A stretch of 64,000 nt of DNA from an uncultured archaeon (lineage in GTDB: Archaea > Asgardarchaeota > Lokiarchaeia > Sigyniarchaeales > SOKP01): contig CAZWEM010000015.1 in assembly GCA_964632315.1 (NCBI GenBank), positions 20,521 to 84,520 on the forward strand. Reading direction: 5' to 3'. How positions within the stretch are numbered: the stretch's first letter is position 1; each line of letters begins with the position of its first letter. Below, piece by piece: positions 1-64,000 of this stretch. The notes under the pieces were generated by a model that was not told where the DNA came from, made no database searches, and saw only the letters and a list, made by a program, of their open reading frames with translations. Both the position numbers and the translations under genes were made by a program.

Positions 1-479
1 CGTGCTTCTTCTGAATTTAATTCTAAATTTTCTGCAGAAAGTGTCGTACCCTTTTCTCTTTGGTGGGTTGTAGCTGCACTAAAGTAAGCCGCAGTTTTAT
101 ACATTTTACTAGATTCAACCATTGCAATTATTGAATTTTCAAAATCTTCCTCTTCTTCAAATTTCTCTGAAAGCTTATTGAATGCCTTAGCCATTATCCA
201 CAATGAATGAGCACATTCAAACATAATATCATTAATAGGGATTTCCCGATTGTTTTCAGCAGGATCCATAAAATTTCGAGTTATATCAAGTTCATCCAAA
301 ATTTTTGAATGATCCTCATTTTGATAATTTATATTTAAAATCTTAGTATATTCTAAAACAAGATTCAGATCATCTATTGTGACGCTTTCTTCTTCTTTTT
401 CTAAAGCATCATCTAAATGTTTTATTTTATAATGGAGGTAACGTATTCTTTGCATTACCTCTTGTGGAAAAAAAGTCAT
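1..479 (-). CDS. Hypothetical alpha-helical protein, 3' end truncated by window edge (MTFFPQEVMQRIRYLHYKIKHLDDALEK...)
   Basis: Hand translation: ATG at 479-477, open frame to position 1; not in ORF track because there is no stop in the window. Confidence 0.8.
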   Translation of the reverse strand, partial: MTFFPQEVMQRIRYLHYKIKHLDDALEKEEESVTIDDLNLVLEYTKILNINYQNEDHSKILDELDITRNFMDPAENNREIPINDIMFECAHSLWIMAKAFNKLSEKFEEEEDFENSIIAMVESSKMYKTAAYFSAATTHQREKGTTLSAENLELNSEEA

Positions 480-611
480 CTTTCAATACTTTAGTTTTTA
501 GTCAAATTTTAATTAAGTTAAATAATATTATCATCCCTTTAAAACTAATCTAAAATTAGTTAATTATGGACTTTCAAGATAACAAATAAATTAATTGAAA
601 GATGGGAAGAA

Positions 612-1895
612 ATGCATACTCAACGAATTTTTATATATGAACACATTTCGGGGGGTGGATTTAACAATAGGGAGATTCCACTTTCACTTTTTTCTGAAGG
701 GTTTGGCATGTTAAGGACTATTATAGAGGATTTCAAGGCACTTGACTTTGAAGTTAAAACTATGTTAGATTATAGAATATTGAAAATGTCAAATCTCCTA
801 AATTGTGATTACATTATGGAAGTAAAAAGAGGAATGACTATTATCCAAGAATTTAAATCTTTAATTAAAGATTGCCAATATGTATTCATTATTGCTCCCG
901 AATTTTCAAAAGTTTTATACAAGTTCACTAAAGTTGCTGAAGATATGGGAAAAACACTTCTTAGCATGAATTCATCTCCAATACTTTTAGGGAGTTCCAA
1001 ATTTCAAACATATAACTTCTTTAAGAATTCAGGAATACTTACTCCAAAGACTTTTTATATTAAGAATTTTAATTATAAAATTAGTATGGAGGATTTACGA
1101 AAGTCTTATCACCTAATACACTCACCAGCTATATTAAAACCGGAAGATGGTGTCGGTGCAGAATCAGTATATTTAATTAGAAATGAAAGAGACCTTGAAA
1201 ATATTATTAGTAAGGAAAAGCAATATCTGGATGGTAATCGAGATTACGTTCTTCAAGAATACATAAATGGTACAGATTTAAGTGCTTCCATCATAAAACA
1301 GGAAAATCAATTAATAATTCTTTCTATAAATTCCCAAAAAATTAAACTCATCAAAAATAAGATTAACTATTTAGGAGGAATGACTCCAGCAGAGAATTCT
1401 GATCATATCAAAAAAGAAATCATTGAATTAACTGAAAATCTTGATTTAACCAAATTTAAAGGATACTTCGGAATTGATTTTATTAGAATGGCTGATGGTA
1501 AGATATACTTAATAGAAATTAATCCTAGACTAACTACTTCTTATCTTGGGGTTAGAAACGTTTCTAAAGCAAATCCAATGCTGTTATTAGTGTATCCAGA
1601 TGCAAATCCAGATGAGATTATTGATTCAAGCTATAAATATTGTTCGGAATATTATCATATGAAACTAAAATATAATGGCGTAGATGATCCACTTGAATTA
1701 TGGGGAGATATATTTAATAGTATTCACGAGATCATTACTCCACCATTACCTTTAAATCTCAAATTTCAAGAAAATAAAATTTTCACATGTTTTGTTTCAA
1801 TAAAAGGGAAAAATATCAAACAGATTCAAAAGAGAAAAAGATCACTGTTGCATCAATTAAAAAAACTTAATTTTCAATTATATAGCCAGGGTTAA
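612..1895 (+). CDS. ATP-grasp ligase, MfnD (tyramine--L-glutamate ligase)-like
   Basis: EGFGML..IIEDF and FIIAPE N-terminal motifs; KPEDGVGA, LQEYING, GYFGIDF, IEINPRLTTSY ATP-grasp motifs. Confidence 0.75.
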   Translation: MHTQRIFIYEHISGGGFNNREIPLSLFSEGFGMLRTIIEDFKALDFEVKTMLDYRILKMSNLLNCDYIMEVKRGMTIIQEFKSLIKDCQYVFIIAPEFSKVLYKFTKVAEDMGKTLLSMNSSPILLGSSKFQTYNFFKNSGILTPKTFYIKNFNYKISMEDLRKSYHLIHSPAILKPEDGVGAESVYLIRNERDLENIISKEKQYLDGNRDYVLQEYINGTDLSASIIKQENQLIILSINSQKIKLIKNKINYLGGMTPAENSDHIKKEIIELTENLDLTKFKGYFGIDFIRMADGKIYLIEINPRLTTSYLGVRNVSKANPMLLLVYPDANPDEIIDSSYKYCSEYYHMKLKYNGVDDPLELWGDIFNSIHEIITPPLPLNLKFQENKIFTCFVSIKGKNIKQIQKRKRSLLHQLKKLNFQLYSQG

Positions 1896-2777
1896 AATTA
1901 CTGAAAATCCCCCATAATGTAATAAGAGTGATAATATTAACGCATTTTCAATTTTTAATTGTTTATAGGTGCTAATAGAATAAGTTAATATCCATAATGA
2001 CCATGCTTGAAGGAGAATCATGATAATATTGTCCAAAATACTTATTGATGGTAATTCAATTAGGTTTAAAACTCTAAAAGCGTAATGAATTATGAGAAAA
2101 AAGTCTGAGGGAATAAATATAAAAGCAAATGTATTAAAGAATTCTTTTGCATTGTTTTTATTTTTAAAAACTAATCGGATAAGGCCTTCCACTATGAAGA
2201 AGTACACTAAGTAGTTCAATATGAACAAAATTGCCCCTAAGATATTCGTAAACGGTGCTTGAATATTTTCATTATTCGGGAAAGAACTAAATAACAAAAA
2301 AAATGGGAACAAATTAGTTAAATAGCAAAAAACTGCACCAATTACTAAAATCAAAAGGGAAATCATCAAGGGAATAAAATTTAAGGAATTAGAGTTACTA
2401 ATAAATCTCTTTGGAGTAAGATACATTAAAGCTTTCAAAATAGGAGAATTAAATTCTTTGCTTGAAATATCCCTTGTGATATTTATTATATTTTCCTTCA
2501 ATGAATTATACGCGAGTTGACCAAGATCGGTAAGATAATATTTTTTATCACTTTTTTGTTCTATCAGTTGAGACAAAGCATCTAGATGATGATAAATAGT
2601 GCCAGTACTTACCTTCAATTCCTTTTTAAGAATTGTAAAGGAAGAAAAACCGTTGTCACCAATTATTTCTATCATTCTTCTTCTAATTTTATGCCCCAAA
2701 GCGTAATAAAAGTTAGACTCTAATTCTTTCTCTTTACTGGATTGATTATCTTCAGTATTATTTTCTTCCCTACTAAT
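1878..2777 (-). CDS. ArsR-type winged-HTH fused to multi-pass (Yip1-like) membrane domain; probable ATT start at 2777
   Basis: FYYALGHKIRRRMIEII...STGTIYHHLDAL HTH followed by ~5 TM helices. The track start (TTG 2699) cuts into helix 1; the frame is open upstream to an ATT overlapping the TAA of the previous gene. Confidence 0.75.
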   Translation of the reverse strand: MSREENNTEDNQSSKEKELESNFYYALGHKIRRRMIEIIGDNGFSSFTILKKELKVSTGTIYHHLDALSQLIEQKSDKKYYLTDLGQLAYNSLKENIINITRDISSKEFNSPILKALMYLTPKRFISNSNSLNFIPLMISLLILVIGAVFCYLTNLFPFFLLFSSFPNNENIQAPFTNILGAILFILNYLVYFFIVEGLIRLVFKNKNNAKEFFNTFAFIFIPSDFFLIIHYAFRVLNLIELPSISILDNIIMILLQAWSLWILTYSISTYKQLKIENALILSLLLHYGGFSVILTLAI

Positions 2778-3208
2778 TACTCTACATCCCCAATTCTTCT
2801 TTGAATTAAAATGTTCATGATATCCAATAAAACTAAGAGTGCTCCAACAATTGAAAGGTAAAACCCAATCTCTGCAGACCCAATATATGGCAAATCTTGA
2901 GGGATTAATTCAACTAAGAAAATTAAGAAAAATCCCAAACCAATAAAAATTATTATAACAGAATTAACCTTATATTCTCCCTTAAATAATATCAACAAGG
3001 TCCCTACCAATGTGATACTGCCACTGATTAATGGAAATAAAAAAAGAAAAGAATCTTCCAATGAAAACGATATCATAATTAAATAGATACTAAAGAGGGA
3101 TATTCCTGAAAACCATGATAAAAATTGTGAAAGAATCATCAATATTGAGCCAATTATCCCTATAAGCCTTAGATCCAAAAATTTCTTTATCTCCACTGTT
3201 TCCACCAA
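2777..3208 (-). CDS. Small 4-TM membrane protein
   Basis: Four hydrophobic segments; upstream of and coupled to the HTH-membrane gene. Confidence 0.7.
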   Translation of the reverse strand: MVETVEIKKFLDLRLIGIIGSILMILSQFLSWFSGISLFSIYLIMISFSLEDSFLFLFPLISGSITLVGTLLILFKGEYKVNSVIIIFIGLGFFLIFLVELIPQDLPYIGSAEIGFYLSIVGALLVLLDIMNILIQRRIGDVE

Positions 3209-3308
3209 AATAATAAGTTAGATTCAAATAGTATAAAATAACTAGATAATATTAATTTAATTTTGATATAAATTATCAAAAAGCTGAATATTATTAAAAC
3301 TGATTTCT

Positions 3309-4682
3309 ATGAAAAATAATGACGAAGAACAAGCAGATATGGATTCGATCCCTCTCTTCGATTATTTAAAAAAGCAAATTCCAGTCGAAGAAATTAGAGA
3401 TTACGCATCACCTAAACGAATCACTAGTATTGATGTTGTAAAAGGATTTGCAATTATTTTCATCATATTGGCTCATACCGGTGGATCTTGGCTTAATATG
3501 CAATGGAAATTTTTTTATGGTGTTGCATTTGCTTTTTTAGATATATTAGGGCCTTCTCTTTTTGTATTTTTGTCTGCGTTAAGCGTAGTATTTAGCATCC
3601 GGAAAAAACAAGGCAGAGTTCCATATAAGGTGTTGAGAAACGGGATATTAACTAGGGGTTTGATTATCATCATAATTGGAGTAATTTTTAATATCACATC
3701 ATATTCAACTACTGTTAAAGGATACAGTTTTCCTTTTAATTTGTGGGGGTGGAACATACTTTTATTCATTGGTTTTTCCCAGATATTTTCATTATATGCC
3801 TTGAGATTAGGAAAAATAACAAGAAGCTTCATTGGATTGATTATTATCTTTACTAGTGATGCTGTGAGACAATATCTTTATAATCTTAAAGAGTCAGGAG
3901 ATATAATCGGAACCTTTTTGCATTATCTTCTCGTATCACCTGTAGCAATGACTCCTATCATTCCATGGTTATCAATTTGCTTTCTATCGACTATATTTGG
4001 AGAATATCTTTATGAAGCTATGATAGGGGGTAAAAAGCAAGATTATGTCTATCTCTGTCGATTGTTTTTAGCATGGGGAATTATTTTAGTAGGGATTGGA
4101 GTATTTCTTGGTAGAGGGTTATATGTTCCTGGAACGGAATGGATAAACGTAAGCAATGGATCTGTTGGAGTATTGCCCGTAAGCGAATACCCCCATTTAG
4201 ATCTTTTTAGTGTCATTAATTCTCAAGTGTTTTTTCCCCAAATGCGATGGGCTGGTCTATGGGAATTTCTTATCAGGGGCCGAGGCTCAAATATGATATA
4301 CAATCTTGGAGCTGCTTTATTAATTATTGCTATATGGTTTTATATCGTTGATCTGAAAAAGAAGAGCAATATTTTTATTAGCATGTTAAAGTACTATGGT
4401 AAGATCTCTCTAAGTTTATTTTTACTTCATTACATCTTTGTCACATTATTTTACGGATTTTTCGATATTGTATTTTTTATCATTATTTGTCTCGGTTATA
4501 CGGGCTTTTGGGGTTTTCTAATGTATTTATGGAATGAATTTTTTGATGGGAAAGGCTCTCCTGAATGGTTAATGGTTCAAATAGGGCGTATTGGTCAAAA
4601 AACGACCCATACTGTTAAAAAGGAGTTCCATATCATCGAAGAAGAGATCAAAGGGACAGTACAAAAACTAAAAGAGAAATAG
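3309..4682 (+). CDS. Heparan-alpha-glucosaminide N-acetyltransferase-like (DUF1624) membrane acyltransferase
   Basis: RITSIDVVKGFAIIFIILAH motif, many TM helices, YGKISLSLFLLH, SPEW C-terminal motif. Confidence 0.75.
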   Translation: MKNNDEEQADMDSIPLFDYLKKQIPVEEIRDYASPKRITSIDVVKGFAIIFIILAHTGGSWLNMQWKFFYGVAFAFLDILGPSLFVFLSALSVVFSIRKKQGRVPYKVLRNGILTRGLIIIIIGVIFNITSYSTTVKGYSFPFNLWGWNILLFIGFSQIFSLYALRLGKITRSFIGLIIIFTSDAVRQYLYNLKESGDIIGTFLHYLLVSPVAMTPIIPWLSICFLSTIFGEYLYEAMIGGKKQDYVYLCRLFLAWGIILVGIGVFLGRGLYVPGTEWINVSNGSVGVLPVSEYPHLDLFSVINSQVFFPQMRWAGLWEFLIRGRGSNMIYNLGAALLIIAIWFYIVDLKKKSNIFISMLKYYGKISLSLFLLHYIFVTLFYGFFDIVFFIIICLGYTGFWGFLMYLWNEFFDGKGSPEWLMVQIGRIGQKTTHTVKKEFHIIEEEIKGTVQKLKEK

Positions 4683-4811
4683 AACATACAACTTTTGTTC
4701 TTTTTGTCTTTTTTCTGGTCGATCTTTACGATGAAATAATAAATATATAAATATGCTCAATATAATATATCAACTATCAAATAATTAAACATGATTTAAC
4801 GGGTTTTCAAG

Positions 4812-5330
4812 ATTTCTGAAACGTACAAATTCAAAATTACACTTTTTGGCGCTGGAGGAGTGGGAAAAACATCTTTATTGATAAGATACATAAAAGATTA
4901 CTTTAATCCGGACTTAAAACAAACGATTGGTTCCAATTTTCTAATAAAAGATGTTGAACTCGGTGATATTAACGTGCGCCTTCTAATTTGGGATATCGGT
5001 GGACAAGAACAATTTGCTAAACTTAGAACAATTTATTTTAAAGGAAGTAACGGTGCTCTAGGAGTTTATGATTTAACTGAACCTCAATCTTTATTAAAAT
5101 TACCTGGATGGGTTAGTAGTATAAAAAAATCGGTTAAGAAAACCATTCCAATGGTGATTCTTGGGAATAAGAATGACTTAGATAGACAAGTAGAGAAATC
5201 CGAAGCTCAAGACTTATCTAGTCGATTAAATTGTGAATATCTTGAAACTTCCGCTAAGACTGGACAAAATGTCGAAAAAGCATTTGAATACATAGCTAAG
5301 GCTTGCTTAGATCAAGTTCTACAATCATAA
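4812..5330 (+). CDS. Rab/Ras-like small GTPase; probable ATT start at 4812
   Basis: G1 GAGGVGKT (begins upstream of the track GTG at 4860), G2 TIG, G3 WDIGGQE, G4 NKND, G5 ETSAK; in-frame TAA at 4797-4799. Confidence 0.92.
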   Translation: MSETYKFKITLFGAGGVGKTSLLIRYIKDYFNPDLKQTIGSNFLIKDVELGDINVRLLIWDIGGQEQFAKLRTIYFKGSNGALGVYDLTEPQSLLKLPGWVSSIKKSVKKTIPMVILGNKNDLDRQVEKSEAQDLSSRLNCEYLETSAKTGQNVEKAFEYIAKACLDQVLQS

Positions 5331-5945
5331 TTTTATATGATATGTCTTTAATTTCTCAATAAGATCCTCAATATCGACAAATCTAATCGTATTAATTCCC
5401 AACTCGCTAGCAGACCTTACATTATTAAGTCCGTCATCAATAAAGAGTATTTCACTCGCTTGGCATTCTGCTTTATCAATTGCTAATTGAAAAATTTCGG
5501 GATCTGGTTTTGTGAGGTGAACTTCATGAGAAAGAATAAAATCATCAAAAATATCCCAAATATCCCACTTTCTCTTCTTCAAATAATTCCAATGGCTTGC
5601 ATTAATATTAGATATACAAATGAATCTGAAATTGTTTTTTTTTCTAATTTTTTTAATTAAATCTACCATATCTTTATTTAAATCGGAGATTATGCTATTA
5701 AATGCTTTGAAAAAATCTTCTTTATTTAAAGAACAAATTCTTAATAATTCACAGGCTTGCTGATAAAATTCTTCATCACTGATGATTCCTTGATGATACG
5801 TGTCTGACTGTCTAAAGAATTCTAACATTATTGGTGTTTTTGGTTTATTTAAAGGAGAGGGTGTAATTACTTCGTTAAAAAACTGGCTGAAGTCTAAATT
5901 AATGACAACATCTCCAAGATCAAATATAATACATTTTATCTCCAT
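5325..5945 (-). CDS. HAD-superfamily hydrolase (subfamily IA)
   Basis: FDLGDV, ISN, KPDPEIF, FIDD motifs; AGGTGA SD upstream. Confidence 0.9.
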   Translation of the reverse strand: MEIKCIIFDLGDVVINLDFSQFFNEVITPSPLNKPKTPIMLEFFRQSDTYHQGIISDEEFYQQACELLRICSLNKEDFFKAFNSIISDLNKDMVDLIKKIRKKNNFRFICISNINASHWNYLKKRKWDIWDIFDDFILSHEVHLTKPDPEIFQLAIDKAECQASEILFIDDGLNNVRSASELGINTIRFVDIEDLIEKLKTYHIKL

Positions 5946-5957
5946 ATTGAAATCACC

Positions 5958-8018
5958 TTATTTTCTAAAATACACTTTAGTCGAAAACTTTCGTAAAGGA
6001 ACGGGTAACTTATATTTAGGATAGTTCTGAGCATCTTGATCAAGAAACTCCAATAATTTACTTAATTTTACATTATTGAATTGTTTTGAAGTCGCTTTCT
6101 TAGGACCGAATGACTCTCCAATAAGCCTTTTTCTAATAGAGATTGCTTGATTCTCTTGCTCTTTCCGACCAATTATTATGACATAAGGTATCCATTCTAC
6201 TTCTGCTTGTCTAATTTTTTTACCAATCGTTTCATTTCGATCATCAAAATCAACTCTATAAGATTCTTTCGTAAGGATCTGCAGAATTTTTTCAGCATAA
6301 CTATTTTGATCATCACTTATTGTTAAAATTCTTACCTGAATTGGGGATAACCACGTTTTAAATCCTGGAACTATCTTATCTTTATTTCTAATAGCTGTTT
6401 CAATTAATCCCCACAATATTCTCTCAATCCCTCCCGTTGGAGAGTTATGCAAGATAATAGGATATTTTACTGAACCATCTTCATCAACAAATTTTATATC
6501 ATATTTCTGCCGCTTCTTTCCATCTTTATCATACATGAATTCCAATGAACTTTCGACATCAATTTGATTTGTAGCTAAAGTGGCCGTTCTATTTTGAGCA
6601 GATAAAACGGTTTTCTCGAATTTTAAAATGAAATAATAATATCTATCTTCCCATAATTCGATTAAAGCTGCTTTATTTTCTGATTTTAGAAGATCAACGA
6701 TCCAACCTTTATTCTCATCATAAAAATCTTTAGTCATTCTAAAAACAATATTAGATTCAACTCCTAAATCCCTTTCAAGCCGTCTTATCAAATCGTACTG
6801 CAGTTTGAATTCTTCAATTGCTGATTCCATATCTTTGCAGAGCGTATGAAGATCTGGCATGATAAATCCCCTTAACCTTCTTAATCCACTTAGTTCTCCT
6901 TCTTGTTCTCGTCTGAAATCATACTGTTCGAACTCATATAATCTTAGGGGGAAATAACTTGGTTTTAAATTCATTTTGCTTACCATGTCAAATAATAAAA
7001 AGTCAGATGCAAATCTTAATAGATATCTATCATTTCCAGATTCAACCCAGTAAGTTCTGGCTGGAAATCTTGCCGTTTGAGCGGTTAGTTTTTTATTTTT
7101 AACCGTATACATTATAGGAGTGTCAACAAGTAAAGCACCATAATCAATTAGGCGTTCTTCGATATAATTCTTTATAATATTTCTCATCATCATTCCCTTG
7201 GTATACCACCGGAAAATACCCTTATCACTATTCGGATCGAAATCAACTAATTCTAACTCCTTCATTACAGCTATATGAACTGGTTCTTCTGATTTATCAG
7301 CTCTCCTAGATCCTAATTCCGATTTTATAAATAAGAAAAAATCCTCATCATCAAGAGATTTTAACGGTCTAATGGTCTCATCTTTATTATACTGTATCGG
7401 TTCCTCCTCTCCAGAAGGGAGTAAGACTTTAAATTCTGCATTCATAATGTGTTCTTCTGGTTGAATATATAATTTGACATCTCGATACATTTCTGCAACT
7501 TCATGACCAATGCAATTTACTTTAAAAGATTTGTACCATCCAAAAGGAGAATAACTTGCTTCAATGCCTCTTTCCTTTAAGAATTCAGCGATTTTGGGAC
7601 ACACATCCATTGCGCTATCATCACTGCTTAAAAACTTACTTAAATGAGCCCAAGGATAGACTAATACCTTATCGACATGATACATTTCTCTCTCTTTAAT
7701 GAGTTCTTTTAATTTTCTAAGTTTTCCTTTAATTTTTCCTAACTCAATCTCCTTATTATGGACTCTAATTTCCTCGTTTTTCAGCTGAATTTTCTCTGGA
7801 AAACTTGAAATTTGGATTATTGCATCTTCTATAACATCTGCTCCTTGTTTAGCTATCAAGTCAATATCATACGTATCTTGATCTTCAACAGAAATGTAAG
7901 CGATGAGTATTAATCCATCCAATTTAATTATCTTATCGGGGAATTCTTGAGGGTTACTTGTAGCTTCCTTATTTTTCACAACTTCCACTCCATTGGAGTG
8001 AATCAATAACATCTTCAT
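5958..8018 (-). CDS. thrS: Threonine--tRNA ligase, archaeal type with N-terminal editing domain
   Basis: LVYPWAHLS, PFGWYKSFKVNCIGH editing domain; FRREQEGELSGLRRLRGFIMPDLH; GGIER; WLSPIQV anticodon domain. Confidence 0.96.
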   Translation of the reverse strand: MKMLLIHSNGVEVVKNKEATSNPQEFPDKIIKLDGLILIAYISVEDQDTYDIDLIAKQGADVIEDAIIQISSFPEKIQLKNEEIRVHNKEIELGKIKGKLRKLKELIKEREMYHVDKVLVYPWAHLSKFLSSDDSAMDVCPKIAEFLKERGIEASYSPFGWYKSFKVNCIGHEVAEMYRDVKLYIQPEEHIMNAEFKVLLPSGEEEPIQYNKDETIRPLKSLDDEDFFLFIKSELGSRRADKSEEPVHIAVMKELELVDFDPNSDKGIFRWYTKGMMMRNIIKNYIEERLIDYGALLVDTPIMYTVKNKKLTAQTARFPARTYWVESGNDRYLLRFASDFLLFDMVSKMNLKPSYFPLRLYEFEQYDFRREQEGELSGLRRLRGFIMPDLHTLCKDMESAIEEFKLQYDLIRRLERDLGVESNIVFRMTKDFYDENKGWIVDLLKSENKAALIELWEDRYYYFILKFEKTVLSAQNRTATLATNQIDVESSLEFMYDKDGKKRQKYDIKFVDEDGSVKYPIILHNSPTGGIERILWGLIETAIRNKDKIVPGFKTWLSPIQVRILTISDDQNSYAEKILQILTKESYRVDFDDRNETIGKKIRQAEVEWIPYVIIIGRKEQENQAISIRKRLIGESFGPKKATSKQFNNVKLSKLLEFLDQDAQNYPKYKLPVPLRKFSTKVYFRK

Positions 8019-8138
8019 GATAAACTCTCTTATATGTATCTAAAACCATTAAAATATAAAAAATTCTAAATAGTCTACTTACTTTTGATAATTATCAGCA
8101 TTTCAAATTAATTATCACTAAAATATTTATCCATTAGT

Positions 8139-8762
8139 ATGAGTCTTAATAATATTTTCTCCGAACTGACGGAGTATTTAGACAAATTAGATAAAATTAG
8201 AGAACATATTTTAAAGATTTCTCGAGAAATCGTACGTGATTGTAGTATTGCCATAAAAAATTCACATCGTAATGAAGATCAAGATTTCATTGAAAAAATG
8301 AGTCAAGTAAAAATTAAACACGAGGAACTAATGGGTTTAGTTGACGAAGAACCAGGATTTTTTGCTAAATACTTAAAGGTACCAGAACAAGAATACGTTG
8401 AAGCAATTATATTAAACTCAATAATTCACAATAGGAGCTATCCCTCTCCAAAAGAATTAAATGTAAATCCGTTGCACTATGCTCTTGGATTAACGGATGT
8501 CATTGGAGAACTAAGAAGATACATTTTAGATAATATTGGTGATTCAAAAATTCAAGATCTAAGAAAGATTTTAGAAAATATGGATGAGATCTACACTTAT
8601 CTTTTTTCAGTGGATTATCCCTCAGGATTGACACAAGATTTAAGACATAAAACTGATATTGCAAGAAATATCATTGAAAAGACTAGAGGAGATGTCTCAA
8701 TCACATTACAAATGAATGAACTGAAAAATTGTATTGAACATAATATCCAGCAAAAAGAATAA
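8139..8762 (+). CDS. Translin/TRAX (C3PO) family endoribonuclease
   Basis: REHILKISREI, QEYVEA, YALGLTDVIGELRR, LRHKTD motifs; acidic catalytic residues retained. Confidence 0.9.
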   Translation: MSLNNIFSELTEYLDKLDKIREHILKISREIVRDCSIAIKNSHRNEDQDFIEKMSQVKIKHEELMGLVDEEPGFFAKYLKVPEQEYVEAIILNSIIHNRSYPSPKELNVNPLHYALGLTDVIGELRRYILDNIGDSKIQDLRKILENMDEIYTYLFSVDYPSGLTQDLRHKTDIARNIIEKTRGDVSITLQMNELKNCIEHNIQQKE

Positions 8763-8802
8763 ATTCAGCAAATCTAATAAAAAAAAGTTTGATGATGGAC
8801 AG

Positions 8803-9240
8803 ATGGTTAAAAAAGTACTTATTGCTGGGACTTTCGATTTAATACATCCAGGACACTTATTCTTAATTAATGAAGCTGCAAAATTAGGGGATGTGTATGT
8901 TGTGGTAGCAACAGACAAGAATAGAAAGATTTATTCTGGTGAATTTCCAATCGTCCCTCAAGAACAACGTTTAGAAGTTGTTAGAAACATTAAAAATGTG
9001 AAAGTGGCGAGAATTGGACGAAATGATAACAATACTCTTAGGACTGTAGAGGAGATAAATCCAGATATCATTTTACTTGGTCCTGATCAGAAATATGAGA
9101 TTAATGTTCTCAAGCAAGGTTTGAAAGAAATCGGTTTAAATAAAATTGAGGTTAAGCGTTTAAATACTTATTATGATAAATTTCCTCTTCATTCCTCAAG
9201 ACTCATTAAAAAGAAAGTTATCGAACGATATAAGGAATAA
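8803..9240 (+). CDS. ribL: FAD synthase (archaeal cytidylyltransferase family)
   Basis: GTFDLIHPGH, PDIILLGPDQ, SSRLIK; adjacent to ribK; ATG 8803 preferred over overlapping TTG 8734. Confidence 0.85.
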   Translation: MVKKVLIAGTFDLIHPGHLFLINEAAKLGDVYVVVATDKNRKIYSGEFPIVPQEQRLEVVRNIKNVKVARIGRNDNNTLRTVEEINPDIILLGPDQKYEINVLKQGLKEIGLNKIEVKRLNTYYDKFPLHSSRLIKKKVIERYKE

Positions 9241-9245
9241 AACAA

Positions 9246-9962
9246 ATGGATGATAAAGAAGAGATCACTCCGAATAATTATGCGAACTGGTTTGCACTTT
9301 ATAGATTATGCCAATTAATAAATCAGAATCCTTACATATTAATTAATAGTTCTGAATTCGGAAATTTGCTTGGTTTGAGTCAACAAACGGGGAGTAGGCG
9401 CATTAACGAGTTAATTGATTTAGGTTGGATAAAAAGGAAGATAGAAGGTAAATCTCAAAAAATTTCAATTACTAAAAAAGGAGCAAATATAATGCTCCAA
9501 ATATATAAAAATCTTAAGAAACTTCTGGAATCCATTTTAATTGTGGGCGAAGTTTGTGAGGGAATGCATGAAGGAGGCTATTATGTCTCAATTAAAGGTT
9601 ATTTTGATCAGTTTAAAGATAAATTGGGATTTGAACCCTATAAAGGAACTTTAAATTTAAAACTTAGTGACACAGACATTTCAATACTGAGAGAAAAATT
9701 AGATAATATTGTCCCCATAATGATTGATGGTTTTAAAGATCAAAATCGAGAATATGGACCAGTAAGATGTTATGATGTTATCATTACTAGATTAGATAAT
9801 ATGATTAAACAAAGGAAGGCAGCTATTTTAGATATTCAGAGAACACACCATGAAAAAAATATAATAGAAATCCTTGCAAAGCCATTTTTAAGGGATTACC
9901 TCAATTTAAAAGATGGAGATAAATTAATCATAGAAGTTATTAAAAATTCACGCTATAAATGA
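9246..9962 (+). CDS. ribK: CTP-dependent riboflavin kinase with N-terminal wHTH
   Basis: SQQTGSRRI HTH; GMHEGGYY, LGFEPYKGTLN, RTHH, LRDYLNLKDGD. Confidence 0.93.
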   Translation: MDDKEEITPNNYANWFALYRLCQLINQNPYILINSSEFGNLLGLSQQTGSRRINELIDLGWIKRKIEGKSQKISITKKGANIMLQIYKNLKKLLESILIVGEVCEGMHEGGYYVSIKGYFDQFKDKLGFEPYKGTLNLKLSDTDISILREKLDNIVPIMIDGFKDQNREYGPVRCYDVIITRLDNMIKQRKAAILDIQRTHHEKNIIEILAKPFLRDYLNLKDGDKLIIEVIKNSRYK

Positions 9963-10582
9963 GGTTTAATCTTAGCTATTCTTATTATCTTATGTATTTT
10001 AATCCCTCTATAGATTGCAGTTGAGATTACCAAGATTAAAAATCCAAATAAAAATTCATTCAGAAACCCAATATAAGTTGATATTAAGGATATTAAGAAA
10101 ATATAAAATAGGCGTTCAGATCTAGCCATTAAACCAATATCATAATTCCCTTTGTGAAAGGTTTGAGCTCTTGATCTTGAATAGCTAATCATTAATGACC
10201 CAAAAAGGGAAGAGAAAACAACAAATCTCATATCAATTAAGAACCAGAGAGTTTGATCCCATCTATTAATTAATAAAGCTAGTAATATTATGAACTCACT
10301 CAATCGATCCATAAAAGAGTCGAAGAATCCCCCAAATTTTGTCTCTCTTTCATTTAATCTGGCTAAAGCACCATCAATACCATCAAAGACTCCTGTGATA
10401 AACACCATTACTCCAAACCAAAAATAGGCTTTAAAATATACTAAAAAGAAAAAGCTAATTAATGAGCATACAAGCATTATAACTGTTGCTCCGTTCGGGC
10501 TCAATCCAATCTTGCTACATCCTTTTGCCAAACCTTTTATTAAAGGTTTGAAAAGTCGTCTCAATCGAATTTTTGAGGGCAT
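9953..10582 (-). CDS. CDP-alcohol phosphatidyltransferase (archaetidylinositol-phosphate synthase-like)
   Basis: DGIDGALAR...FGGFFDSFMDR signature; SYSRSRA, GLMARSER. Confidence 0.92.
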   Translation of the reverse strand: MPSKIRLRRLFKPLIKGLAKGCSKIGLSPNGATVIMLVCSLISFFFLVYFKAYFWFGVMVFITGVFDGIDGALARLNERETKFGGFFDSFMDRLSEFIILLALLINRWDQTLWFLIDMRFVVFSSLFGSLMISYSRSRAQTFHKGNYDIGLMARSERLFYIFLISLISTYIGFLNEFLFGFLILVISTAIYRGIKIHKIIRIAKIKPHL

Positions 10583-10603
10583 TTTATATTGGACAAATTA
10601 ATT

Positions 10604-11398
10604 TTAATCTACATCTTCGATAATTTGGTCGATATATTTGAAAGCTGTTATTCCCATAATGAATGCTATAAATATACTGATTAGATATAACAAATCAATG
10701 TTTAAATTAAATAAGATAAAGACATCCGCTCTGATAAAGATCTGTTGATAAATAACTTCACTATACATCAATGAATTCGAGATTATTATCATATAAAACG
10801 CAATAAAAATTAAAATGCTTCCTAAAATATTAAACACTGCTGGTCTTCTTTGCTTAAATAGTAAACTTATTACTGCAGTCGTACTAAATAATATGAAGGA
10901 AGATAAAGAGAGAATGAATTGTAGCATTAAATAAAGTTGAAAATTTGAAACAGTAAAGGAATAATGAATTTGATTATCAAAAATTACTGTGCTTGATCCA
11001 ACCAGAAATAAAAGTGAAAATACAAAATTAATAATGGTGAATAAACCACCAAAACAATTTATATAAAAGTAGGTTTTTGAGATTTTTAAAACATCGACAT
11101 TTAAATTTTTTACACTGTTTATAAAGAAATCTTCTTTTAAAATAGCAACCTCTCTAATTATATCCCGAGGAGCCTTTCTATTAACCTTTTTAAATTTATA
11201 GGTAGCATGCTGGTTTTTTAACTGATCCAATGAATTTCTCGCTTTGTTCCTCTTTCTAGCTGAACTTTTTTTGCCTTCAAAATACCAAATCAAATTCCTA
11301 GAAGGATCAACTATTACAGCAACATCTTTTTCATTGATTCCCTCGGTTTTATACCATTGTTTACTTTTGAATTTATATGTTAAAAGGTTAGAAGACAT
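10604..11398 (-). CDS. Gelsolin-like N-terminal domain fused to 4 TM helices
   Basis: INEKDVAVIVDPSRNLIWYFEGKKSSARKRNKA resembles the gelsolin-repeat core; four hydrophobic helices in C-terminal half. Confidence 0.6.
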   Translation of the reverse strand: MSSNLLTYKFKSKQWYKTEGINEKDVAVIVDPSRNLIWYFEGKKSSARKRNKARNSLDQLKNQHATYKFKKVNRKAPRDIIREVAILKEDFFINSVKNLNVDVLKISKTYFYINCFGGLFTIINFVFSLLFLVGSSTVIFDNQIHYSFTVSNFQLYLMLQFILSLSSFILFSTTAVISLLFKQRRPAVFNILGSILIFIAFYMIIISNSLMYSEVIYQQIFIRADVFILFNLNIDLLYLISIFIAFIMGITAFKYIDQIIEDVD

Positions 11399-11515
11399 AG
11401 TGAAATCTTAAAATTCTTTTCATTTTTAAGTTATAGTTTATTATAACATAATATATCTTATTTATATTTATAATTCTAAATTAGTCTAAAGCATCAATTA
11501 TCGGTGATATTTCAT

Positions 11516-11740
11516 TTGAAGTTGCGATTAGTGTTTAAAACTAAATCTAAAAGGAATAAGGTTGTTACTCTAAAAATTCACATCGCACCTTCGAAACATT
11601 TAGGTTTCATAAATTTTGTAAATCTTGCTCTTAATCAAAGCAAACCAGTTAATTTATGTATTGAAAAAATCGGAGACTCAGGAGAGATAGAACGGATTGG
11701 AATCGAGGGTTTTTTTGAATTTCAATCCAAGGGGGTTTAA
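11516..11740 (+). CDS. Small basic hypothetical protein, paralog A of tandem pair
   Basis: GGTGA SD then TTG 11516 (MKLRLVFKTK); clearly alignable with next gene. Confidence 0.75.
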   Translation: MKLRLVFKTKSKRNKVVTLKIHIAPSKHLGFINFVNLALNQSKPVNLCIEKIGDSGEIERIGIEGFFEFQSKGV

Positions 11741-11745
11741 AACAA

Positions 11746-12051
11746 ATGAAATTACGTCTAGCACTTAATACAAAAACTAAAAATGAAAAATATATATCCA
11801 TTAAATTTAACATAGCTCCATCAAAGCAGCAAGGAATTCTTAACTTTATTCAACTTGCTTCTTCTAAAAATCAACCCGTCTCAATATCATTTGAAAAAAT
11901 AAGTAAATCTGGAGAAAGAGAAGAAAGTAAAATTGCAGGTAATTTTAAATTTACTGTTAAAGATCCCACTCAATTGCAGCTACTCATAGAAGAGGTAAGT
12001 GGTAGAGTAAAACGTCGCAAAAAGTTACACCAGAAAAGAACTCATAAATGA
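11746..12051 (+). CDS. Small basic hypothetical protein, paralog B of tandem pair
   Basis: Shares MKLRL..KTK, IAPSK..G..NF..LA, PV...EKI..SGE.E with preceding gene; basic C-terminal tail. Confidence 0.8.
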   Translation: MKLRLALNTKTKNEKYISIKFNIAPSKQQGILNFIQLASSKNQPVSISFEKISKSGEREESKIAGNFKFTVKDPTQLQLLIEEVSGRVKRRKKLHQKRTHK

Positions 12052-12801
12052 TTATAAGAGATTGATAAACCCTAATTTAATCAAATTTTTACAAACATTA
12101 TAAACTTGTTCCTGTTTAACTTGCAACTTTTCTGAAATCTCACTAATTGACTTGATCCCATCTATTTGATTAAAAACATTCTGGGAAAGCTCCCCAGTTA
12201 AATAATGCTTTGGATTAATTTTTTGCGAACAAGCATAATTGGGAACTTGAGAACAATAAGTTGGAAACTCGCTAACTGATTTTCTTTCATTCTTTAATGC
12301 TTTCAAGTCCTTCTCTTCAATTAATTTTTCTTCAACACTCTTAAAAAGTTCTACAACTCTTTCTTTAAATTTAGTATCAGTTTCTTCTAGTTCTTCATTG
12401 TGATATTTTTTTAAAATTTTCTCGAAGGAGTTAAATTCATCTCTGCGACCACTCCAATTTAAAATTTGGTTAATATTAAATTTTTTAAGAAATGTATTCG
12501 AAACTTTTCTTAGAATTCTCTGAACATTCACTCCTTTAGATTTTTCATCGTATGTTGCTAGATAAATTAAATTAGGGATAGCATTTTCCTTTAAAAAAGA
12601 TAATTTTAATTCATTATTAGAAAGCTTTAATTCACTAATTGTTCCAAGATCTTCAAAAGAATCCGAGAAAGAATTAAGCGCGGTAAAAAAGCCTGAAATT
12701 AAGATTAAAGAATCTCCATGACAGAATGTATTACTTGGATTGGAAAAATTTTTTACTAAAAGCGGTAAACCATCTTTAATAATAATGAAATCATGAATCA
12801 T
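12052..12801 (-). CDS. Longin-domain protein with C-terminal winged helix (NPRL2/NPR2-like architecture)
   Basis: IIIKDGLPLL, LISGFFTALNSFS, WSG longin motifs; IDGIKSISEISEKL...CKNLIKLGFI wHTH. Confidence 0.7.
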   Translation of the reverse strand: MIHDFIIIKDGLPLLVKNFSNPSNTFCHGDSLILISGFFTALNSFSDSFEDLGTISELKLSNNELKLSFLKENAIPNLIYLATYDEKSKGVNVQRILRKVSNTFLKKFNINQILNWSGRRDEFNSFEKILKKYHNEELEETDTKFKERVVELFKSVEEKLIEEKDLKALKNERKSVSEFPTYCSQVPNYACSQKINPKHYLTGELSQNVFNQIDGIKSISEISEKLQVKQEQVYNVCKNLIKLGFINLL

Positions 12802-12966
12802 GTGTTTTTTTCCAATTCAATTTCTATCAATATTTTTCTTAAAATATGTTTAAATAGTGAAATGAAAACCTTTAACAAAAAATTTAAAGTTCCCGAAAAG
12901 AAAAAAAAAAGTAATACCAAGATATTATCTTTTAAATTTTAAAAGCAACTAGATTACTAGGTATTA

Positions 12967-14067
12967 ATGATAAAAATTAGATCTCCGGGTCGTATTTGCT
13001 TATTTGGGGAGCACCAAGACTATCTTGGGTTTCCAATAATTTCGTTAGCAATCTCTAAATACATCTTTATAGAAGCAAAAAAAATAACCAAACCCCTTTT
13101 TTCAATTCATTTTCCAGATACAGGGATTGATATGGAAATTAAGTTGAATAACAAAGAATTATCTTACGATTCTAATAGAGATTATATCAAGAGCGGATAT
13201 AATCATTATATTAGAAAAGGAATAAAGTTATTAGATGGCCACGACATAAAAATAACTGGAAATATTCCAATTAACGCAGGTGTGGCAAGCTCCTCAGCTT
13301 TAGTGATCGCTTGGTTATATTTTCTTTCTATTATCAGTGATCAAAAAATAGATCCGTATAAATTGGCACTTGAAGGATATAAAGTTGAAGTTGAAGAGTT
13401 TAATGAAGCGGGAGGGATGATGGATCATTTTTCATCTGTTTTTGGACAATTAATCTTTTTAAAAAGCCAAGTTCCAGAACCGTTCCTCATTCATTATGAT
13501 TTATCAATTGATGGTTTTATATTGGGTAACTCGATGGAAAAGAAATCTACAGTCGAGGATTTAAAGAACGTAAAAAAGCTTTCCCTCCATTCTTTTGAAA
13601 TTTTAAAAGAAATTATGCCCACTTTCAACATGCTTAAAACCCCCATAAAGGAAATTCTTCCGTATATGGAAAGCATGGAGAAGAAATATAGAGAAAAAAT
13701 TATTGGTAACTTAAATAATAGAGATATTACGATAAAAGCCAAGATCTTATTGGATGAATATTATAAAAACAAAGAAAATTATACAAAGAGTCAAAGAAAT
13801 CATTTTTATTCTGAATTGGGGTGTTTACTAAACTCGCATCATCATTATTTACGAGATAACATTGGAGTTTCAACCAAAAAAATTGAAGAGATGGTAAATG
13901 AATGCATAAATAATGGGGCGTTAGGTTCTAAAATCAATGGTTCTGGATTCGGGGGAACAATGTTTGCTCTTGCTCCTGAAAATGAACAGAAAATTGTGAA
14001 TATCTTAGAATTATTAGGATATGAATCAAGCATTTTAAAGACTAGCAAAGGGGTTGAGAGCTATTAA
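12967..14067 (+). CDS. galK: Galactokinase / GHMP sugar kinase
   Basis: SPGRICLFGEHQDY, IPINAGVASSSA, GMMD, KINGSGFGG. Confidence 0.85.
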   Translation: MIKIRSPGRICLFGEHQDYLGFPIISLAISKYIFIEAKKITKPLFSIHFPDTGIDMEIKLNNKELSYDSNRDYIKSGYNHYIRKGIKLLDGHDIKITGNIPINAGVASSSALVIAWLYFLSIISDQKIDPYKLALEGYKVEVEEFNEAGGMMDHFSSVFGQLIFLKSQVPEPFLIHYDLSIDGFILGNSMEKKSTVEDLKNVKKLSLHSFEILKEIMPTFNMLKTPIKEILPYMESMEKKYREKIIGNLNNRDITIKAKILLDEYYKNKENYTKSQRNHFYSELGCLLNSHHHYLRDNIGVSTKKIEEMVNECINNGALGSKINGSGFGGTMFALAPENEQKIVNILELLGYESSILKTSKGVESY

Positions 14068-14152
14068 TAAATCAATGGAAGAGTATTTAAAAGCTTAAAT
14101 AGACAAAATACAAAATAATATCATAATACATTTGATGCTATTTTTATAAGAT

Positions 14153-15772
14153 GTGATCATTATGAGGATCCGAAAAAGAAAGAATTTAATTTATAAATAT
14201 TCTGTTGTAAGTTTTCTATTAGCTCTTCCCATTATTGGATTTTTCTCCTATGTTGGATTTGCCTTATATATAGTCGATGATGTAGCTACTTTTACTTTCG
14301 AATTAGATCCTCCAAATTCAGAATATTTCATTCCAATTAATCAAATTGAAGGAAACTTTACATTCATGAAAAAAATGGCAGATACTTATGACATTCAACT
14401 TGAACGATATCATATGCCTTCAAATATTAGTATTGATGTAATTTTCTCTAATGGGAGCTATAATGAGGTTTCTGAATGGCTTGGCACAGATAATGGAGCC
14501 CTGCATCTAGGTTATACTTTAGCCTCACAATGTTTTAGATATAAATATGCTGTGGATAACGGTGATACTGATGAAATTATAAATGCTACTAGAATGGTTA
14601 AGAAATGCGTGACTGGATTTAGTAACATGTTAGCCGCTCCTAATGGGGGAATAGGTCCAGATTATCCTGGAACACCTGCAAGATTCGTTTCCTCTCCTGA
14701 AAATAGAAAATATCACGAATGGTTATTTGCTGAGCATCCCCGACATTTTAATGGTACAGGAATATATAAAAATTGGCGCGTACGCTTGCATACTAGCAGA
14801 GATGAACTTGCTGGCTATTATTTAGGATTTGCAAGTGTTTTGAAATTCATTGATCCTTCTATAAATGAAGAGAGTCGATGGTGTGTTGAGCGAATAACTT
14901 TATTAGTTGAACAACTAATAGAAGGGTTTAAGAAAACTAATTGGTTAGTTTTAGGCGGAGAAGGAGAACCGGTGGGCTCTGATCTAAATGTTTATTTTCC
15001 AAATACTATTTGGCGTCTTGTCTTACTCAGAATTGGTGCTACTGCGTCCCCAGAAAAATATGATTCACTTTACCAATATGAAGCTACCAAAGTGATGTCT
15101 ATGTTTGGAGCAGGAGTATCCAGCCCTCAAAACACTTTTTATGATACCTATGCATTAGCCTTTAGTATGGATGTTGTATTTTCTTTAATTATTTTGGAAG
15201 ACAACCCAATACTACAACAGCATTACATAAAAAATTTTGAAACGGGATTTTATGATTACTTAAGATATCATCGGAATGCATTTTACAATATCCTCCACTT
15301 AACATATATGACTTTAATTCCGGATGCAACCATTTATGAAGATCATAATTATAATGATGAAAATATCAAATGGGATGTTTTAGATCAACTATGGAGGTTT
15401 AACACCTCGGGATGGGGAGATGGAGTAAGAAATTATAATTTAACTATTCGACCTAATTCTACTAGAGCAACTAGTTTAAATCCCGAAATTAGAGCAATGT
15501 TGACAGAAGATAAAAAAGCTAAATGGAATGATTTTTTCGAAAATAATGTATATGGGAGTCTTTTTTCTTGGGTTGGAGATGAATTCGATTTTGACGATCC
15601 ATTATATCTAAAACCATTAACAGTATCAGAAATGGGCGTACACCATTTTCTATGGGAGCATGGTAAATTTTACGGAAATGGAGGAGATCCTAACGGAAAT
15701 GGATTGCGTGAAGTAATACCAAATTCCTATTTAGTTGTGTATTGGTTAGGAAAAGCTATGGATATCTTCTAA
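14153..15772 (+). CDS. N-terminally membrane-anchored extracellular hypothetical protein (probable alpha/alpha toroid)
   Basis: Basic N-terminus plus one TM; aromatic/acidic motifs DNGALHLG, TSRDELAGYY, YLVVYWLGK; many N-x-S/T sequons. Confidence 0.6.
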   Translation: MIIMRIRKRKNLIYKYSVVSFLLALPIIGFFSYVGFALYIVDDVATFTFELDPPNSEYFIPINQIEGNFTFMKKMADTYDIQLERYHMPSNISIDVIFSNGSYNEVSEWLGTDNGALHLGYTLASQCFRYKYAVDNGDTDEIINATRMVKKCVTGFSNMLAAPNGGIGPDYPGTPARFVSSPENRKYHEWLFAEHPRHFNGTGIYKNWRVRLHTSRDELAGYYLGFASVLKFIDPSINEESRWCVERITLLVEQLIEGFKKTNWLVLGGEGEPVGSDLNVYFPNTIWRLVLLRIGATASPEKYDSLYQYEATKVMSMFGAGVSSPQNTFYDTYALAFSMDVVFSLIILEDNPILQQHYIKNFETGFYDYLRYHRNAFYNILHLTYMTLIPDATIYEDHNYNDENIKWDVLDQLWRFNTSGWGDGVRNYNLTIRPNSTRATSLNPEIRAMLTEDKKAKWNDFFENNVYGSLFSWVGDEFDFDDPLYLKPLTVSEMGVHHFLWEHGKFYGNGGDPNGNGLREVIPNSYLVVYWLGKAMDIF

Positions 15773-15930
15773 TACTCTTTTTATTTTGAGTTTCTCTCAT
15801 TAAAATTGCAAGAGATATGCTTAACAAAGTATATTCAAATAACGGTCTACGGATCTTTTTTTAAATTATAATTATAAAACTGATATAATAAAATAGATTA
15901 TATAAATAAATACTATAAATTTGAAATCTT

Positions 15931-16482
15931 ATGGAAAATAAACGTTATTACTCTAAAAAGAGTTATGAAGCTCCAATGAGCATTTTTGGTACAGCGATCG
16001 TTTTCATAATAGTTGGAGTTATTTCGCTGGTGTTTAATACCCTACAATTTGATTTTATTGGATTAAGATATTGGGGTTATTGGCTCTTTATTCCCGCTTT
16101 CTTTATATCTATTGGAGGCTTTACACAAATTTACACCAATAGAAACTTCAAAAAGGCAGTAAGAGTTGCCATAATGGATAGGAATTACCAAGGTACTCAT
16201 AAATTAGAAGATATAGCTTTAGAAGTTGGAATCAAGCCAAAAGATGTTCTAAGAGTCTTAGTCGATTTGAGAGCAAGTGGTTTTGTCAAATATAAATTTA
16301 ATTCTCAAACTGGAGAAATTGAATTAGGAGAAGGAATCGTTTATAAACAATCCGATAATTTCGTTCCTCCGCCTAAAAAAATTGAGGCTCCACTTCCCAC
16401 AAAAGGCAATTATTGTGTATACTGTGGTCAGCAACTGCGTGAAGGAGCACAATTTTGTGAAAATTGTGGGTCAAAAATATAA
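15931..16482 (+). CDS. 2-TM membrane protein with wHTH/PCI-like domain and C-terminal zinc ribbon
   Basis: Two TM helices; LEDIALEVGIKPKDVLRVLVDL; CVYCG...FCENCGSKI. Confidence 0.75.
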   Translation: MENKRYYSKKSYEAPMSIFGTAIVFIIVGVISLVFNTLQFDFIGLRYWGYWLFIPAFFISIGGFTQIYTNRNFKKAVRVAIMDRNYQGTHKLEDIALEVGIKPKDVLRVLVDLRASGFVKYKFNSQTGEIELGEGIVYKQSDNFVPPPKKIEAPLPTKGNYCVYCGQQLREGAQFCENCGSKI

Positions 16483-16484
16483 TA

Positions 16485-16503
16485 TTTTTTCTTTTTTTTT
16501 TTT
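16485..16503 (+). terminator. Archaeal oligo-T terminator candidate
   Basis: Long T-tract immediately after the stop at 16482. Confidence 0.5.
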
Positions 16504-16561
16504 AAAAAATTAAATTCTAACATGTATTTAATTCATTTAACAACAATAAAGATGAAATTAA

Positions 16562-17599
16562 ATGCAGAAAAAAGTGCTGACATTTGGAGAAATAATGTTA
16601 AGACTATCACCTCCCTATTATAAAAGGTTCACTCAAGCAAGTTCTTTTGATGTGATATATGGAGGGGGAGAAGCAAATGTTGCAGTTTCACTAAGTAATT
16701 TTGGAATCTCCGTGGATTTTGTTTCTCGTCTTCCTGATAATGATATTGGAACTGCGTGTATTCAATTTCTTAAACAATTCGGAATTAATACTAATAAAAT
16801 ACTAAGAGGCGGAGAAAGAATTGGTATATATTTTCTTGAAGTAGGTGCTTCTGCTCGGCCAAGTAAAGTAATTTATGACAGGGACTATTCCGCAATTTCA
16901 ACAGCTTCACCAGATATGTTCGACTGGGATGAAATTCTGAAAGACGTCAGCTGGTTCCATATAACAGGGATTACTCCTGCTATTTCTCAAAACTTAGCGG
17001 ATATTTGTATGGATGCTTTAAAAACAGCTAAGGACAGAGGAATCGTAATTTCATGCGATTTAAATTATCGGAGTAAATTATGGGGTTATGGAAAAAGGCC
17101 TTCAGAAGTTATGCCTGAATTAGTTAAACTGTGCGATCACGTTATAGGAAACGAAGAGGATGCTGAAAAAGTACTCGGAATCAAGGCCCCGAATACTGAT
17201 ATCACATCTGGAGAGATTAATCCCGAGAATTACGAGTTTGTTGTTAAGGAAATGCATCAAAGATTTCCAAACCTCAAAAGTTCAGCAATCACGTTGAGAG
17301 GATCGATTTCTGCTAGTCATAATACTTGGGCAGCTGTACTTTATAATGGAAGCAAGCTTTATATCAGTCCTCATTATGAAATTACTCACATAGTTGATCG
17401 AGTAGGAGGCGGTGATTCTTTTGTTGCAGGACTAATATATGGATTTCTTACTTTTAACAATGATTATCAAAAAATATTGAACTTCGCTGTTGCCGCCTCT
17501 TGTTTAAAGCATACGATTTTCGGTGACTTTAATCTGGTTTCAGTCGAAGAAGTTGAAAATATAATGAAAGGAAATGTTTCAGGAAGAGTTTCCCGATAG
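16562..17599 (+). CDS. kdgK: 2-keto-3-deoxygluconate kinase (PfkB family)
   Basis: FGEIMLRLSP, GGGEANVA, DLNYRSKLW, DRVGGGDSF. Confidence 0.9.
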   Translation: MQKKVLTFGEIMLRLSPPYYKRFTQASSFDVIYGGGEANVAVSLSNFGISVDFVSRLPDNDIGTACIQFLKQFGINTNKILRGGERIGIYFLEVGASARPSKVIYDRDYSAISTASPDMFDWDEILKDVSWFHITGITPAISQNLADICMDALKTAKDRGIVISCDLNYRSKLWGYGKRPSEVMPELVKLCDHVIGNEEDAEKVLGIKAPNTDITSGEINPENYEFVVKEMHQRFPNLKSSAITLRGSISASHNTWAAVLYNGSKLYISPHYEITHIVDRVGGGDSFVAGLIYGFLTFNNDYQKILNFAVAASCLKHTIFGDFNLVSVEEVENIMKGNVSGRVSR

Positions 17600-17604
17600 A
17601 AATT

Positions 17605-18753
17605 ATGGCACCTATTCAAACAAATAAGCAAGCAATTCTCAATATTTTCGATCATAAAAAAATAGACCATATTGTATTCAGTCCAAGAATCTATTATTGG
17701 TACCTAGGTAATAAATTGTTTCTAAAACGCCTCAAGAATCCAAATCGCAGCATTCCTGATTATTTTGTTGGTAAATCACAAATGGAAATTTATCGAATGT
17801 TATCCGTTAGCCCTCGATATGTATATGAAACACTCTATTTTGATTTAATTGAAACTAAAATAGATCCGGAATCAAACATAATCATTAAAAGAAAAAGTGG
17901 TTCAAAGGAGGGTGAAACGATAGTTTCCTATAAAACACCTTTGGGAAACCTCAAACAAGTAGAAAGCGTGGGGGGAGGGTTAGGAGCTCACCCTACTGAA
18001 TACCCTATCAAATCATTGGATGATATAAAAATTATGGAATACATCCTAGAAAACACATATTGTTCTTTTTCAAATAAAAACTTCATTAAAGCTGAGAGAC
18101 AATTTAGAGATTTAGGCGTTGTCAGTACTTATCTAAGTCACTCTCCATTTCAAAAATTAATAACGGAGCTTATGGGATTTTCAAGGACTATTTTATTCTT
18201 AAAACGTTACCCGCGACAAATAGAAAACTTCATGAATGTTTTGGAAGACTGGGATGATCTACTTTATAGAGAAATCATTCATACGCCCATTAAAATTATA
18301 AATTTTGGAGAAAATATCGATGGAAATTTAAGTCCTCCTCATTATTTTGAAAAATACCTCATTCCTTATTATCAAAAAAGAGTAAAGCAAATTCATCAAT
18401 CAGATAAGTTTTGTCACATTCATATGGATGGATCATTAAGAGATTTATTGCCTTTTTTGGAAGAATTACCATTTGATGGTATTGAAGCATTAACAGCCTA
18501 TCCACAGGGTGATGTGAGTTTGCAAGAAATAAAAGATTCAATTGGAAATAAAATCCTTTTGGATGGAATTCCTTCTGTTTTATTTCTGCCACAATACTCC
18601 AATGATTATGTAAAATCATATACTAAGGATGTTATCGAGCTTTTTTATCCTAACCTTATTTTAGGTGTATCTGATGAATTAAGTCCTAATGGAGAAATAT
18701 CCAAGATTGAACTAATCGCTGACATTGTGAGAAATTATGCTGATAAGATCTAA
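17605..18753 (+). CDS. Uroporphyrinogen decarboxylase / MtaA-CmuA methyltransferase family protein
   Basis: YKTPLGNL, EYPIKS..D, LSP..FEKY..PYY, HMDG, ILGVSDE. Confidence 0.75.
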   Translation: MAPIQTNKQAILNIFDHKKIDHIVFSPRIYYWYLGNKLFLKRLKNPNRSIPDYFVGKSQMEIYRMLSVSPRYVYETLYFDLIETKIDPESNIIIKRKSGSKEGETIVSYKTPLGNLKQVESVGGGLGAHPTEYPIKSLDDIKIMEYILENTYCSFSNKNFIKAERQFRDLGVVSTYLSHSPFQKLITELMGFSRTILFLKRYPRQIENFMNVLEDWDDLLYREIIHTPIKIINFGENIDGNLSPPHYFEKYLIPYYQKRVKQIHQSDKFCHIHMDGSLRDLLPFLEELPFDGIEALTAYPQGDVSLQEIKDSIGNKILLDGIPSVLFLPQYSNDYVKSYTKDVIELFYPNLILGVSDELSPNGEISKIELIADIVRNYADKI

Positions 18754-18807
18754 AAATATTTTAACTATTGACTTCTTTTTTACACAATTAAAGGAAAGTC
18801 CGATAAA

Positions 18808-19605
18808 ATGTCAGAACAAGATAAAATGATCCTTACTGCCACGACAGCAAACTCGTGGATTTACCCCGAAGTTCAAAATTGGGCAGATAATTTAGATGAT
18901 TTGATTAAAGATGTCATTGAGTGTTATGAAGCAGGTGCCACAATGGCTCATGTCCATCTCCCAAGAGGTTTTGAAAGTGAAACCGTGAAAAGAATTAGAG
19001 AAAATTGTGATATTATTATTCAGGGAGGAATGTCAAGTGATATCATTCCAGATAGAAAAGGAGATTTTGAAGCAAAACCAGACATGCTTTCAATTATTCT
19101 CAATCATCATGATGAGCATTTTACACAAGTGAGCCTAAATCGACTTCACACACTTGAAGAATTAGAAGAATATTGTATTAAATGTAAAGAATATAAAATT
19201 AAACCCGAATGGGAAGTTTGGCACACTGGTTCTTTTTGGAACCTGAATTTTTTAATAGATAAAAATTTAATTGCACCTCCACATGTTTTAACGCTATTTT
19301 TTAACTGGCCAGGTGGAACATGGTCCCCTCCTACAGCAGAGGAGTATCTCCACCGTATCAAGTACATGCCCCCCAACTCTCTACATACTATAAGCGTAAT
19401 GGGAGAAAATCAAACTAAAATCGCAATTTTAGCCATCTCTCACGGTGGCAATGTTCGAGTTGGTACAGAGGATTTTCCATTCATCAGAAAGGGGATCCCA
19501 GCAATAAATAATGCTGAGATTGTAGCAAGGATGGTACGTATTAGCAAAGAAATGGGAAGGGATGTGGCGGATCCATCTGAAGGAAGAAAGATTATTGGTA
19601 TATAG
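18808..19605 (+). CDS. Beta-keto acid cleavage enzyme (BKACE/DUF849, Kce family)
   Basis: EAGATMAHVH Zn motif, KPEWEVWH, GGNVRVGTED, NAEIV. Confidence 0.88.
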   Translation: MSEQDKMILTATTANSWIYPEVQNWADNLDDLIKDVIECYEAGATMAHVHLPRGFESETVKRIRENCDIIIQGGMSSDIIPDRKGDFEAKPDMLSIILNHHDEHFTQVSLNRLHTLEELEEYCIKCKEYKIKPEWEVWHTGSFWNLNFLIDKNLIAPPHVLTLFFNWPGGTWSPPTAEEYLHRIKYMPPNSLHTISVMGENQTKIAILAISHGGNVRVGTEDFPFIRKGIPAINNAEIVARMVRISKEMGRDVADPSEGRKIIGI

Positions 19606-19608
19606 GTT

Positions 19609-20364
19609 ATGAGTATGAAATTAAAAGGAAAGATTGCTATTATAACTGGCTCAGGAGCTGGAATCGGGAGATCAACCGCTCTACTTTTCGCACAAGAAGG
19701 AGCAAAAGTATGCTGTAATTCGATATCAAATTCAGCTCAAGCTGTTGCAAATGAAATTAAATCTTCTGGTGGAGAGGCGATTTTTGTTCAAGCAGACGTT
19801 TCAAAAGAGCAAGACGCAATGCGATTGGTTGAAGAAACGATTAAAAATTTTGGTAAAATTGATATTCTATTTAATAATGCCGGAATCGTAATAGGTGGAA
19901 GAATAGATAATACGTCTGTTCAAGATTGGGATAAAACAATGGCCGTAAATGTACGAGGAATATATCTTGTGTCAAAATTTGCGATTAAATACCTTAAAGA
20001 GACGAAAGGAACTATCGTTAACAATTCATCTTCAGTCGCATTTAAAGGAGTTGAAAATCGAGTTGCGTATACAGCATCAAAAGGAGCAGTTTTATCAATG
20101 ACTAGAGCAATGGCAGTGGATTGTCTTAGGGATAAGATACGAGTAAATGCGATTTGTCCCGGAACTACAGAATCTCCAAGCTTAGAAAAGAGAATACGAT
20201 CGAAAGGTGGAAATTATCATGAAGTTAGAGAGGAGTATATTGGCAGACAAAGAATGAGAAGATTAGGAAAACCAGAAGAAATTGCAGAAGGCGTACTTTT
20301 TCTGGTTCTTAATGAATTTTGCACTGGAGTGAGTCTCTTAGTAGATGGTGGAATGTGCATGTAA
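19609..20364 (+). CDS. Short-chain dehydrogenase/reductase
   Basis: TGSGAGIG, NNAG, YTASK, ICPG. Confidence 0.93.
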   Translation: MSMKLKGKIAIITGSGAGIGRSTALLFAQEGAKVCCNSISNSAQAVANEIKSSGGEAIFVQADVSKEQDAMRLVEETIKNFGKIDILFNNAGIVIGGRIDNTSVQDWDKTMAVNVRGIYLVSKFAIKYLKETKGTIVNNSSSVAFKGVENRVAYTASKGAVLSMTRAMAVDCLRDKIRVNAICPGTTESPSLEKRIRSKGGNYHEVREEYIGRQRMRRLGKPEEIAEGVLFLVLNEFCTGVSLLVDGGMCM

Positions 20365-20372
20365 TTCTATGC

Positions 20373-21161
20373 TTATCTTGTTGTCCATCCCCCATCGAGT
20401 CTTAAATCTGCTCCTGTCATGTATGACGATTCATCCGATGCCAAAAATAAGATCCCATTAGCTATTTCTTCAGGTGTCGCCCAACGGCCCATAACACCCT
20501 CTTCTTCGAATTCCTTTTTTACTTCTTCATATGAGATATTCCTGTCCTTAGCTTGTTTAGCTACATCACTTTGTAGCATTGGAGTATCTGTGGCTCCAGG
20601 ACTCACGCTATTAACCCTTACATTATATGGAGCTAAATCTAAAGCTAGAGCTCTCGTATATCCTAATACGCCTGCCTTAGTAGAACAATAATTTGCATGT
20701 GCAACTTGACCAATGTGCGCCGCTACAGATGCTAGAGTTATAATTGAACCAAATTGTTGTTTTTTAAAGTATGGAACAGCAAATTTGCAGGTATGATGAG
20801 TACCTTTTAGATTTACGTCAATTAACAAGTCGTAATCTTCGTTTGAAAAATTCTCAACGGGACCAACACGTACCACACCAGCATTTACAACTAGAATGTC
20901 TATCTTTTTATGAAATTCAATGGTTTTTTCAATCATATTCTGGACTTCATTAGGATTCCTTACATCAACTACCATCATAGTTGTTTTGTTTATTGCCTCA
21001 CCAAGGCTATTAAAAGTTTCTTTTAATCCTTTTTCGTCGATATCTGAAATTATCTGAATTGCTCCTTCTTTAGCAAATAATTGAGCTGTTGCCCTTCCTA
21101 TACCTGAAGCAGCACCAGTTAGAACAATAATTTTATCTTTAAATCTTAAATTCATCATCAA
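20373..21161 (-). CDS. Short-chain dehydrogenase/reductase
   Basis: TGAASGIG, VNAG, YCSTK, VSPG, DGGWT. Confidence 0.93.
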   Translation of the reverse strand: MMMNLRFKDKIIVLTGAASGIGRATAQLFAKEGAIQIISDIDEKGLKETFNSLGEAINKTTMMVVDVRNPNEVQNMIEKTIEFHKKIDILVVNAGVVRVGPVENFSNEDYDLLIDVNLKGTHHTCKFAVPYFKKQQFGSIITLASVAAHIGQVAHANYCSTKAGVLGYTRALALDLAPYNVRVNSVSPGATDTPMLQSDVAKQAKDRNISYEEVKKEFEEEGVMGRWATPEEIANGILFLASDESSYMTGADLRLDGGWTTR

Positions 21162-22307
21162 TCACTTTATTACGATATTTTTATCCAATTTTGAGAGTGC
21201 TTTACAACCTGATTCAGTCACGTGATAACAATCTTCAACTCCAACCAAGCCCTGTCCGCGCACGTTCAACCATACTTCAAGATCAAGTACCATATTTTCC
21301 TCAAATGGGATATTCATCGCACTAGTTGGACCAAATAAGTGTGTTTCTTCACACTCTAATCCAATACTATGAGCTGTAATTAAGTAAAAACCCTTTTTGG
21401 TTAGAGATTTTAAATAACTTTTCGCTTCTTCACGGAATTCAGAGGCATTTACTCCAGGCTTAATATTATCTGCGCAATATTCTTGAACTTGAATCATATA
21501 ATCCATAGCTTCTTTAGCCTTTAATGGGATTTCCCCAATTATAGCACCTCGACTCACATCTGAGATATATCCTTCCCAAACAGCTCCAAAATCAAATCTA
21601 ACAATATCATTCGGTGTGACTGGAATACCACGACCAGGAGCCTCAGGATCGGAAGGCCCTATATTCATGGTGAGGTGATCCCAACCCCAAGCACCTTCAT
21701 CGATAATTGCTTTTCGTGCTATTTGTAAAAGTTCGGTATCGGGCATATCGAGTCTTAGGCTTTGAATGCAGGTTGAAATTGCTTTTTCAGCTACTTCAGT
21801 TGATTTTTTGATTCTCTTTATTTCTTCCTCAGTCTTAATTAAACGCATCTCAATAAAGGTTTTATCTCCATCTACAAATTTTGCTTTTGGAAAGGCCTTT
21901 TTTAAGGCTTCTGATTGATATCTTGGCATGTAAGATTCCAATCCAATGGTTTTTCCACTTGGTTCCCAATCTTCAACCTTTTTTAAGAGTACTTTTACAG
22001 CAGCATCAAGGGATCCAATCCGAAAGACCTCATTTTGAGGGATCCAAGAAAATTCTTCAACACTGTCGTATAATGACCAAATTATTGCACTCTCTTCACC
22101 ATCTCTTCTAATAAGAGAAAGGTAAGGATATTGATTGGATAAAACATATAAAATTGGATTAGGAGCGACATGCGTCACTGGCAATCCCGTAGTGTAAAAA
22201 ACATTTACTGGAGTTGATGCAATTAAAAGATCGATATCATTTTTTTCGAGTACCTCTTTTGCTCGGTCCTTATTATACCCAATAGGTTCTGCCATCTTCT
22301 TTTTCAC
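21162..22307 (-). CDS. M24 family (Xaa-Pro peptidase/creatinase-like) hydrolase
   Basis: RLIKTEEEI, DFG..GYISD, HSIGLE, LE, VED metal-ligand motifs; creatinase-like N-domain. Confidence 0.88.
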   Translation of the reverse strand: MKKKMAEPIGYNKDRAKEVLEKNDIDLLIASTPVNVFYTTGLPVTHVAPNPILYVLSNQYPYLSLIRRDGEESAIIWSLYDSVEEFSWIPQNEVFRIGSLDAAVKVLLKKVEDWEPSGKTIGLESYMPRYQSEALKKAFPKAKFVDGDKTFIEMRLIKTEEEIKRIKKSTEVAEKAISTCIQSLRLDMPDTELLQIARKAIIDEGAWGWDHLTMNIGPSDPEAPGRGIPVTPNDIVRFDFGAVWEGYISDVSRGAIIGEIPLKAKEAMDYMIQVQEYCADNIKPGVNASEFREEAKSYLKSLTKKGFYLITAHSIGLECEETHLFGPTSAMNIPFEENMVLDLEVWLNVRGQGLVGVEDCYHVTESGCKALSKLDKNIVIK

Positions 22308-22411
22308 TAAACTCTTTTTATTTTTTAAAATGTTAGCTTCGTTTTAAATTCTGATTATTAGACATAATAAGTAGAAATAAGCTATATAAATCATATCTCA
22401 ATTACTTTATT

Positions 22412-23536
22412 ATGAAATTTGTGAAATATGGAATTATTGGAAGTGGTGGAGCGTGGGCATTTCATAGTGCTGGATGTAAGAATAATCCAAAAATTAAGTT
22501 CAATTCTGTATTTGACATTAATGAAAAAGCTGCTAAACGTGCCGCAAGAATTAACAAAATGCAGTATTTTACAGATCTCAATTCCTTCTTGAAAAGTGAT
22601 ATCGATGCCGTTATTGTAATGGTGCCTCATTTTTTGCATGAAGAAATGGTCATAGCAGCAGCAGAAGCAGGAAAACATGTTTTGTGTGAAAAACCCATGG
22701 CTACTACCCTTGAAGGATGCGATGCAATGATCGATGCTACTAAGAAGGCAGGGGTTAAATTTATGATTGCTGAAAACCATAGATTTTTACCAGCTCACAA
22801 ATATATAAAGGAAGCTGTGCAATCTGGACTCATAGGAAATGTTTTTTTACTAAGATCATACGAAGGGGTAAATGAAATACCTGGATTGATGAGAGAGGGA
22901 TTTTGGAAAGGAGACCCAATTAAAGCTGGTGGTGGTGCGTTAATGGATATGGGTGCCCACAAATTTGCTACAATGAATTGGATTTTAAATGATGAGCTAG
23001 AATTTGCGTATGCTTGGCTAACAAAACAATGCACGAGTTTAAAAGAAAAAGCGGAAGATAATGCTATGGTCCATCTCCAGTACAAAAATGGGGCGATTGC
23101 AGAAACTATAGTTAGTTTTTCAGTTATTTCTCCTCCCACAAATGCACTTGAACTTTATGGCACATTAGGATCTATTATTGAAAATCATGAGTGGAATAAT
23201 CCGGTTAAAATTTATTCAAAAGATGGTAGATTGGGAGAAAATTCTGGTAAGTGGTATGAGCCAAAAATAGAACACGGGCCATTTCCTACATATTATGAAA
23301 TTTCAGCAAGAATAGAAGATAACCACTTTACTGAATGTATAATTAATGATACAGAACCAGATTTTACTCCAGAACAATCTAAAAAAGCAATAGAAGCAAT
23401 TTTACTTTCGTATTTATCAGCAAGAAAAGATTCTAAAGCATATATTGACGAACTCTATGAAATATATAAAAATAAAGGTACTAGAAGCATTATTGAAGGT
23501 TTAGAAAACCATGTTAAAGTAAATAAATGCGTATAA
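22412..23536 (+). CDS. Gfo/Idh/MocA family oxidoreductase
   Basis: GIIGSG, GKHVLCEKP, GGGALMDMGAH. Confidence 0.92.
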   Translation: MKFVKYGIIGSGGAWAFHSAGCKNNPKIKFNSVFDINEKAAKRAARINKMQYFTDLNSFLKSDIDAVIVMVPHFLHEEMVIAAAEAGKHVLCEKPMATTLEGCDAMIDATKKAGVKFMIAENHRFLPAHKYIKEAVQSGLIGNVFLLRSYEGVNEIPGLMREGFWKGDPIKAGGGALMDMGAHKFATMNWILNDELEFAYAWLTKQCTSLKEKAEDNAMVHLQYKNGAIAETIVSFSVISPPTNALELYGTLGSIIENHEWNNPVKIYSKDGRLGENSGKWYEPKIEHGPFPTYYEISARIEDNHFTECIINDTEPDFTPEQSKKAIEAILLSYLSARKDSKAYIDELYEIYKNKGTRSIIEGLENHVKVNKCV

Positions 23537-23715
23537 TGTGTCTTACTCTTACAAAAATATCCTATATTTCTAAGAGAAAAAAAATAAAAATCAACTCTCC
23601 TCACTTTCACTTAAATATAGTTTTTAAGGATAATAGAAAACCAGCCCCGAGTTTTTTTTTAAATAATTTACTTGTCTTTCATTCTATAAATCGAATTTCA
23701 TCGAAGTGAACACAT

Positions 23716-24045
23716 ATTTCTAAAGGATTTGTAAAGAACGAGATTTATACTGGTATCGTTGAAAAAGAAAAATCACTTGAAAATGTAGTTCAATTAGAAA
23801 ATGGTGAAATTCGATTAAAATTTAATTCTTCAGAATCAACTATAAGTGAAAACTCAGTAGTTAAAAAATGTGATGAAATTAAGAAAGATTACATGCTAAT
23901 GATCAATGATGTTCACGAATTGCTTCAAAATTATGAGAAATTATCTAATGAAGAGAAATTGGAATATTGTAACAGTGAACGATACCTTATGAAGATGTAC
24001 TTAAGGCATGCCTTAATTAAAATTAATAAATGCTTTCCAGAATGA
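23716..24045 (+). CDS. Hypothetical 109-aa protein absent from ORF track; probable ATT start (xSKGFVKNEIYTGIVEKEKSLE...ALIKINKCFPE)
   Basis: 110-codon stop-free frame filling an otherwise empty gap; in-frame TGA three codons upstream inside AAGTGA SD-like motif; first ATG is codon 60. Confidence 0.7.
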   Translation: MSKGFVKNEIYTGIVEKEKSLENVVQLENGEIRLKFNSSESTISENSVVKKCDEIKKDYMLMINDVHELLQNYEKLSNEEKLEYCNSERYLMKMYLRHALIKINKCFPE

Positions 24046-24052
24046 GAAATAA

Positions 24053-24616
24053 TTAGCTTTTTATATAAAAAAATACGGCTACATTTTCAATCTTCAACTT
24101 ATAAGCATAATTAAGCATTTTATCCATATTTGATAAGCGATACTTATATGAAATAACTACCGATCCCTTTTTTGCAGTTCTAAAGACATGCCCTAAAAAT
24201 TTTTGCATAGATGGTAAGGAAAAGATGTAGATAAAATCAAAAGTTTCAAGAGTTTGCTGAAAAAGATCTCCATGCACTATTTTAATACACCGTCGTTGCC
24301 TCCAATTTAAGCCTTTAATAAAATCCCTTGCTTCTTTAATTAAATTAGTATTAATTTCTATTCCAGTTGATTTAATACTATAATTAATTCCTGAATAGAT
24401 AACTACACTTCCATTTCCCGAACCTAGATCAATAAAAGATTGTTTAGATTTTCGTTTTAAATGGAATTTAGATTCCAGTGCATTAAAAATTCCTTCTAAC
24501 ACTCCCTCGTGAGAAGACAAATAAGGAAGTGCAAGTTGAGATTGAATTTCACTATAATTATGCTTATACATTGTGATTATTAATGATTCTTGAAAATAAA
24601 AAATTGATTGATACAT
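24053..24616 (-). CDS. Class I SAM-dependent methyltransferase
   Basis: PYLSS, FIDLGSGNG, GIEIN, GDLF. Confidence 0.85.
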   Translation of the reverse strand: MYQSIFYFQESLIITMYKHNYSEIQSQLALPYLSSHEGVLEGIFNALESKFHLKRKSKQSFIDLGSGNGSVVIYSGINYSIKSTGIEINTNLIKEARDFIKGLNWRQRRCIKIVHGDLFQQTLETFDFIYIFSLPSMQKFLGHVFRTAKKGSVVISYKYRLSNMDKMLNYAYKLKIENVAVFFYIKS

Positions 24617-24752
24617 TTGTGTGGAAAAAAATTTTTACTTTCCTATGATTGCAAATTTTAATCGTTACAAATCGTATCAGTATGATTTGATTAAAAAGCC
24701 ACTTTTTGTTTAATATATTAATTTAATCGAAGCTCAGCGATATGCTAAACAA

Positions 24753-25748
24753 ATGGCCAAGTTATTAATTACTGGTGGGACGGGTTTTATTGGAATCTCT
24801 TTAGTTAAAAAATTGCACGAATTGGGATACGAGTTAAAATTATTAGTGAGGGAGTCAAGTGATCTTTCTCCTTTTGAAAATTTAATGAATATTAAATATG
24901 CTTATGGAGATGTGCAAGATATCGAAAGTATAAGATCAGCTGTTCACGATGTTAATGCAATTTATCATCTTGCTGCTTATACTGGAATTGCGGCAAAAAA
25001 TAAAGATATTTATCATAATGTTAATGTCTTGGGTACTGAAAATATCGCAACAATAGCAATTGAAAATGATCTCCCAATGTTTTATATTAGCTCCTTTACG
25101 GCAATAGGACCGACTACGGAATCCCCCGTCAATGAAACTTATGAAAAAGAACAATTTTGTATGGAATATGAAAAATCAAAATACCAAGCTAAAAAATTGA
25201 TAAAAAATTTAATACCAAAAGGTCTTAAAGTAATCATTTTTTATCCCGGTATAGTTTTTGGTCCAGGAGATTTTAATATTTTTGGAAAAATGCTTTACGA
25301 TATAGTACGAGGAAAAATTCTTCCGCTAGGAATGTGCCCTGGTAAAGGAGATTCAATTGCTTGTTTATCTTATGTCTATGATTTATCAATGGCAATGAGT
25401 AGTGTATTAGGAAGAGAAGATCTCTATGGGGAGGATTTTATTCTTGGAGGAGAGAATGTGAAATTTGGTGAATATTTAGATTTTATAGCTGAAATAGCAA
25501 GGGGAAAGAAAGCTAAAAGAGTGCCTTACTGGCTTGCGTATGTTTATGCGTGGTTATTAGAGATGACTGCTAAAATTTCTCGAAAAGTACCAGTTTTAAC
25601 TCGCTCTACACTTAAAGCTATCAAATATCATCGATCTTATTCGTCTGAGAAAGCTATCAAAATGATAGACTACAAAATTACTCCGCTAAGAGAGGCCTTA
25701 GAAAAAACGATTGAATGGTATAAAAATTATGAAAAGAATGTGGATTAA
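24753..25748 (+). CDS. NAD-dependent epimerase/dehydratase (extended SDR, dihydroflavonol reductase/3beta-HSD-like)
   Basis: TGGTGFIG, HLAA, YEKSK, VFGPGD. Confidence 0.9.
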   Translation: MAKLLITGGTGFIGISLVKKLHELGYELKLLVRESSDLSPFENLMNIKYAYGDVQDIESIRSAVHDVNAIYHLAAYTGIAAKNKDIYHNVNVLGTENIATIAIENDLPMFYISSFTAIGPTTESPVNETYEKEQFCMEYEKSKYQAKKLIKNLIPKGLKVIIFYPGIVFGPGDFNIFGKMLYDIVRGKILPLGMCPGKGDSIACLSYVYDLSMAMSSVLGREDLYGEDFILGGENVKFGEYLDFIAEIARGKKAKRVPYWLAYVYAWLLEMTAKISRKVPVLTRSTLKAIKYHRSYSSEKAIKMIDYKITPLREALEKTIEWYKNYEKNVD

Positions 25749-25750
25749 GT

Positions 25751-26230
25751 ATGCTAGACGAAGAATTATCAAGTAAAGTTATTAATCAAGAGCATTATGC
25801 GACTGAAATTGCCCAGCAATATACAAAGTTTTTATCTCAATATCCTGAGATTTTTTCAGATCTAGATGAGGGTTCAGTTTTTGATTTTGCGCTTTATGAA
25901 ACCCTAGAATCCTATGATAAAGGATCTAATATGGATGTTTTTCACGTCCTTAGAAGCCAAAATGGTATCGAAATAAAAGCAGGAAATGCTAAAGGTGCGG
26001 ATTTAGAATTATCACTCTCTGTCAGAGCTGTTGAAAAATTGATAAAAACTCAAAATAAAGAAGAATATGCTCAATTATTAGGTTCTTTCTATAATGATCC
26101 AGAGGAAGAGAATGGTTGGATTGATTTTACTCTACATAAAAGAACTCAAGTTTTAATTGATATGGGTTATGGAAGGTTTGCTCAAACTGCTGGGATCCTC
26201 GAGGATGATGACAAGATTTATAGGATTTAA
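25751..26230 (+). CDS. Hypothetical protein, SCP2-like, paralog of 27768..28169
   Basis: ADLELSLSVRAVEKLI..EEY...L..MGY pattern shared with 27768..28169. Confidence 0.55.
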   Translation: MLDEELSSKVINQEHYATEIAQQYTKFLSQYPEIFSDLDEGSVFDFALYETLESYDKGSNMDVFHVLRSQNGIEIKAGNAKGADLELSLSVRAVEKLIKTQNKEEYAQLLGSFYNDPEEENGWIDFTLHKRTQVLIDMGYGRFAQTAGILEDDDKIYRI

Positions 26231-26259
26231 TATATCTAATTTTATATTTAGTGAGTCTT

Positions 26260-27753
26260 ATGTCAAAACCAAATGAATTACAAATTAAAAATAAGTATAA
26301 TGGGGAACTAGTTGATACAGTTCCCGCAGATACTCCTGAAACTTTAAGAGATAAGATTAAAATAGCTCATAAAAATCAAGAAATCTTAAAAAAAATGGAT
26401 TTTTTTGAAAGAGCTCAAATACTTTCTAAATTTGCAGCTAAATTGAGATTTAAAAAAAAGGAATTGAAGGATCTTATAGTTGCTGAAGGAGGATTACCTA
26501 TCAAGTATTCTGAGTGGGAATTAGCTATAGTATCAACGGGTTTTAAATTTTGCGATTGGTATTATCAATTCATCAAAGAAAAACCCTTGACGAGTATTGA
26601 AGGTGAGCAATTAGTAAATTTAAAATATATCCCCCATGGTCTATCTGCATGTATTTCTCCAAGAAATACACCTATAAGCTTGCCTCTTTATCAACTCGGT
26701 GCCAATTATTTAGTAGGTAATGGTGCTATCGTGAAGCCTTCAACAGCATGTCCATTAACAATGCGATATGCATATAAGATGATGGAAGATATGGAGTTTC
26801 CTGGCCTTGAAGCATTAAATCTTATTATAGCACCAGGAGAATGGGCAGTTGATGAGTTCTTAAAATCCCACCTAATTAAAATAATTATGACGATTACTTC
26901 ATCCCATACTGCCAAAGATATCCTAGTTCGTTATGGCAAAATCCTCAAAAAGACTGTTGACAAGTCAATGGGTGTATCCATGTATACCCAACCATTCAAA
27001 CAATTTTTCTTTGAATGTGCTGGAAATGATGCTGGTATCGTTATGGATGATGTAAATCTTGAACAAGTCGCAAAATGGAATGCAATGGCGAGTTATACAA
27101 ATTCTGGACAGCAATGTTTTTCTATGAAAAGGATTATTGTACACCGTGATATTTATGACGATTATATTGAACTCCTAATTAAGGAGATTGATAAGCTTAA
27201 ATACGGAGATCCCACAGATCCGACAGTCGATATCGGACCATTAGGAAGCCGGAAAATCCTCATGATGATGGAAGTAATGGTAAACGATGCAAAGAAATAT
27301 GGAGTTAAAATTTATACCGGCGGAGAGAAGATTGACACGGGGCAAGATTATGGATTGTTTTATGAACCAACATTAGTGGAGATTAGACCCGAACTATGCG
27401 AAGATTTAGGTAAGGCTCCCTTTCTTTGGAGAGAAGAAGCTTTCGGTCCAGTGCGCTCGATTACAAAAGCAAATGATCTCAATGACGCGATTCGACTTGC
27501 CAATGCAAGTAACTATGGGATGAGAGCAGTGGCATATACATCTAATCAAGAGAATATCGAAAGGTTTAAGAATGAATTGGAGGCTGCGAATATTTACATC
27601 AATGCTAGGCCTATGCTTACAGATATAACAGTTGCACTTGGAGGAATAAAAGATTCAGCTTATCCAGCGGGCTGTAAATATTATCCACAGGAATTGGTTT
27701 ATCAAAAATACATATATGACGGAACTTCTTTAAATTTTGATAAAATAAAATAA
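26260..27753 (+). CDS. Aldehyde dehydrogenase family protein (divergent)
   Basis: PRNTP, VKPS, ECAGND (Glu), SGQQC (Cys), EEAFGPV, AN.SNYGM; ATG 26260 or GTG 26251. Confidence 0.9.
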   Translation: MSKPNELQIKNKYNGELVDTVPADTPETLRDKIKIAHKNQEILKKMDFFERAQILSKFAAKLRFKKKELKDLIVAEGGLPIKYSEWELAIVSTGFKFCDWYYQFIKEKPLTSIEGEQLVNLKYIPHGLSACISPRNTPISLPLYQLGANYLVGNGAIVKPSTACPLTMRYAYKMMEDMEFPGLEALNLIIAPGEWAVDEFLKSHLIKIIMTITSSHTAKDILVRYGKILKKTVDKSMGVSMYTQPFKQFFFECAGNDAGIVMDDVNLEQVAKWNAMASYTNSGQQCFSMKRIIVHRDIYDDYIELLIKEIDKLKYGDPTDPTVDIGPLGSRKILMMMEVMVNDAKKYGVKIYTGGEKIDTGQDYGLFYEPTLVEIRPELCEDLGKAPFLWREEAFGPVRSITKANDLNDAIRLANASNYGMRAVAYTSNQENIERFKNELEAANIYINARPMLTDITVALGGIKDSAYPAGCKYYPQELVYQKYIYDGTSLNFDKIK

Positions 27754-27767
27754 TTTTTTTTCTCATT

Positions 27768-28169
27768 ATGCCTTCTGACGTTTTTTCTAAGATTAAAGAA
27801 TATTTCGATGGAAATTATGACTTAATGAGGTATCTTGATATAAATGCTTGTTGGGAATATTTCATAACAGAAAATAATCTGAATGAACAAGCAAAATATC
27901 ATTTTTTTCTAATTAAAACGGCTGAATCCGGTTTAATATTTACCAAAATAGTCCCAGAATTAAAGCCTGATTTAACATTATATTTCACAGAAAAGGCACT
28001 ATTAACTTTAATTGAAGATGCCCCTTCGACAGAAGAATATTATAAGCGGTATCGATATTTGATGAACAATCCTCAGCAAGGAATACTATTGGATAGTAAA
28101 ATCAACAAGCCGAGATTAAAACTTTTAAAAATAGGATATAGATCTTGGCAAAAAGAGTTTAGGTTTTGA
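27768..28169 (+). CDS. Hypothetical protein, SCP2-like, paralog of 25751..26230
   Basis: PDLTLYFTEKALLTLIE..EEY...LLKIGY. Confidence 0.55.
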   Translation: MPSDVFSKIKEYFDGNYDLMRYLDINACWEYFITENNLNEQAKYHFFLIKTAESGLIFTKIVPELKPDLTLYFTEKALLTLIEDAPSTEEYYKRYRYLMNNPQQGILLDSKINKPRLKLLKIGYRSWQKEFRF

Positions 28170-28848
28170 TTTTGGATATCAATTTTTTCCGTTTAATAAA
28201 AATGATTAATCCAATTATCATTAAACTCATGTAACCTAGATAACTAAATCCAAAAGGAATGAATTGAAATGTAGCTTCTAATTTTGCTATAACGAGATTT
28301 GACTGATCAAGATATGTTTCCGATATTAAAACTCCATCTAGATTATAGGTTTTTTCTACTTTGAATTCAATACCAAGATCACTAATATCTTGTTTACCAA
28401 TCATGTTATCAGCCAGGCTATAATATTGGGTAGGCAAGGTCTCAAGTGCTTCTTCCACATAACTGTTTACCGGGGTAGGTATAAAGATATAATCATCGTA
28501 CTGAGAAGGATATCTAAGAATACTAAGATATTCTACAGATCCTTCTGCTATCCAATTCGATCCATAATCCCAAAATTCAGTCGCTATTGACCATCTTAGC
28601 CCTTCCACATCTTCTACATCACGGATTACCATTCTAACTTGAGATCCAACTTGAAAGTTTGGTTCTATTCCGAAAGTGGCTTCAAACTTATCAATGTTCA
28701 ATTGTTTAATTTCCCATACGAAGTCGTCGCTCTCTTTTATTCCTATTTGATAAGTAACTTGAGCATTGGCACTAACACTTAAAATGATGCATATCAATAC
28801 AACATTAAGTAATGCCAATGACACTAATTTTTTTCTTATTTTATTCAA
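28159..28848 (-). CDS. Secreted surface protein with signal peptide and C-terminal IPxG-TM-basic anchor
   Basis: Basic N-terminus plus hydrophobic stretch ending ANA; C-terminal FIPFG, TM, KRKK. Confidence 0.7.
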   Translation of the reverse strand: MNKIRKKLVSLALLNVVLICIILSVSANAQVTYQIGIKESDDFVWEIKQLNIDKFEATFGIEPNFQVGSQVRMVIRDVEDVEGLRWSIATEFWDYGSNWIAEGSVEYLSILRYPSQYDDYIFIPTPVNSYVEEALETLPTQYYSLADNMIGKQDISDLGIEFKVEKTYNLDGVLISETYLDQSNLVIAKLEATFQFIPFGFSYLGYMSLMIIGLIIFIKRKKLISKIKT

Positions 28849-28961
28849 ATCTCATCAAGATATATTATTTGAATAACTCTTATAATCTAGTGATAAATAA
28901 ATATTTTATTTCACTTAATAGTTGGATTTATCATATTAAGACTTTTCAAAATATTTTGTTC

Positions 28962-30041
28962 CTATTCCTTACTCGTTGCGATGTAGGAAGAATCTCCAAT
29001 AGTGATCCCATTTTTTATTAAATCCTCCAAAATGGAATAATCTCCAATAATACTATTAGACGTAATTAATTTTTTTAATTGGACCCCATCTCCAATTACC
29101 GACTCTGAGATAATGGATTTTTCAATATTTAAGTTATCACCTATAGATACATTTGGTCCAATTACTGAATTTGAAATGGATACATTATTTCCAACATATA
29201 CGGGGGGATTTATTTTAGTATTATTTATTTTCCTTGATGCTATTTTGGTTTCATATAAAGGATCACTAATTTTACTTTCAGAAAGCAAAGCTCGATTCGC
29301 ATCCAAAAGTGAATTAGGACGTCCAAAATCTAGAATTTTTCCATGCATTTCGCTAATTTTAATGCAGGCTCCTTCATTTATCAATTTTTGTATGATAGGA
29401 GTAAATTGATGTTCTTCTCCGTTTTGAAGAGATATCTTGCTTTGTTCTTCTAAAAATTGAAATAACTTTGCCGTGATGGAGTTTCTAAAGACATATGCTC
29501 CAGAAACAGCATAATTTGAGACATATTTTTGGGGTTTCTCTATGATTTCAGAAATATGGTTGCGCTCATTTATAACAACGACTCCATAAAATTGAGGGTT
29601 CTCAACTTTTCTCACATTTATTACCGCATCACATTCTTGCTGATGAAATGTAAGCAACATTTGAGAGTAATCCTCCATCGGGAGCCTATCACTCAAGAAA
29701 ATGAAACAGTCGTCACCTTTAACAAAATCTTTTGCTAATAAAATGGCATCCCCCAATCCCGAAAAAAATGGTTCATCAGCAGAATATCCTAATGGGTCTT
29801 GTTCAATAAATTCTAGATTAAAGTACTCCGAAAAATGATTTTTTAGGTATTCGATTATCTGACGTTTTTTATATCCTACTATGAAACAAATATTTGAATT
29901 TTGTGGAAAACTTTTTTTTAATTTCAATAAGATATGATCTATTGCCCTTTTACCAGCGACTTTTAGGAATGCTTTTGGTTTTGAAAAAGTAAAAGGTTGT
30001 AGTCTTTTACCAACCCCTGCTAATGGGCAAATTATCTGCAT
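28962..30041 (-). CDS. Sugar-phosphate nucleotidyltransferase with left-handed beta-helix (RmlA long form-like)
   Basis: PLAGVGKRLQPFT..PK, EKP, DFG, hexapeptide repeats. Confidence 0.9.
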   Translation of the reverse strand: MQIICPLAGVGKRLQPFTFSKPKAFLKVAGKRAIDHILLKLKKSFPQNSNICFIVGYKKRQIIEYLKNHFSEYFNLEFIEQDPLGYSADEPFFSGLGDAILLAKDFVKGDDCFIFLSDRLPMEDYSQMLLTFHQQECDAVINVRKVENPQFYGVVVINERNHISEIIEKPQKYVSNYAVSGAYVFRNSITAKLFQFLEEQSKISLQNGEEHQFTPIIQKLINEGACIKISEMHGKILDFGRPNSLLDANRALLSESKISDPLYETKIASRKINNTKINPPVYVGNNVSISNSVIGPNVSIGDNLNIEKSIISESVIGDGVQLKKLITSNSIIGDYSILEDLIKNGITIGDSSYIATSKE

Positions 30042-30058
30042 TTCTTTTCACATTCAAC

Positions 30059-30075
30059 TTACTGTAATACAGTAA
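30059..30075. promoter_or_regulatory. Perfect inverted repeat TTACTGTA-A-TACAGTAA, candidate operator
   Basis: 8-1-8 palindrome 17 nt upstream of the nucleotidyltransferase ATG. Confidence 0.4.
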
Positions 30076-30202
30076 AATACGTTAATGCTGATATAAAGCA
30101 CTATATCCGAATTTTTAACCGTTTAATTAATTTTATTTTTAGTCTTATTGGAGAATAAATATCATAACAAAATATTACATAAAAAATTTGTCGAATAATT
30201 TT

Positions 30203-30730
30203 TTACATTTCAAAAATCCTCATTATTATTTTGTAATACTTCGCTTGAGCTAATTTTCTTTCAATATCGGTTTTTAACTTTCTTAAGTAATAATTATCTG
30301 AACTATTGGTTTTATCCCCTCTTAATTTCTTGTTAAGGGCGATTCTTGTTTTTTCTTCTAAAAACTCTGGAGGGATTTTCCGAAATTCTTCAATTAAAGT
30401 CTCTCTTTCGTTTTCTTTGCTTAGCTTTTTAGAATAGGTTTCAACTTTTTTATAAAGAATCTTAATCCAAGTTTCAATCCTGTCTATATCCCCTTTTAAA
30501 TAAGTTCTTGCATCTAACCATTCTTTAAATTCAATAACATCATGTAAAAATTCATTATACTCCTTTTTTCCTATTTCTGGCTGAATTTCATCCTCCTTTT
30601 TAATTACTTTCTTTATAGTTTCTTTTTTCAATTCTTGTTTTTTTTCTTTAGGTAAGGAATCATAGAATTCTTCTTTTTTTTTCCGGCGTTCTTTAGTTTC
30701 TTCATCGTCAAACCATTTATATATAGACAT
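30203..30730 (-). CDS. Hypothetical charged helical protein
   Basis: 175-aa ORF, K/E-rich, conserved-looking WLDARTYLKGD and DNYYLRKLK. Confidence 0.75.
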   Translation of the reverse strand: MSIYKWFDDEETKERRKKKEEFYDSLPKEKKQELKKETIKKVIKKEDEIQPEIGKKEYNEFLHDVIEFKEWLDARTYLKGDIDRIETWIKILYKKVETYSKKLSKENERETLIEEFRKIPPEFLEEKTRIALNKKLRGDKTNSSDNYYLRKLKTDIERKLAQAKYYKIIMRIFEM

Positions 30731-30841
30731 TTTGATATTACTCTTTCTTTAAAATTAAATCCCAATTCAATATAAAAATAACAATATAATTTAGACTATC
30801 AGAGATAAATTAATATTTAAAGTTATTAAATATCACTTGAT

Positions 30842-31591
30842 ATGAAAATTAAGGGGTTAATCTTTGATTTCGGATTTACATTATTTAGCTTTAGAGATGT
30901 ATCGGTTGAGAAATACCTAAATTGCTATAATGAAGGATTAACTAAATCCTTGGAAAAACTTTCAGATTTAAAAATTTTAACTAATACTTTACTTAATAAA
31001 GAAATTATTAAAACATTTAATAAGAAAAGGGCTGAATACTTTAAGAAAAGCGTAAAAACCAAAAATGAATATAGGACCTCATTTATTTTCAAAGAAACGT
31101 TTAAAGAGCATGACATTCTAGAACTCGATGATCAAATTCTTGATGAATTAGCTGATATTTATCATTCTTGTGAAAGAAATCAATGGGTGCCATTTCAATA
31201 TACAAGAGAGACTCTCAAAAATTTAAAAAATGAAAAAAAGGTAAAATTAGCAGTATTATCAAATCATCCGCATCATGGTACTATTGAAAATTTATTATCT
31301 AAGTATGATTTAAGAAATTTTTTTGATGCTGTAGTCACATCCGCCGAATATGGAAAGAGAAAACCAGATCCGGGTATATTTCATTATACCATAAAAAAGA
31401 TGGGGTTAAAATCTCCTGAATTTTGTATGATCTGTGGAGACGAATATGCCGATATTTCTGGTGGTAATAGAGCTGGATTAAAAACTATAATGTGTAATAG
31501 AACATTTAAATTTCCATTTGAAAAAAAAATCATAGATCAAAAATATATTAAAATTAAAAATATTTCTGAAATAGTCAGATATATTGATTAA
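30842..31591 (+). CDS. HAD-superfamily hydrolase
   Basis: FDFGFTL, LSN, KPDPGIF, GD...D. Confidence 0.88.
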   Translation: MKIKGLIFDFGFTLFSFRDVSVEKYLNCYNEGLTKSLEKLSDLKILTNTLLNKEIIKTFNKKRAEYFKKSVKTKNEYRTSFIFKETFKEHDILELDDQILDELADIYHSCERNQWVPFQYTRETLKNLKNEKKVKLAVLSNHPHHGTIENLLSKYDLRNFFDAVVTSAEYGKRKPDPGIFHYTIKKMGLKSPEFCMICGDEYADISGGNRAGLKTIMCNRTFKFPFEKKIIDQKYIKIKNISEIVRYID

Positions 31592-31698
31592 TTCTATTAT
31601 CAATATTGATATTTATTACTCAAATCATTTTCAGAAATACATAATTAATCAAAGCTCATCTAAATTTAGGATTTTTAATAAATCTCTAAAATTAGAAA

Positions 31699-31803
31699 TG
31701 ACCCGGGGGGGATTTGAACCCTCGATATCTGGCTCCGCAAGCCAGCGCCCTATCCATTCTAGATTCAAAGATATTTTCTTTGATTTAACTAGACTACCGG
31801 GTC
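31699..31803 (-). tRNA. tRNA-Arg(GCG) with 30-nt D-loop intron (31757-31786)
   Basis: Acceptor GACCCGG/CCGGGTC-A; anticodon arm CTGGC-TTGCGGA-GCCAG; T-arm GAGGG-TTCAAAT-CCCCC; BHB-like intron. Confidence 0.93.
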
Positions 31804-31882
31804 TTTTTAATTTTCTATTTGTAATCTTAAAAATAAATCATTTGCTATAATAATTACCGAATGGATCCCCACTTGAAAAATC

Positions 31883-32566
31883 ATGTATAGTGACTTTGCT
31901 GTTATTTTCGATATGGATGGAGTCTTAGCAGATACTGGGCCTATTCATTATCAAAGTTGGGTTAAAATCGCTAAAGAGATAGGGAAAAGATTTTCTAAAG
32001 AATTATTTAAGTCTACATTCGGTAAGCAAAGCATTCCAATAATTAGAAAATTGGTTGGAACTGATTATGATGAAGATTTGGTGAGAAAATGGGCAGATTT
32101 AAAAGAGAAATATTATCGAGAGATGTTAAGGGATAATATCGTTCCACTTCCAGGCGTTTTAAGATTATTAAAAGAATTGAACCGTTTAAAATTTAAATTA
32201 GCGGTGGGATCAAGTGGTCCTCCTGAAAACGTTGATATGCTACTTAATTCATTGGAAATCGCACGTTATTTTAATATTGTAATCACTGCTTCTGATGTGA
32301 AAAATGGAAAGCCAGCACCTGATGTATTTCTCATTGCTTCTGAGAAGCTAAAAATATTGCCATCTAATTGTATAGTCATTGAAGATGCACCAGTCGGTAT
32401 CGAAGCAGCTAAGAATGCTGGCATGAAATGTATTGCATTAGAAACGACGCACCCAGCTAAAAAGTTGTCAATGGCTGATTTGGTAATCTCAGACTTATCT
32501 AAAATTCGAACAAAAGATATTATCAAATTATTTATTGAGAATAAGTATTCGGGAAGAATTGTTTGA
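31883..32566 (+). CDS. HAD phosphatase, beta-phosphoglucomutase-like
   Basis: FDMDGVL, SSG, GKPAPDVF, IEDAPVGIEAA. Confidence 0.92.
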   Translation: MYSDFAVIFDMDGVLADTGPIHYQSWVKIAKEIGKRFSKELFKSTFGKQSIPIIRKLVGTDYDEDLVRKWADLKEKYYREMLRDNIVPLPGVLRLLKELNRLKFKLAVGSSGPPENVDMLLNSLEIARYFNIVITASDVKNGKPAPDVFLIASEKLKILPSNCIVIEDAPVGIEAAKNAGMKCIALETTHPAKKLSMADLVISDLSKIRTKDIIKLFIENKYSGRIV

Positions 32567-32621
32567 CTGGATCTCTTGTAAAAAGTTAAGGAGAGGTGAC
32601 TTGTTTTTCATTGGAACTTTT

Positions 32622-32903
32622 TTATGGATAATCTGGTTTGTTAGACACTAGAGTCGTTGTTTCTTCGATCCATTTACTTATTTCTTCATCCATTCGGATA
32701 TAGGCAATTATCTTGTCTAATTCCTGTTTTTTAGTAAAGGAACATTCAACAACAACATCCCATCCTCCATAAACAGGAGTCGCATAAGTTACCATCCAAT
32801 CTTCATCATCTTCAACTGATTTTAAGTTTTTGAGCTTATTGACGACTTTCCATTCAAATCCAATTTTCTTCAGTCGAATAAAGATATATCCTCGGAAATA
32901 GAT
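32622..32903 (-). CDS. Stand-alone Lrp/AsnC ligand-binding (RAM) domain protein, 93 aa, absent from ORF track; probable ATC start
   Basis: xYFRGYIFIRLKKIGFEWKVVNKL...TPVYGGWDVVVEC...WIEETTTLV matches RAM domain pattern; GGTGA SD 6 nt before ATC; in-frame TGA three codons upstream. Confidence 0.8.
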   Translation of the reverse strand: MYFRGYIFIRLKKIGFEWKVVNKLKNLKSVEDDEDWMVTYATPVYGGWDVVVECSFTKKQELDKIIAYIRMDEEISKWIEETTTLVSNKPDYP

Positions 32904-33024
32904 TGAAAATCACCAATTTTAAATATAAATTAATTTTTTTTGAGAAGAAATATTAATCATATACAAATTATGAAACATTAGAGATATTAACTAATAAACG
33001 TTATGATAACTCGGGTTATTTAAC

Positions 33025-34785
33025 TTGGATGATAATGAAATCACAGATTTGCTATGGAAATTTGCTTTAATAAATTCTGTTAAATTTGGGGGAACTCCTA
33101 ATCTTAAAGCAATAATGGGTAAGATTATGGCTGAAAGGAAGGATCTTAGATCTCAATCAAAAAAAGTAATAAGCGTTTTAGAAAGCATCGTTAATCAGAT
33201 AAATTCATTGGATCTTAATGTTCAAACTGAAAAATTATTAGAGATTGATCCGAATGCTTTAGATAAAAAAGAGACTATAAAAGAAGAGAAAGAACTCCCA
33301 GATTTACCAGAATTAAGTAAATATGATAAAGTTGTAATGCGCTTGGCCCCCTATCCTAGTGGTGCTTTACATATCGGAAATGCACGGATGATTGTTCTAA
33401 ATGACGAATATGTAAAAAGATATAATGGAGACTTGATCCTTTTTTTTGACGATACGATTGGAAGTCCAAAATCATTAAGAGATTCCCCCAAAGCCAAATA
33501 TGTACTTCCAGAGTCGTATGATTTGATAAAAGAAGGATTAGATTGGTTGAAAGTTGGTTTTAATAAGGTTTATTATAAAAGTGATCGTTTAGAAATTTTT
33601 TATGAATATTGTGAAAAATTAATTAAAGATGAAATAGCCTATGTATGTACTTGCAGTGCTGATGAATTTAGAGATTCATATAAATTAAAAAAATTGGAAT
33701 GTCCCCATCGTAACCGAACTACCAGCCAAAATTTACAAGAATGGAATAAAATGCTTTCAGGAAAGTATCACGAAACTGAAGCTGTCGTTAGATTAAAAAC
33801 AGGTATGAATCAAAAAGATCCAGCTCTTAGAGATCAAATTATTATGCGGATTTCAGAAGCAAAACACCCGAGAGTAGGAACGAAATATAAAGTTTGGCCA
33901 ATGTTGGAATTTTCTTGGGCTATTGATGACCATTTAATTGGAGTCACTCATATACTCCGAGGATCTGACTTAGTGAAAGAGGATTTCATCGAAAATTTTG
34001 TATGGGAGCACTTTAAGTGGAAAAAGGCTCAATTTTTACATTATGGAAGAATAAATTTTCCCGATATGAAATTAAGCAAAACCGATGCTAGAAATAACAT
34101 CCAAAATGGTGTTTATTACGGATGGGATGATCCTAGAACCTGGACCTTACAATCTCTTAAAAAAAGAGGCATTCAACCCGAAGCTTTGAGAGAATCTTTA
34201 TTAGATTTAGGGATGTCACTTTCAGGCATCACATTTTCAGTTAATTGGTTATATTCTAAAAATCAGGATCTAATAGATGATCAATCAAATCGTTACTTTT
34301 ATGTAGAAGATCCGATATACATTAAGATCAAGGAGGTTCCAAAAAAGCAATATATTTCCAAACCACTATTATTACCTTCAAGACCCGAAAAAGGGAATCG
34401 CAAAATTAAGATTGAAACCAAAGACAACCAAGTAAACCTTTATGCTTCTTCAAATGATATGAATTTATTCAATAAAAATCAAATAGTACGATTAAAAGAT
34501 CTATTTAACATTCAAATTGACCTATTTGAAGAAGAGTCGAAATTGGTGCACGCTCATTATCACAGTGCAGCCTTAGATCGAAATTATTCAATTATTCAAT
34601 GGGTTCCTGCCCAAGAATTCGTAAATGTCGAAATTTTAAAACCAAATGGTAAAGTTTCGAAAGGTGTAGGTGAAATTAATCTTATGAAGATACCTATGGA
34701 AATTCCCATACAATTCGAGCGATATGGTTTTGTCAACCCGATTACTAGAGAAAAGGATCTCCTATATTGTTATTTTACTCATTAA
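33025..34785 (+). CDS. gltX: Glutamate--tRNA ligase, archaeal type
   Basis: RLAPYPSGALHIGN, DPALRD, THILRG, KLSKT, GWDDPR, QFERYGF. Confidence 0.96.
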   Translation: MDDNEITDLLWKFALINSVKFGGTPNLKAIMGKIMAERKDLRSQSKKVISVLESIVNQINSLDLNVQTEKLLEIDPNALDKKETIKEEKELPDLPELSKYDKVVMRLAPYPSGALHIGNARMIVLNDEYVKRYNGDLILFFDDTIGSPKSLRDSPKAKYVLPESYDLIKEGLDWLKVGFNKVYYKSDRLEIFYEYCEKLIKDEIAYVCTCSADEFRDSYKLKKLECPHRNRTTSQNLQEWNKMLSGKYHETEAVVRLKTGMNQKDPALRDQIIMRISEAKHPRVGTKYKVWPMLEFSWAIDDHLIGVTHILRGSDLVKEDFIENFVWEHFKWKKAQFLHYGRINFPDMKLSKTDARNNIQNGVYYGWDDPRTWTLQSLKKRGIQPEALRESLLDLGMSLSGITFSVNWLYSKNQDLIDDQSNRYFYVEDPIYIKIKEVPKKQYISKPLLLPSRPEKGNRKIKIETKDNQVNLYASSNDMNLFNKNQIVRLKDLFNIQIDLFEEESKLVHAHYHSAALDRNYSIIQWVPAQEFVNVEILKPNGKVSKGVGEINLMKIPMEIPIQFERYGFVNPITREKDLLYCYFTH

Positions 34786-34872
34786 AATAATTTTAAAATT
34801 AAAAGAAAATACTATAAAGTTCGTTTTCTTTAAAATCATAATTATCTTTAGATCATACATGTTTCTATAATA

Positions 34873-35973
34873 ATGATGAATGAGAATAACGAAGATGCCA
34901 CATCAAAAAGCCCACTAGGGTGGAAAGTATGTCCTTTTTGTGGAGCTCAGTTACCAAAGCTAGCAGAATTAAAATTTTGTACTTCATGTGGAATAGATTT
35001 AGAATACTTAAAAACTCATAAAAAGATTCCTCCAGATTTCCTTCAGAGATTGGATCACACAAGCCCTCAAATCTCTGATCAGCAATCTGTTTTATGGAAT
35101 GGAATAAAACAAATTTCTGATGAGGAAATCCTTGAAACTCAAGATAAGAAACTTTGGAGTGTTGCGGCTTCAATAGGATTGACAATTGCTGCTGTAGTGA
35201 TTATGAATTTCATTGCTGTTGCTTTAGTAATACCATTCATTTTTCTCACTCCATCAATTGAAGCATTAATGAATAGTCTATCAAGTCCTTATTTTATCAT
35301 TATTACCTCATTTGCTGAACTAATTCTAATTGTTTTTCCAATAATCTATATAAAGAAATACCTGAAGAATCCTACAATTAAAAATCGTTTTGCCTTATTA
35401 GGGTTTACAACTAAAGGAATGAGTTCATGGAAGGTAATCAAGGAAATCCTAATAGGTTTAGTATTTTCTGTAATTGGTATTATAGTGGTTTTGTTCGTCT
35501 CATTTTTCGTTGAAATAATAGTTGAATTTTTTTTTGGATTATCGGTCATAAGAGATGTATCTTCAAGTAATGGAAATGTAGATATGATAATACTCGCTTC
35601 TGATATTCCTGCTCTAATATTATTAATGCTTATAATGATATTAGTAATTGGAACTTCAGAAGAAATACTATTCCGAGGATTCATGCAAAAAGGATTAGTA
35701 AGACGTATAGGCAAAAAATGGGGTTTAATGGTCACCGCATTGATATTTACATTTATCCACTTGATTGGTTCCTTCTTAATTTATGATATTTTTTCACTAT
35801 CATTTTTAGTTTCATTTATATTATCTTTCTTTCCGTATTTAGCAATCTCTTCTCTACTGGGTTTGGTGTACATGTGGAGAAAGGAGAATTTAATCTCTGT
35901 CATGATCATGCATGGCTTCTATGATGCCCTCACAGTACTTATGGTATTCATGTTCTATAATTTAACATTTTAA
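34873..35973 (+). CDS. CPBP/Abi (CAAX protease-like) intramembrane glutamic protease with N-terminal zinc ribbon
   Basis: CPFCG...FCTSCG; EEILFRG, FTFIH, HGFYD. Confidence 0.9.
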   Translation: MMNENNEDATSKSPLGWKVCPFCGAQLPKLAELKFCTSCGIDLEYLKTHKKIPPDFLQRLDHTSPQISDQQSVLWNGIKQISDEEILETQDKKLWSVAASIGLTIAAVVIMNFIAVALVIPFIFLTPSIEALMNSLSSPYFIIITSFAELILIVFPIIYIKKYLKNPTIKNRFALLGFTTKGMSSWKVIKEILIGLVFSVIGIIVVLFVSFFVEIIVEFFFGLSVIRDVSSSNGNVDMIILASDIPALILLMLIMILVIGTSEEILFRGFMQKGLVRRIGKKWGLMVTALIFTFIHLIGSFLIYDIFSLSFLVSFILSFFPYLAISSLLGLVYMWRKENLISVMIMHGFYDALTVLMVFMFYNLTF

Positions 35974-35977
35974 TACA

Positions 35978-36820
35978 ATGTCTCTAATGGATTTAATAAC
36001 ATCAAAAGAAAAAGGAAATAATCCTAAAATTGGAATTGGATTAGGAAGAGATTCTCAACAAAATTCTCTCATAGTAAAAGCAGTGCATCAATTCTTAGAA
36101 AATGAAAGAGCAACAATATATCTATTTAGTGATGAAATAGGTATCAATAAGTTAAAAAATATTACAATGGATCTCAATTTGATAAAATCTGAAAATGTTG
36201 AGGCTGAAATTTTTAATTTTGTAGAAAACAGGCAAATAGAATCGGTAATAAGAGGAAGTTTAAGCTCAAACAAGTTCATTACTGAAGTTAAAAATAGATA
36301 TAATGCTCCTAATCTTAATCGTTTAGCACTTTTAGAAACCTCTAATAGATTTCAATTCTTTTTCGCTCCAGTGGGTATCGACGAATGCTCAAATTTAAAG
36401 CAAAAACAAATTTTTATAGAGAATGCCATAAAATTTTTGACTTCCATTGGTATAGATCCTAAAATTAGCATCCTGAGTGGAGGAAGGGAAGGAGATAAAG
36501 GGAGGGACAAGATAGTTGATGCAAGCTTAGAAGAGAGCCACAAATTAATCAGATACTTTAATCAAAATTATCCTCACTCGAAAGTTTATCATGATGAAAT
36601 ACTAATTGAAAATGCTATAGCCCGAAAATGCAATCTCATCATTGCTCCGGATGGAATTTCTGGTAATCTCATCTACCGAACTCTCGTTCATTTAGGAGGA
36701 GGTAAAGCATATGGAGCAATCTATTTAGGTCTTAAGACTCTCATTATTGATACTTCAAGAGTTGGTAATATTTCTGAAATTGAAGGAGCATTGAGGATTG
36801 CAAAAGCATTTTCAGATTAG
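35978..36820 (+). CDS. mtxX: MtxX / methanogenesis marker 4-like protein (phosphate acyltransferase-related fold)
   Basis: IRGSLSS, RLALLE, FFAPVGIDE, LSGGR..DKGRD, IIAPDGISGNLIYRTL, DTSR. Confidence 0.8.
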   Translation: MSLMDLITSKEKGNNPKIGIGLGRDSQQNSLIVKAVHQFLENERATIYLFSDEIGINKLKNITMDLNLIKSENVEAEIFNFVENRQIESVIRGSLSSNKFITEVKNRYNAPNLNRLALLETSNRFQFFFAPVGIDECSNLKQKQIFIENAIKFLTSIGIDPKISILSGGREGDKGRDKIVDASLEESHKLIRYFNQNYPHSKVYHDEILIENAIARKCNLIIAPDGISGNLIYRTLVHLGGGKAYGAIYLGLKTLIIDTSRVGNISEIEGALRIAKAFSD

Positions 36821-36828
36821 TAGAATAA

Positions 36829-37665
36829 TTATTTATATTGATTTGGGTCATCAACTATTCTAAGATCGTCATTCAAACTATCTATTTGATCCATGTCACT
36901 AGTATTTATTCTAAAGTCAAAAACATCAGCATTATCTTTAAGATGCTGCTTATTACCCGATTTTGGGATTTCAACTATTTTATGTTGAAGCCCCCATCTG
37001 ATCAAGATTTGAGGGACACTTTTGTTGTACTTCAAACTTATAGATTTAAGAGTAGAATCATTGAATTTCCTCCCTCTCGTTAGAGGGGAATAAGCTTCTA
37101 GTTGAATATTCTTAGAATTACAATATTCTAAAAGCCTTTTTTGATATAAAAATGGAGAAAACTCTACTTGATTAATCATTGGTGTTATTGAAGTCTTGCT
37201 TAATAACTCATCAATATGCTTAATAGTAAAATTACTTACTCCTATAGCTCTAGCTTGACCACTTTCATATATTTTTTCTAAGGCTTTCCAAGTATCATTT
37301 CTTAATCCACTAATGGGCCAATGAATTAAATAAAGATCTAGATATGATAACTTTAACTTTTTTAAACTCTTATCAAAAGCCTTAAATGTATTATCGTAAC
37401 CTTGATCACTATTCCATACCTTCGAAGTAATGAATAAATCTTCTCTCGAAATTTTTGAATCTTCAATCGCCTCTCCAATCTCTCTTTCATTTCCATATAA
37501 TGCGGCCGTATCAATTAATCTGTATCCCATTTCAATCGCCCAAGTTACCCCTTGAATACATTCCTGACCTCTTAACGCCCATGTGCCCAAACCAAGAATC
37601 GGCATTTCGATTCCATTGTACAATTTTACAGTTGTATCTTTTTTCAAATCCAATTTTAACACCAA
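36829..37665 (-). CDS. Aldo/keto reductase
   Basis: GLGTW, IDTAALY, LYLIHWP, IGVSNF, IPKS. Confidence 0.94.
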   Translation of the reverse strand: MVLKLDLKKDTTVKLYNGIEMPILGLGTWALRGQECIQGVTWAIEMGYRLIDTAALYGNEREIGEAIEDSKISREDLFITSKVWNSDQGYDNTFKAFDKSLKKLKLSYLDLYLIHWPISGLRNDTWKALEKIYESGQARAIGVSNFTIKHIDELLSKTSITPMINQVEFSPFLYQKRLLEYCNSKNIQLEAYSPLTRGRKFNDSTLKSISLKYNKSVPQILIRWGLQHKIVEIPKSGNKQHLKDNADVFDFRINTSDMDQIDSLNDDLRIVDDPNQYK

Positions 37666-37751
37666 TTATCATACACGATTTAAAAATATAAAAATTCTAC
37701 TTATAGAACATTAAAAAATGATCAAAATCAATTAAATAAAAAAAAGAATAC

Positions 37752-38051
37752 TTAACTAAGAAAACCAACAAACGTCGCAAGTAGGACGAAAATTCCACCA
37801 ATTAAGCTAGCAAATACAATCAGTAGAATTCCTAATATTGCAAGAAAGAAAGGTGTACCGCGAATAGGTTTTATCCCTAATACAATTGTAATTATGGCAA
37901 AAACGAATATCAAAATCGTTCCTATCACTCCAAATCCATATGACATTAAACCATTCCCCGTTAAAATCAAAATAGCCTCAATGATTCCAATAATCCCTCC
38001 TATTATTGCTATTACTCTCATGCCTTTATCTGATTCTTCAACCTTACTCAT
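37752..38051 (-). CDS. Small membrane protein
   Basis: Almost entirely hydrophobic, Gly-rich TM segments. Confidence 0.7.
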   Translation of the reverse strand: MSKVEESDKGMRVIAIIGGIIGIIEAILILTGNGLMSYGFGVIGTILIFVFAIITIVLGIKPIRGTPFFLAILGILLIVFASLIGGIFVLLATFVGFLS

Positions 38052-38145
38052 AAAGATTACATCCTTAATGTGGGTTTAAACTTTCTTAAGTAAAAATAAA
38101 TGAATCAACTATAAAAATTTATACTCTAAAAAAAAAGAAGAGGAT

Positions 38146-38790
38146 TTAGATCATATGTAGAGATCCGAATATGATCCCTAATCCAAGATCGATAATAGCT
38201 GCAATTATCAAAAAATTGCGCTGCTTTTTAGGCTTCCAGTAGTAAGAATAGGCAGAAACCACGAAAAAAGGTATATATACAAATATGAACACTGTAATCG
38301 CATTCCACCACCACCACACCCATACAAACGATCTTGTAAAGATAAGAAAAATTTCTATTATAGAAGCCACCAAAGCATTCCCAATTCCAATCGCAAGGGG
38401 TTTTGGAACTGAATATCTCCCTATTTTAAACATTGGTTCTTTAGGATCTTCTGGTAAGAGTTTACTTTGTGCGACTCCAGCTATAGAAAACATCAGGTTT
38501 AGTTCTATTCCGAGTCCAATTAAGATTAAATACGACGTTCCAGCTGGAACGGTCCATAATGCATGACCTAATACAGATTGGACGACCCCATTAATGATCT
38601 CAACAAACCAATGTATCATGTATAATGTTAAGCCAGCAACGATAGTGTTATAATTCTTTTTATGATATTCATTAAAATAAATATATAGAACGACAACTAG
38701 CATGAAGATCACGCCAAGATCGAAATAATCACCTGATCGAAGAATATCTAAAGCTTGTTGAGTCGCTTCGGGGTTATGTAGTAATATCAT
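38146..38790 (-). CDS. Multi-pass membrane protein
   Basis: ~6 TM; W.VEIING, GLGIE..MFSIAG, WVWWWWN. Confidence 0.75.
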   Translation of the reverse strand: MILLHNPEATQQALDILRSGDYFDLGVIFMLVVVLYIYFNEYHKKNYNTIVAGLTLYMIHWFVEIINGVVQSVLGHALWTVPAGTSYLILIGLGIELNLMFSIAGVAQSKLLPEDPKEPMFKIGRYSVPKPLAIGIGNALVASIIEIFLIFTRSFVWVWWWWNAITVFIFVYIPFFVVSAYSYYWKPKKQRNFLIIAAIIDLGLGIIFGSLHMI

Positions 38791-38899
38791 TTATTTATTC
38801 TCTTTTAAGTTAATATTAAATTTAAAGATATGAAATTATCAATATGTTTTAAAAATTAGCAAAGGCTTAAAATGAGGAGTATTTTTTATTTGCATACTC

Positions 38900-39718
38900 A
38901 TGATTTTCAAGGAAAAATTGATTAAAAACGCTAATTCGCGAGCAATGTTGATTTTTTTAGGTTCATATCTTTTCTCAATTTGCTTAACCATACCAATTCA
39001 CGAAATAGGACACGCAATAGCACTCTTAATCCTTGGGTATCCCGATATAGTGATACATGTGACCCCTTTTTATGGGACAACAACCACAAGCGCTAGTATC
39101 GCTATGGATGATATAATTTTTATCTCCGCCGCTGGACCAGTCTTTGATTTGATTTGTGCAAGTATGCTGTTAATAGGGCTTTGGCATAGAAGAAGTACGA
39201 ACCTATTACCTCTATTAATGTATGGTGGAACAGCATTTCTATTAGAGGGAATTGTCATGTTTAATACATTTTTTACCCGTACAATTTTAACCGATTGGGA
39301 TGCACTTATTTTTATGGGAATCTCTCCGATCTTTGTTGCTGTTTTAACTGGGATTGTATTAATAGCAGGCGCTTTGATGGTGTATCTTATATGGCCTCTC
39401 ACTGGTATTTCAGCACAAACTTCCTTTTCTAAAATACTTTATATCAATTTGGGCTACATTTTCTATGTGTTATTATCCCTTTTCTTCGCAATAGTAGTTA
39501 ATCTATCTTTCCTTCCAGAAATAATGTTTTTATTAACACTTAATTCAATAGTGGCAATTTTATTCTTAATTTTAAGGATTTTTGCATATAAACCTCTTTT
39601 TCCCTTGATAGATCGATTAACCCATACGGAAGTGAGTGATCCAACAAATAATTCCGTCTGGATTCCATTATTTATGGGTGGATTTACATTTTTCTTTCTT
39701 ATATTTTTTATTAATTAA
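38900..39718 (+). CDS. M50-like membrane metallopeptidase
   Basis: HEIGH, AAGP, TDW; multiple TM. Confidence 0.75.
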   Translation: MIFKEKLIKNANSRAMLIFLGSYLFSICLTIPIHEIGHAIALLILGYPDIVIHVTPFYGTTTTSASIAMDDIIFISAAGPVFDLICASMLLIGLWHRRSTNLLPLLMYGGTAFLLEGIVMFNTFFTRTILTDWDALIFMGISPIFVAVLTGIVLIAGALMVYLIWPLTGISAQTSFSKILYINLGYIFYVLLSLFFAIVVNLSFLPEIMFLLTLNSIVAILFLILRIFAYKPLFPLIDRLTHTEVSDPTNNSVWIPLFMGGFTFFFLIFFIN

Positions 39719-39799
39719 TCATAGGACTTTATCTTTGATTTTCACTGCTAAATGCGACAGTTCCCAGATTGATTAAATGATTATAAATGTCAAATTCAA

Positions 39800-39903
39800 T
39801 GGGAGGGGAGGGATTCGAACCCCCGACCACTTGGCCCCCAGCCAATTCGATCCAGTTTAAAGACAATAAACTGGCGTATCATACCAAGCTAGACCACCCT
39901 CCC
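39800..39903 (-). tRNA. tRNA-Pro(GGG) with 30-nt intron at 27/28 (39846-39875)
   Basis: Acceptor GGGAGGG/CCCTCCC-A; after splicing anticodon arm CTTGG-CTGGGGG-CCAAG; T-arm GGGGG-TTCGAAT-CCCTC; BHB-like intron. Confidence 0.93.
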
Positions 39904-40086
39904 TTTATGGGGAACGTTAAGTAAAAAGATCTAAAACTTTAGGGATGTTCAAGATACCTTTTCTTTGAAATAAAATTGTAAATTCTATTTATTTTTATTT
40001 ATCTTTTTAATTGAACTGATAATTTTTAAATGTCTTAGAGGGTTTTAATTCTTAATAGTTTTAAATATAATATATCTTGTGTTTTA

Positions 40087-40380
40087 ATGCGCTCTCGAAA
40101 ACCTTATTTAATATTTTGGCCTCAATATTTCGATGCTAAAAAGACTCGTGCTGAAGGTAGACGCATACCCAAAAAGTATGCTATAGAAAAAGTAAGTGCT
40201 AAAGATCTGGTAACAGCTGCAGGTAAATTAGGTTATACAGTTCAATTGGAATCGAGTTATAAATATCCGAGGTCCTGGTGGGATGAACCTGGTAGAGTTG
40301 TTATAGAGACTAAAGGGAAGAAAAAGTCGAAGGTTTTATTGGAAGTTGCGAAAGAAGTTAAAAAACAGCAATCTAAATAA
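40087..40380 (+). CDS. srp19: Signal recognition particle protein SRP19
   Basis: WPQYFDAKKTRAEGRRIPK, YPRSWW..GRV. Confidence 0.95.
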   Translation: MRSRKPYLIFWPQYFDAKKTRAEGRRIPKKYAIEKVSAKDLVTAAGKLGYTVQLESSYKYPRSWWDEPGRVVIETKGKKKSKVLLEVAKEVKKQQSK

Positions 40381-40397
40381 TTAAATGTAGCTTAAAT

Positions 40398-40775
40398 ATG
40401 CATGAATTCTCGTTCGCTTATCAAATCTTTAAGGTAGCAGAAGCTACGGCCATAAAGTATGGTGCTAAGAAAATTACTGAAGTTTATTTAGAAATTGGAG
40501 AACTCACTCTCATCGTTCCAGAATTGTTGAAACAATCATTCAAAATGGCAACTACGGGGTCCATTGCGGAAGGTGCTGAGTTAAAGATTGAGATATTACC
40601 CGGAAAGATAAGATGTAGGGAGTGTGATAAAGTTTCTACAGTTACTCTTACCGAAGAAGCGCAATTAACTGGACTTCAATTATTTCAATGCAAGTATTGT
40701 AAAAGCAAAAATACTGAAATCATTGAAGGAAAAAAAGCTAACGTTAAAAATATTAAAATCCAAGAAGAAGATTAG
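40398..40775 (+). CDS. hypA: Hydrogenase maturation nickel metallochaperone HypA
   Basis: MHE, IGELT, CREC...CKYC. Confidence 0.93.
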   Translation: MHEFSFAYQIFKVAEATAIKYGAKKITEVYLEIGELTLIVPELLKQSFKMATTGSIAEGAELKIEILPGKIRCRECDKVSTVTLTEEAQLTGLQLFQCKYCKSKNTEIIEGKKANVKNIKIQEED

Positions 40776-40801
40776 AGATTTTCACTTAATTTCTTTATAA
40801 A

Positions 40802-41521
40802 ATGCCAGAAATTCAAGTACTCTGGGAAGGAAGATTAGATCTCTCTCAAATTGCATGGGGTGACTCTTCGCTTCCAGAATTTAGATTGAATTCGAAACAT
40901 GATGTTAAAATAAACAAATTTTGGATAGAACATTTAGACACACATCCAAATGATTATGATGGGACCTTACTCTACCTTTATGATTTTATAATAGATCAAA
41001 ATAGTAATTTGGTTCTAAATACTGGAACCGTCAAATTCTCCACAATCATTTACATGTCCAATTTCAATTTTAAAATCAATAAGGGTATTGGAATGCTAGG
41101 TGTTCAATGTTTAATTTTTGACAGTAATAATAATTATTTATTAGTTGGTAGAAGATCCCATCATCAATCATACTATCCAGGAGCACTAACAATTCCAGGA
41201 GGAATGTTAGAATCCAATGATCTTAACAATCCACCTAAAATTTCATTAATGAGAGAAATTCTCGAGGAAGTGAAATTAAATTTTAATAATCACGTTAATC
41301 TCATTGCTATTCTTTCGGGCTGGAATGGTATTTCAGTTACATTTCTCCTTTCAACGGTTATTAATGACTTTTTGGATCCTTCTAAGAATTTAGATGGAGA
41401 TCAAGAGGAATGGGATGACGGACTTAATTGGATAACTATTAAAGAATTGCTTCACATGAATAATGATTCTCCAATTATGCTAGATGGTTTGCAATACTTC
41501 AAAACTAAAATAGAGTTATAA
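40802..41521 (+). CDS. NUDIX-domain hydrolase
   Basis: PGGMLE...LMREILEEV Nudix box. Confidence 0.8.
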   Translation: MPEIQVLWEGRLDLSQIAWGDSSLPEFRLNSKHDVKINKFWIEHLDTHPNDYDGTLLYLYDFIIDQNSNLVLNTGTVKFSTIIYMSNFNFKINKGIGMLGVQCLIFDSNNNYLLVGRRSHHQSYYPGALTIPGGMLESNDLNNPPKISLMREILEEVKLNFNNHVNLIAILSGWNGISVTFLLSTVINDFLDPSKNLDGDQEEWDDGLNWITIKELLHMNNDSPIMLDGLQYFKTKIEL

Positions 41522-41569
41522 ATATTACGTGCACAATCCTATAAGGATTAAAATTATGATAATGCAAAT

Positions 41570-41950
41570 TCATTGAATTAAAATTCCATTCAAAACGCCA
41601 TGCTGACCTGGGCGACTAGTTATCCTTGCTTTACCGATTTCAGTTTCGACAATAGCTCCTTTTGTTAGAATATGCCGCCTATTAAAATCTTTTGATGCAT
41701 CATTTTGTTCAAACCTCAAAATTTTCACTTTAGAGGTTTTATTCGAACTTGGATCAGTAACATTCATGAATGTAGAAGAGAATAGCTTTAACTTAAAGTT
41801 TCCCCCCATTGTTCTTTGTTTTTTCTTTTTTTCAGAACCGATCTCTGTTTCTATAGGGGCTCTTTCCAGTTCTCTTTTCCGTTTTTTACGAAAATATTTA
41901 TATTTTTTTCCAGTGTATTTTCTTCTACTACGTACTTGACTTCTTGCCAT
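41570..41950 (-). CDS. rps8e: 30S ribosomal protein S8e
   Basis: TGKKY...KRKREL, RTMGGN.K, ILTKGAIVET, TSRPGQHGVLNG. Confidence 0.97.
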   Translation of the reverse strand: MARSQVRSRRKYTGKKYKYFRKKRKRELERAPIETEIGSEKKKKQRTMGGNFKLKLFSSTFMNVTDPSSNKTSKVKILRFEQNDASKDFNRRHILTKGAIVETEIGKARITSRPGQHGVLNGILIQ

Positions 41951-42121
41951 AATAAAAAGACACTCGCGTGCAAAAATCTATTATGATGGATAATAAACAA
42001 TTAGTTTAAAATTTTGTGTTTGATTTACTTTCTTTATAATTTCTAAAAGTAAAATAAATATAGCACAACTTAATTTATAATCATAATAACCTTCAAAATA
42101 AATTTTTAACTGAGAGAAAAA

Positions 42122-42760
42122 ATGGAACATATTACTAATAACTTAAAGATTGATGAAGAAGCATTAAATAATGTAATCAAATCGAGTACAACTACCGTAG
42201 GGATAATTGTTAAGGATGGAGTGGTAGTTGGAACTGAAAGTCAAGCTACAGCAGGATATTTCGTTGCGACAAAGACAGCTCAAAAACTTTTCCAAATCAA
42301 TGATTATACTTGTGCTACAATATCTGGAGGAGTAGCAGATTGCCAATATGTCATCAATCAATTGAGAGCATTTTCCCGATTAAAGGAAGTAGAAGAAGAA
42401 AAAGTTCCTGAACCTAAATATATTGCAAGTGTAACGAGGAACATATTATTCAGCGGTCGTTCATATTACTTAGCAATGATGATTATTGGAGGGTTCTCAT
42501 TAAAAGAACAAAAAGGAAGACTATATGGTGTTGATTTGTTAGGAACTTTATTTGAAGAAGAGAACTTTATATCATTTGGAAGTGGATCTCCTTTTTCTCT
42601 TGGAGTGTTAGAATCCGATTGGAAACCGGGATTAACAAAGAATCAAGGTATAGAATTGATCAAAACAGCCATTTCAAGCTCACGGGAAAGAGATGCTGCT
42701 TCGGGATTTAACATTCAAATCTGTACTATTGATAAAAACGGATTTAATCAAGTGCAATAA
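42122..42760 (+). CDS. psmB: Proteasome beta subunit
   Basis: Propeptide then TTTVG, K33-equivalent AQKL, GGVAD, GSGS, RDAASG. Confidence 0.95.
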   Translation: MEHITNNLKIDEEALNNVIKSSTTTVGIIVKDGVVVGTESQATAGYFVATKTAQKLFQINDYTCATISGGVADCQYVINQLRAFSRLKEVEEEKVPEPKYIASVTRNILFSGRSYYLAMMIIGGFSLKEQKGRLYGVDLLGTLFEEENFISFGSGSPFSLGVLESDWKPGLTKNQGIELIKTAISSSRERDAASGFNIQICTIDKNGFNQVQ

Positions 42761-42771
42761 CTCTCTTTCTA

Positions 42772-43278
42772 CTAAGAAATTATAATATCGATTTTTTGAA
42801 CTTCATTTTCAAAATAAATAAATCCATTTATATCGTAATTTGTGGCATCAATTATTAGCCAAATTAGATTTTTAAAAGCCTTACTCGTATATTTACTTGT
42901 TTTTTCACTAAAATGATCCAGAAATGTCATATTATTTATATCCACTGAACTAGGATAGTTTCCCGATGGATGAGAATGAAAAATGCTAATTAATTGAGCT
43001 TTTTGAGTTGCGGATTGAATTTCTTCCATTATTATAGCATTTAATCTTTCCATATTTCTCATCAAGAAAGACACGGCTGAATTTTGATCAGATGGTATAC
43101 ATCTAGCTTTATTACCAATGTAATGATAAGAATAGTCATTATTGCGATAAATTTCTTCAATAGAGCCAAATATGAGACCGCAACACTCGTTTGGAGATGA
43201 TGAGTCAACACATGTTTTTAAATCTTCAACAATAAGAGCGTTTAAAACGCATTTAATATCTTTGAGCTTTTTAATGAT
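42772..43278 (-). CDS. JAB1/MPN (JAMM) metalloprotease, 168 aa; probable ATC (43278) or ATT (43275) start
   Basis: PNECCGLIFG (catalytic Glu) lies upstream of the track GTG 43074; HSHP..YPS..D JAMM motif; in-frame TAA directly before ATC. Confidence 0.88.
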   Translation of the reverse strand: MIKKLKDIKCVLNALIVEDLKTCVDSSSPNECCGLIFGSIEEIYRNNDYSYHYIGNKARCIPSDQNSAVSFLMRNMERLNAIIMEEIQSATQKAQLISIFHSHPSGNYPSSVDINNMTFLDHFSEKTSKYTSKAFKNLIWLIIDATNYDINGFIYFENEVQKIDIIIS

Positions 43279-43296
43279 TTATCCCTTGCTTTTTTT

Positions 43297-43989
43297 TTAA
43301 ATTAAAGTGAGAGCTGCATTTAATGATGCCAAACGAGATATTTTATTATTACTTCCTAATCCAATTATGATAACATCTCCTTTTTCAAGCTTACCATCCT
43401 CACTTGAGATTAAATTTTTTAAATATTTCAGTGTCTCTTTATTCACAGAATCTTTTTCATCGATGTTTCTGCCTGAAGAAGCTAGCGGGAAATTTAAGTC
43501 TTCCCCATCAAATTGCAAACATGTAGCGCCAGACCCAGAAGCCATGATTGCAGCATCTCTTTGTTCCACACCATATTTCATTTTATCAGAAGCATCTTTT
43601 ACCAAACAAATAGTAGCAACATTTTTTTCCGATTCAATTATGATCTCTTTTAAGATGCCCAAATCCCCTAAAGATAATAATGGTATCTTTTGTTTAAATT
43701 CATTGAGAAATAACTTACCCTTTTTAGTAAGAACGTGCCCACGTCTTCTATTTGATATAGATCCATCATCACCCATTACCTCTATAAATCTAACCTTATT
43801 TTTTAGCTTTTCAATTAATGATCTAGCAGTGCCGGATCCAATAAGCAACTCTTCTTTTAATCTATAACGTCCTATACCTTTAGGATTCGCATCAAAAACT
43901 AATAATGAGAGAAATACATGAGCACGAGTAAACGTGGGTTTTATTGTATCACTTTCAAAAAGGACATTTAATTCTTTACCAAATTGCAT
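43297..43989 (-). CDS. DUF4443-like winged-HTH protein
   Basis: IGRYRL..EL.IGSGTARSL, RRGHVLT, GVEQRDAAI..G.GAT. Confidence 0.75.
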   Translation of the reverse strand: MQFGKELNVLFESDTIKPTFTRAHVFLSLLVFDANPKGIGRYRLKEELLIGSGTARSLIEKLKNKVRFIEVMGDDGSISNRRRGHVLTKKGKLFLNEFKQKIPLLSLGDLGILKEIIIESEKNVATICLVKDASDKMKYGVEQRDAAIMASGSGATCLQFDGEDLNFPLASSGRNIDEKDSVNKETLKYLKNLISSEDGKLEKGDVIIIGLGSNNKISRLASLNAALTLI

Positions 43990-44118
43990 GCTTCACTCAT
44001 GTATATTTATGAATCACTTATAAAAAAACCATGAGGTAAAAAAAGATTAAAAAGTATAAGAATCTTTTTTAATATACCGACGATATATCGTATCTAATTT
44101 AAACATATTAAATACAAC

Positions 44119-45111
44119 ATGAACAGCGAAAGAAAACAGTCTAATGATGCAAACCTCAAGGGTTTAGTGGTATTCAATGAGGAAAAAAGCTCTAAAGTCA
44201 TTGAGCAAGAATCCATTTCTCTGGAGCATGTTGATCAAGAAGATAAAATTAAAATCATCCACGAATTTAAGCCTTTTGGAAGTTCCTATCGCTACACTCT
44301 ATTAATTGCCAACCAAAGTAAAGCTCCCATTTTGGAAGCTAAACTTAAGATACGTTTTCCCGAATTTGTAGATTTAATAAGGTGTCACCCACCAGAATGT
44401 GGTAAGCAATTGGAACAGATGGAAGACGGAGTAAAACAAATTAAAATTCAAGCTAATAAAATAGAAGCAAATTCACAAATTCAGTATAGTTTCTTTTTAA
44501 TACCTCTTTACTTAGACGCTGAGGGAGAAATTAGGTCTTTTCTCACTTTCGTAAACAGCCAAGATTATGTACGAGCTCTGGACTCAAAACCCATTTTAGC
44601 GATATTTAATCCAATCACACTTGAACGAAAAATACTCCCCACTTCTCAGATAAAAGCATTTAGTGAAAATCCTCAAAATAAGCGTGCAATACGAAGTATT
44701 GGAATCGCGAATAACGAAAAATTCGATCAAGACCTCTTTTTTCGCTTACTCCAGAAAGTTATGGAAGATCAAAATTATCAATTAATTACCAAAATCGAAA
44801 AGAGTCGAATAGCATGGTATTTTGGGATGGATTTAGTGTCAGGATTAGATGTTTTAGTAGTTGCTCAAATTACCAAGAATAAGATTGAATGGTTCGCCGT
44901 ATGTAATAATCCACATATCATTATATCAGTTTTGACAAAACTAGTTAACGAGTATATAGTCCTTCTTATCTTTAGAAAGTTAATTGAATCACCTACCCAA
45001 GTTTTTAACTTAGAATGTAAGAATTGTGGAGCAGTTCTACCTTACTTTCCAAAAAGGGGAGAATCAATTAGTTGTGATAACTGTAATACTCCACAAATTG
45101 TCTGGGCATGA
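44119..45111 (+). CDS. Hypothetical protein: Ig-like beta-sandwich, alpha/beta domain and C-terminal zinc ribbon
   Basis: Alternating beta pattern (YRYTLLIAN, LKIRFP, YSFFLIP, SFLTFV); CKNCG...CDNC. Confidence 0.65.
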   Translation: MNSERKQSNDANLKGLVVFNEEKSSKVIEQESISLEHVDQEDKIKIIHEFKPFGSSYRYTLLIANQSKAPILEAKLKIRFPEFVDLIRCHPPECGKQLEQMEDGVKQIKIQANKIEANSQIQYSFFLIPLYLDAEGEIRSFLTFVNSQDYVRALDSKPILAIFNPITLERKILPTSQIKAFSENPQNKRAIRSIGIANNEKFDQDLFFRLLQKVMEDQNYQLITKIEKSRIAWYFGMDLVSGLDVLVVAQITKNKIEWFAVCNNPHIIISVLTKLVNEYIVLLIFRKLIESPTQVFNLECKNCGAVLPYFPKRGESISCDNCNTPQIVWA

Positions 45112-45384
45112 TTATTTACTATCATTGAAAGTTCATCGTTTCAATCAAACTACACAATTGAAAAAATCATCTTGGCTAATTTACCAATTTGGCTACGAAT
45201 TAAGTTAAAAAAGGAATAAATGGGACGGATTTTCTTTTATGACCTAATCATTAATACTTTTTTCATTACTTGAACCATTATTTTTTACGAGTTGTAAACA
45301 ATATCAATTCTTAGTTTATATTGATTATACAAAAATATTGGACTATAGAATTTTTATATAATCATTTTTTCATATCAATTCTAT

Positions 45385-45894
45385 ATGCCAGCTTTAGCTC
45401 ATTTTGGAATAGCGCTTATGACCAAGCGGTTCACACCCCATATACCACTCTGGGTATTACTAATCGGTGCCATGTTTCTTGACCTATTATCTTTTGTATT
45501 CATTTTAGCTCCTTTATGGTCTTCTCATGGTCTTTTTATGGCTTTGGTATGGACAGGCCTTACAATGTCAATAACTTACATCTCGATAAAATCTTTAGAA
45601 TCTAAAAAGGAGAATAACGTGATGGTATGGGGCTTGGGGGGATTGAAAGTCTCTTTAATATTTGGACTTCTCGTATTTAGTCACTGGATATTGGATCTAA
45701 TTGGATGGCCAATGACTGTTATCAATCCAAATTCGATTGGAACGCCACTCCTTTTTGATGATGCAGTTAATATTGGAATGGGTGTATATAGCACCTGGGT
45801 TGGAGCATTATCAATGGACATAGGTGTATTTATTATAGGTTTAGTGGTTTATCTCTTTCATCTTAAAAAACAAAAAAATCTTGATGAGATTTAA
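45385..45894 (+). CDS. Membrane-bound metal-dependent hydrolase (YdjM-like)
   Basis: AH, LDL, WSSHGL, SHWILD motifs in TM helices. Confidence 0.7.
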   Translation: MPALAHFGIALMTKRFTPHIPLWVLLIGAMFLDLLSFVFILAPLWSSHGLFMALVWTGLTMSITYISIKSLESKKENNVMVWGLGGLKVSLIFGLLVFSHWILDLIGWPMTVINPNSIGTPLLFDDAVNIGMGVYSTWVGALSMDIGVFIIGLVVYLFHLKKQKNLDEI

Positions 45895-45994
45895 TTCTAA
45901 TCTCATTTTTCTTTTTTTATTTTCTTTAAACAAAGATAATCGTTAAGATTATGAATATCTTAGTTAGGTTTATAATAAGCATGTTCACTCAGGT

Positions 45995-47380
45995 TCAAGT
46001 TACGTCTTGTTTATTAATGGGAAATCGGGCATTAACTTTAATCAACCACTCATTTAATGTCCTGTTCAATAGATTTGCTCTTTCTGGTTCCTTAAGTGCA
46101 ATATTGTTTTTTTCGCTAATATCTTCTTTTAGATTATAAAGTTCTAAATGGCCATCCTCGTAAAATTTAATTAATTTATAATCATCGATTATAATTGATG
46201 ACCCTGGAGTACCCCCTTGATTTCCATAATGAGGAAAATGCCAATAAATTGAACCTCTCTTAAAATTTTCTTTAGCTTCGAGTATGGAAAAGAAACTTAC
46301 TCCATCACAATGTTGTTCAGGAATCAGAGATATGTCCGCCAAGTCTAAAATCGTTGGATAAAAATCCGGACTCGTAATAGGAGTATTTGATACCAATCCA
46401 GGTTTAACTTTTTGGGGCCAAACAATAATCAATGGCACTCTTGTTCCCCCTTCAAACATCCACCCCTTACCTTCCGATAACGGAGCATTACATGTTGGAG
46501 ATCCTTCTGCGGTAGATAGACCTCCATTATCAGAATAAAATATGATAATTGTTTCATCCTTTTTTCCAACACTTTCAACAGCTTTTATCAATCGCCCAAT
46601 ATTCTCATCAATTGAGAATATCATTGCTGCATACTTTGGATCTGACTGGATCACTCGCCTTTTAACTAAGTAATCTTTCTTATGAGTGCATGGAAACTTC
46701 TCACCAATTTCAAAAGGATTCACTTCCTTAAGTCCCATTTTTAACGCCTTCTTTCTAAAGTATTTAACATGCTCTCTTTTCGCTTGAATTGGAACGTGAA
46801 CGCTATAATACCATAAGTTAAGATAAAATGGTTTATCATCGCTGTTTAGGATCAACTTAATTGCTTCATCTGTAAGATGATCTGTAAGGTACTTTCTTTT
46901 TTCAGGGACTTCCTTAAGGGTTGGAATTCGCCACGGTGAGAAATAACCGTAAAACGGCAGCCCCCATTCGCAACCTCCAATATTTACTGAAAACCCATGC
47001 TTTTCTGGATAATATTCTTCTCCCCCTAAATGCCACTTCCCTACATGCCACGTAGAGTATCCATTTTCTTTCAAAACCGATGCCAAACTTTTTTCATCCA
47101 ATGAAAGATGATCAACATAGGATGGTTCAATGAGTTTCCCCTCTGTATCTCCCCCTATGAATTGTGTTAACCCCAAAGTAGCTGGATACTTGCCTGTAAG
47201 GATGCTAGCTCTCGTAGGAGAACATACTGGACAAGCAGCATACGCGTTAGTAAATCTCATCCCTTCTGAAGCTAATTTATCTAAATTCGGCGTTTCATAA
47301 AATGAACTTCCATAACAACTTAAATCCATCCATCCAAGATCGTCAATTAGAATGAATATAAAGTTTGGTTGCTTTTTCAT
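45995..47380 (-). CDS. Cys-type sulfatase (formylglycine-dependent)
   Basis: IDDLG, CSPTRASILTG, GKWHLG, SDNGG. Confidence 0.95.
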   Translation of the reverse strand: MKKQPNFIFILIDDLGWMDLSCYGSSFYETPNLDKLASEGMRFTNAYAACPVCSPTRASILTGKYPATLGLTQFIGGDTEGKLIEPSYVDHLSLDEKSLASVLKENGYSTWHVGKWHLGGEEYYPEKHGFSVNIGGCEWGLPFYGYFSPWRIPTLKEVPEKRKYLTDHLTDEAIKLILNSDDKPFYLNLWYYSVHVPIQAKREHVKYFRKKALKMGLKEVNPFEIGEKFPCTHKKDYLVKRRVIQSDPKYAAMIFSIDENIGRLIKAVESVGKKDETIIIFYSDNGGLSTAEGSPTCNAPLSEGKGWMFEGGTRVPLIIVWPQKVKPGLVSNTPITSPDFYPTILDLADISLIPEQHCDGVSFFSILEAKENFKRGSIYWHFPHYGNQGGTPGSSIIIDDYKLIKFYEDGHLELYNLKEDISEKNNIALKEPERANLLNRTLNEWLIKVNARFPINKQDVT

Positions 47381-47808
47381 AATTCTATTAAACTAACGGA
47401 TCATAAAATTTTTCATCTTTTTTTTGACTTTTTTACAAAAAATCACATCATTGATTTGGTGCATAATTATGAATTTCAACAATTCTGTATTTAACAAAAA
47501 TTGCTTTTTCTCTTAAAAATGCGACAATTTGCTCTAATATAATGCTCTATTGTATACCTATAACGGATTTGGAATTAATTTTTCTCCAAATGAATGTTTT
47601 GGTAAAATTTATGTAAGATGCACCAGATTGATCATTTACCTAGATCCGAATTTTGTCGTAAATTTTTTTCCCATTTTATCCTCTGAAATCATGGAGAGAT
47701 ACCAAAATCTTTAAATATAGAAAAGATATATATCTATGTAACTAAATCTCAATAAATAAATTATAGCATCAAAATTAATTAATAAATTAAAAGTGGAGGA
47801 ATGAAAAA

Positions 47809-48018
47809 ATGTCAGAATATATTAGTTGGAGTCCAATTAGGAGACTTATGAAACATAATGGCGCTATTATCGTTGCAAGAGATGCTGTTGACGAATTAGT
47901 TGATTGGATGGGACAATCAGCTGAAAAAATCACCAAAACAGCATTAAACTTGACAAAACACGCCAAGAGAAAGAAAGTCACCAAAGAAGACATCCAATTG
48001 GCAATCAAATACTTCTAA
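47809..48018 (+). CDS. Archaeal histone (HMf/HTk-type)
   Basis: PIRRLMK..GA..V..DA, HAKRKKVTKEDI histone-fold motifs; GGAGG SD; TTTAAATA box near 47710. Confidence 0.95.
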   Translation: MSEYISWSPIRRLMKHNGAIIVARDAVDELVDWMGQSAEKITKTALNLTKHAKRKKVTKEDIQLAIKYF

Positions 48019-48055
48019 ATATCGTGAAGATAGGTTTAAGAAGATTGCACTTTAA

Positions 48056-48071
48056 TTTTTTTCTTTTTTTT
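48056..48071 (+). terminator. Oligo-T terminator candidate for histone gene
   Basis: T-tract ~40 nt after stop. Confidence 0.5.
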
Positions 48072-48315
48072 AAATTAAATAATTGAGTATATAAAAAACT
48101 TGCACGACCTTAATTTATATCTACCACATTCCTTAAATTTTTAGCCAATTGAAAACCCACCGTGATTGATTTTTAGCATCGCTTTCTAAAATTTATTAAG
48201 AATCTCTGGTTCTCCAAGTCTCTATTCATGATTGTTTCAACACTATCTGCTTCTACAATCGAAATATGTACTATAATTTAGGTTTCACAAAATTGTAAAA
48301 AACTCAGCCTGGTTT

Positions 48316-48404
48316 AGAGAAAGAAAGTCACTAAAGAGGACATTTGATGTAACTTAAAAATTTTAGGACCCCCTAAGAGAAAGAAAGTCACCAAAGAAGA
48401 CATC
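48316..48404 (+). repeat. Two direct copies (48316-48344, 48375-48404) of histone-gene segment 47965-47994 separated by a 30-nt spacer
   Basis: Copy 2 is identical over 30 nt (AAGAGAAAGAAAGTCACCAAAGAAGACATC); copy 1 is 26/29. Confidence 0.92.
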
Positions 48405-48511
48405 AAATTCGTATTTATGAATATGAAATTTGTAGATTATTAACCATAAATTTTAATTTTAAGAAATATCAAACTAAATAAAAAATTCTTAAATATGCGT
48501 GATGAAAGAAT

Positions 48512-49135
48512 ATGGCTGGACTAACTTATAGTGTTGCTGAATTTAATACCATTATAACCATGTTGGGATGTTTATGTGCGACAGTTCAATCCTATAGTGG
48601 CATATATGCCGCGTATTATCGGAAAAGGACGGCTACTCTTAAAACAAATGATATTTTATTTCGGGCTCACAGAGCATTCGGTAGTTTTGCTACTACGCTT
48701 TATTTTTTAGGATTGTTCGCAGGTATGGTCGGATTTTTTGGAGGTATTTTCTTCAATAATCCTCCTTTTGAAGCCACAAGTCCTAGTTATAACATACACA
48801 CGTGGCCCAGCTTTGCTGTAATCGTCGTGATCGTTTGGAAGACGTATATTTCCTATTTCAAAAAACCCTCTGTTTATAGAAAGGGGAAATGGTTAGGAAT
48901 TGCAACTTTCATTGCTTGGTCATATACATGGATAACTGCAGCGACCTCTTATTATTTAAGAACGCTTCCATCCAATCCTCAACATGAACCACCCACTTAT
49001 TTATTACCTATTGAACTTTTTTGGCTTCAAATCTTGATTCCATTTATTGTAGGTTCAATAATTGGGTATTTTGTGTTAAGAAAAGCACATAAAATCGAAA
49101 AGAAGAAACAAGAAAAACTTGAGATTAATATATAG
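48512..49135 (+). CDS. Multi-pass membrane protein with conserved His residues (cytochrome b561-like)
   Basis: AHRAFG and NIHTW in TM helices; ~5 TM. Confidence 0.55.
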   Translation: MAGLTYSVAEFNTIITMLGCLCATVQSYSGIYAAYYRKRTATLKTNDILFRAHRAFGSFATTLYFLGLFAGMVGFFGGIFFNNPPFEATSPSYNIHTWPSFAVIVVIVWKTYISYFKKPSVYRKGKWLGIATFIAWSYTWITAATSYYLRTLPSNPQHEPPTYLLPIELFWLQILIPFIVGSIIGYFVLRKAHKIEKKKQEKLEINI

Positions 49136-49162
49136 TAAAAGTAAATATTTAGATGAAGGATA

Positions 49163-50176
49163 ATGAAAGAGGTATACCCTGGAATATTTCTTATAAATGA
49201 AAAGGGTTCTTTTGGTAATATAAAACCTTCAATAAATATTTACATATTCGCTGGAGAAGACGGTCTGATATTTGATGCAGGATTTGGAAATCGACGCGCT
49301 ATCAAACATTTTAAGGATGAATTCCATAAGATTAAATCACTGTATGAAAGTCAAGGACATGAATTAAATCTAACACGAATTATTCCGAGTCACTCTCATC
49401 CTGATCATTTCTCGGGTCTTAAGAAAATAAGAGAAGAATTGGGTGTAAGAGTAGTATTAACAAAAAAAACGGCAAGTATAATAAGTGACAAAAAGAGTTT
49501 CATGAACTCATTTAAAGCTGATAGCTATTCCGATTATCTGCTCGTAAAAAAAAGTTTAAGAAGTAAGATAAGGGACTTTATTGGAAATATTTTTACTCGT
49601 TTTCTCTATAAACGCATCTATGGTTTAGCTTATATTGATGATGCTGATGAAATTATAGATGATGATACAGAAATTTCCATCAACGGTGAAATCTGGAAGA
49701 TATTTCCTTCTACAGGGCATGCTATCGATCACATTTCCCTTTATAATGAAGATAAGGGAATATTATTAGGAGGGGATAATATACTTAAGTCAATAACTAC
49801 TTGGCTTGGTCCTCCAAATAGTGATATAGATGATTACATGAATACCATTAACTACATTCAAAAGCTGCCAAATTTGAATTTGATATTGCCAGCTCATGGA
49901 GATGTGATAACAAATCCAAAAGAGAGAATAAAGCAGGTTTTAGATCATCGAGAATCGAGGAGTGAACAAGTAATGGAAATAGTGAGGAATCATTCCAATG
50001 CAGGAGTTTCTCCCGATGAGATTATCGATGAACTTTATACTCATGAAAATGGAATGTTGAAAGAGATCGCTCGTGGCTGGGTCTGTTTAACGTTAAAAAT
50101 GTTCGAGGATCAAGGAGTCATTAGGCGAGAAGAAAGTGAGAAAGTGATAAAATTTTTTCCTATCAATAAACTATAA
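49163..50176 (+). CDS. Metallo-beta-lactamase fold hydrolase with C-terminal wHTH
   Basis: SHSHPDHFSG, GHAIDH, GGD, PAHG. Confidence 0.9.
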   Translation: MKEVYPGIFLINEKGSFGNIKPSINIYIFAGEDGLIFDAGFGNRRAIKHFKDEFHKIKSLYESQGHELNLTRIIPSHSHPDHFSGLKKIREELGVRVVLTKKTASIISDKKSFMNSFKADSYSDYLLVKKSLRSKIRDFIGNIFTRFLYKRIYGLAYIDDADEIIDDDTEISINGEIWKIFPSTGHAIDHISLYNEDKGILLGGDNILKSITTWLGPPNSDIDDYMNTINYIQKLPNLNLILPAHGDVITNPKERIKQVLDHRESRSEQVMEIVRNHSNAGVSPDEIIDELYTHENGMLKEIARGWVCLTLKMFEDQGVIRREESEKVIKFFPINKL

Positions 50177-50232
50177 TTAATTTCTATAATTCTGCTTCTT
50201 AGAATTCACTAAAGAATGTAAGAGGGATATAT

Positions 50233-51609
50233 TTGAAAATTACAATGATTGGTGCGGGAAGTGTTGTGTTTGGGGAAAATATATTAACTGACATTTTAAC
50301 CCATCCTGCGTTAAGAGAAGATTCTATTATATGCTTGGAAGATATTGACCGCAATCGCTTGGATTTAATGTATAGAATGATGCTTAAGTATAAAGAATTA
50401 AATCCAGAGAAATTAGAAGGCGTCTCATTTGAAAAAACGACAGATCTCAAAAAGAGCATAACAGATGCAAAGTATGTAATTAGTTCGATACATGTTGGAG
50501 GGTTGGATGCATTCAAATACGACATTGAAATTCCCTATAAATATGGGGTAACTCAATGTGTTGGAGACACGCTTGGACCTGGAGGTGTATTTCGTTTTTT
50601 ACGACAATCTACTGCTCTTAAAAAAATAATCGAATTTATCGAAGAAGTGGGATATCTACCTGAAAAGGATACATCCAAACCGGTGTTTCTTAACTACGCG
50701 AACCCGATGGCCATGAACACGTGGTATTGCAATTCCCTTTCACCAGATTCTACCATAGGCCTTTGCCATGGTGTTCAAGCTACTGCAGCATTATTACGAA
50801 ATTGGATTGGTGTTAAACCACGTGATTATAGCTTTTTATGTGCTGGTATAAATCACATGGCGTGGTTTTTACAACTATGGTATAAAGAACGTGATGATCT
50901 TAATAAAGTATGGAAAAATGCCTATCCCTTGCTATTTGAGAAATTAAAAGAGAATCCAGAAATAATGGGTCCTGAAAAACTTCGTTGGGATATGATGGAA
51001 GCTACGGGTTATTTTATGACAGAATCATCTGGACATTTAAGTGAGTATTTACCCTACTATCGAAAGAGAGCTGAATTACTTGATAAATTTAAAGGTTCGG
51101 ATACTTTTCATAATAGTCTTCTGCACGGAGAAGTGTTGCGATTCGATACATTAGAAGCTGAGAGAGTTGAAAAACGTTTACACCGCATACTGAATAGGAA
51201 CAAACTAAAGTTGAAAAGTGAAGCTTCGGATGAATATTCTTCTCACATCATTAATGCTATTGAAACTAATAACCCATTTCGGTTCAATGGTAATATAGTT
51301 AATAAACAAAGTGCCTTCATCACCAATTTACCGGAAAATTGTTGCGTTGAGGTTCCAATATTTGTAGATCATCACGGAATCCATCCTCAAGGTGGAATTG
51401 AACTGCCAACAATCTGTCAAGCACTTTGCATGTCTAATATAATGGTTCAAAAAGCTGCGGTAGAAGGCGTTCTCGAATTAAATCGCGAAAAAGTTTACCA
51501 TGCCGTCTTATTGGATCCAAACACTGCAAGTATTTGTTCTCCCCGGGAAGTTCGGGATATGGTTGATGATTTATTTGAAGCAGAAAAAGAATGGCTGCCG
51601 AAATTTTAA
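50233..51609 (+). CDS. Glycoside hydrolase family 4 (alpha-galactosidase/MelA-like)
   Basis: IGAGSVVF, GDTLGPGG, NYANPM, GLCHG, GINHMAW, TESSGHLSEY. Confidence 0.93.
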   Translation: MKITMIGAGSVVFGENILTDILTHPALREDSIICLEDIDRNRLDLMYRMMLKYKELNPEKLEGVSFEKTTDLKKSITDAKYVISSIHVGGLDAFKYDIEIPYKYGVTQCVGDTLGPGGVFRFLRQSTALKKIIEFIEEVGYLPEKDTSKPVFLNYANPMAMNTWYCNSLSPDSTIGLCHGVQATAALLRNWIGVKPRDYSFLCAGINHMAWFLQLWYKERDDLNKVWKNAYPLLFEKLKENPEIMGPEKLRWDMMEATGYFMTESSGHLSEYLPYYRKRAELLDKFKGSDTFHNSLLHGEVLRFDTLEAERVEKRLHRILNRNKLKLKSEASDEYSSHIINAIETNNPFRFNGNIVNKQSAFITNLPENCCVEVPIFVDHHGIHPQGGIELPTICQALCMSNIMVQKAAVEGVLELNREKVYHAVLLDPNTASICSPREVRDMVDDLFEAEKEWLPKF

Positions 51610-51740
51610 ATACAAATATTATATAATCATATTTTCATCTTTTCTTACTTTTATAAAGCTTAACACTTAAATCAGATAAATATCTGTCAATATATTGGAT
51701 GCATTACCAATTTATTTCATATTTTTTGATTTAATATCTG

Positions 51741-51776
51741 GTGATAAATTTACTTTAAGTTTATCACTTTTTTTTT
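51741..51776 (+). terminator. Hairpin GTGATAAA..TTTATCAC followed by T-run; terminator or operator candidate
   Basis: Inverted repeat 51741-51767 immediately followed by a T-tract, between the GH4 and helicase genes. Confidence 0.4.
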
Positions 51777-51877
51777 CTAAGTTGTTAGGTTTTTAATAAT
51801 TGATTTTAAATATTTAGATACTAAAAATCTTTCAGAGTTCTTTCTTTTAAAAATTAAATAATATCTTTTAACTATAT

Positions 51878-54031
51878 ATGAAACCCGGCAATTTGGAATA
51901 TTTCAACGATCAATTCTTAAAGAAAAATCGAGTATATTTTAGACAGTATCAATACAATATTTTAAAGAAGTGTAATAATCAAAATTCTTTAGTAGTTTTA
52001 CCAACGGGTTTAGGAAAAACAATCATTGCAATATTATTGATCGTGAAAAATCTCCAAAAATATGCCGAATCTAAGATTATAATTCTCGCTCCAACACGAC
52101 CATTAATATGGCAGCATTACAATTCTTGTATTGAATTTCTTGATATCGAAGAAGATAAGATCGTACAATTTACTGGGAGAGTGGCACCCCAAAAAAGGAT
52201 AGATCTGTTTATAAAATCAAAAATTATAATCTCGACACCTCAAGTAATAAAAAACGATGTAGAGAGAGGAAGATATTTCTTAAACCATGTATCCCTCATG
52301 GTTTTTGATGAAGCTCATAAAACTAAGGGAAATTATGCGTATACGTTTCTTGCAGATGAATACATGGATAGCTGCACGGATCCTCAAATTTTGGGGCTAA
52401 CAGCTTCTCCGGGAAAAGATCTTTTGAATATTCAATTATTATGTAATAACTTATATGTTGAAAATATCGTTTTTAAATCATATCATGATAATGACGTAGC
52501 AAAATACATGTATGATATTGACACGTTAATGGAATATGTAGATCTACCCATTAAGTATTTAGAAATAAGTGCAGTTTGGTATAACTTATTCGAGAAATAT
52601 CTCAAATTTTTCCTTGAATCAAAACTCATCCCCCCGAATAAACCTTATTATTCAAAGATGGATTTTCTGGGATTATCTAGAGACCTTACAATCTCGATTA
52701 AGTACGAGAATGGAGATTATTTTGGAATCAATGAAGAAGAGTTTGAAGAAATGCTCTACTATCCATCTCCAAGGATATATGATATCGTAAAAGAAAAAAA
52801 TCTTAATATACAAACTATATTCTCTTATTGCTCGAGTTGCATTTCTATTCTCCATGGAAAGGATCTCTTAGAAACCCAAAATATCTCCCTTTTTCTCTCA
52901 TTTTTAGAAAGATTGAAGTGGAAATCAGAACAAGACATTCTTTCAGCTAAACGAATAGTCAATTCTGATCAAAATAAATATATCATGACCAATTTATGTT
53001 CCAATAATGAGTCAATCCGAAGTCATCCAAAAGTAGATAAACTACTTACAATACTCAAGGATGAGATTGAAGAGTACCAGAATAAAAAAATTTTAGTCTT
53101 TACACAATACAGGGAAATGGCCGAAGAATTAAAGAAAATTCTAAATGAAGAATTTTCAAATGAGTGCATTATTGAAAAATTTATCGGGCAATCCTCAAAA
53201 ATCGATGATTTCGGATACCCACAACAAAAACAAATTGCCTTAATCGATCAATTTAGAAATGGACAAATTAACATTTTAATTGCTACCAGTGTCGCAGAAG
53301 AGGGGCTAGATATACCTAATGTCGATGCTGTAATCTTTTATGAACCAGTTCCCTCAGAAATTCGTCTAATCCAAAGAAGAGGGAGAACCGGAAGGCACTC
53401 TCCTGGAAGATGTTACATCTTATTAACGAAAAGTACTGTTGATATTCCCTTTCAAAGAGTTGCTCAAAGAAAAGAAACCACGATGAGTTATGTCTTAAGT
53501 TCTCCAGATGAATTAGAATTGAATAAGACAATAAAGAGATCTCCAATCGACACTTCAGACTTGTTAAAAGAAGATCCTCGAATGTTTACGATTAGAAATT
53601 TTCAAGCAAGAAGGAAAAGAGAAAAACAAATTCTTATAGATAATACAATTGAAAAGATATTAGATGAAATCGATGAATTTGCTAAGAGTGAGACTTATCA
53701 GAAATTCAAGGAGTATGGAGTCACGTTTTATAGTGATCTTGTAAAATTAAACAAGAAAAAATTAAAAAAATCGCTCAATAAAACATCGAAAAAAATAAAA
53801 TCACCTGGCAAACGACCAAAACAATATTTAAATAATAATTTAAGACAACTCGTTAAAATTGCGAAATTTTATAATAATAATGGTCGGTTGAAGTTTTCCA
53901 GCTTTGAAAAACTCGCTTGTGAAGAAGATATTACTGAGCGAAAATTTTATGTTCATTTTAATCACGCATGCAACCTTGGGTATCTTAAAAAAGATAAAGA
54001 AGATGTAGTTTTCTTAATGGATTGTGAATAA
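51878..54031 (+). CDS. hef: Hef/FANCM-like SF2 DEAH helicase without ERCC4 nuclease domain
   Basis: LPTGLGKT, APTRPL, DEAH, TASPG, TSVAEEGLDIP, QRRGRTGR. Confidence 0.9.
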   Translation: MKPGNLEYFNDQFLKKNRVYFRQYQYNILKKCNNQNSLVVLPTGLGKTIIAILLIVKNLQKYAESKIIILAPTRPLIWQHYNSCIEFLDIEEDKIVQFTGRVAPQKRIDLFIKSKIIISTPQVIKNDVERGRYFLNHVSLMVFDEAHKTKGNYAYTFLADEYMDSCTDPQILGLTASPGKDLLNIQLLCNNLYVENIVFKSYHDNDVAKYMYDIDTLMEYVDLPIKYLEISAVWYNLFEKYLKFFLESKLIPPNKPYYSKMDFLGLSRDLTISIKYENGDYFGINEEEFEEMLYYPSPRIYDIVKEKNLNIQTIFSYCSSCISILHGKDLLETQNISLFLSFLERLKWKSEQDILSAKRIVNSDQNKYIMTNLCSNNESIRSHPKVDKLLTILKDEIEEYQNKKILVFTQYREMAEELKKILNEEFSNECIIEKFIGQSSKIDDFGYPQQKQIALIDQFRNGQINILIATSVAEEGLDIPNVDAVIFYEPVPSEIRLIQRRGRTGRHSPGRCYILLTKSTVDIPFQRVAQRKETTMSYVLSSPDELELNKTIKRSPIDTSDLLKEDPRMFTIRNFQARRKREKQILIDNTIEKILDEIDEFAKSETYQKFKEYGVTFYSDLVKLNKKKLKKSLNKTSKKIKSPGKRPKQYLNNNLRQLVKIAKFYNNNGRLKFSSFEKLACEEDITERKFYVHFNHACNLGYLKKDKEDVVFLMDCE

Positions 54032-54038
54032 AGAAAAA

Positions 54039-57000
54039 TTATGAAATTTTTTCTTCCTTTTTCTTTTTAAATAGAAGATAAGTGAGTAGTATAAATGCTA
54101 TTATAAGAGCAATTATAAAGATGGACGGATTTTGACCTGTCATCATAAAAATATAATAAGAAATGGCAAACAATGAAGCGAAAAAGCTTAAAATTCTCCC
54201 ATACTGTCCAACAAAAATTTTCATGCGACTCATAATCCTCTGAAGCCTAAAATTCATCTTATTCATGACTTCTAATTCTTCTTCATTAAGTTGTTCTAAA
54301 GCCTTTGGATCTTCGTAATAGATCCCTAATCGAGGATCGTATACTCCTTTAAGTTTTCCTGAGCTAATCAAGGAAATCAAGTATTTTTGTATTTTTTGTT
54401 TCTTAATTTTTAATTCACTTTGTAGAAAACTTACCGTTAACATTTTGAATGCAATTGCTTTAATTGCCATTTGAACATATGCTTGAAGAATTTGCTCTTC
54501 AGAAGATTTTACTTTCTCAATAACAATCTCTTTGAATTCTTTAATAAATAATTCGAAATTCTTTATTAGATGCTTATTTTTAGTTTCAAAATTGTTTGAA
54601 AATTTGTTAAACTCTCGTATACTATAATTTATCTTTTTATTTGATTCTTTAATTGCAACTTCAATGTCTTTTTCTCTTTTTTTTATTTTTACAAATGCTT
54701 TCTTGAATTGTTCCGTTTCGATATAATCTTCTACTCGTGATTGTAGAGTTCCTAATAGTTGACTTAAATGAACTTTTTCTTTGTTTATCCTTTCCAATAA
54801 TTCAGAACGATAAGTTTCAAACTTTAATGTATCTATCCTAAGATCTATTTGCTTTACTAATTTTTCATAAATTTTATTAAAATCTTGTTTTTTCTTTACA
54901 TAGTATTCTCTTATCTCAGTTTCAAATTTTTGAATTTCATTCGTTTTATTAAATCTAATTCTAAGTTCTTCTTCTATTTTCTCTTGAGTATTTGCTATGA
55001 GATGCTCAACTCTTTCTTTCCTTGTCTTGAATGACTCAAATAATTTCTGATAAGAGTTTGTTTTACTTGAATCCTCTAGGAATTTTTGCAATGATTTCTT
55101 TAATGAGATCTCAAGGGCATCAAATTCGTTATCTATAAAATTGACTAATTCTAAGAATAAATATAAATTTGCTTCTATTTCTTTTACAGCAACTTTATTT
55201 ATTTTGAGTGTATTGCTGAGTTGATGCTGTAACTCTTTAATTTCAAGTCTTTCTGAATCTATTGAAAGATGTTCGACTCTTCTCTTAAAATCTTCCATTA
55301 ATCTATTATCAAATCCAGAAAAGTCGGAAATTCTATTTTGAATTTCAAGTAAATTTGTTCTTAAAGTTCTTTTTTTAATACAAGAATCGTGGAGTGCAAG
55401 AAATTTCCCAATTGATTCTTGAACATTTTTTAGCAGTTTCTTTTCAACAAAATTTCTTAATTCTTTGAATTTATAATAATTTTCTGTAAAAACGATAATT
55501 TGTTTCTCTCCCTCAATCAATTCCGCTTGTAATTTAGAAACTTCTATTAAATCTCTGATTCTGGGGATTATGTATTTACATTTTAAATCTATTCGGTCAG
55601 ATAACTCTTTTATACTAATTTTATCACTTTTAGTCTCGTTTGTTAGAACTGAAATTTCATCTGCTATGATTTGATTTATACTCTTTTCTCGTAATTCTTT
55701 TATATCATTCAGATATGATTCTTTAAATTTTGCCCATTGGATGATATTTATCGAACTATCATCAAATCCATCAATTATATTTTCAAGATTTTTGACTTTC
55801 TTCGAAAACTTCTTATCAACAATTTCAAAATCGTTAATCATTTTTTCAATTTCGCTTGTTACTTCATCTATACTCTTTTTCTTTGCCTGAATTAATGTGA
55901 TATCAAATTCTGATATTCTATTTTTAAATGATTGAACATTTTTTGAGATAAACTTGTCAAGGTCCTCTATCTTAACCCGATTTCTCTCTTCAACAACATT
56001 TTCTTGTAAAGACTGCCGTTCCTGCGCAATCATTTCAAGCAGATCTTCATCAACTTTTTCAATCATATCTTCTAAATGACGATATAAAGAGATTAATTTT
56101 TGACGATTCTTAATCTCCTTTTTTATAATCGTATTTAACTCCTGAATTTCCTTTCTTTCTTTTTCAAAAAGTTGATCAGATAGCATTTTAATTGCTTCTG
56201 AGGCTTGTTTAAACTTATTATCATTAATTAATGTCTCAGTATTATCTCTAATATCATTTATTTCATTTTTAGTATTTTGACTTATCAGAACTATTTTTTC
56301 TCTAGATTCATTAAAGAATTGGAAACCTGATGCGTAGTAACTAAAAGAGGAATCAAAATTCGATTTGATTTTTAACCAATTATCAATAACTGCCTTGTGT
56401 TTCTTAGTTATTTTTTTATCTTTAGATGTAATTTGCTGGGATACTTTATATATTGTCTGATCATAGGTATTGATTTTTTGGGAAATTTTCATCAAATTGC
56501 TTGTTATCAAATCAAATTTGGAGTCATCATAGCTAGATTCGAATAATTTAATTATATCATTTCCGAAAGAACTCAATTTCTTTTTTACATTCTCTTCCAA
56601 TTCAATAATCTTAGACTCTAATTCATCCAAAATCAAATGAAAGTTTCTTAATTCTTCTTTAGCATTGATTCTTTCTAGCAAGTAATTCTCAGTCTCAGCT
56701 AATCTTCTTTGTAAGGCAGAGTATAACTTGTTCCAAGTTGAAATTTCATTATTAAGTGAAGCTTGAAGATTTATGTATGTAAGATTTTCATTAAATGAAT
56801 TCTCTATATTTTCATTTAAAAAGTCAGCTTCCATCAAGCTATCTCTTATTAAATACTTTAAACGCTGACGGGCATAGTTTATTTCATCAATTAGCAGGTA
56901 AGATTCGATTTCCTCCTTTATATTCTTTATAGTGATATTTAATTCTAATGTCATGTTAAAGATATCATTTTTAATGTCCTCTAACTTTAGTTTTTCTTCA

Positions 57001-58490
57001 TAAATTTTCTCAGTATTGATTAAAGTATCTGAAATTATAATCTTTTCAAGGATGAAATCTAAGTAAAAATAATACTTTGTTTTTAACGTAAATCCTCTTT
57101 TTGTTCTAATATTTCCTTTGAAGAAATTTTTATCAATTAAATTATTGATAATTGGAATTATATCTTCTCGTAGTTTGAGGCTTTCATTTTTTCTCTTCAT
57201 CTTTTTGTATATATCTGATAAAGATACTATACTATTATCGTGAATTTGTTTATAGAATTCTCTCATGTATAATTTTTCTCTTTCTCCCAATCTGGAGAGG
57301 AAAATTTGAAATTCAGTATCATTATTGATTATTTTTAGGTTAAAAGTATAACTAAGGTTCAGATATAAAATTATTTCATCAATTCCATGAACTAAACCAA
57401 ATGAATTTTCAAGTTGCTTAACATCAATATATTCCTGTCTTTCTAATTGATTAAATAGTAATCTTTCAATGTGTTCAATAAATTTCTTCCAGATCACGCA
57501 TAAGATGATAATTAATTTAGAAATTTGGGGAAGGTATTTACTTAAGTTTGTGACATTATCTACCAATATATCTTGTAACTTCTTATTTATAAATGAATAA
57601 ATTCCAACTGGATTATAATCCAATAACCAAGAATATGCTTCTAAAACATTTACAGCCCAGAAAGTTTCATCAATCTGGCTGTCTCCTTTTTCTAAACTGA
57701 AACCACCGTCATCTTTCTGATTCTGAAGTAGAAAATCCAAATCCTTATCTCTTATTTCAGAGTCTAAATCGAGATATTTCAAGCACAAAAATTTAGTAGA
57801 GATATTCGAATCTTTTTTGAGATCTTTGATTATATTACGGTATTGATCTTGGTAGATTCGCACGTCAATTCCTATTAATGTGAAGATCTCAAAAACAAAG
57901 AATATTGTCTTTGAATACTCTTCCTTCTTGTGGCAATTTTTTTCTAAACAATGTAAATACTTATCATTTTTCTTATGAGCATTAATAAAATTTATCAACT
58001 TTCTCTCCCAAGTATCATTTAACTTTGTCAATCTATATTCTTTCAAGTTTCCTGACAAATTTAAACATGAAATTGCATAATAAGTGGACCAGATACTAGG
58101 TAATTTATCTGAATCAGGAGAAATTTTAAAAGCTAGTTGATCTCGTTCTATATATTCTACTTCACAATTTTTTATAAACTCATAGATTGCATCTTTATTG
58201 TCATCCAATTTTTCTCTTAAATACTTCTTCATCAAAAGATACCAATATAAGTCTTTTAAAGTAAATTTGGAATCGAGAAATATAGTTTCCTTTAAAGAGC
58301 TAATAAAGTCTTTGATTTTGTCGTATTCCTTTAAATAAAAACTCTTTACATTTTTGCTTGGAACTAAAGAAAATGACTTATAAGGTTCTTTTTTAAACTC
58401 TGTTATGTAAGGATAAGCAAATTTCTCTTCAACATTTGTCAATAATCGTAACCCACGAGTTATTTTTGATACTAATGAAAATAAGACCAT
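54039..58490 (-). CDS. 1483-aa protein: prenyltransferase/squalene-oxidase-repeat-like N-terminus, long coiled coils, wH/PCI-like domains, two C-terminal TM helices
   Basis: FLLQNQKDDGGF...ETFWAV and STYYAISCL repeats; heptad K/E-rich middle; LISSGKLKGVYD; C-terminal TM hairpin plus KKKK. Confidence 0.65.
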   Translation of the reverse strand: MVLFSLVSKITRGLRLLTNVEEKFAYPYITEFKKEPYKSFSLVPSKNVKSFYLKEYDKIKDFISSLKETIFLDSKFTLKDLYWYLLMKKYLREKLDDNKDAIYEFIKNCEVEYIERDQLAFKISPDSDKLPSIWSTYYAISCLNLSGNLKEYRLTKLNDTWERKLINFINAHKKNDKYLHCLEKNCHKKEEYSKTIFFVFEIFTLIGIDVRIYQDQYRNIIKDLKKDSNISTKFLCLKYLDLDSEIRDKDLDFLLQNQKDDGGFSLEKGDSQIDETFWAVNVLEAYSWLLDYNPVGIYSFINKKLQDILVDNVTNLSKYLPQISKLIIILCVIWKKFIEHIERLLFNQLERQEYIDVKQLENSFGLVHGIDEIILYLNLSYTFNLKIINNDTEFQIFLSRLGEREKLYMREFYKQIHDNSIVSLSDIYKKMKRKNESLKLREDIIPIINNLIDKNFFKGNIRTKRGFTLKTKYYFYLDFILEKIIISDTLINTEKIYEEKLKLEDIKNDIFNMTLELNITIKNIKEEIESYLLIDEINYARQRLKYLIRDSLMEADFLNENIENSFNENLTYINLQASLNNEISTWNKLYSALQRRLAETENYLLERINAKEELRNFHLILDELESKIIELEENVKKKLSSFGNDIIKLFESSYDDSKFDLITSNLMKISQKINTYDQTIYKVSQQITSKDKKITKKHKAVIDNWLKIKSNFDSSFSYYASGFQFFNESREKIVLISQNTKNEINDIRDNTETLINDNKFKQASEAIKMLSDQLFEKERKEIQELNTIIKKEIKNRQKLISLYRHLEDMIEKVDEDLLEMIAQERQSLQENVVEERNRVKIEDLDKFISKNVQSFKNRISEFDITLIQAKKKSIDEVTSEIEKMINDFEIVDKKFSKKVKNLENIIDGFDDSSINIIQWAKFKESYLNDIKELREKSINQIIADEISVLTNETKSDKISIKELSDRIDLKCKYIIPRIRDLIEVSKLQAELIEGEKQIIVFTENYYKFKELRNFVEKKLLKNVQESIGKFLALHDSCIKKRTLRTNLLEIQNRISDFSGFDNRLMEDFKRRVEHLSIDSERLEIKELQHQLSNTLKINKVAVKEIEANLYLFLELVNFIDNEFDALEISLKKSLQKFLEDSSKTNSYQKLFESFKTRKERVEHLIANTQEKIEEELRIRFNKTNEIQKFETEIREYYVKKKQDFNKIYEKLVKQIDLRIDTLKFETYRSELLERINKEKVHLSQLLGTLQSRVEDYIETEQFKKAFVKIKKREKDIEVAIKESNKKINYSIREFNKFSNNFETKNKHLIKNFELFIKEFKEIVIEKVKSSEEQILQAYVQMAIKAIAFKMLTVSFLQSELKIKKQKIQKYLISLISSGKLKGVYDPRLGIYYEDPKALEQLNEEELEVMNKMNFRLQRIMSRMKIFVGQYGRILSFFASLFAISYYIFMMTGQNPSIFIIALIIAFILLTYLLFKKKKEEKIS

Positions 58491-58615
58491 TTATTTTTTT
58501 GTACTTGAATAACAAATCATATTTTTTTCAATCAAAAAAATTCCAATAACTCTTTAATTTTCATAATTTCAATTAAATAATATATCTGAAAAATTATATT
58601 CTTCTCATACTCAAA

Positions 58616-60103
58616 ATGAGTTTCTTAGCAATCGATTTAGGTACTCAAAGTATCAGAGCGGCAGTTGTAGATAAAAAAGGACAAATTAAAACCCTTTCTC
58701 AGATGTCTCAAGATGTTGATTCCCCATACCCGGGATGGGCTCAACAAATGCCTGAAATATGGTGGAAGCTTACAAAAGAAGTGATTAAACAAACTGTTCA
58801 GCAATATAAGAAAAAAAGCAAGATTAATGAAATTGAGGGAATTTGCACGTGCGGCCAGATGCATGGTCCAGTAGGAATTGATCAAAATGGGAATATTACC
58901 ACTAAATGGACTCAAATTTGGATGGATAAGCGTTCTGAAACTATTTGTCAGATGATAAGAAATAATTACGATGAAATTAAATTAGCGAAGATTTCAGGAA
59001 ATCCAATAACCACCGGATGGCCTGGAGTTAAGATAAGATGGATAAAAGACAATCAAAGAGAACTATATGAAGCCACGGAGTACTTTCTTGTCCCTAAAGA
59101 TTTTATAAATTATAGATTGACTGGAATCGCAGCAACCGATCATAGTGAAGCATCTGGAACCTATTTATACGATGTAAATGAAGAAAGATATTCAAAAACA
59201 ATGGAAAAGGTATTAGATGTCGATTTAAAGAAGTTTGCCCCCATCCATGAATCCTATGATATAATAGGAAACTTGAAACCCAATATTGCACGAGACTTGG
59301 GACTCCCTATCGAATTACCAGTGATAGCAGGTGGCGGAGATTTTATTGTTTCATTGCTTGGTATTGGCCTCGTAGATAGTTCTACTGCAGTTGATATGAC
59401 CGGTACGAGCACGTTACTCGTAGTATATAAGAATAAGCCTATTTTAGATCCAGCGATCCAAAATTTACGCCACGTGATAGGTGGATGGATTCCGTTTACT
59501 ATGCTTGATTGTGGTGGCCTTGCTATAAAATGGTGCAAAGATCTGCTAAACTCAATAAATAATATTAATCATTCTTATGAACAAATAATCAAAATTGCAA
59601 GTCAAGCACAAATAGGTAGTGAAGGATTACTTTTTTATCCATACCTATTAGGAGAAAGGAGAAAAGACAATGTTTCGGCTCGGGGAGCTTTTTTCAATTT
59701 AAGCATAACGCATCAAGCGAAACATTTTTGTCGATCGATAATGGAAGGTGTAGCTTTGGCGTTAGGCAGAGACATCGCACACTTTAGAAATCTAGGAATC
59801 GATCTCAAAAAAGTAGTTTGTTTAGGTGGAGCAACACGTAATAATTTTTTATATCAAATAAAAAGTAATGTTACGAATCTGCCACATTATATCACGAATC
59901 AACCCGAATCGAGTTTAAGTGGTTGTGGTATCCTAACTGCCTATGCTTTAGGAAAGATTGATGATTTCGAGGAAATTAAGGTGAATCATCCTTCTCTAAT
60001 TATCAAACCCGAAGACTCCGTAGTACTAAAATACAACACGATTCAAAATGAATTTAACCGCATGTATGAGCATATGTTAGGTTATTGGAATAAAAAAACT
60101 TAA
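58616..60103 (+). CDS. FGGY carbohydrate kinase (xylulokinase-like)
   Basis: IDLGTQS, GQMHG, WMDKR, PKD, GGD, GTS, PYLLGER, MEGVA. Confidence 0.92.
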   Translation: MSFLAIDLGTQSIRAAVVDKKGQIKTLSQMSQDVDSPYPGWAQQMPEIWWKLTKEVIKQTVQQYKKKSKINEIEGICTCGQMHGPVGIDQNGNITTKWTQIWMDKRSETICQMIRNNYDEIKLAKISGNPITTGWPGVKIRWIKDNQRELYEATEYFLVPKDFINYRLTGIAATDHSEASGTYLYDVNEERYSKTMEKVLDVDLKKFAPIHESYDIIGNLKPNIARDLGLPIELPVIAGGGDFIVSLLGIGLVDSSTAVDMTGTSTLLVVYKNKPILDPAIQNLRHVIGGWIPFTMLDCGGLAIKWCKDLLNSINNINHSYEQIIKIASQAQIGSEGLLFYPYLLGERRKDNVSARGAFFNLSITHQAKHFCRSIMEGVALALGRDIAHFRNLGIDLKKVVCLGGATRNNFLYQIKSNVTNLPHYITNQPESSLSGCGILTAYALGKIDDFEEIKVNHPSLIIKPEDSVVLKYNTIQNEFNRMYEHMLGYWNKKT

Positions 60104-61176
60104 AAAAAGATCTCTTTAGCTATTTGCCCAATAGGCCTAAATACTTTAAGATCTCCATCCCAATCTTTCAAAACATTACCGTATGTTTGTTCTATTTTAT
60201 CTATGAAATTTTTAAGCAGAATTTGTAGAGAGACAAGATTTTCTTCGGATATCAGAGTTCCATAGATATATTTTCCCGGATGAATGGTGATATGCTTACC
60301 CTTTTTCTCAATGAATGAGGTGGTTTCTTTTTTACTAACCGTTTCAAGCATCATTTTTAATGAAGTTAATGCGCCAGAAGTTGCTGAATCATAGTAAGTA
60401 TCTCCAGGCTTAAAAGATCTTTCGAAAATCAATAAACCAGATTTATGAATAATGAAAATACTATCGATTTTTTGTTGCCAATTATATTCTGAGAAGGATG
60501 GAATTGAAGAAAAATAAAAGTACAAAAAGAATAATGCTAGAAGTTGGAATAAGTCGCCTATCAATCTACTACCTAAACCAAATAAATTGATCGAAAAATC
60601 GATTGTTAAGCCAAACCCTATTATTAAGAGAGAAATACCAGCAAAAAGCTTTATCAGATGCTTATTATAATTTCCCAGAATAGGATTTTTTTCAAAAATT
60701 GAATTTAATTCTTTGGAGTAGTAAATAAAAAATGTTATGAAAATTGCAAAAAATATAGGTGATAAAATTTGAGTAATACTAATATCGATTAATGATAGAA
60801 TAGCAAAAAATATTAAATATATGACAAAAATTATTGAAAAGAGAAATTTTCTTTTGAAAATTTTATATTTTTCTATAATAAATATAAAAATGAATGCGCA
60901 GATTGCTAAAGACATGTATCCTAAGTTTAAACATATGATCCGGAGAGAGGAATCGACCACATAATAGTCACTAATAATGAAAAATAAGATCGTAGTTGAA
61001 TATCCTAAAAATACCCAGAAGTACGCTTTTTCCTCAAGCCTCTTAACATTTCTTTTATTTTTCACTACTTTATTCATAAATATTAGAGCTATTTCTAGTG
61101 AAAGCAAACAGATTAAACTTTCAAGAATGACTAACCACTGAGCTAGACTGCCTGTCAAGGGGAATTGTACTATCAT
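60100..61176 (-). CDS. 7-TM membrane domain fused to C-terminal longin-like domain
   Basis: Seven hydrophobic helices by eye; IFIIHKSGLLIFERSF, SGALTSL, WDGDLKVF. Confidence 0.75.
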   Translation of the reverse strand: MIVQFPLTGSLAQWLVILESLICLLSLEIALIFMNKVVKNKRNVKRLEEKAYFWVFLGYSTTILFFIISDYYVVDSSLRIICLNLGYMSLAICAFIFIFIIEKYKIFKRKFLFSIIFVIYLIFFAILSLIDISITQILSPIFFAIFITFFIYYSKELNSIFEKNPILGNYNKHLIKLFAGISLLIIGFGLTIDFSINLFGLGSRLIGDLFQLLALFFLYFYFSSIPSFSEYNWQQKIDSIFIIHKSGLLIFERSFKPGDTYYDSATSGALTSLKMMLETVSKKETTSFIEKKGKHITIHPGKYIYGTLISEENLVSLQILLKNFIDKIEQTYGNVLKDWDGDLKVFRPIGQIAKEIFF

Positions 61177-61192
61177 GTAAATATCTCGCTTT

Positions 61193-62311
61193 TTAGGATT
61201 TTATTAATAAATTATCAATTTCTTCTTTGAATTTATCAAAAATAATGTTTTCCCTTCCTTCTATAGCTTCTATATCATTCAATAGAAGTTTAAAGCGGTT
61301 TTGAAAGAGTTTTTGAAGCACTTTTAGGAAGAAAGTCATGCTAACCATATCATCATCAACAATTATACAAAATATTAGTGATTCTAAACCATTAGTTCCA
61401 TAATTGAAAATCATGATTTGATCTTCTTGATTTATCCTCTGGATTTTATCTCCCTTAGTTTTTGTAATTAAGGAGATAATACTCTCTATTCCAATCAATC
61501 CTCTTGAAAAAAAGACGTTCTTATCGGACGACGCTTCGACTATTTCACTTGATTTAGTTCTAAAATTATAATTGTAGATTAGCTTAAGTCTTTTTTTATC
61601 AATTACATAGAAACTATCCAAGTTTTCTTGCCATTTAAATTCCAAAAAAACAGGAAAATCATAAAATGCATAAAAAATGATTAATTGACCAAGTATTATC
61701 AATGGAGTAAAAACATTTCTCGCCAATAACTGACCCTCAGGAGTAAATAAATACGGATCTTTCTCTGTTCCGAAAACAATACCAATAACTACCAATAATT
61801 CCCCTATAAATAAGATAAGTATTCTTACCTTAACGTTTCCAGTTGCATTTTGAATTAAAATCACGTGAAAGTATATCATAAAAATTACACCAATTAGTAT
61901 TGAAGAAAAGATAACAAGATTTTTCAATACCTCATCTTCAATCAGCATAATCAAAATCGAAGCTACAAAAGCGATTATGATTATGATTCTAATAATTGTA
62001 CTATTTAACAAGCTCTTGAAATCTTTTAAAGAGATTATCAGTAGAAATGATATAGCAGCAATAGAGATTAATATATGAGAGGCATTATTTAGAATAATAT
62101 TGAATGCTAAATCATTTACGAAATAACTATTAAAAGCTCTTACTACAATTCCAGTAAATCCAAATCCATATAACAATCCAAATGCTATAAGAAATTTATT
62201 TAATCCTAGATTTTCCTTTCTGATTTGATAATATTTATAGAATAAATAAAAACACATTTGATAAGTTAATGCTAGGATAATGAACAACAGCGGTAGATAA
62301 AAATCTATCAT
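61193..62311 (-). CDS. 7-TM membrane domain fused to C-terminal longin-like domain (paralog)
   Basis: Seven hydrophobic helices; P.F.EF.WQ linker shared with the neighbour; FYVID...LIYNYNF, SRGLIGIESII. Confidence 0.7.
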   Translation of the reverse strand: MIDFYLPLLFIILALTYQMCFYLFYKYYQIRKENLGLNKFLIAFGLLYGFGFTGIVVRAFNSYFVNDLAFNIILNNASHILISIAAISFLLIISLKDFKSLLNSTIIRIIIIIAFVASILIMLIEDEVLKNLVIFSSILIGVIFMIYFHVILIQNATGNVKVRILILFIGELLVVIGIVFGTEKDPYLFTPEGQLLARNVFTPLIILGQLIIFYAFYDFPVFLEFKWQENLDSFYVIDKKRLKLIYNYNFRTKSSEIVEASSDKNVFFSRGLIGIESIISLITKTKGDKIQRINQEDQIMIFNYGTNGLESLIFCIIVDDDMVSMTFFLKVLQKLFQNRFKLLLNDIEAIEGRENIIFDKFKEEIDNLLIKS

Positions 62312-62487
62312 GACTTAGGTCAATTATAATTATACGACTTAATAAATTTTATTTAATACGCAATTTAATCATCTATTTTTTTTTTGTACACAAAAGTTTT
62401 TCTAATAAAGGTTAAAATATAGTTGCGTTATTAATTATAAAGTATATTCTATCCAAAATTATCATTTTTTAGTTTGAGGGGTTTAAC

Positions 62488-63021
62488 ATCTCAATAGATC
62501 TTGCTTTTAAAATTTGCGTTTTTGGAGATTCGGGTGTGGGTAAAACCTCTCTTATTTCTCGTTTTTTGACAAAAGGTTTCGACCCAAATATTGGACAGTC
62601 AATGGGAGTTGATATTAGAGCAAAAACAATGGATATTCAAAATTTAAAGGTAAACCTCCAAATTTGGGATTTTGTTGGTCAAATTGAATTTCGGAATGTT
62701 CTTTTAAATTACGCGAGAGGAGCTGGCGGGGGTATCTTTGTGTATGATATCACTAATAGCTCCAGCATGGAAAATATCAATCAATGGCTTGGGTTATTCA
62801 AAGAAAAATTAGCTGAATGGAAAAAAATTCCTATAATTATCGCAGGAAATAAGTCTGATCTCTCTGCTGAAAGAGAGGTGTCATCTGAAGATGTATTCAA
62901 AATTTCGGAAGATCACGTAATACATGAATTTTTAGAATGTTCGGCTAAATCTGGATTTAATGTAGAGAAGTTGTTTAGTAACCTATGTATAGAAATAATG
63001 CGTCGATCTAATTTTATGTGA
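62488..63021 (+). CDS. Rab/Ras-like small GTPase; probable ATC start at 62488
   Basis: FKICVFGDSGVGKT (upstream of track GTG 62536), WDFVGQ, NKSD, ECSAK; GAGGGG SD; in-frame TAG at 62470-62472. Confidence 0.92.
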   Translation: MSIDLAFKICVFGDSGVGKTSLISRFLTKGFDPNIGQSMGVDIRAKTMDIQNLKVNLQIWDFVGQIEFRNVLLNYARGAGGGIFVYDITNSSSMENINQWLGLFKEKLAEWKKIPIIIAGNKSDLSAEREVSSEDVFKISEDHVIHEFLECSAKSGFNVEKLFSNLCIEIMRRSNFM

Positions 63022-63191
63022 CTTATAAATTGAAGATAACAAAAAAGCAAAAAAATGGTCTAAGATTTTACAAAATCGAACTGAGTAGTAAATCAATTGT
63101 CTAATTCGATATTCCTAAAGCTTAATGCTTGTGAAGATAATTAATTATTTCAATCACATAAAAAGGAGTAAAAAATAAAAAAAGTTTAAAT

Positions 63192-64000
63192 TTATAGTTC
63201 CAGTCTACTGGATGGTTTCATGAAATCTGATTCTATAGGCTTTTCAACGATGTCCAACAAGTTATACTCCGTGATCATTTGCAGCACGCCCATGACTTTC
63301 ATGCCATGCTCGTATTGCTCATTCGCGTCAGTTAAATTTCTCCAGCAAAATGGGCATTCGGTTGTAAGAATATCAGCACCAACTGCATCTGCTTCGTCAC
63401 ATCTTAGACTTGCCGTGCGTATTGAGAAATCAGGATATCCTGCTCTGACACCTCCTCCCGCACCACAGCACATGCTGTTTAACTTTATCCGATACATCTC
63501 CTTGAATTTAATGCCCACATCTTCTTCAAGCTTTCTAAGGATTACTCGTGGAATCTCAAACCATTCATCAATCACTCGATCTATCTTTCGCATATCGAAC
63601 ATGAGATTTTTCGAGTTTTTAATCATTTCCTGCTCCATATCTATAGCAAAGTGACGCCCAGTATGACAAGGATCGTGATAGGTCACGACTTTTCCTTTTA
63701 ATTCCTTATTTGGCTTGAATTTAATTTCTCCCTTGAAATCCTTGATCTCTTCCAATTCAGCTTTTAAGCTTTTTATTTGACTCTGAATGTATTTATCATT
63801 AGGTTTTTCTTTTAACTTTGCCTCAAGCTCCGAGATTTCTTTTGGTATTTCCTTTTTTCTTTTTGGAATCTCGATCAATGAAGAAACTAATTCGAATGCG
63901 TGTTTGGTCTTGAATGGTAATTTTTCTCCTTCAGCCATCCATTTAGGATAATCAATCGTGAAAGTTCGGTAACAACCAGCACATGAGAAATATACCATCT
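63192..64000 (-). CDS. HdrD-like CCG-domain Fe-S oxidoreductase, 5' end outside the window
   Basis: SCAGC, TYHDPCH.GR, CCGAGGG, ECPFC. Confidence 0.88.
   Translation of the reverse strand, partial: MVYFSCAGCYRTFTIDYPKWMAEGEKLPFKTKHAFELVSSLIEIPKRKKEIPKEISELEAKLKEKPNDKYIQSQIKSLKAELEEIKDFKGEIKFKPNKELKGKVVTYHDPCHTGRHFAIDMEQEMIKNSKNLMFDMRKIDRVIDEWFEIPRVILRKLEEDVGIKFKEMYRIKLNSMCCGAGGGVRAGYPDFSIRTASLRCDEADAVGADILTTECPFCWRNLTDANEQYEHGMKVMGVLQMITEYNLLDIVEKPIESDFMKPSSRLEL

Follow-up and report, generated by a model that had tools for sequence, protein, structure and literature searches.

NCBI translation table 11 lists ATT, ATC, ATA and CTG as alternative initiators, and animal mitochondria use AUH (AUU, AUC or AUA) starts. 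The codons that appear to be read as methionine at the start in the archaeal genus described here are the same set, but in contrast to mitochondria the setting is a free-living archaeon with a genome of about 4.45 Mb, in a lineage that has kept the initiation factor aIF1. Reviews of archaeal starts give only AUG, GUG and UUG (PMC7531240). The present starts resemble that system in the factor, proofreading aIF1, in being led by the Shine-Dalgarno (SD) sequence and in the association of weaker codons with a stronger SD (PMC7531240, PMC6237735). In Pyrococcus the basic loop of aIF1 binds the 30S subunit (PMC6237735), and the Sulfolobus factor rejects AUU in vitro (PMC4705826). Ribosome profiling of Haloferax gave putative near-cognate starts, which were put aside because they could be false positives (PMC7261190); the AUH codons here differ in that they stand in conserved genes that offer no other main start.

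AUU starts and autoregulation by fidelity factors are already known from bacteria and eukaryotes, where IF3 and eIF1 each repress translation of their own gene from its weak start (PMC3326321). The bacterial IF3 gene, infC, is translationally autorepressed and starts with AUU, one of the codons rejected by IF3 itself (PMC3326321, PMC4705826). The archaeal case would be alike in having such a codon at the start of the factor's own gene, but its factor is aIF1, of the SUI1 family, AUH is found in about 5% of genes rather than in a few, and the feedback is one that we infer. Eukaryotic eIF1 is the orthologous factor and its own gene has a conserved weak start (PMC3326321), yet that start is a poor AUG context reached by scanning, whereas here a non-AUG codon is positioned by the SD. 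A literature search that took in few subscription journals found no paper on genome-wide AUH starts, or on an AUH-started aIF1, in Asgard archaea. The sequences compared below make it very probable that this Lokiarchaeia (Promethearchaeia) genus has genuine initiation at AUU, AUA and AUC in about 5% of its genes. This would widen the archaeal start set from AUG, GUG and UUG to AUH, at a rate above that of GUG, in a lineage near eukaryotes.

Six candidate starts in one window

The window, the whole stretch of 64,000 nucleotides that was analysed, lies on contig CAZWEM010000015.1 of a metagenome-assembled genome with a GC content of 33% and contamination of 8.6%. Six genes in it have candidate AUH starts:

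1878..2777, minus strand: ArsR-like winged-helix protein gene, 299 aa; ATT start at 2777; weak HTH matches
4812..5330, plus strand: Rab/Ras-like small GTPase gene, 172 aa; ATT start; Pfam Ras E 1e-47
23716..24045, plus strand: conserved gene of unknown family, 109 aa; ATT start; GAAGTGA at 23703-23709
32622..32903, minus strand: Lrp/AsnC ligand-binding-domain gene, 93 aa; ATC start as assembled, doubtful; Atlas feature match 0.96
42772..43278, minus strand: JAMM/MPN+ protease gene; start at ATT 43275 or ATC 43278; Pfam Prok-JAB
62488..63021, plus strand: second Rab/Ras-like small GTPase gene, 177 aa; ATC start; Pfam Ras E 2e-40

On re-reading of the sequence, the six codons, the upstream in-frame stops, the SD-like motifs and the first canonical codons all match the preliminary description, as does serine at codon 2 in four of the six genes. 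In-frame stops precede 4812, 23716, 32903, 43278 and 62488 by 5, 3, 3, 1 and 6 codons, respectively. Upstream of 2777 the frame stays open for 44 codons, none of which is ATG, GTG or TTG; the ATT overlaps the TAA of the upstream gene, as had been pointed out, and in addition GGGGA is found 9 nt upstream, at 2791-2787. Other SD-like motifs are GGGT at 4801-4804, GGTGA at 32914-32910, AAGGGA at 43287-43282 and GAGGGG at 62476-62481.

The earliest ATG, GTG or TTG is codon 27, 17, 60, 37, 68/69 and 17 of the six genes in window order. If translation began at these codons, both small GTPases would lose part of the P-loop (codon 17, in each a GTG within that loop), the winged-helix protein its earliest conserved residues, the 23716 protein 59 of its 109 residues and the Lrp-type domain 36 of its 93. 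In the JAMM gene, whose protein has an intact HSH motif, initiation at the GTG of codon 68 would drop the conserved N-terminal Glu.

Codon and spacer are identical in independent assemblies (83-99% coding-DNA identity) at 2777 (three contigs, annotated there as 265 aa), 4812 (four contigs), 23716, 43275/8 (two contigs) and 62488 (one contig). Five of the six sites are thus real sequence, and the concern about sequence error is set aside for these; it stands for 32903, where a 1-nt indel is possible. Genus orthologs back four of the five.

The preliminary description had proposed checking orthologs for ATG at the AUH columns. Such alignment, together with a forced AUH, is found for 4812, whose orthologs start with ATT, ATG or TTG, one in a complete genome having a forced ATT, and for the JAMM gene, most orthologs of which have ATG. 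The JAMM start is most likely ATT 43275, with ATC 43278 as the alternative (start-model posterior 0.98). At 2777 and 23716 AUH is instead both forced and conserved. Sixteen of the 17 genus orthologs of 2777 have ATT a few nt past a GGGA/GGAG motif, three of them with an upstream TTG as well, and the other has ATG; the ATT is kept although the residues following it diverge. All 30 genus loci of 23716 have AUH (26 ATT, 4 ATA), mostly two or three codons past a stop; in one locus an in-frame ATG precedes it by two codons. This protein is conserved, the posterior of its start is 0.98, and again AUH is kept although the flanking residues diverge. An Atlas feature search with it gave no usable match. 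An antisense gene as the cause of the 23716 conservation was rejected, there being no rival antisense ORF, and a start at an out-of-frame ATG, GTG or TTG within the SD followed by a frameshift was dropped, as such codons have no SD of their own and there is no shared slippery site. The start at 62488 is forced (posterior 0.92); a close ortholog was not found in the genus, the best match being at 50% and having ATA behind an SD.

The 32903 start is ambiguous. In 98%-identical relatives there are three T where the window has four, which brings a GTG three codons upstream into frame; two more close lineages have TTC where the window has ATC. It is probable from these sequences that GTG serves as the start in the close relatives, and the window's ATC may result from an artefactual indel or represent a local variant. 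TTC itself was rejected as a start codon, since it is never forced and is not enriched in the start model. Elsewhere in the genus the gene has ATT and no alternative start. The start column of 30 loci contains only ATG (8), ATC (11) and ATT (11), and the mean SD pairing energy is -2.3 kcal/mol for ATG, -5.9 for ATC and -7.2 for ATT in this family, whose members are not independent.

Start columns and genome-wide rate

In 80 ortholog families, rows of this family were taken at the ATG column where no other ATG, GTG or TTG was available. The forced rows have ATG 531 times, TTG 41, GTG 9, ATA 8, ATT 6, ATC 6 and CTG 4; nearly all of the remaining 11 come from the 4812 GTPase, whose alignment is off by one codon next to its ATT. 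At internal methionine columns the commonest substitute is TTA (342, versus 254 ATA and 224 ATT), and the Leu and Val codons typical of those columns are absent from the forced start columns. The swaps at start columns are therefore not amino-acid substitution. Rows with a GTG inside the SD motif are ambiguous as evidence for AUH, because the relatives of 32903 show that a GTG so placed can serve as start. A strict pairwise test of 236 orthologs gives about five AUH and one CTG forced starts, which is a lower bound. AUH starts are also found in the ribosomal proteins uL6, uL14, eS4, uL22 and uS14, each in single relatives, which argues against pseudogenes. They are rare in ribosomal operons even in this genus (1/119 and about 5/101), and the non-Loki ATH rows in the ribosomal-operon survey are mostly antisense shadow ORFs.

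A crude count of SD enrichment per codon gives a weak ATH signal (1.4-1.6x), since any Ile codon near a stop is counted; the ortholog columns and a start-site mixture model were used instead. In the model, upstream and N-terminal signals trained on ATG starts only are applied to 3383 genes, with the 61 sense codons in competition. ATG accounts for 76.6% of starts, TTG 10.1%, GTG 3.5%, ATT 2.8%, ATA 1.6% and ATC 0.7%. ACG (0.6%) and CTG (0.5%) follow, so that ACG and CUG starts are each found in about 0.5% of genes, and every other codon is at or below 0.33%. The codons picked are exactly ATG and seven codons that differ from it by one mismatch, with AAA, AAT, TTA, GTT, AAG and AGG at 0.16% or less. 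Four of the six window sites are chosen unaided; 32903 is below the length cut and 2777 is misplaced through the overlapping gene.

AUH starts total 5.1% (bootstrap 4.2-6.4), about 1 in 20 genes. A genome-wide search of this kind had been proposed, and the rate that it gives is half the 1 in 10 genes previously inferred for the window, where the frequency (6 of 61 genes) is above the genome rate but compatible with it (binomial P = 0.09). The earlier codon set, ATT and ATC, is correct but incomplete, as ATA belongs to it too and ACG and CTG are used at low rates. The proposal of a recurrent habit is supported by the ortholog columns, the model and the truncated database proteins, but the suggestion of a regulatory class is not, because AUH genes are functionally mixed across the genome. 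Only 3 of 38 small GTPases have no canonical start, two of these in the window.

The AUH rate is 5.3% in a second genome and 6.1% in other loci of the genus. It is 1.7-2.3%, near noise, in other Loki families and 0.2% in non-Loki Asgard ribosomal regions, both samples being skewed to ribosomal operons, in which AUH is infrequent. Among the AT-rich Firmicutes that served as controls the rate is 0-0.5%, compared with 0.8-5.8% in subsets of this genome of the same size, although these controls are small (86-183 genes) and their SD is much stronger.

AUH starts have a ribosome-binding site at normal spacing that is stronger than that of ATG starts, and AUH columns average 3.2 G upstream versus 2.25 at ATG columns. 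The anti-SD used for the pairing energies is the archaeal consensus, the 16S rRNA of this genome being absent from the assembly, and the genome-wide SD class means are inflated by selection on posterior. A stronger SD and rarity in ribosomal operons are what one would expect if AUH codons are weak and initiation still discriminates against them.

The aIF1 start and the competing explanations

Of the 131 genomes examined in the order, 117 encode aIF1. The gene was not found among the contigs of this genome, where its neighbour genes are missing too, which fits an assembly gap. In 31 genomes of this family, from 12 genera, the aIF1 gene starts with ATT (25), ATA (4) or ATC (2) and never with ATG. 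There is no ATG, GTG or TTG option in 24 of the 31, and in one of the frames these codons are absent throughout. In other Asgard groups the gene starts with ATG, GTG, TTG, CTG or ATA. The basic loop (RKWG) and the ELQG motif are kept. Relaxed fidelity through loss of aIF1 is therefore rejected.

Under the proposed mechanism, pairing of the SD to 16S rRNA would keep the weak codon in the P site, and ordinary Met-tRNAi would tolerate the third-position mismatch, so that the protein begins with methionine but is made at lower yield. aIF1 would still reject AUH, and since its own gene starts with such a codon, an infC-like loop would arise that sets a permissive stringency. That such a feedback sets the tolerance of AUH has about an even chance of being correct on this analysis. 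The step rests on relatives, because aIF1 and the initiator tRNA are unassembled in this genome; a search with a general sequence pattern found no initiator tRNA in this genome or the collected loci. The fuller proposition, that aIF1 may limit its own synthesis via its AUU start and thereby co-regulate about 5% of the proteome in this Lokiarchaeia family, is more tentative, falling somewhat short of even. Most AUH starts would be tolerated drift and a few would be kept by selection. They are read here as two classes: sporadic tolerated swaps (4812, the JAMM gene and the ribosomal proteins) and conserved weak starts (aIF1, 23716 and 2777).

The strongest alternative is that the AUH starts are real but arose by neutral drift alone, driven by AT pressure, and that none of them, the one of aIF1 included, has a regulatory function. 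The low GC of the genome, the functional mixture of AUH genes and the flipping of orthologs of 4812, 32903 and the JAMM gene among ATG, TTG and ATH all suit this, and it is a substantial possibility although not the probable one. Against it, aIF1 switches between ATT, ATC and ATA in 12 genera without ever having ATG, and 23716 and 2777 keep AUH beside diverging residues; shared ancestry weakens both points.

It is unlikely that AUH is read through an altered apparatus, such as a modified C34 in the initiator tRNA or a changed aIF2 or ribosome, or through mRNA editing. Loki aIF1 does have a lower Pfam SUI1 score than most other Asgard groups, with lineage-specific changes in helix 1 and ahead of the GG motif, and third-position mismatches outnumber CTG and ACG. 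Against this, the basic loop and ELQG motif are conserved, and AUH needs a stronger SD and is rare in ribosomal operons. Editing would have to convert three different codons to AUG, for which we know of no archaeal precedent.

It is very improbable that the real start is a nearby canonical codon and ATH plain Ile, whether that codon is a GTG or TTG in the G-rich motif or lies downstream, perhaps on a leaderless mRNA. In its favour are the in-frame GTG and the TTC at the start column in relatives of 32903, which show such a start to be feasible, and an in-frame GTG four codons before ATH in 7 of the 31 aIF1 genes. In the forced cases an in-frame stop cuts off any upstream codon, a downstream start would deprive the GTPases of an intact P-loop, the JAMM protein of its Glu or aIF1 of an intact zinc knuckle, the aIF1 frame devoid of canonical codons offers none at all, and the Leu and Val codons expected of internal methionines do not occur at the forced columns. 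Assembly or consensus errors, or decaying genes that have lost their ATG, have the least chance of all: the source is a contaminated metagenome-assembled genome and 32903 differs from its relatives by one homopolymer T, but errors are refuted for the five recurring sites, and AUH persists in orthologs with intact proteins, including single-copy aIF1 and ribosomal proteins.

Annotation of genes with probable AUH starts

Genuine AUH initiation has consequences for existing annotation. Public Lokiarchaeia proteomes would miss the N-termini of eukaryote-like proteins, and some genes would go uncalled. The fixed AUH start of aIF1 makes possible a direct test of whether start-codon stringency is under feedback in archaea as in bacteria and eukaryotes; if it is, the aIF1-tuned AUH set would connect, within archaea, the autorepression of IF3 with the autoregulation of eIF1.

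The expectation that standard annotation truncates or misses these genes holds in the databases. The 32903 protein is present as a 57-aa truncation and the 62488 protein as a 161-aa form, and the 23716 gene is not called in the public contigs. NCBI has the 4812 GTPase as a truncated form of 156 aa, and 14 of the 15 members of its cluster are 138-156 aa long, cut at or after the P-loop.

AUH starts and the start of the aIF1 gene in relatives

The ribosomal protein gene uS3 (locus L188) of genome G065, from the non-Loki Asgard family f12, has an ATC start behind a G-run SD, with no ATG, GTG or TTG available. AUH starts are therefore not confined to Lokiarchaeia. The start is likewise forced, as an ATT with GAGGAG upstream, in the ortholog of the Rab/Ras-like GTPase at 4812 that is found in the complete single-contig genome G038 (L030 / L157).

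Outside the family of the window organism, the gene for the start-codon fidelity factor aIF1 has apparent ATA or CTG starts at six loci (L201, L206, L207, L216, L218 and L352), and many others appear to start with GTG or TTG. Weak aIF1 starts may be widespread among Asgard archaea. Alignment of the aIF1 proteins (L231-L260) shows K-A-K and CASGG in the Loki families f1 and f2, where a basic C-terminal tail is also frequent, and K-L-K and CACGG in most other Asgard archaea.

The divergent neighbor of the Lrp/AsnC ligand-binding-domain gene at 32903 is a glutamyl-tRNA synthetase gene at 33025 (+), which has a TTG start that is the same in close relatives.

Leader of the 23716 gene

In several orthologs of the conserved 109-aa gene at 23716, a 7-bp hairpin is predicted in which the SD motif is paired with the ATT start itself. 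This predicted structure makes the leader a candidate translational switch. Nucleotide-level conservation of the leader (23690-23725, +) is unusually high (loci L310, L313, L318 and L321).

Apparently interrupted genes and intron-bearing tRNA genes

Two genes of genome G000, an EF-2-like gene on contig C25 and another on contig C1, have an in-frame stop immediately 5' of a conserved stretch. This pattern suggests that they are frameshifted, split or interrupted by an intron. In the relative G018, one of the two is broken likewise.

Two tRNA genes in the window have introns at non-canonical positions and were assigned the wrong type by ARAGORN:

39800-39903 (-), tRNA gene with intron
31699-31803 (-), tRNA gene with intron

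Judged by eye, these are probably Pro(GGG) and Arg(GCG). The 'Ile(TAT)' tRNA calls in this genome look like mis-parses. Non-canonically placed introns are common to many of its tRNAs.

Follow-up and report, generated by a model that had tools for sequence, protein, structure and literature searches.

We found that the intact archaeal histone gene in the 64,000-nt window (the whole stretch of DNA that was analysed) is followed by two short pieces of its own 3' region, one exact and one nearly so. We give a probability of about one half to the reading that these pieces are non-coding, non-functional relics or short patches, left by repeated rearrangement in a hypervariable slot behind the gene and kept gene-like by short-tract copying. 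The pieces are probably inert, and this account has no need of a dedicated enzyme. The window belongs to a Loki-type (Promethearchaeota) MAG of ~4.45 Mb that is 99.5% complete with a bin contamination of 8.6%. The features on which the argument depends are the following.

47809-48018, + strand: intact archaeal histone gene of 69 aa (open reading frame and Pfam), parent of the repeated segment
47965-47994, + strand: core segment, histone codons 53-62 (KRKKVTKEDI), source or partner of the copies (repeat search)
~48046-48075, + strand: T-rich run 3' of the histone stop codon, likely the transcription terminator (from the sequence)
48077-48423, no strand: ~350 nt of lineage-specific DNA without a homolog in relatives (alignments with relatives)
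48289-48309, + strand: possible decayed 5' continuation of copy 1, resembling histone codons 46-52, with 16 of 19 bases in agreement and an insertion of 6 nt (weak evidence, P=0.05)
48316-48344, + strand: copy 1, 29 nt, orphan of the core with 26 of 29 bases as in the gene (repeat search)
48345-48374, + strand: spacer of 30 nt, unique and unrelated to the other flanks (flank comparison)
48375-48404, + strand: copy 2, 30 nt, orphan without any difference from the core (repeat search)
48424-48511, + strand: conserved upstream (promoter) region of the next gene, outside the repeat and forming the right edge of the rearranged stretch (alignment)
48512-49135, + strand: gene for a 207-aa membrane protein, the native neighbour, with weak likeness to cytochrome b561 and DUF4079 (open reading frame and domain search)

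The histone gene matched PF00808 (Pfam search, E 1.9e-10), and orthologs with 80-97% amino acid identity were present at ~200 Promethearchaeota loci, which were taken from 42 genus genomes, 80 metagenome contigs and 80 species genomes. A repeat search confirmed the original prediction that the core recurs exactly as copy 2 and with three changes as copy 1, and none of 100 shuffles yielded two matches to the 30-mer. The three changes in copy 1 (ACC>ACT, GAA>GAG and ATC>ATT) are all transitions at third codon positions and, as had been claimed, all synonymous in the histone frame; the base just upstream (48315) is a T where the gene has an A, which creates an in-frame TAG ahead of copy 1, at codon 53. 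The predicted reading beyond the copies was also correct: in the histone frame a TGA follows directly after copy 1, and KFVFMNMKFVDY and then a stop codon follow directly after copy 2. With its flanks, copy 2 can be extended to 42 nt at 90% identity (47958-47999 versus 48368-48409). The start-to-start spacing is 350 nt and 60 nt. No start codon was found for copy 1 or copy 2 and neither is part of an ORF; both cover codons 53-62 only and lack the last seven codons and the stop of the gene. Their location past the T-rich run was borne out as well, and they lie between the histone terminator and the promoter of the next gene.

A search of the ~4.45-Mb genome with the 30-mer returned exactly three copies of the core, namely the gene, copy 1 and copy 2. 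In a genome scan for near-exact local repeats (at least 24 nt, within 2.5 kb, such that diverged relics would escape) the histone was the sole case in which a gene was echoed in intergenic DNA. A repeat of 30 nt is probably too short to cause misassembly with the usual assemblers.

The spacer between the copies proved to be unique, as predicted, and the flanks of the three copies are mutually unrelated, apart from the weak similarity at 48289-48309 (for which the P value was derived from a global alignment against shuffles). A 60-nt tandem duplication of copy plus spacer could therefore be ruled out. For copy 2 we found no comparable extension into flanks that resemble the parent gene. A decayed second histone copy between the gene and copy 1 was considered and rejected, as comparison of 48019-48315 with the histone upstream region, the 5' part of the histone gene and the spacer between the two histone genes of G057 revealed no significant similarity. 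In the 3' part of the spacer a 7-bp hairpin is predicted that extends into the first bases of copy 2 (48360-48379), the loop of which is unusually C-rich for such AT-rich DNA; this hairpin at the junction of spacer and copy 2 could mark the joining point of a repair patch.

The comparison with relatives placed both copies in a stretch that is particular to this lineage. Homology of the window to relatives ends around 48022-48082, just past the histone terminator, and restarts around 48424, from where the region up to 48511 could be aligned with nine relatives (z=8.2 in a local alignment). Copy 2 ends ~20 nt before this restart and thus sits at the edge of the lineage-specific rearrangement. 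Orthologs of the 207-aa membrane protein were found in 23 of the 41 genus genomes, and in G016, G057 and G006 these are located near the histone gene. In the close relatives G016, G057, L112, L122 and L127 a gene encoding a 350-aa oxidoreductase separates the histone gene from the membrane-protein gene; the present genome lacks this gene, and 48077-48423 occupies its place and holds both copies. Inspection by eye of L127:3798-4850 and L019:188-1246 led us to assume that the missing gene encodes a fusion protein of a molybdenum-oxidoreductase domain and a cytochrome-b-like membrane domain. Elsewhere in the genome (G000:C29:50196-50726) we observed a 353-aa protein of which the C-terminal part resembles the 207-aa membrane protein.

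A further finding was that the slot behind the histone gene is hypervariable throughout the collection, containing tandem duplicates, bare histone fragments, and accessory genes ahead of orphan 3' ends. The first ORFs 3' of the gene fell into 118 different clusters in the ~200 loci. Full-length tandem duplicates of the histone gene were found in G011, G049, G057, L111, L123/124, L127, L138, L168 and L196. A second histone paralog (with the tail KIAINLI) is tandemly duplicated in relatives too (L177:1274-2253, on G008:C40, and G023:C99:33745-34061), so that duplication appears as a habit of several histone loci in the genus.

Orphan histone fragments were encountered in several relatives, and two of these carry additional genes between the intact gene and the orphan. 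Two contigs share the G053 locus, which is broken exactly at the core: one has the upstream region and the full gene, and the other has an orphan that runs from codon 55/56 to the stop and continues into the native downstream flank, which is 85% identical to the flank behind the intact gene of G055. The insert between gene and orphan, ~1.6 kb long when the contig gap is bridged by homology to G054, contains a MarR-like gene and a gene for a 180-aa protein; a search of the G053 bin with the contig ends did not recover the missing part. G054 has the same pair of genes together at another place, and six other genomes have it in varied contexts. Directly 5' of the MarR-like gene in G054 (L084:8730-8830, on contig C55) we noted three operator-like tandem repeats of 27 nt. 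Similarly, in L196 the histone gene is followed by a CPBP-like gene and then by an orphan that extends from codon 31 to the stop and includes 65 nt of a shared terminator region.

Other orphans have no cargo of this kind. The orphan in L139 (codon 56 to stop) is 73% identical to the resident gene, its changes are each of a kind found in working alleles, and on its 5' side lies a piece with homology to the upstream region of the L148 histone gene; judged from these sequences it would be a trimmed tandem copy. A comparison of these two loci also revealed that the whole histone cassette has the opposite orientation within its flanks (L139:9385-11344 versus L148:8594-9310), and that the flanks are ~90% identical and the histone genes only ~80%. 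In G001 and G023 a clean insert of 33 nt holds the core, and the sequences that flank it are contiguous in L138, which has no insert, showing that short histone patches do get inserted by themselves. Behind the tandem histone pair of L127 there is an orphan consisting of codons 51-62 and scraps of the tail, and a decayed version of it occupies the same place in G057/L124. Its position and a short upstream motif suggest that copy 1 is the counterpart of the L127 and G057 orphans, with a flank alignment that was not significant (z=0.1). Two further candidate orphans were rejected as chance matches, the one in L176 because it is located inside another gene and the one in L207 because the region appeared, by eye, to be coding on the opposite strand.

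Where orphans and genes differ, the differences resemble those between functional alleles. Third codon positions account for three of the four differences between copy 1 and the gene, for all six between copy 1 and the L127 orphan, and for all five between the gene and the orphan of G053. In L196, gene and orphan differ by 13 base changes and no amino acid changes over codons 52-70. Codons 31-51 are nearly identical, and three of the four changed codons there are non-synonymous. Such a third-position pattern is not expected from random decay, and it implies genes under selection as the source from which the orphans were copied. Copy 1 is identical to the alleles of two relatives at 28 of 30 positions and to its own gene at 26 of 30; together with the three synonymous differences this upholds the original claim that copy 1 came from a functional histone allele and not from random decay. 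Glu60, which is lineage-specific, is nevertheless common to copy 1 and its own gene. The orphan of G023 is identical to its own gene at only 20 of 30 positions. The gene-like sequence of the orphans would have come from another allele, from repeated conversion, or from both. The histone of the window reads EDIQ at residues 60-63 (47986-47999), and the other alleles that were viewed by eye in tblastn listings read DDIL, NDIL or GDIL there, with D, N or G as residue 60 and L as residue 63. By this comparison, the histone gene in the window may itself have had its end replaced, or that end may be evolving in an unusual way.

In the explanation that we prefer, partial copies would arise by duplication of the histone gene, or incoming DNA would bring a histone end of its own, and later deletions would trim the partial copies and remove the cargo. 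The expressed gene nearby would keep the short core gene-like, or supply it anew, as donor in short-tract gene conversion or as template in repair, with conversion over only 30 nt as an assumed step. The origin of the fragments may then differ between loci: a trimmed tandem duplicate in L139, an incoming end with cargo in G053 and L196, and a short patch alone in G001/G023. In the window the cargo would be gone and two patches comprising only the core would be left, copy 1 as the older and copy 2 as the younger one. This account resembles what is known of gene-converted tandem families in that tandem histones are common, the L139 orphan keeps an upstream piece and the orphans track functional alleles. 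It differs from such families in that the flanks of copies 1 and 2 hold no convincing remains of a second gene, and that the edges of the fragments repeatedly fall at the same codons.

These recurrent edges deserve separate attention. The 5' edges or switch points of copy 1, copy 2 and the fragments of G023, L127, G053, L139 and L196 are located at codons 51-56 (six or seven cases), and the 3' edges of copy 1, copy 2, G023 and L127 at codon 62; taken overall, 5' edges occur from codon 31 up to codon 56. We rejected recombination at the longest stretch of identity as the cause of this cluster, because nucleotide conservation in the gene peaks not in the core but at codons 4-9 and 29-34, and plain homologous recombination or random deletion thus does not predict the edges. 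An edge as sharp as that of copy 2, with its 30/30 identity against unrelated flanks, is less typical of decay than of a copied patch or a site-specific core. The recurrence of the edges could be due to a site-specific enzyme or to a fragile site formed by a purine run, and their clustering at codons 51-56 and 62 keeps such an enzyme in consideration.

On this basis one could tentatively propose a less probable, stronger reading, in which an undescribed type of gene capture in Asgard archaea, working without an integrase, would have its site of cleavage or crossover in codons 53-62. Conserved gene ends would serve as landing pads at which a recoded end arrives with its cargo and the old core is left behind, and two such rounds would have left copies 1 and 2 as emptied slots. 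Whichever reading applies, the slot is a place of repeated gene gain, loss and exchange behind a core chromatin gene in Loki-type Asgard archaea, and no recombinase was found for it. If a specific enzyme or an effect of DNA structure were responsible, this would be a manner of building small gene islands that has not yet been described for archaeal chromosomes, and it would bear on the uptake of foreign genes by Asgard genomes. If there is no such enzyme, the locus still illustrates clearly how short patches are copied between a gene and its relics. In the literature we found no report of histone-gene fragments or of histone-targeted insertion in archaea; aloposons have been described to integrate at tRNA sites (PMC8813620). 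There is no tRNA gene in the window.

The recurrent edges also keep alive two readings that invoke a known type of enzyme, both of which lack the defining gene. In the first, which we consider unlikely, a homing nuclease cuts the histone core and repair copies in a recoded, uncuttable end together with cargo, by which the old end is pushed downstream and successive rounds stack up relics. This is how WHO elements and the mobile ORFs of fungal mitochondria behave, with a conserved gene that receives a recoded replacement end and old ends that pile up downstream; the WHO homing elements reportedly reside at FBA1 in Torulaspora and Lachancea yeasts. The likeness lies in the recoded replacement end combined with a displaced old end, as seen in L196, where the switch to silent changes starts exactly at the core, in G053 with its exclusively third-position differences, and in the third-position changes of copy 1. 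The clustering of junctions at the core, even though this is not the most conserved stretch, fits a nuclease as well. Unlike in the yeast and mitochondrial cases, however, no endonuclease gene lies beside the histone loci examined and the arrays are very small, consisting of one or two relics. The search, which covered LAGLIDADG, GIY-YIG and a Pfam scan of ten ORFs, revealed no LAGLIDADG motif in any ORF of the ~200 histone loci or the window, no match to LAGLIDADG_3 on any histone contig of the genus, no relatives of the genome's small GIY-YIG proteins in the histone loci, and no nuclease domain in the ten first-slot ORFs without known identity, apart from one that was YaeQ-like. Moreover, copies 1 and 2 do not have the gene tail that would be expected of displaced ends.

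The second enzyme-based reading, quite unlikely in our judgement, is a fuller form of the att-scar option in the original prediction: an element with a tyrosine or serine integrase would use the 30-nt core in the 3' region of the histone gene and bring a replacement gene end, and the copies would be attR-type remnants of elements lost afterwards, comparable to CIMEs. Prophage e14, which resides in icd of Escherichia coli, leaves an icdC pseudogene in this manner, fragments of tRNA genes are found at the ends of islands, and remnants that are devoid of genes are known as CIMEs. As in the e14/icd type of gene-end duplication, the window has an intact gene followed by direct-oriented partial 3' copies with synonymous differences, and in G053 and L196 the succession of regenerated gene, cargo and displaced gene end corresponds to the classic layout. 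The direct repeats with a sharp-edged identical core and the edges that cluster at codons 51-56 agree with it too. The option thus has support in a general sense only, by virtue of the cargo between full gene and orphan end in these two relatives; no integrase, bounded element or attP-like second copy was found anywhere that was searched. The 42 genus genomes contain essentially one XerA-like tyrosine recombinase each (PF00589) and none of the histone contigs in these genomes has a PF00589 match; neither an integrase nor the integrase-bearing islands bounded by the 30-mer that had been suggested were present near the ~200 histone loci. The genome contains no further core, and exact-pattern scans of IMG/VR, metagenome and genome contigs (which may not include the genome that the window belongs to) returned no free core or histone tail. 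The cargo in G053 and L196 consists of one or two ordinary genes and no recombinase, the 5' edges are spread over codons 31-56, and the window itself differs from the e14/icd type in having no cargo (its repeats bracket just 320 and 30 nt, both gene-free) and in having copies that are limited to codons 53-62. By eye the core has no dyad symmetry, and a Xer/dif-like site was judged unlikely since inverted arms are absent. On a short contig of the genome (G000:C116:257-2603, L259) we observed a split tyrosine-recombinase frame beside the gene of a small GIY-YIG protein, which may represent a mobile element or contamination.

The original prediction had also offered cassettes for the swapping of histone C-termini; this idea found no support, as beyond codon 62 no full-length relative has an alternative tail. 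It is very improbable that the copies belong to a functional RNA or regulatory element, be it a transcript of the repeat-spacer-repeat type or an RNA that pairs with histone mRNAs as antisense or decoy. The 30-30-30 geometry would fit such an element, as would copies that remain gene-like while their flanks diverge. Against it, there was no Rfam match in 47000-49500 with E up to 1, and predicted folding was ordinary on both strands (z-scores of -1.28 and -0.25 relative to shuffles). The geometry of promoter and terminator is inconsistent across relatives, the position of the copies between the terminator of one gene and the promoter of the next argues against it as well, and in relatives the orphans decay, as is clear from G057 and from the low identity of the G023 orphan to its own gene. 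CRISPR mini-arrays share with the window the 30-nt direct repeats and the unique 30-nt spacer, and differ from it in that the repeat here is a piece of a protein-coding gene, that there are two units only, and that no Cas1 was found in the 99.5%-complete genome and no array-like structure in the local-repeat scan. Off-target spacer integration of the CRISPR type, by which a pre-existing 30-nt orphan would have been duplicated around a new 30-nt insert, is scarcely credible, for although the duplicate is repeat-sized and the insert spacer-sized, Cas1 and assembled arrays are lacking, the copies differ at four positions and it is the downstream one that equals the gene.

The geometry of repeat, spacer and repeat may serve as a warning against reading such a layout as a system. 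The DNA lengths usually quoted for the archaeal histone dimer and tetramer are 30 and 60 nt, and these are also the size of the copies and the period at which they recur, which is probably a coincidence.

Follow-up and report, generated by a model that had tools for sequence, protein, structure and literature searches.

Two tandem 7TM-longin fusion proteins beside a Rab-like GTPase in a Sigyniarchaeales genome: a candidate membrane platform for GTPase control

Introduction

Which regulator serves which small GTPase in Asgard archaea, and by what route do GTPases devoid of a lipid anchor reach the membrane? Their genomes contain dozens of GTPases of the Rab-, Arf-, and Rag-like types, alongside dozens of proteins with a longin or roadblock fold. 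In MK-D1, the regulator of a given GTPase can hardly be deduced from the gene layout (Tran et al. 2024, PMC10933270), and operon analysis of Loki GTPases has been listed as an outstanding question (Dey et al. 2016, PMC4917890). The locus described here lies in a 64,000-nucleotide stretch of DNA from an uncultured archaeon (referred to below as the window). It names one specific trio, two integral membrane proteins with longin domains related by descent to those of the TRAPP GEF core, plus a co-inherited Rab-like GTPase, and offers a testable candidate for the membrane attachment and control of GTPase switches in Asgard archaea.

Organization of the locus

The trio consists of the genes for subunits A and B, separated by 16 nt, and a small GTPase gene in the opposite orientation (Table 1); in the window it is flanked by genes for an FGGY kinase and a CCG-domain protein, as identified by Pfam search. 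The initial annotation had described two tandem paralogs transcribed divergently from a small GTPase, and this layout is borne out. The gap measures 176 nt because the GTPase starts at an ATC codon, 6 nt past the GAGGGG motif. The GTPase reading frame is open from position 62473 but contains no in-frame ATG, GTG, or TTG upstream of the P-loop. An AT[ACT] codon occupies the start position in 12 of the 13 orthologs and is the sole possible start in 11. The 5' region of the gene is reproduced by contigs of three independent salt-marsh studies, two of which match it exactly and the third with one unlocated difference over 362 nt. The intergenic region itself has no match in Rfam.

Table 1. Features of the A/B-GTPase locus (positions in the window)
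Feature	Position	Strand	Basis or comment
Subunit A (downstream type), 358 aa: 7TM residues 10-224, longin residues 237-358	60100..61176	-	ORF, AF2 model
7TM domain of A	60502..61176	-	AF2 model, loop charges, conservation
Junction motif PSFSEYNW of A	60478..60501	-	E230 and W233 invariant
Longin domain of A, residues 226-358	60103..60501	-	AF2 topology, longin-only profile
Subunit B (upstream type), 372 aa: 7TM residues 2-216, longin residues 231-371	61193..62311	-	ORF, AF2 model
Junction motif PVFLEFKW of B	61631..61654	-	E224 and W227 invariant
Divergent intergenic region, 176 nt, AT-rich	62312..62487	.	Carries the GAGGGG motif of the GTPase
GAGGGG ribosome-binding motif of the GTPase	62476-62481		Inside the 176-nt intergenic region
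Rab-like small GTPase, 177 aa, ATC start	62488..63021	+	Pfam Ras, E = 2e-40

Domain architecture of subunits A and B

Subunits A and B are paralogous over their full length, with 29% identity in BLASTP (E = 1e-7), and their family profiles align over 346 columns (hhalign probability 99.4%, E = 1.6e-21). The AlphaFold2 models (pLDDT of 81 for A and 85 for B) contain seven TM helices each. Lys and Arg residues are found mostly in the inside loops (15 inside versus 2 outside in A, 7 versus 3 in B), which places the N terminus outside and the longin domain in the cytoplasm. Models and loop charges agree in this respect with the earlier description of both N-terminal domains as 7TM bundles with a cytoplasmic C terminus. 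Pfam searches with A and B return no match at E values up to 1 and no 7TM family. The best structural matches of the two 7TM domains, adhesion and GABA-B receptors (Z scores of 13.2 to 14.3; CD97 at 13.2 for A), and the ACER3, AdipoR2, and rhodopsin matches that score 11 to 13 (ACER3 at 13.1 for A) all have scores that the alignment tool describes as generic for bundles of helices. Several polar residues are buried in the membrane part of A: E19 and E28 (TM1), E102, R204, and Q211 are kept in 48 downstream-type sequences, and D70, R79, N84, and D208 are kept within a closer set of 26 A-type sequences. The conservation of E19, E28, R204, and Q211 within the membrane argues against a role as a passive anchor.

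The 7TM and longin domains meet at a junction motif common to both subunits (PSFSEYNWQQKIDS in A, PVFLEFKWQENLDS in B). The shared linker that had been noticed earlier is found here as the pattern PxFxE..W, with the Glu and Trp residues invariant in 54 family members.

The C-terminal domains of both models have the longin topology, beta-beta-alpha-beta-beta-beta-alpha-alpha, formed in A by elements E237-244, E249-254, H263-280, E287-291, E294-300, E304-310, H315-337, and H343-357 and by equivalent ones in B. VIA-align comparisons match the A domain to VAMP7 (Z = 13.6, rmsd 2.4, 116 residues), Sec22 (13.5), the AP sigma subunits (12.3 to 12.7), and the Lokiarchaeota Roadblock-Longin protein 8yqg (11.2). 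The B domain is matched to BLOC-3 (12.3), CPLANE (12.2), Mon1-Ccz1 (11.4 to 11.6), and Bet5 (11.4). SNARE and adaptor longins are the top fold matches of A. In Foldseek searches, longin matches have TM-scores of 0.63 to 0.73 (rmsd 2.8 to 2.9) and roadblock matches have TM-scores of about 0.5 (rmsd 4.7). At the sequence level, the only solved families detected by a longin-only profile (A4) in the PDB are the TRAPP Bet5/Trs23 longins: Bet5 with E values of 5.1e-5 and 1.1e-4, Trs23 with 0.01, and TRAPPC1 with 0.03. Sybindin (PF04099) is the commonest Pfam match, seen in 7 of the 54 members, with a best E value of 2.8e-4 that is below the curated threshold. Fold similarity (Z scores of 11.4 to 13.6) and the profile match to Bet5 (E = 5e-5) together support the original assignment of both C-terminal domains as longins.

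A phmmer search with B returns 214 representatives, and no 7TM-longin-GTPase fusion is seen among the homology matches. We found no published description of a 7TM-longin fusion family, and none is included in Pfam.

In the family tree, no gene of the same class as those in the window stands alone; all are members of tandem pairs or arrays. A deep split separates the upstream-type from the downstream-type proteins, the subclades of one clade mirror those of the other, and the mirror-tree correlation between pair members is 0.88, compared to a maximum of 0.22 in shuffled sets. These mirrored clades argue for an obligate A/B heterodimer. The initial annotation had proposed a heterodimeric sensor; the deep upstream/downstream split lends indirect support to the heterodimer, and sensing by the 7TM bundles is something that we infer.

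The Rab-like GTPase

The GTPase contains the motifs GDSGVGKT (G1), SMGVD (switch I), DFVGQ (G3), NKSD (G4), and SAK (G5). Its best PDB matches are Rab10, Rab1A, and Rab8A, with E values of about 1e-35 (the best one, 1.6e-35), and the best 60 matches are all Rab, Ypt, or Sec4 proteins. The C terminus (...EIMRRSNFM) carries no Cys residue for geranylgeranylation, so that the protein is, as first described, Rab-like and devoid of a C-terminal prenylation site. Among the GTPases linked to A/B pairs, 17 of 25, including the one in the window, belong to a single clade (SH-aLRT support of 91).

Conservation of the gene neighborhood

The trio is kept in all 12 evaluable orthologous loci. In the set of 13, the GTPase gene is divergent in 11 and convergent in one, and the last locus ends at a contig edge. 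The genes for the FGGY kinase, the CCG protein, and a giant coiled-coil neighbor are not conserved across these 13 loci. A GTPase gene also adjoins 10 of the 40 sampled paralogous loci, lying upstream, downstream, divergently, or convergently. Overall, the linkage is repeated in no fewer than seven lineages and in four gene orders. In approximately 54 loci, the GTPase is the only recurrent neighbor, found in 24 loci, with no other gene present in more than 5, although GTPases account for only about 2% of the ORFs in the genome of the window. No Bet3/V4R gene is a recurrent neighbor in these loci.

Proposed mechanism

A direct partnership of the A/B pair with the GTPase appears somewhat more likely than not. 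We infer that A and B would heterodimerize in the membrane via their cytoplasmic longin domains, forming a platform that might resemble the Bet5-Trs23 pair in TRAPP or the one made by the first longins of Mon1 and Ccz1. The two 7TM bundles would build this platform into the membrane, where, on the cytoplasmic side, it could dock the neighboring Rab-like GTPase (itself devoid of a lipid anchor) and control the nucleotide state of this protein. The bundles would set the location and may also relay an input, such as a ligand, an ion, or a lipid, via the PxFxE..W junction helix. As a whole, this explanation, a membrane platform of paired longins that recruits and controls a Rab-like GTPase, is the one that we favor, if cautiously. 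The likeliest role of the pair would be that of recruiter and exchange factor; GEF activity specifically is a tentative assignment, and a doubtful one. A still stronger proposal, under which a ligand- or ion-gated 7TM heterodimer catalyzes exchange on a dedicated Rab-like GTPase through its TRAPP-type longins and so both activates this anchorless protein and tethers it to the membrane, we consider unlikely.

If the partnership is real, longin-platform control of Rab-like switches at the membrane would be older than eukaryotes, and the first membrane anchor would have been the regulator, not the GTPase. If the gated exchange factor were also real, the problem of targeting Rabs to membranes would have been solved before eukaryotes arose, and archaea would have an analogue of GPCR logic built out of parts from membrane trafficking.

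Alternative explanations

Longin domains elsewhere serve as GAPs, as effectors (SRX with SRbeta), and in GTPase-independent roles (SNAREs and adaptor sigma subunits). The longin pair might bind the GTP-bound form of the GTPase, which would then switch an activity of the 7TM domains, such as transport, lipid handling, or signaling. The SRX longin of SR-alpha, which binds SR-beta, provides a precedent, and SRX chains are among the fold matches of both subunits (Z scores of 10.7 to 11.3 for A and 10.3 for B). Charged intramembrane residues of A (E19, E28, R204, and D208) are of the kind seen in transporters and channels, and the gene linkage fits this explanation as well as it fits exchange activity. 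However, the nearest solved relatives by sequence are GEF longins, the TRAPP Bet5/Trs23 pair, and the TM domain resembles no known transporter or enzyme family and has no conserved catalytic His or retinal Lys. We regard an effector role as rather unlikely.

The pairs could also be membrane-anchored longin proteins with no direct link to the GTPase, acting as adaptors, tethers, or regulators of another partner, with the adjacency reflecting co-regulation or inherited gene order. Roughly two in three of the paralogous pairs sampled, the single pair of a single-contig genome (G135) among them, have no adjacent GTPase gene, and neither do any of the 8 loci (9 family genes) sampled from distant Asgard families. 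In the genome of the window itself, such a neighbor is missing for a second pair (on contig C1) and for seven or more further genes of the multi-TM-longin type. Likewise, the GTPase genes of MK-D1 are generally found outside longin-gene operons (PMC10933270). Coincidental adjacency, however, fits poorly with its recurrence across lineages and gene orders, mostly with members of one GTPase clade, and with the absence of any other recurrent neighbor despite the small share of GTPases among the ORFs, making this explanation similarly improbable.

Stimulation of GTP hydrolysis by the longin pair, as by MglB on MglA or by GATOR1, FLCN-FNIP, and C9orf72-SMCR8, is the least likely option: most GTPase orthologs have Glu in place of the catalytic Gln of switch II (WDFVGE) and often GKxD for NKxD, which suggests a weak intrinsic hydrolysis in need of help, and MglB chains are among the Foldseek matches, but the longin regions of 47 upstream-type and 48 downstream-type proteins have no Lys/Arg column conserved at 85% or more, Pfam searches of A and B show no DENN domain, roadblock fold matches are weaker than longin matches, and the lack of a conserved Arg finger argues against the mechanism of longin GAPs.

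Comparison with known systems

The platform favored here would resemble the TRAPP Bet5-Trs23 core (TRAPPC1-TRAPPC4), the GEF of Rab1/Ypt1, with which A and B share the longin fold, a profile match, and, as predicted for A/B, a Rab-type partner and the joining of two paralogous longins. In contrast, TRAPP is a soluble multisubunit complex that has no TM domain and needs Bet3-family subunits (TRAPPC3/5/6). Paralogous longin heterodimers are also found in Mon1-Ccz1 (acting on Rab7), BLOC-3 Hps1-Hps4 (Rab32/38), and CPLANE Fuzzy-Inturned, the top fold matches of B. Each subunit of these tri-longin GEFs has three longins, and their attachment to the membrane is peripheral, by way of lipids and partners, whereas A and B each combine one longin with an integral 7TM domain. 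The longin GAPs (GATOR1 NPRL2/3, FLCN-FNIP, and C9orf72-SMCR8) use an Arg finger and usually a DENN module, whereas A/B have neither a conserved Arg finger nor a DENN domain.

In prokaryotes, MglA-MglB and the actinobacterial conservon (CvnA-D) similarly place a Ras-superfamily GTPase beside a roadblock/longin-superfamily protein, and the conservon has a membrane sensor in the same neighborhood. However, the fold there is roadblock rather than longin, and MglB acts as a GAP. In the conservon, the sensor is encoded separately, as a histidine-kinase-like protein, and is accompanied by a DUF742 component, neither of which is found beside A/B pairs; of the four-gene set (kinase-like CvnA, roadblock CvnB, DUF742 CvnC, and GTPase CvnD), only a GTPase recurs by the pair. 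Within Asgard archaea, an operon of separate LAMTOR1-like, Rab-like, and DENN genes has been described (Liu et al., bioRxiv 10.1101/2020.10.19.343400). Such separate-gene cassettes of Asgard archaea resemble the trio in combining a longin or roadblock protein, a multipass membrane protein (often as two paralogs), and a small GTPase. One such longin/7TM/GTPase cassette is present in the same genome (contig C14, positions 60116 to 63192), but its 7TM domains have no detectable homology to the A/B family (hhalign probability below 1%). In the trio, unlike these cassettes, longin and 7TM domains form one polypeptide, there are always two paralogs, and the GTPase is Rab-like.

Finally, GPCRs with heterotrimeric G proteins, as well as the lysosomal membrane sensors SLC38A9 and LYCHOS/GPR155 acting on Rag-Ragulator, control a GTPase from the cytoplasmic side of a multipass protein, as is proposed for A/B. 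GPCRs share with A/B the 7TM, N-out/C-in arrangement, and the adhesion and class C members top the fold list, if only within the helical-bundle range given above. The trio differs from them in having no sequence kinship to Pfam 7TM families, in a coupling that would proceed through a fused longin domain, and in the nature of its partner, a small monomeric Rab-like GTPase.

Gene arrangement

The module consists of two adjacent genes for 7TM-longin proteins, subunit A (downstream type) and subunit B (upstream type), and a Rab-like small GTPase gene on the opposite strand. The ORFs and the Pfam Ras match bear out this layout as initially annotated. The ends of the FGGY kinase and subunit A genes overlap by 4 nt, at the stop codons (60100-60103). 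The giant coiled-coil protein lies two genes from the module and is not kept beside it in other genomes. There was no Rfam match in the region 59900-63300, and a sigma-70 promoter and terminator scan, whose model is not applicable to archaea, gave scores no higher than shuffle level.

Coordinates of the module, its neighbors, and related loci (window positions unless a contig, C, or sampled locus, L, is given; C contigs belong to the genome that contains the window)
Feature	Location	Strand	Remarks
Subunit A	60100-61176	-	358-aa ORF
Subunit B	61193-62311	-	372-aa ORF; 16 nt upstream of A
Ras-family GTPase	62473-63021 (open frame); 62488-63021 (coding)	+	Pfam Ras, E 2e-40
FGGY kinase	58616-60103	+	Convergent with A
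Coiled-coil protein, 1483 aa	54039-58490	-	Mostly coiled coil; hydrophobic C-terminal tail
Second tandem 7TM-longin pair	C1:41153-43306 (L017 6148-8409)		Flanked by OMP decarboxylase and aldo-keto reductase; no adjacent GTPase
Multi-TM-longin locus	C30:19226-20815
Multi-TM-longin locus	C18:46126-48333
Multi-TM-longin locus	C4:126236-128587
Multi-TM-longin locus	C30:12370-13665
Multi-TM-longin locus	C3:133829-135121
Multi-TM-longin locus	C88:3128-3928
Split pair of 7TM and longin genes	C10:51496-52737
Four co-directional genes	C14:59245-63192 (L059 1246-5193)		272-aa soluble protein, 7TM (295 aa), 7TM (273 aa), GTPase (196 aa)
6TM-GTPase-x-6TM genes	C1:142122-145384
Array of three tandem pairs, genome G128	L020 4948-13578		Flanked by two closely related GTPases
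Array of two tandem pairs, genome G128	L019 5419-11363		Flanked by two closely related GTPases

Domain architecture of subunits A and B

Full-length A and B have no Pfam match at E values up to 1, and in the ESM Atlas they match only unnamed archaeal clusters. They are paralogous over their full length (29% identity, BLASTP E value of 1e-7), and hhalign aligns the two family profiles over 346 columns with a probability of 99.4% and an E value of 1.6e-21. AlphaFold2 models of A and B, built on 26 and 40 homologs (pLDDT of 81 and 85, respectively), both consist of seven TM helices followed by a β-β-α-β-β-β-α-α domain. The loops obey the positive-inside rule, with 15 Lys and Arg residues inside versus 2 outside in A and 7 versus 3 in B, which places the N terminus outside and the C-terminal domain in the cytoplasm. 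The modeled helices and the loop charges agree with the topology that was expected initially.

The C-terminal domains had been described as longin-like, and they are indeed longins according to both fold and sequence-profile matches. The domain of A is closest to VAMP7 (Z score of 13.6; rmsd of 2.4 over 116 residues) and Sec22 (13.5); it also matches AP sigma subunits, synbindin, sedlin, Trs23, Mon1-Ccz1, and the solved Lokiarchaeota longin 8yqg (11.2). The domain of B matches BLOC-3 (12.3), CPLANE (12.2), Mon1-Ccz1 (11.4 to 11.6), and Bet5 (11.4). Matches to Roadblock/MglB are weaker than those to longins. A profile built from the longin domains of 54 family members, searched against PDB sequences, retrieves the TRAPP subunits Bet5 (E value of 5.1e-5), Trs23 (0.01), and TRAPPC1 (0.03). 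In searches of single members against Pfam, Sybindin is the commonest match (7 of 54, all below threshold). The linker motif reported to be shared by A and B is the most conserved element of the family, PxFxE..W, in which the Glu and Trp are invariant; it is modeled as a short helix directly before strand 1.

The 7TM bundles match adhesion and class C GPCRs (Z scores of 13.2 to 14.3), as well as ACER3, AdipoR2, and rhodopsins (11 to 13). Such Z scores are generic for helical bundles, so the assignment is limited to a 7TM architecture. The bundle has neither the conserved His cluster of a CREST hydrolase nor the TM7 Lys of a rhodopsin, and both readings were rejected. Subunit A carries charged or polar intramembrane residues, E19 and E28 (both in TM1), E102, R204, and Q211, that are conserved in at least 85% of 48 downstream-type sequences. 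In a more closely related set of 26 A-type sequences, D70, R79, and D208 are conserved as well. Conserved charged residues inside the membrane are few in subunit B.

Phyletic distribution and pairing

Named homologs come exclusively from Asgard MAGs, labeled Promethearchaeota/Lokiarchaeota, Hermodarchaeota, or Odinarchaeota. A phmmer search yields 214 representatives at 50% identity, and a profile search at an E value of 1e-5 finds matches, weak and partial ones included, in 338 of 400 genomes from the phylum. The distribution of strong matches is patchy, even inside the genus that contains the window. Apart from two short proteins on small contigs (170 and 251 aa), every match of the TM-only profile is a full-length 7TM-longin protein. 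All family matches listed are at most 421 aa long, with no GTPase fusion among them.

Within the class that contains the window, each of the 103 family genes included in the tree belongs to a tandem pair or to an array of such pairs, and unpaired genes are confined to distant families. A deep division of the tree separates the clade of upstream-type proteins (B) from that of downstream-type proteins (A), the subclades of the two mirror each other, and the pairwise identities of the partners are correlated (r = 0.88; shuffled maximum, 0.22). These two observations indicate that the pair arose once and was later duplicated as a unit. Such a pattern is that expected of an obligate heterodimer, which A and B would accordingly be predicted to form.

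The GTPase and its start codon

The closest PDB relatives of the GTPase are Rab10, Rab1, and Rab8 (E values of ~1e-35). As initially noted, its sequence has no C-terminal Cys for prenylation. Among the orthologs, the NKxD motif is often GKxD, and the switch I position is either Thr or Ser.

No ATG, GTG, or TTG is found upstream of the P-loop, and the first GTG in frame (62536) would truncate it. A canonical start before the P-loop is also absent in 11 of 13 orthologs. Instead, the orthologs share a 5' pattern of GAGGGG or a similar sequence, 6 nt, an AUH codon, and TCA (window positions 62476-62490); the AUH codon is ATA in five of the 13, ATT in five, and ATC in two. The lack of a canonical start and the conservation of this pattern place the start at ATC 62488, and the divergent gap, previously put at ~175 nt, becomes 176 nt. 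The 5' stretch is found in contigs from three independent salt-marsh studies (two identical; the third with one unlocated difference in 362 nt), making an assembly error unlikely. To judge from the sequence, the noncanonical start hints that the GTPase is deliberately translated at a low level relative to its membrane partners.

Linkage to the GTPase

A total of 54 loci were examined. At 13 orthologous loci (37 to 59% identity in A), the GTPase is divergent from B, as in the window, in 11 and convergent downstream in one; the remaining locus is cut off by the contig edge. The FGGY kinase, the CCG protein, and the giant coiled-coil protein are not kept at these loci. Among 40 further loci, picked without regard to neighbors, 10 have an adjacent GTPase, which can be upstream co-directional, downstream co-directional, convergent, or divergent; two of the 10 loci carry two GTPases together with an array of two or three pairs. 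When all ORFs lying within 3 kb are clustered, the GTPase is the sole neighbor that recurs (24 loci; no other family is found at more than 5). GTPases make up ~2% of the ORFs in the genome that contains the window (66 tblastn hits and 81 HMM hits; 4,533 ORFs). In the GTPase tree, 17 of 25 linked GTPases, including that of the window, fall into one clade (SH-aLRT of 91) that spans all four gene orders.

Recurrent linkage, as proposed in the initial annotation, therefore holds for 12 orthologous and 10 of the 40 further loci but not for the approximately two-thirds of sampled paralogous pairs that no GTPase adjoins. In distant Asgard families, none of the 8 loci, which hold 9 family genes, has an adjacent GTPase. 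Only certain lineages show the linkage.

Other membrane longins in the same genome

The same genome encodes a second tandem 7TM-longin pair; orthologs of this pair in other genomes (L048 to L050) are preceded by a GTPase from the clade to which that of the window belongs. No GTPase gene is found within 2.5 kb of any of the other multi-TM-longin genes, of which there are at least seven; they include forms of 530 and 736 aa, a distant tandem pair (on contig C4), and one reversed protein (longin followed by 6 TM). A split pair of 7TM and longin genes is found on contig C10, with no GTPase nearby. Membrane-embedded longins therefore recur widely in this genome; they look like a large family for which we found no description.

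Proposed function

In the model with the best support, A and B would form a membrane-embedded longin heterodimer that docks their cognate Rab-like GTPase and regulates it. The activity of A/B is most likely that of a GEF or a recruiter because the TRAPP GEF longins are the sole solved relatives detectable by sequence, Rab-GEF longins are the best fold matches of B, and a conserved Arg or Lys that might act as a GAP finger is lacking in both longin domains. Longins in general, however, can also act as effectors, a role known from SRX-SRβ. The switch II catalytic Gln, present in the GTPase of the window (DFVGQ), is replaced by Glu in most orthologs (DFVGE and DFGGE), a change that would suit a GAP-dependent switch; the missing finger argues against an Arg-finger GAP role for A/B. 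Given this replacement and the use of longins as effectors, we consider a direct partnership of the A/B pair with the GTPase only slightly favored, and GEF activity in particular less likely than not.

Comparison with known systems

Full-text literature searches for longins with transmembrane or 7TM segments in Asgard archaea found no description of the 7TM-longin architecture or of the module. Tran et al. (2024; PMC10933270) do not mention transmembrane longins and stress that gene order in MK-D1 cannot match GTPases to regulators. The conserved operon described by Liu et al. (bioRxiv 10.1101/2020.10.19.343400) is a different one, combining LAMTOR1-like, Rab-like, and DENN proteins.

A separate-gene cassette is found at C14:60116-63192, and the 6TM-GTPase-x-6TM genes on contig C1 have a similar layout. 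Against the family TM profile, the two stand-alone 7TM proteins of the C14 cassette give hhalign probabilities of 0.1% and 0.8%, with a single-sequence template of low sensitivity; other weak scores are 14% for the split C10 pair and 51% for a stand-alone C14 7TM protein. Compared with this cassette, to which its 7TM bundles have no detectable homology, the module represents a fused variant with a Rab-like GTPase.
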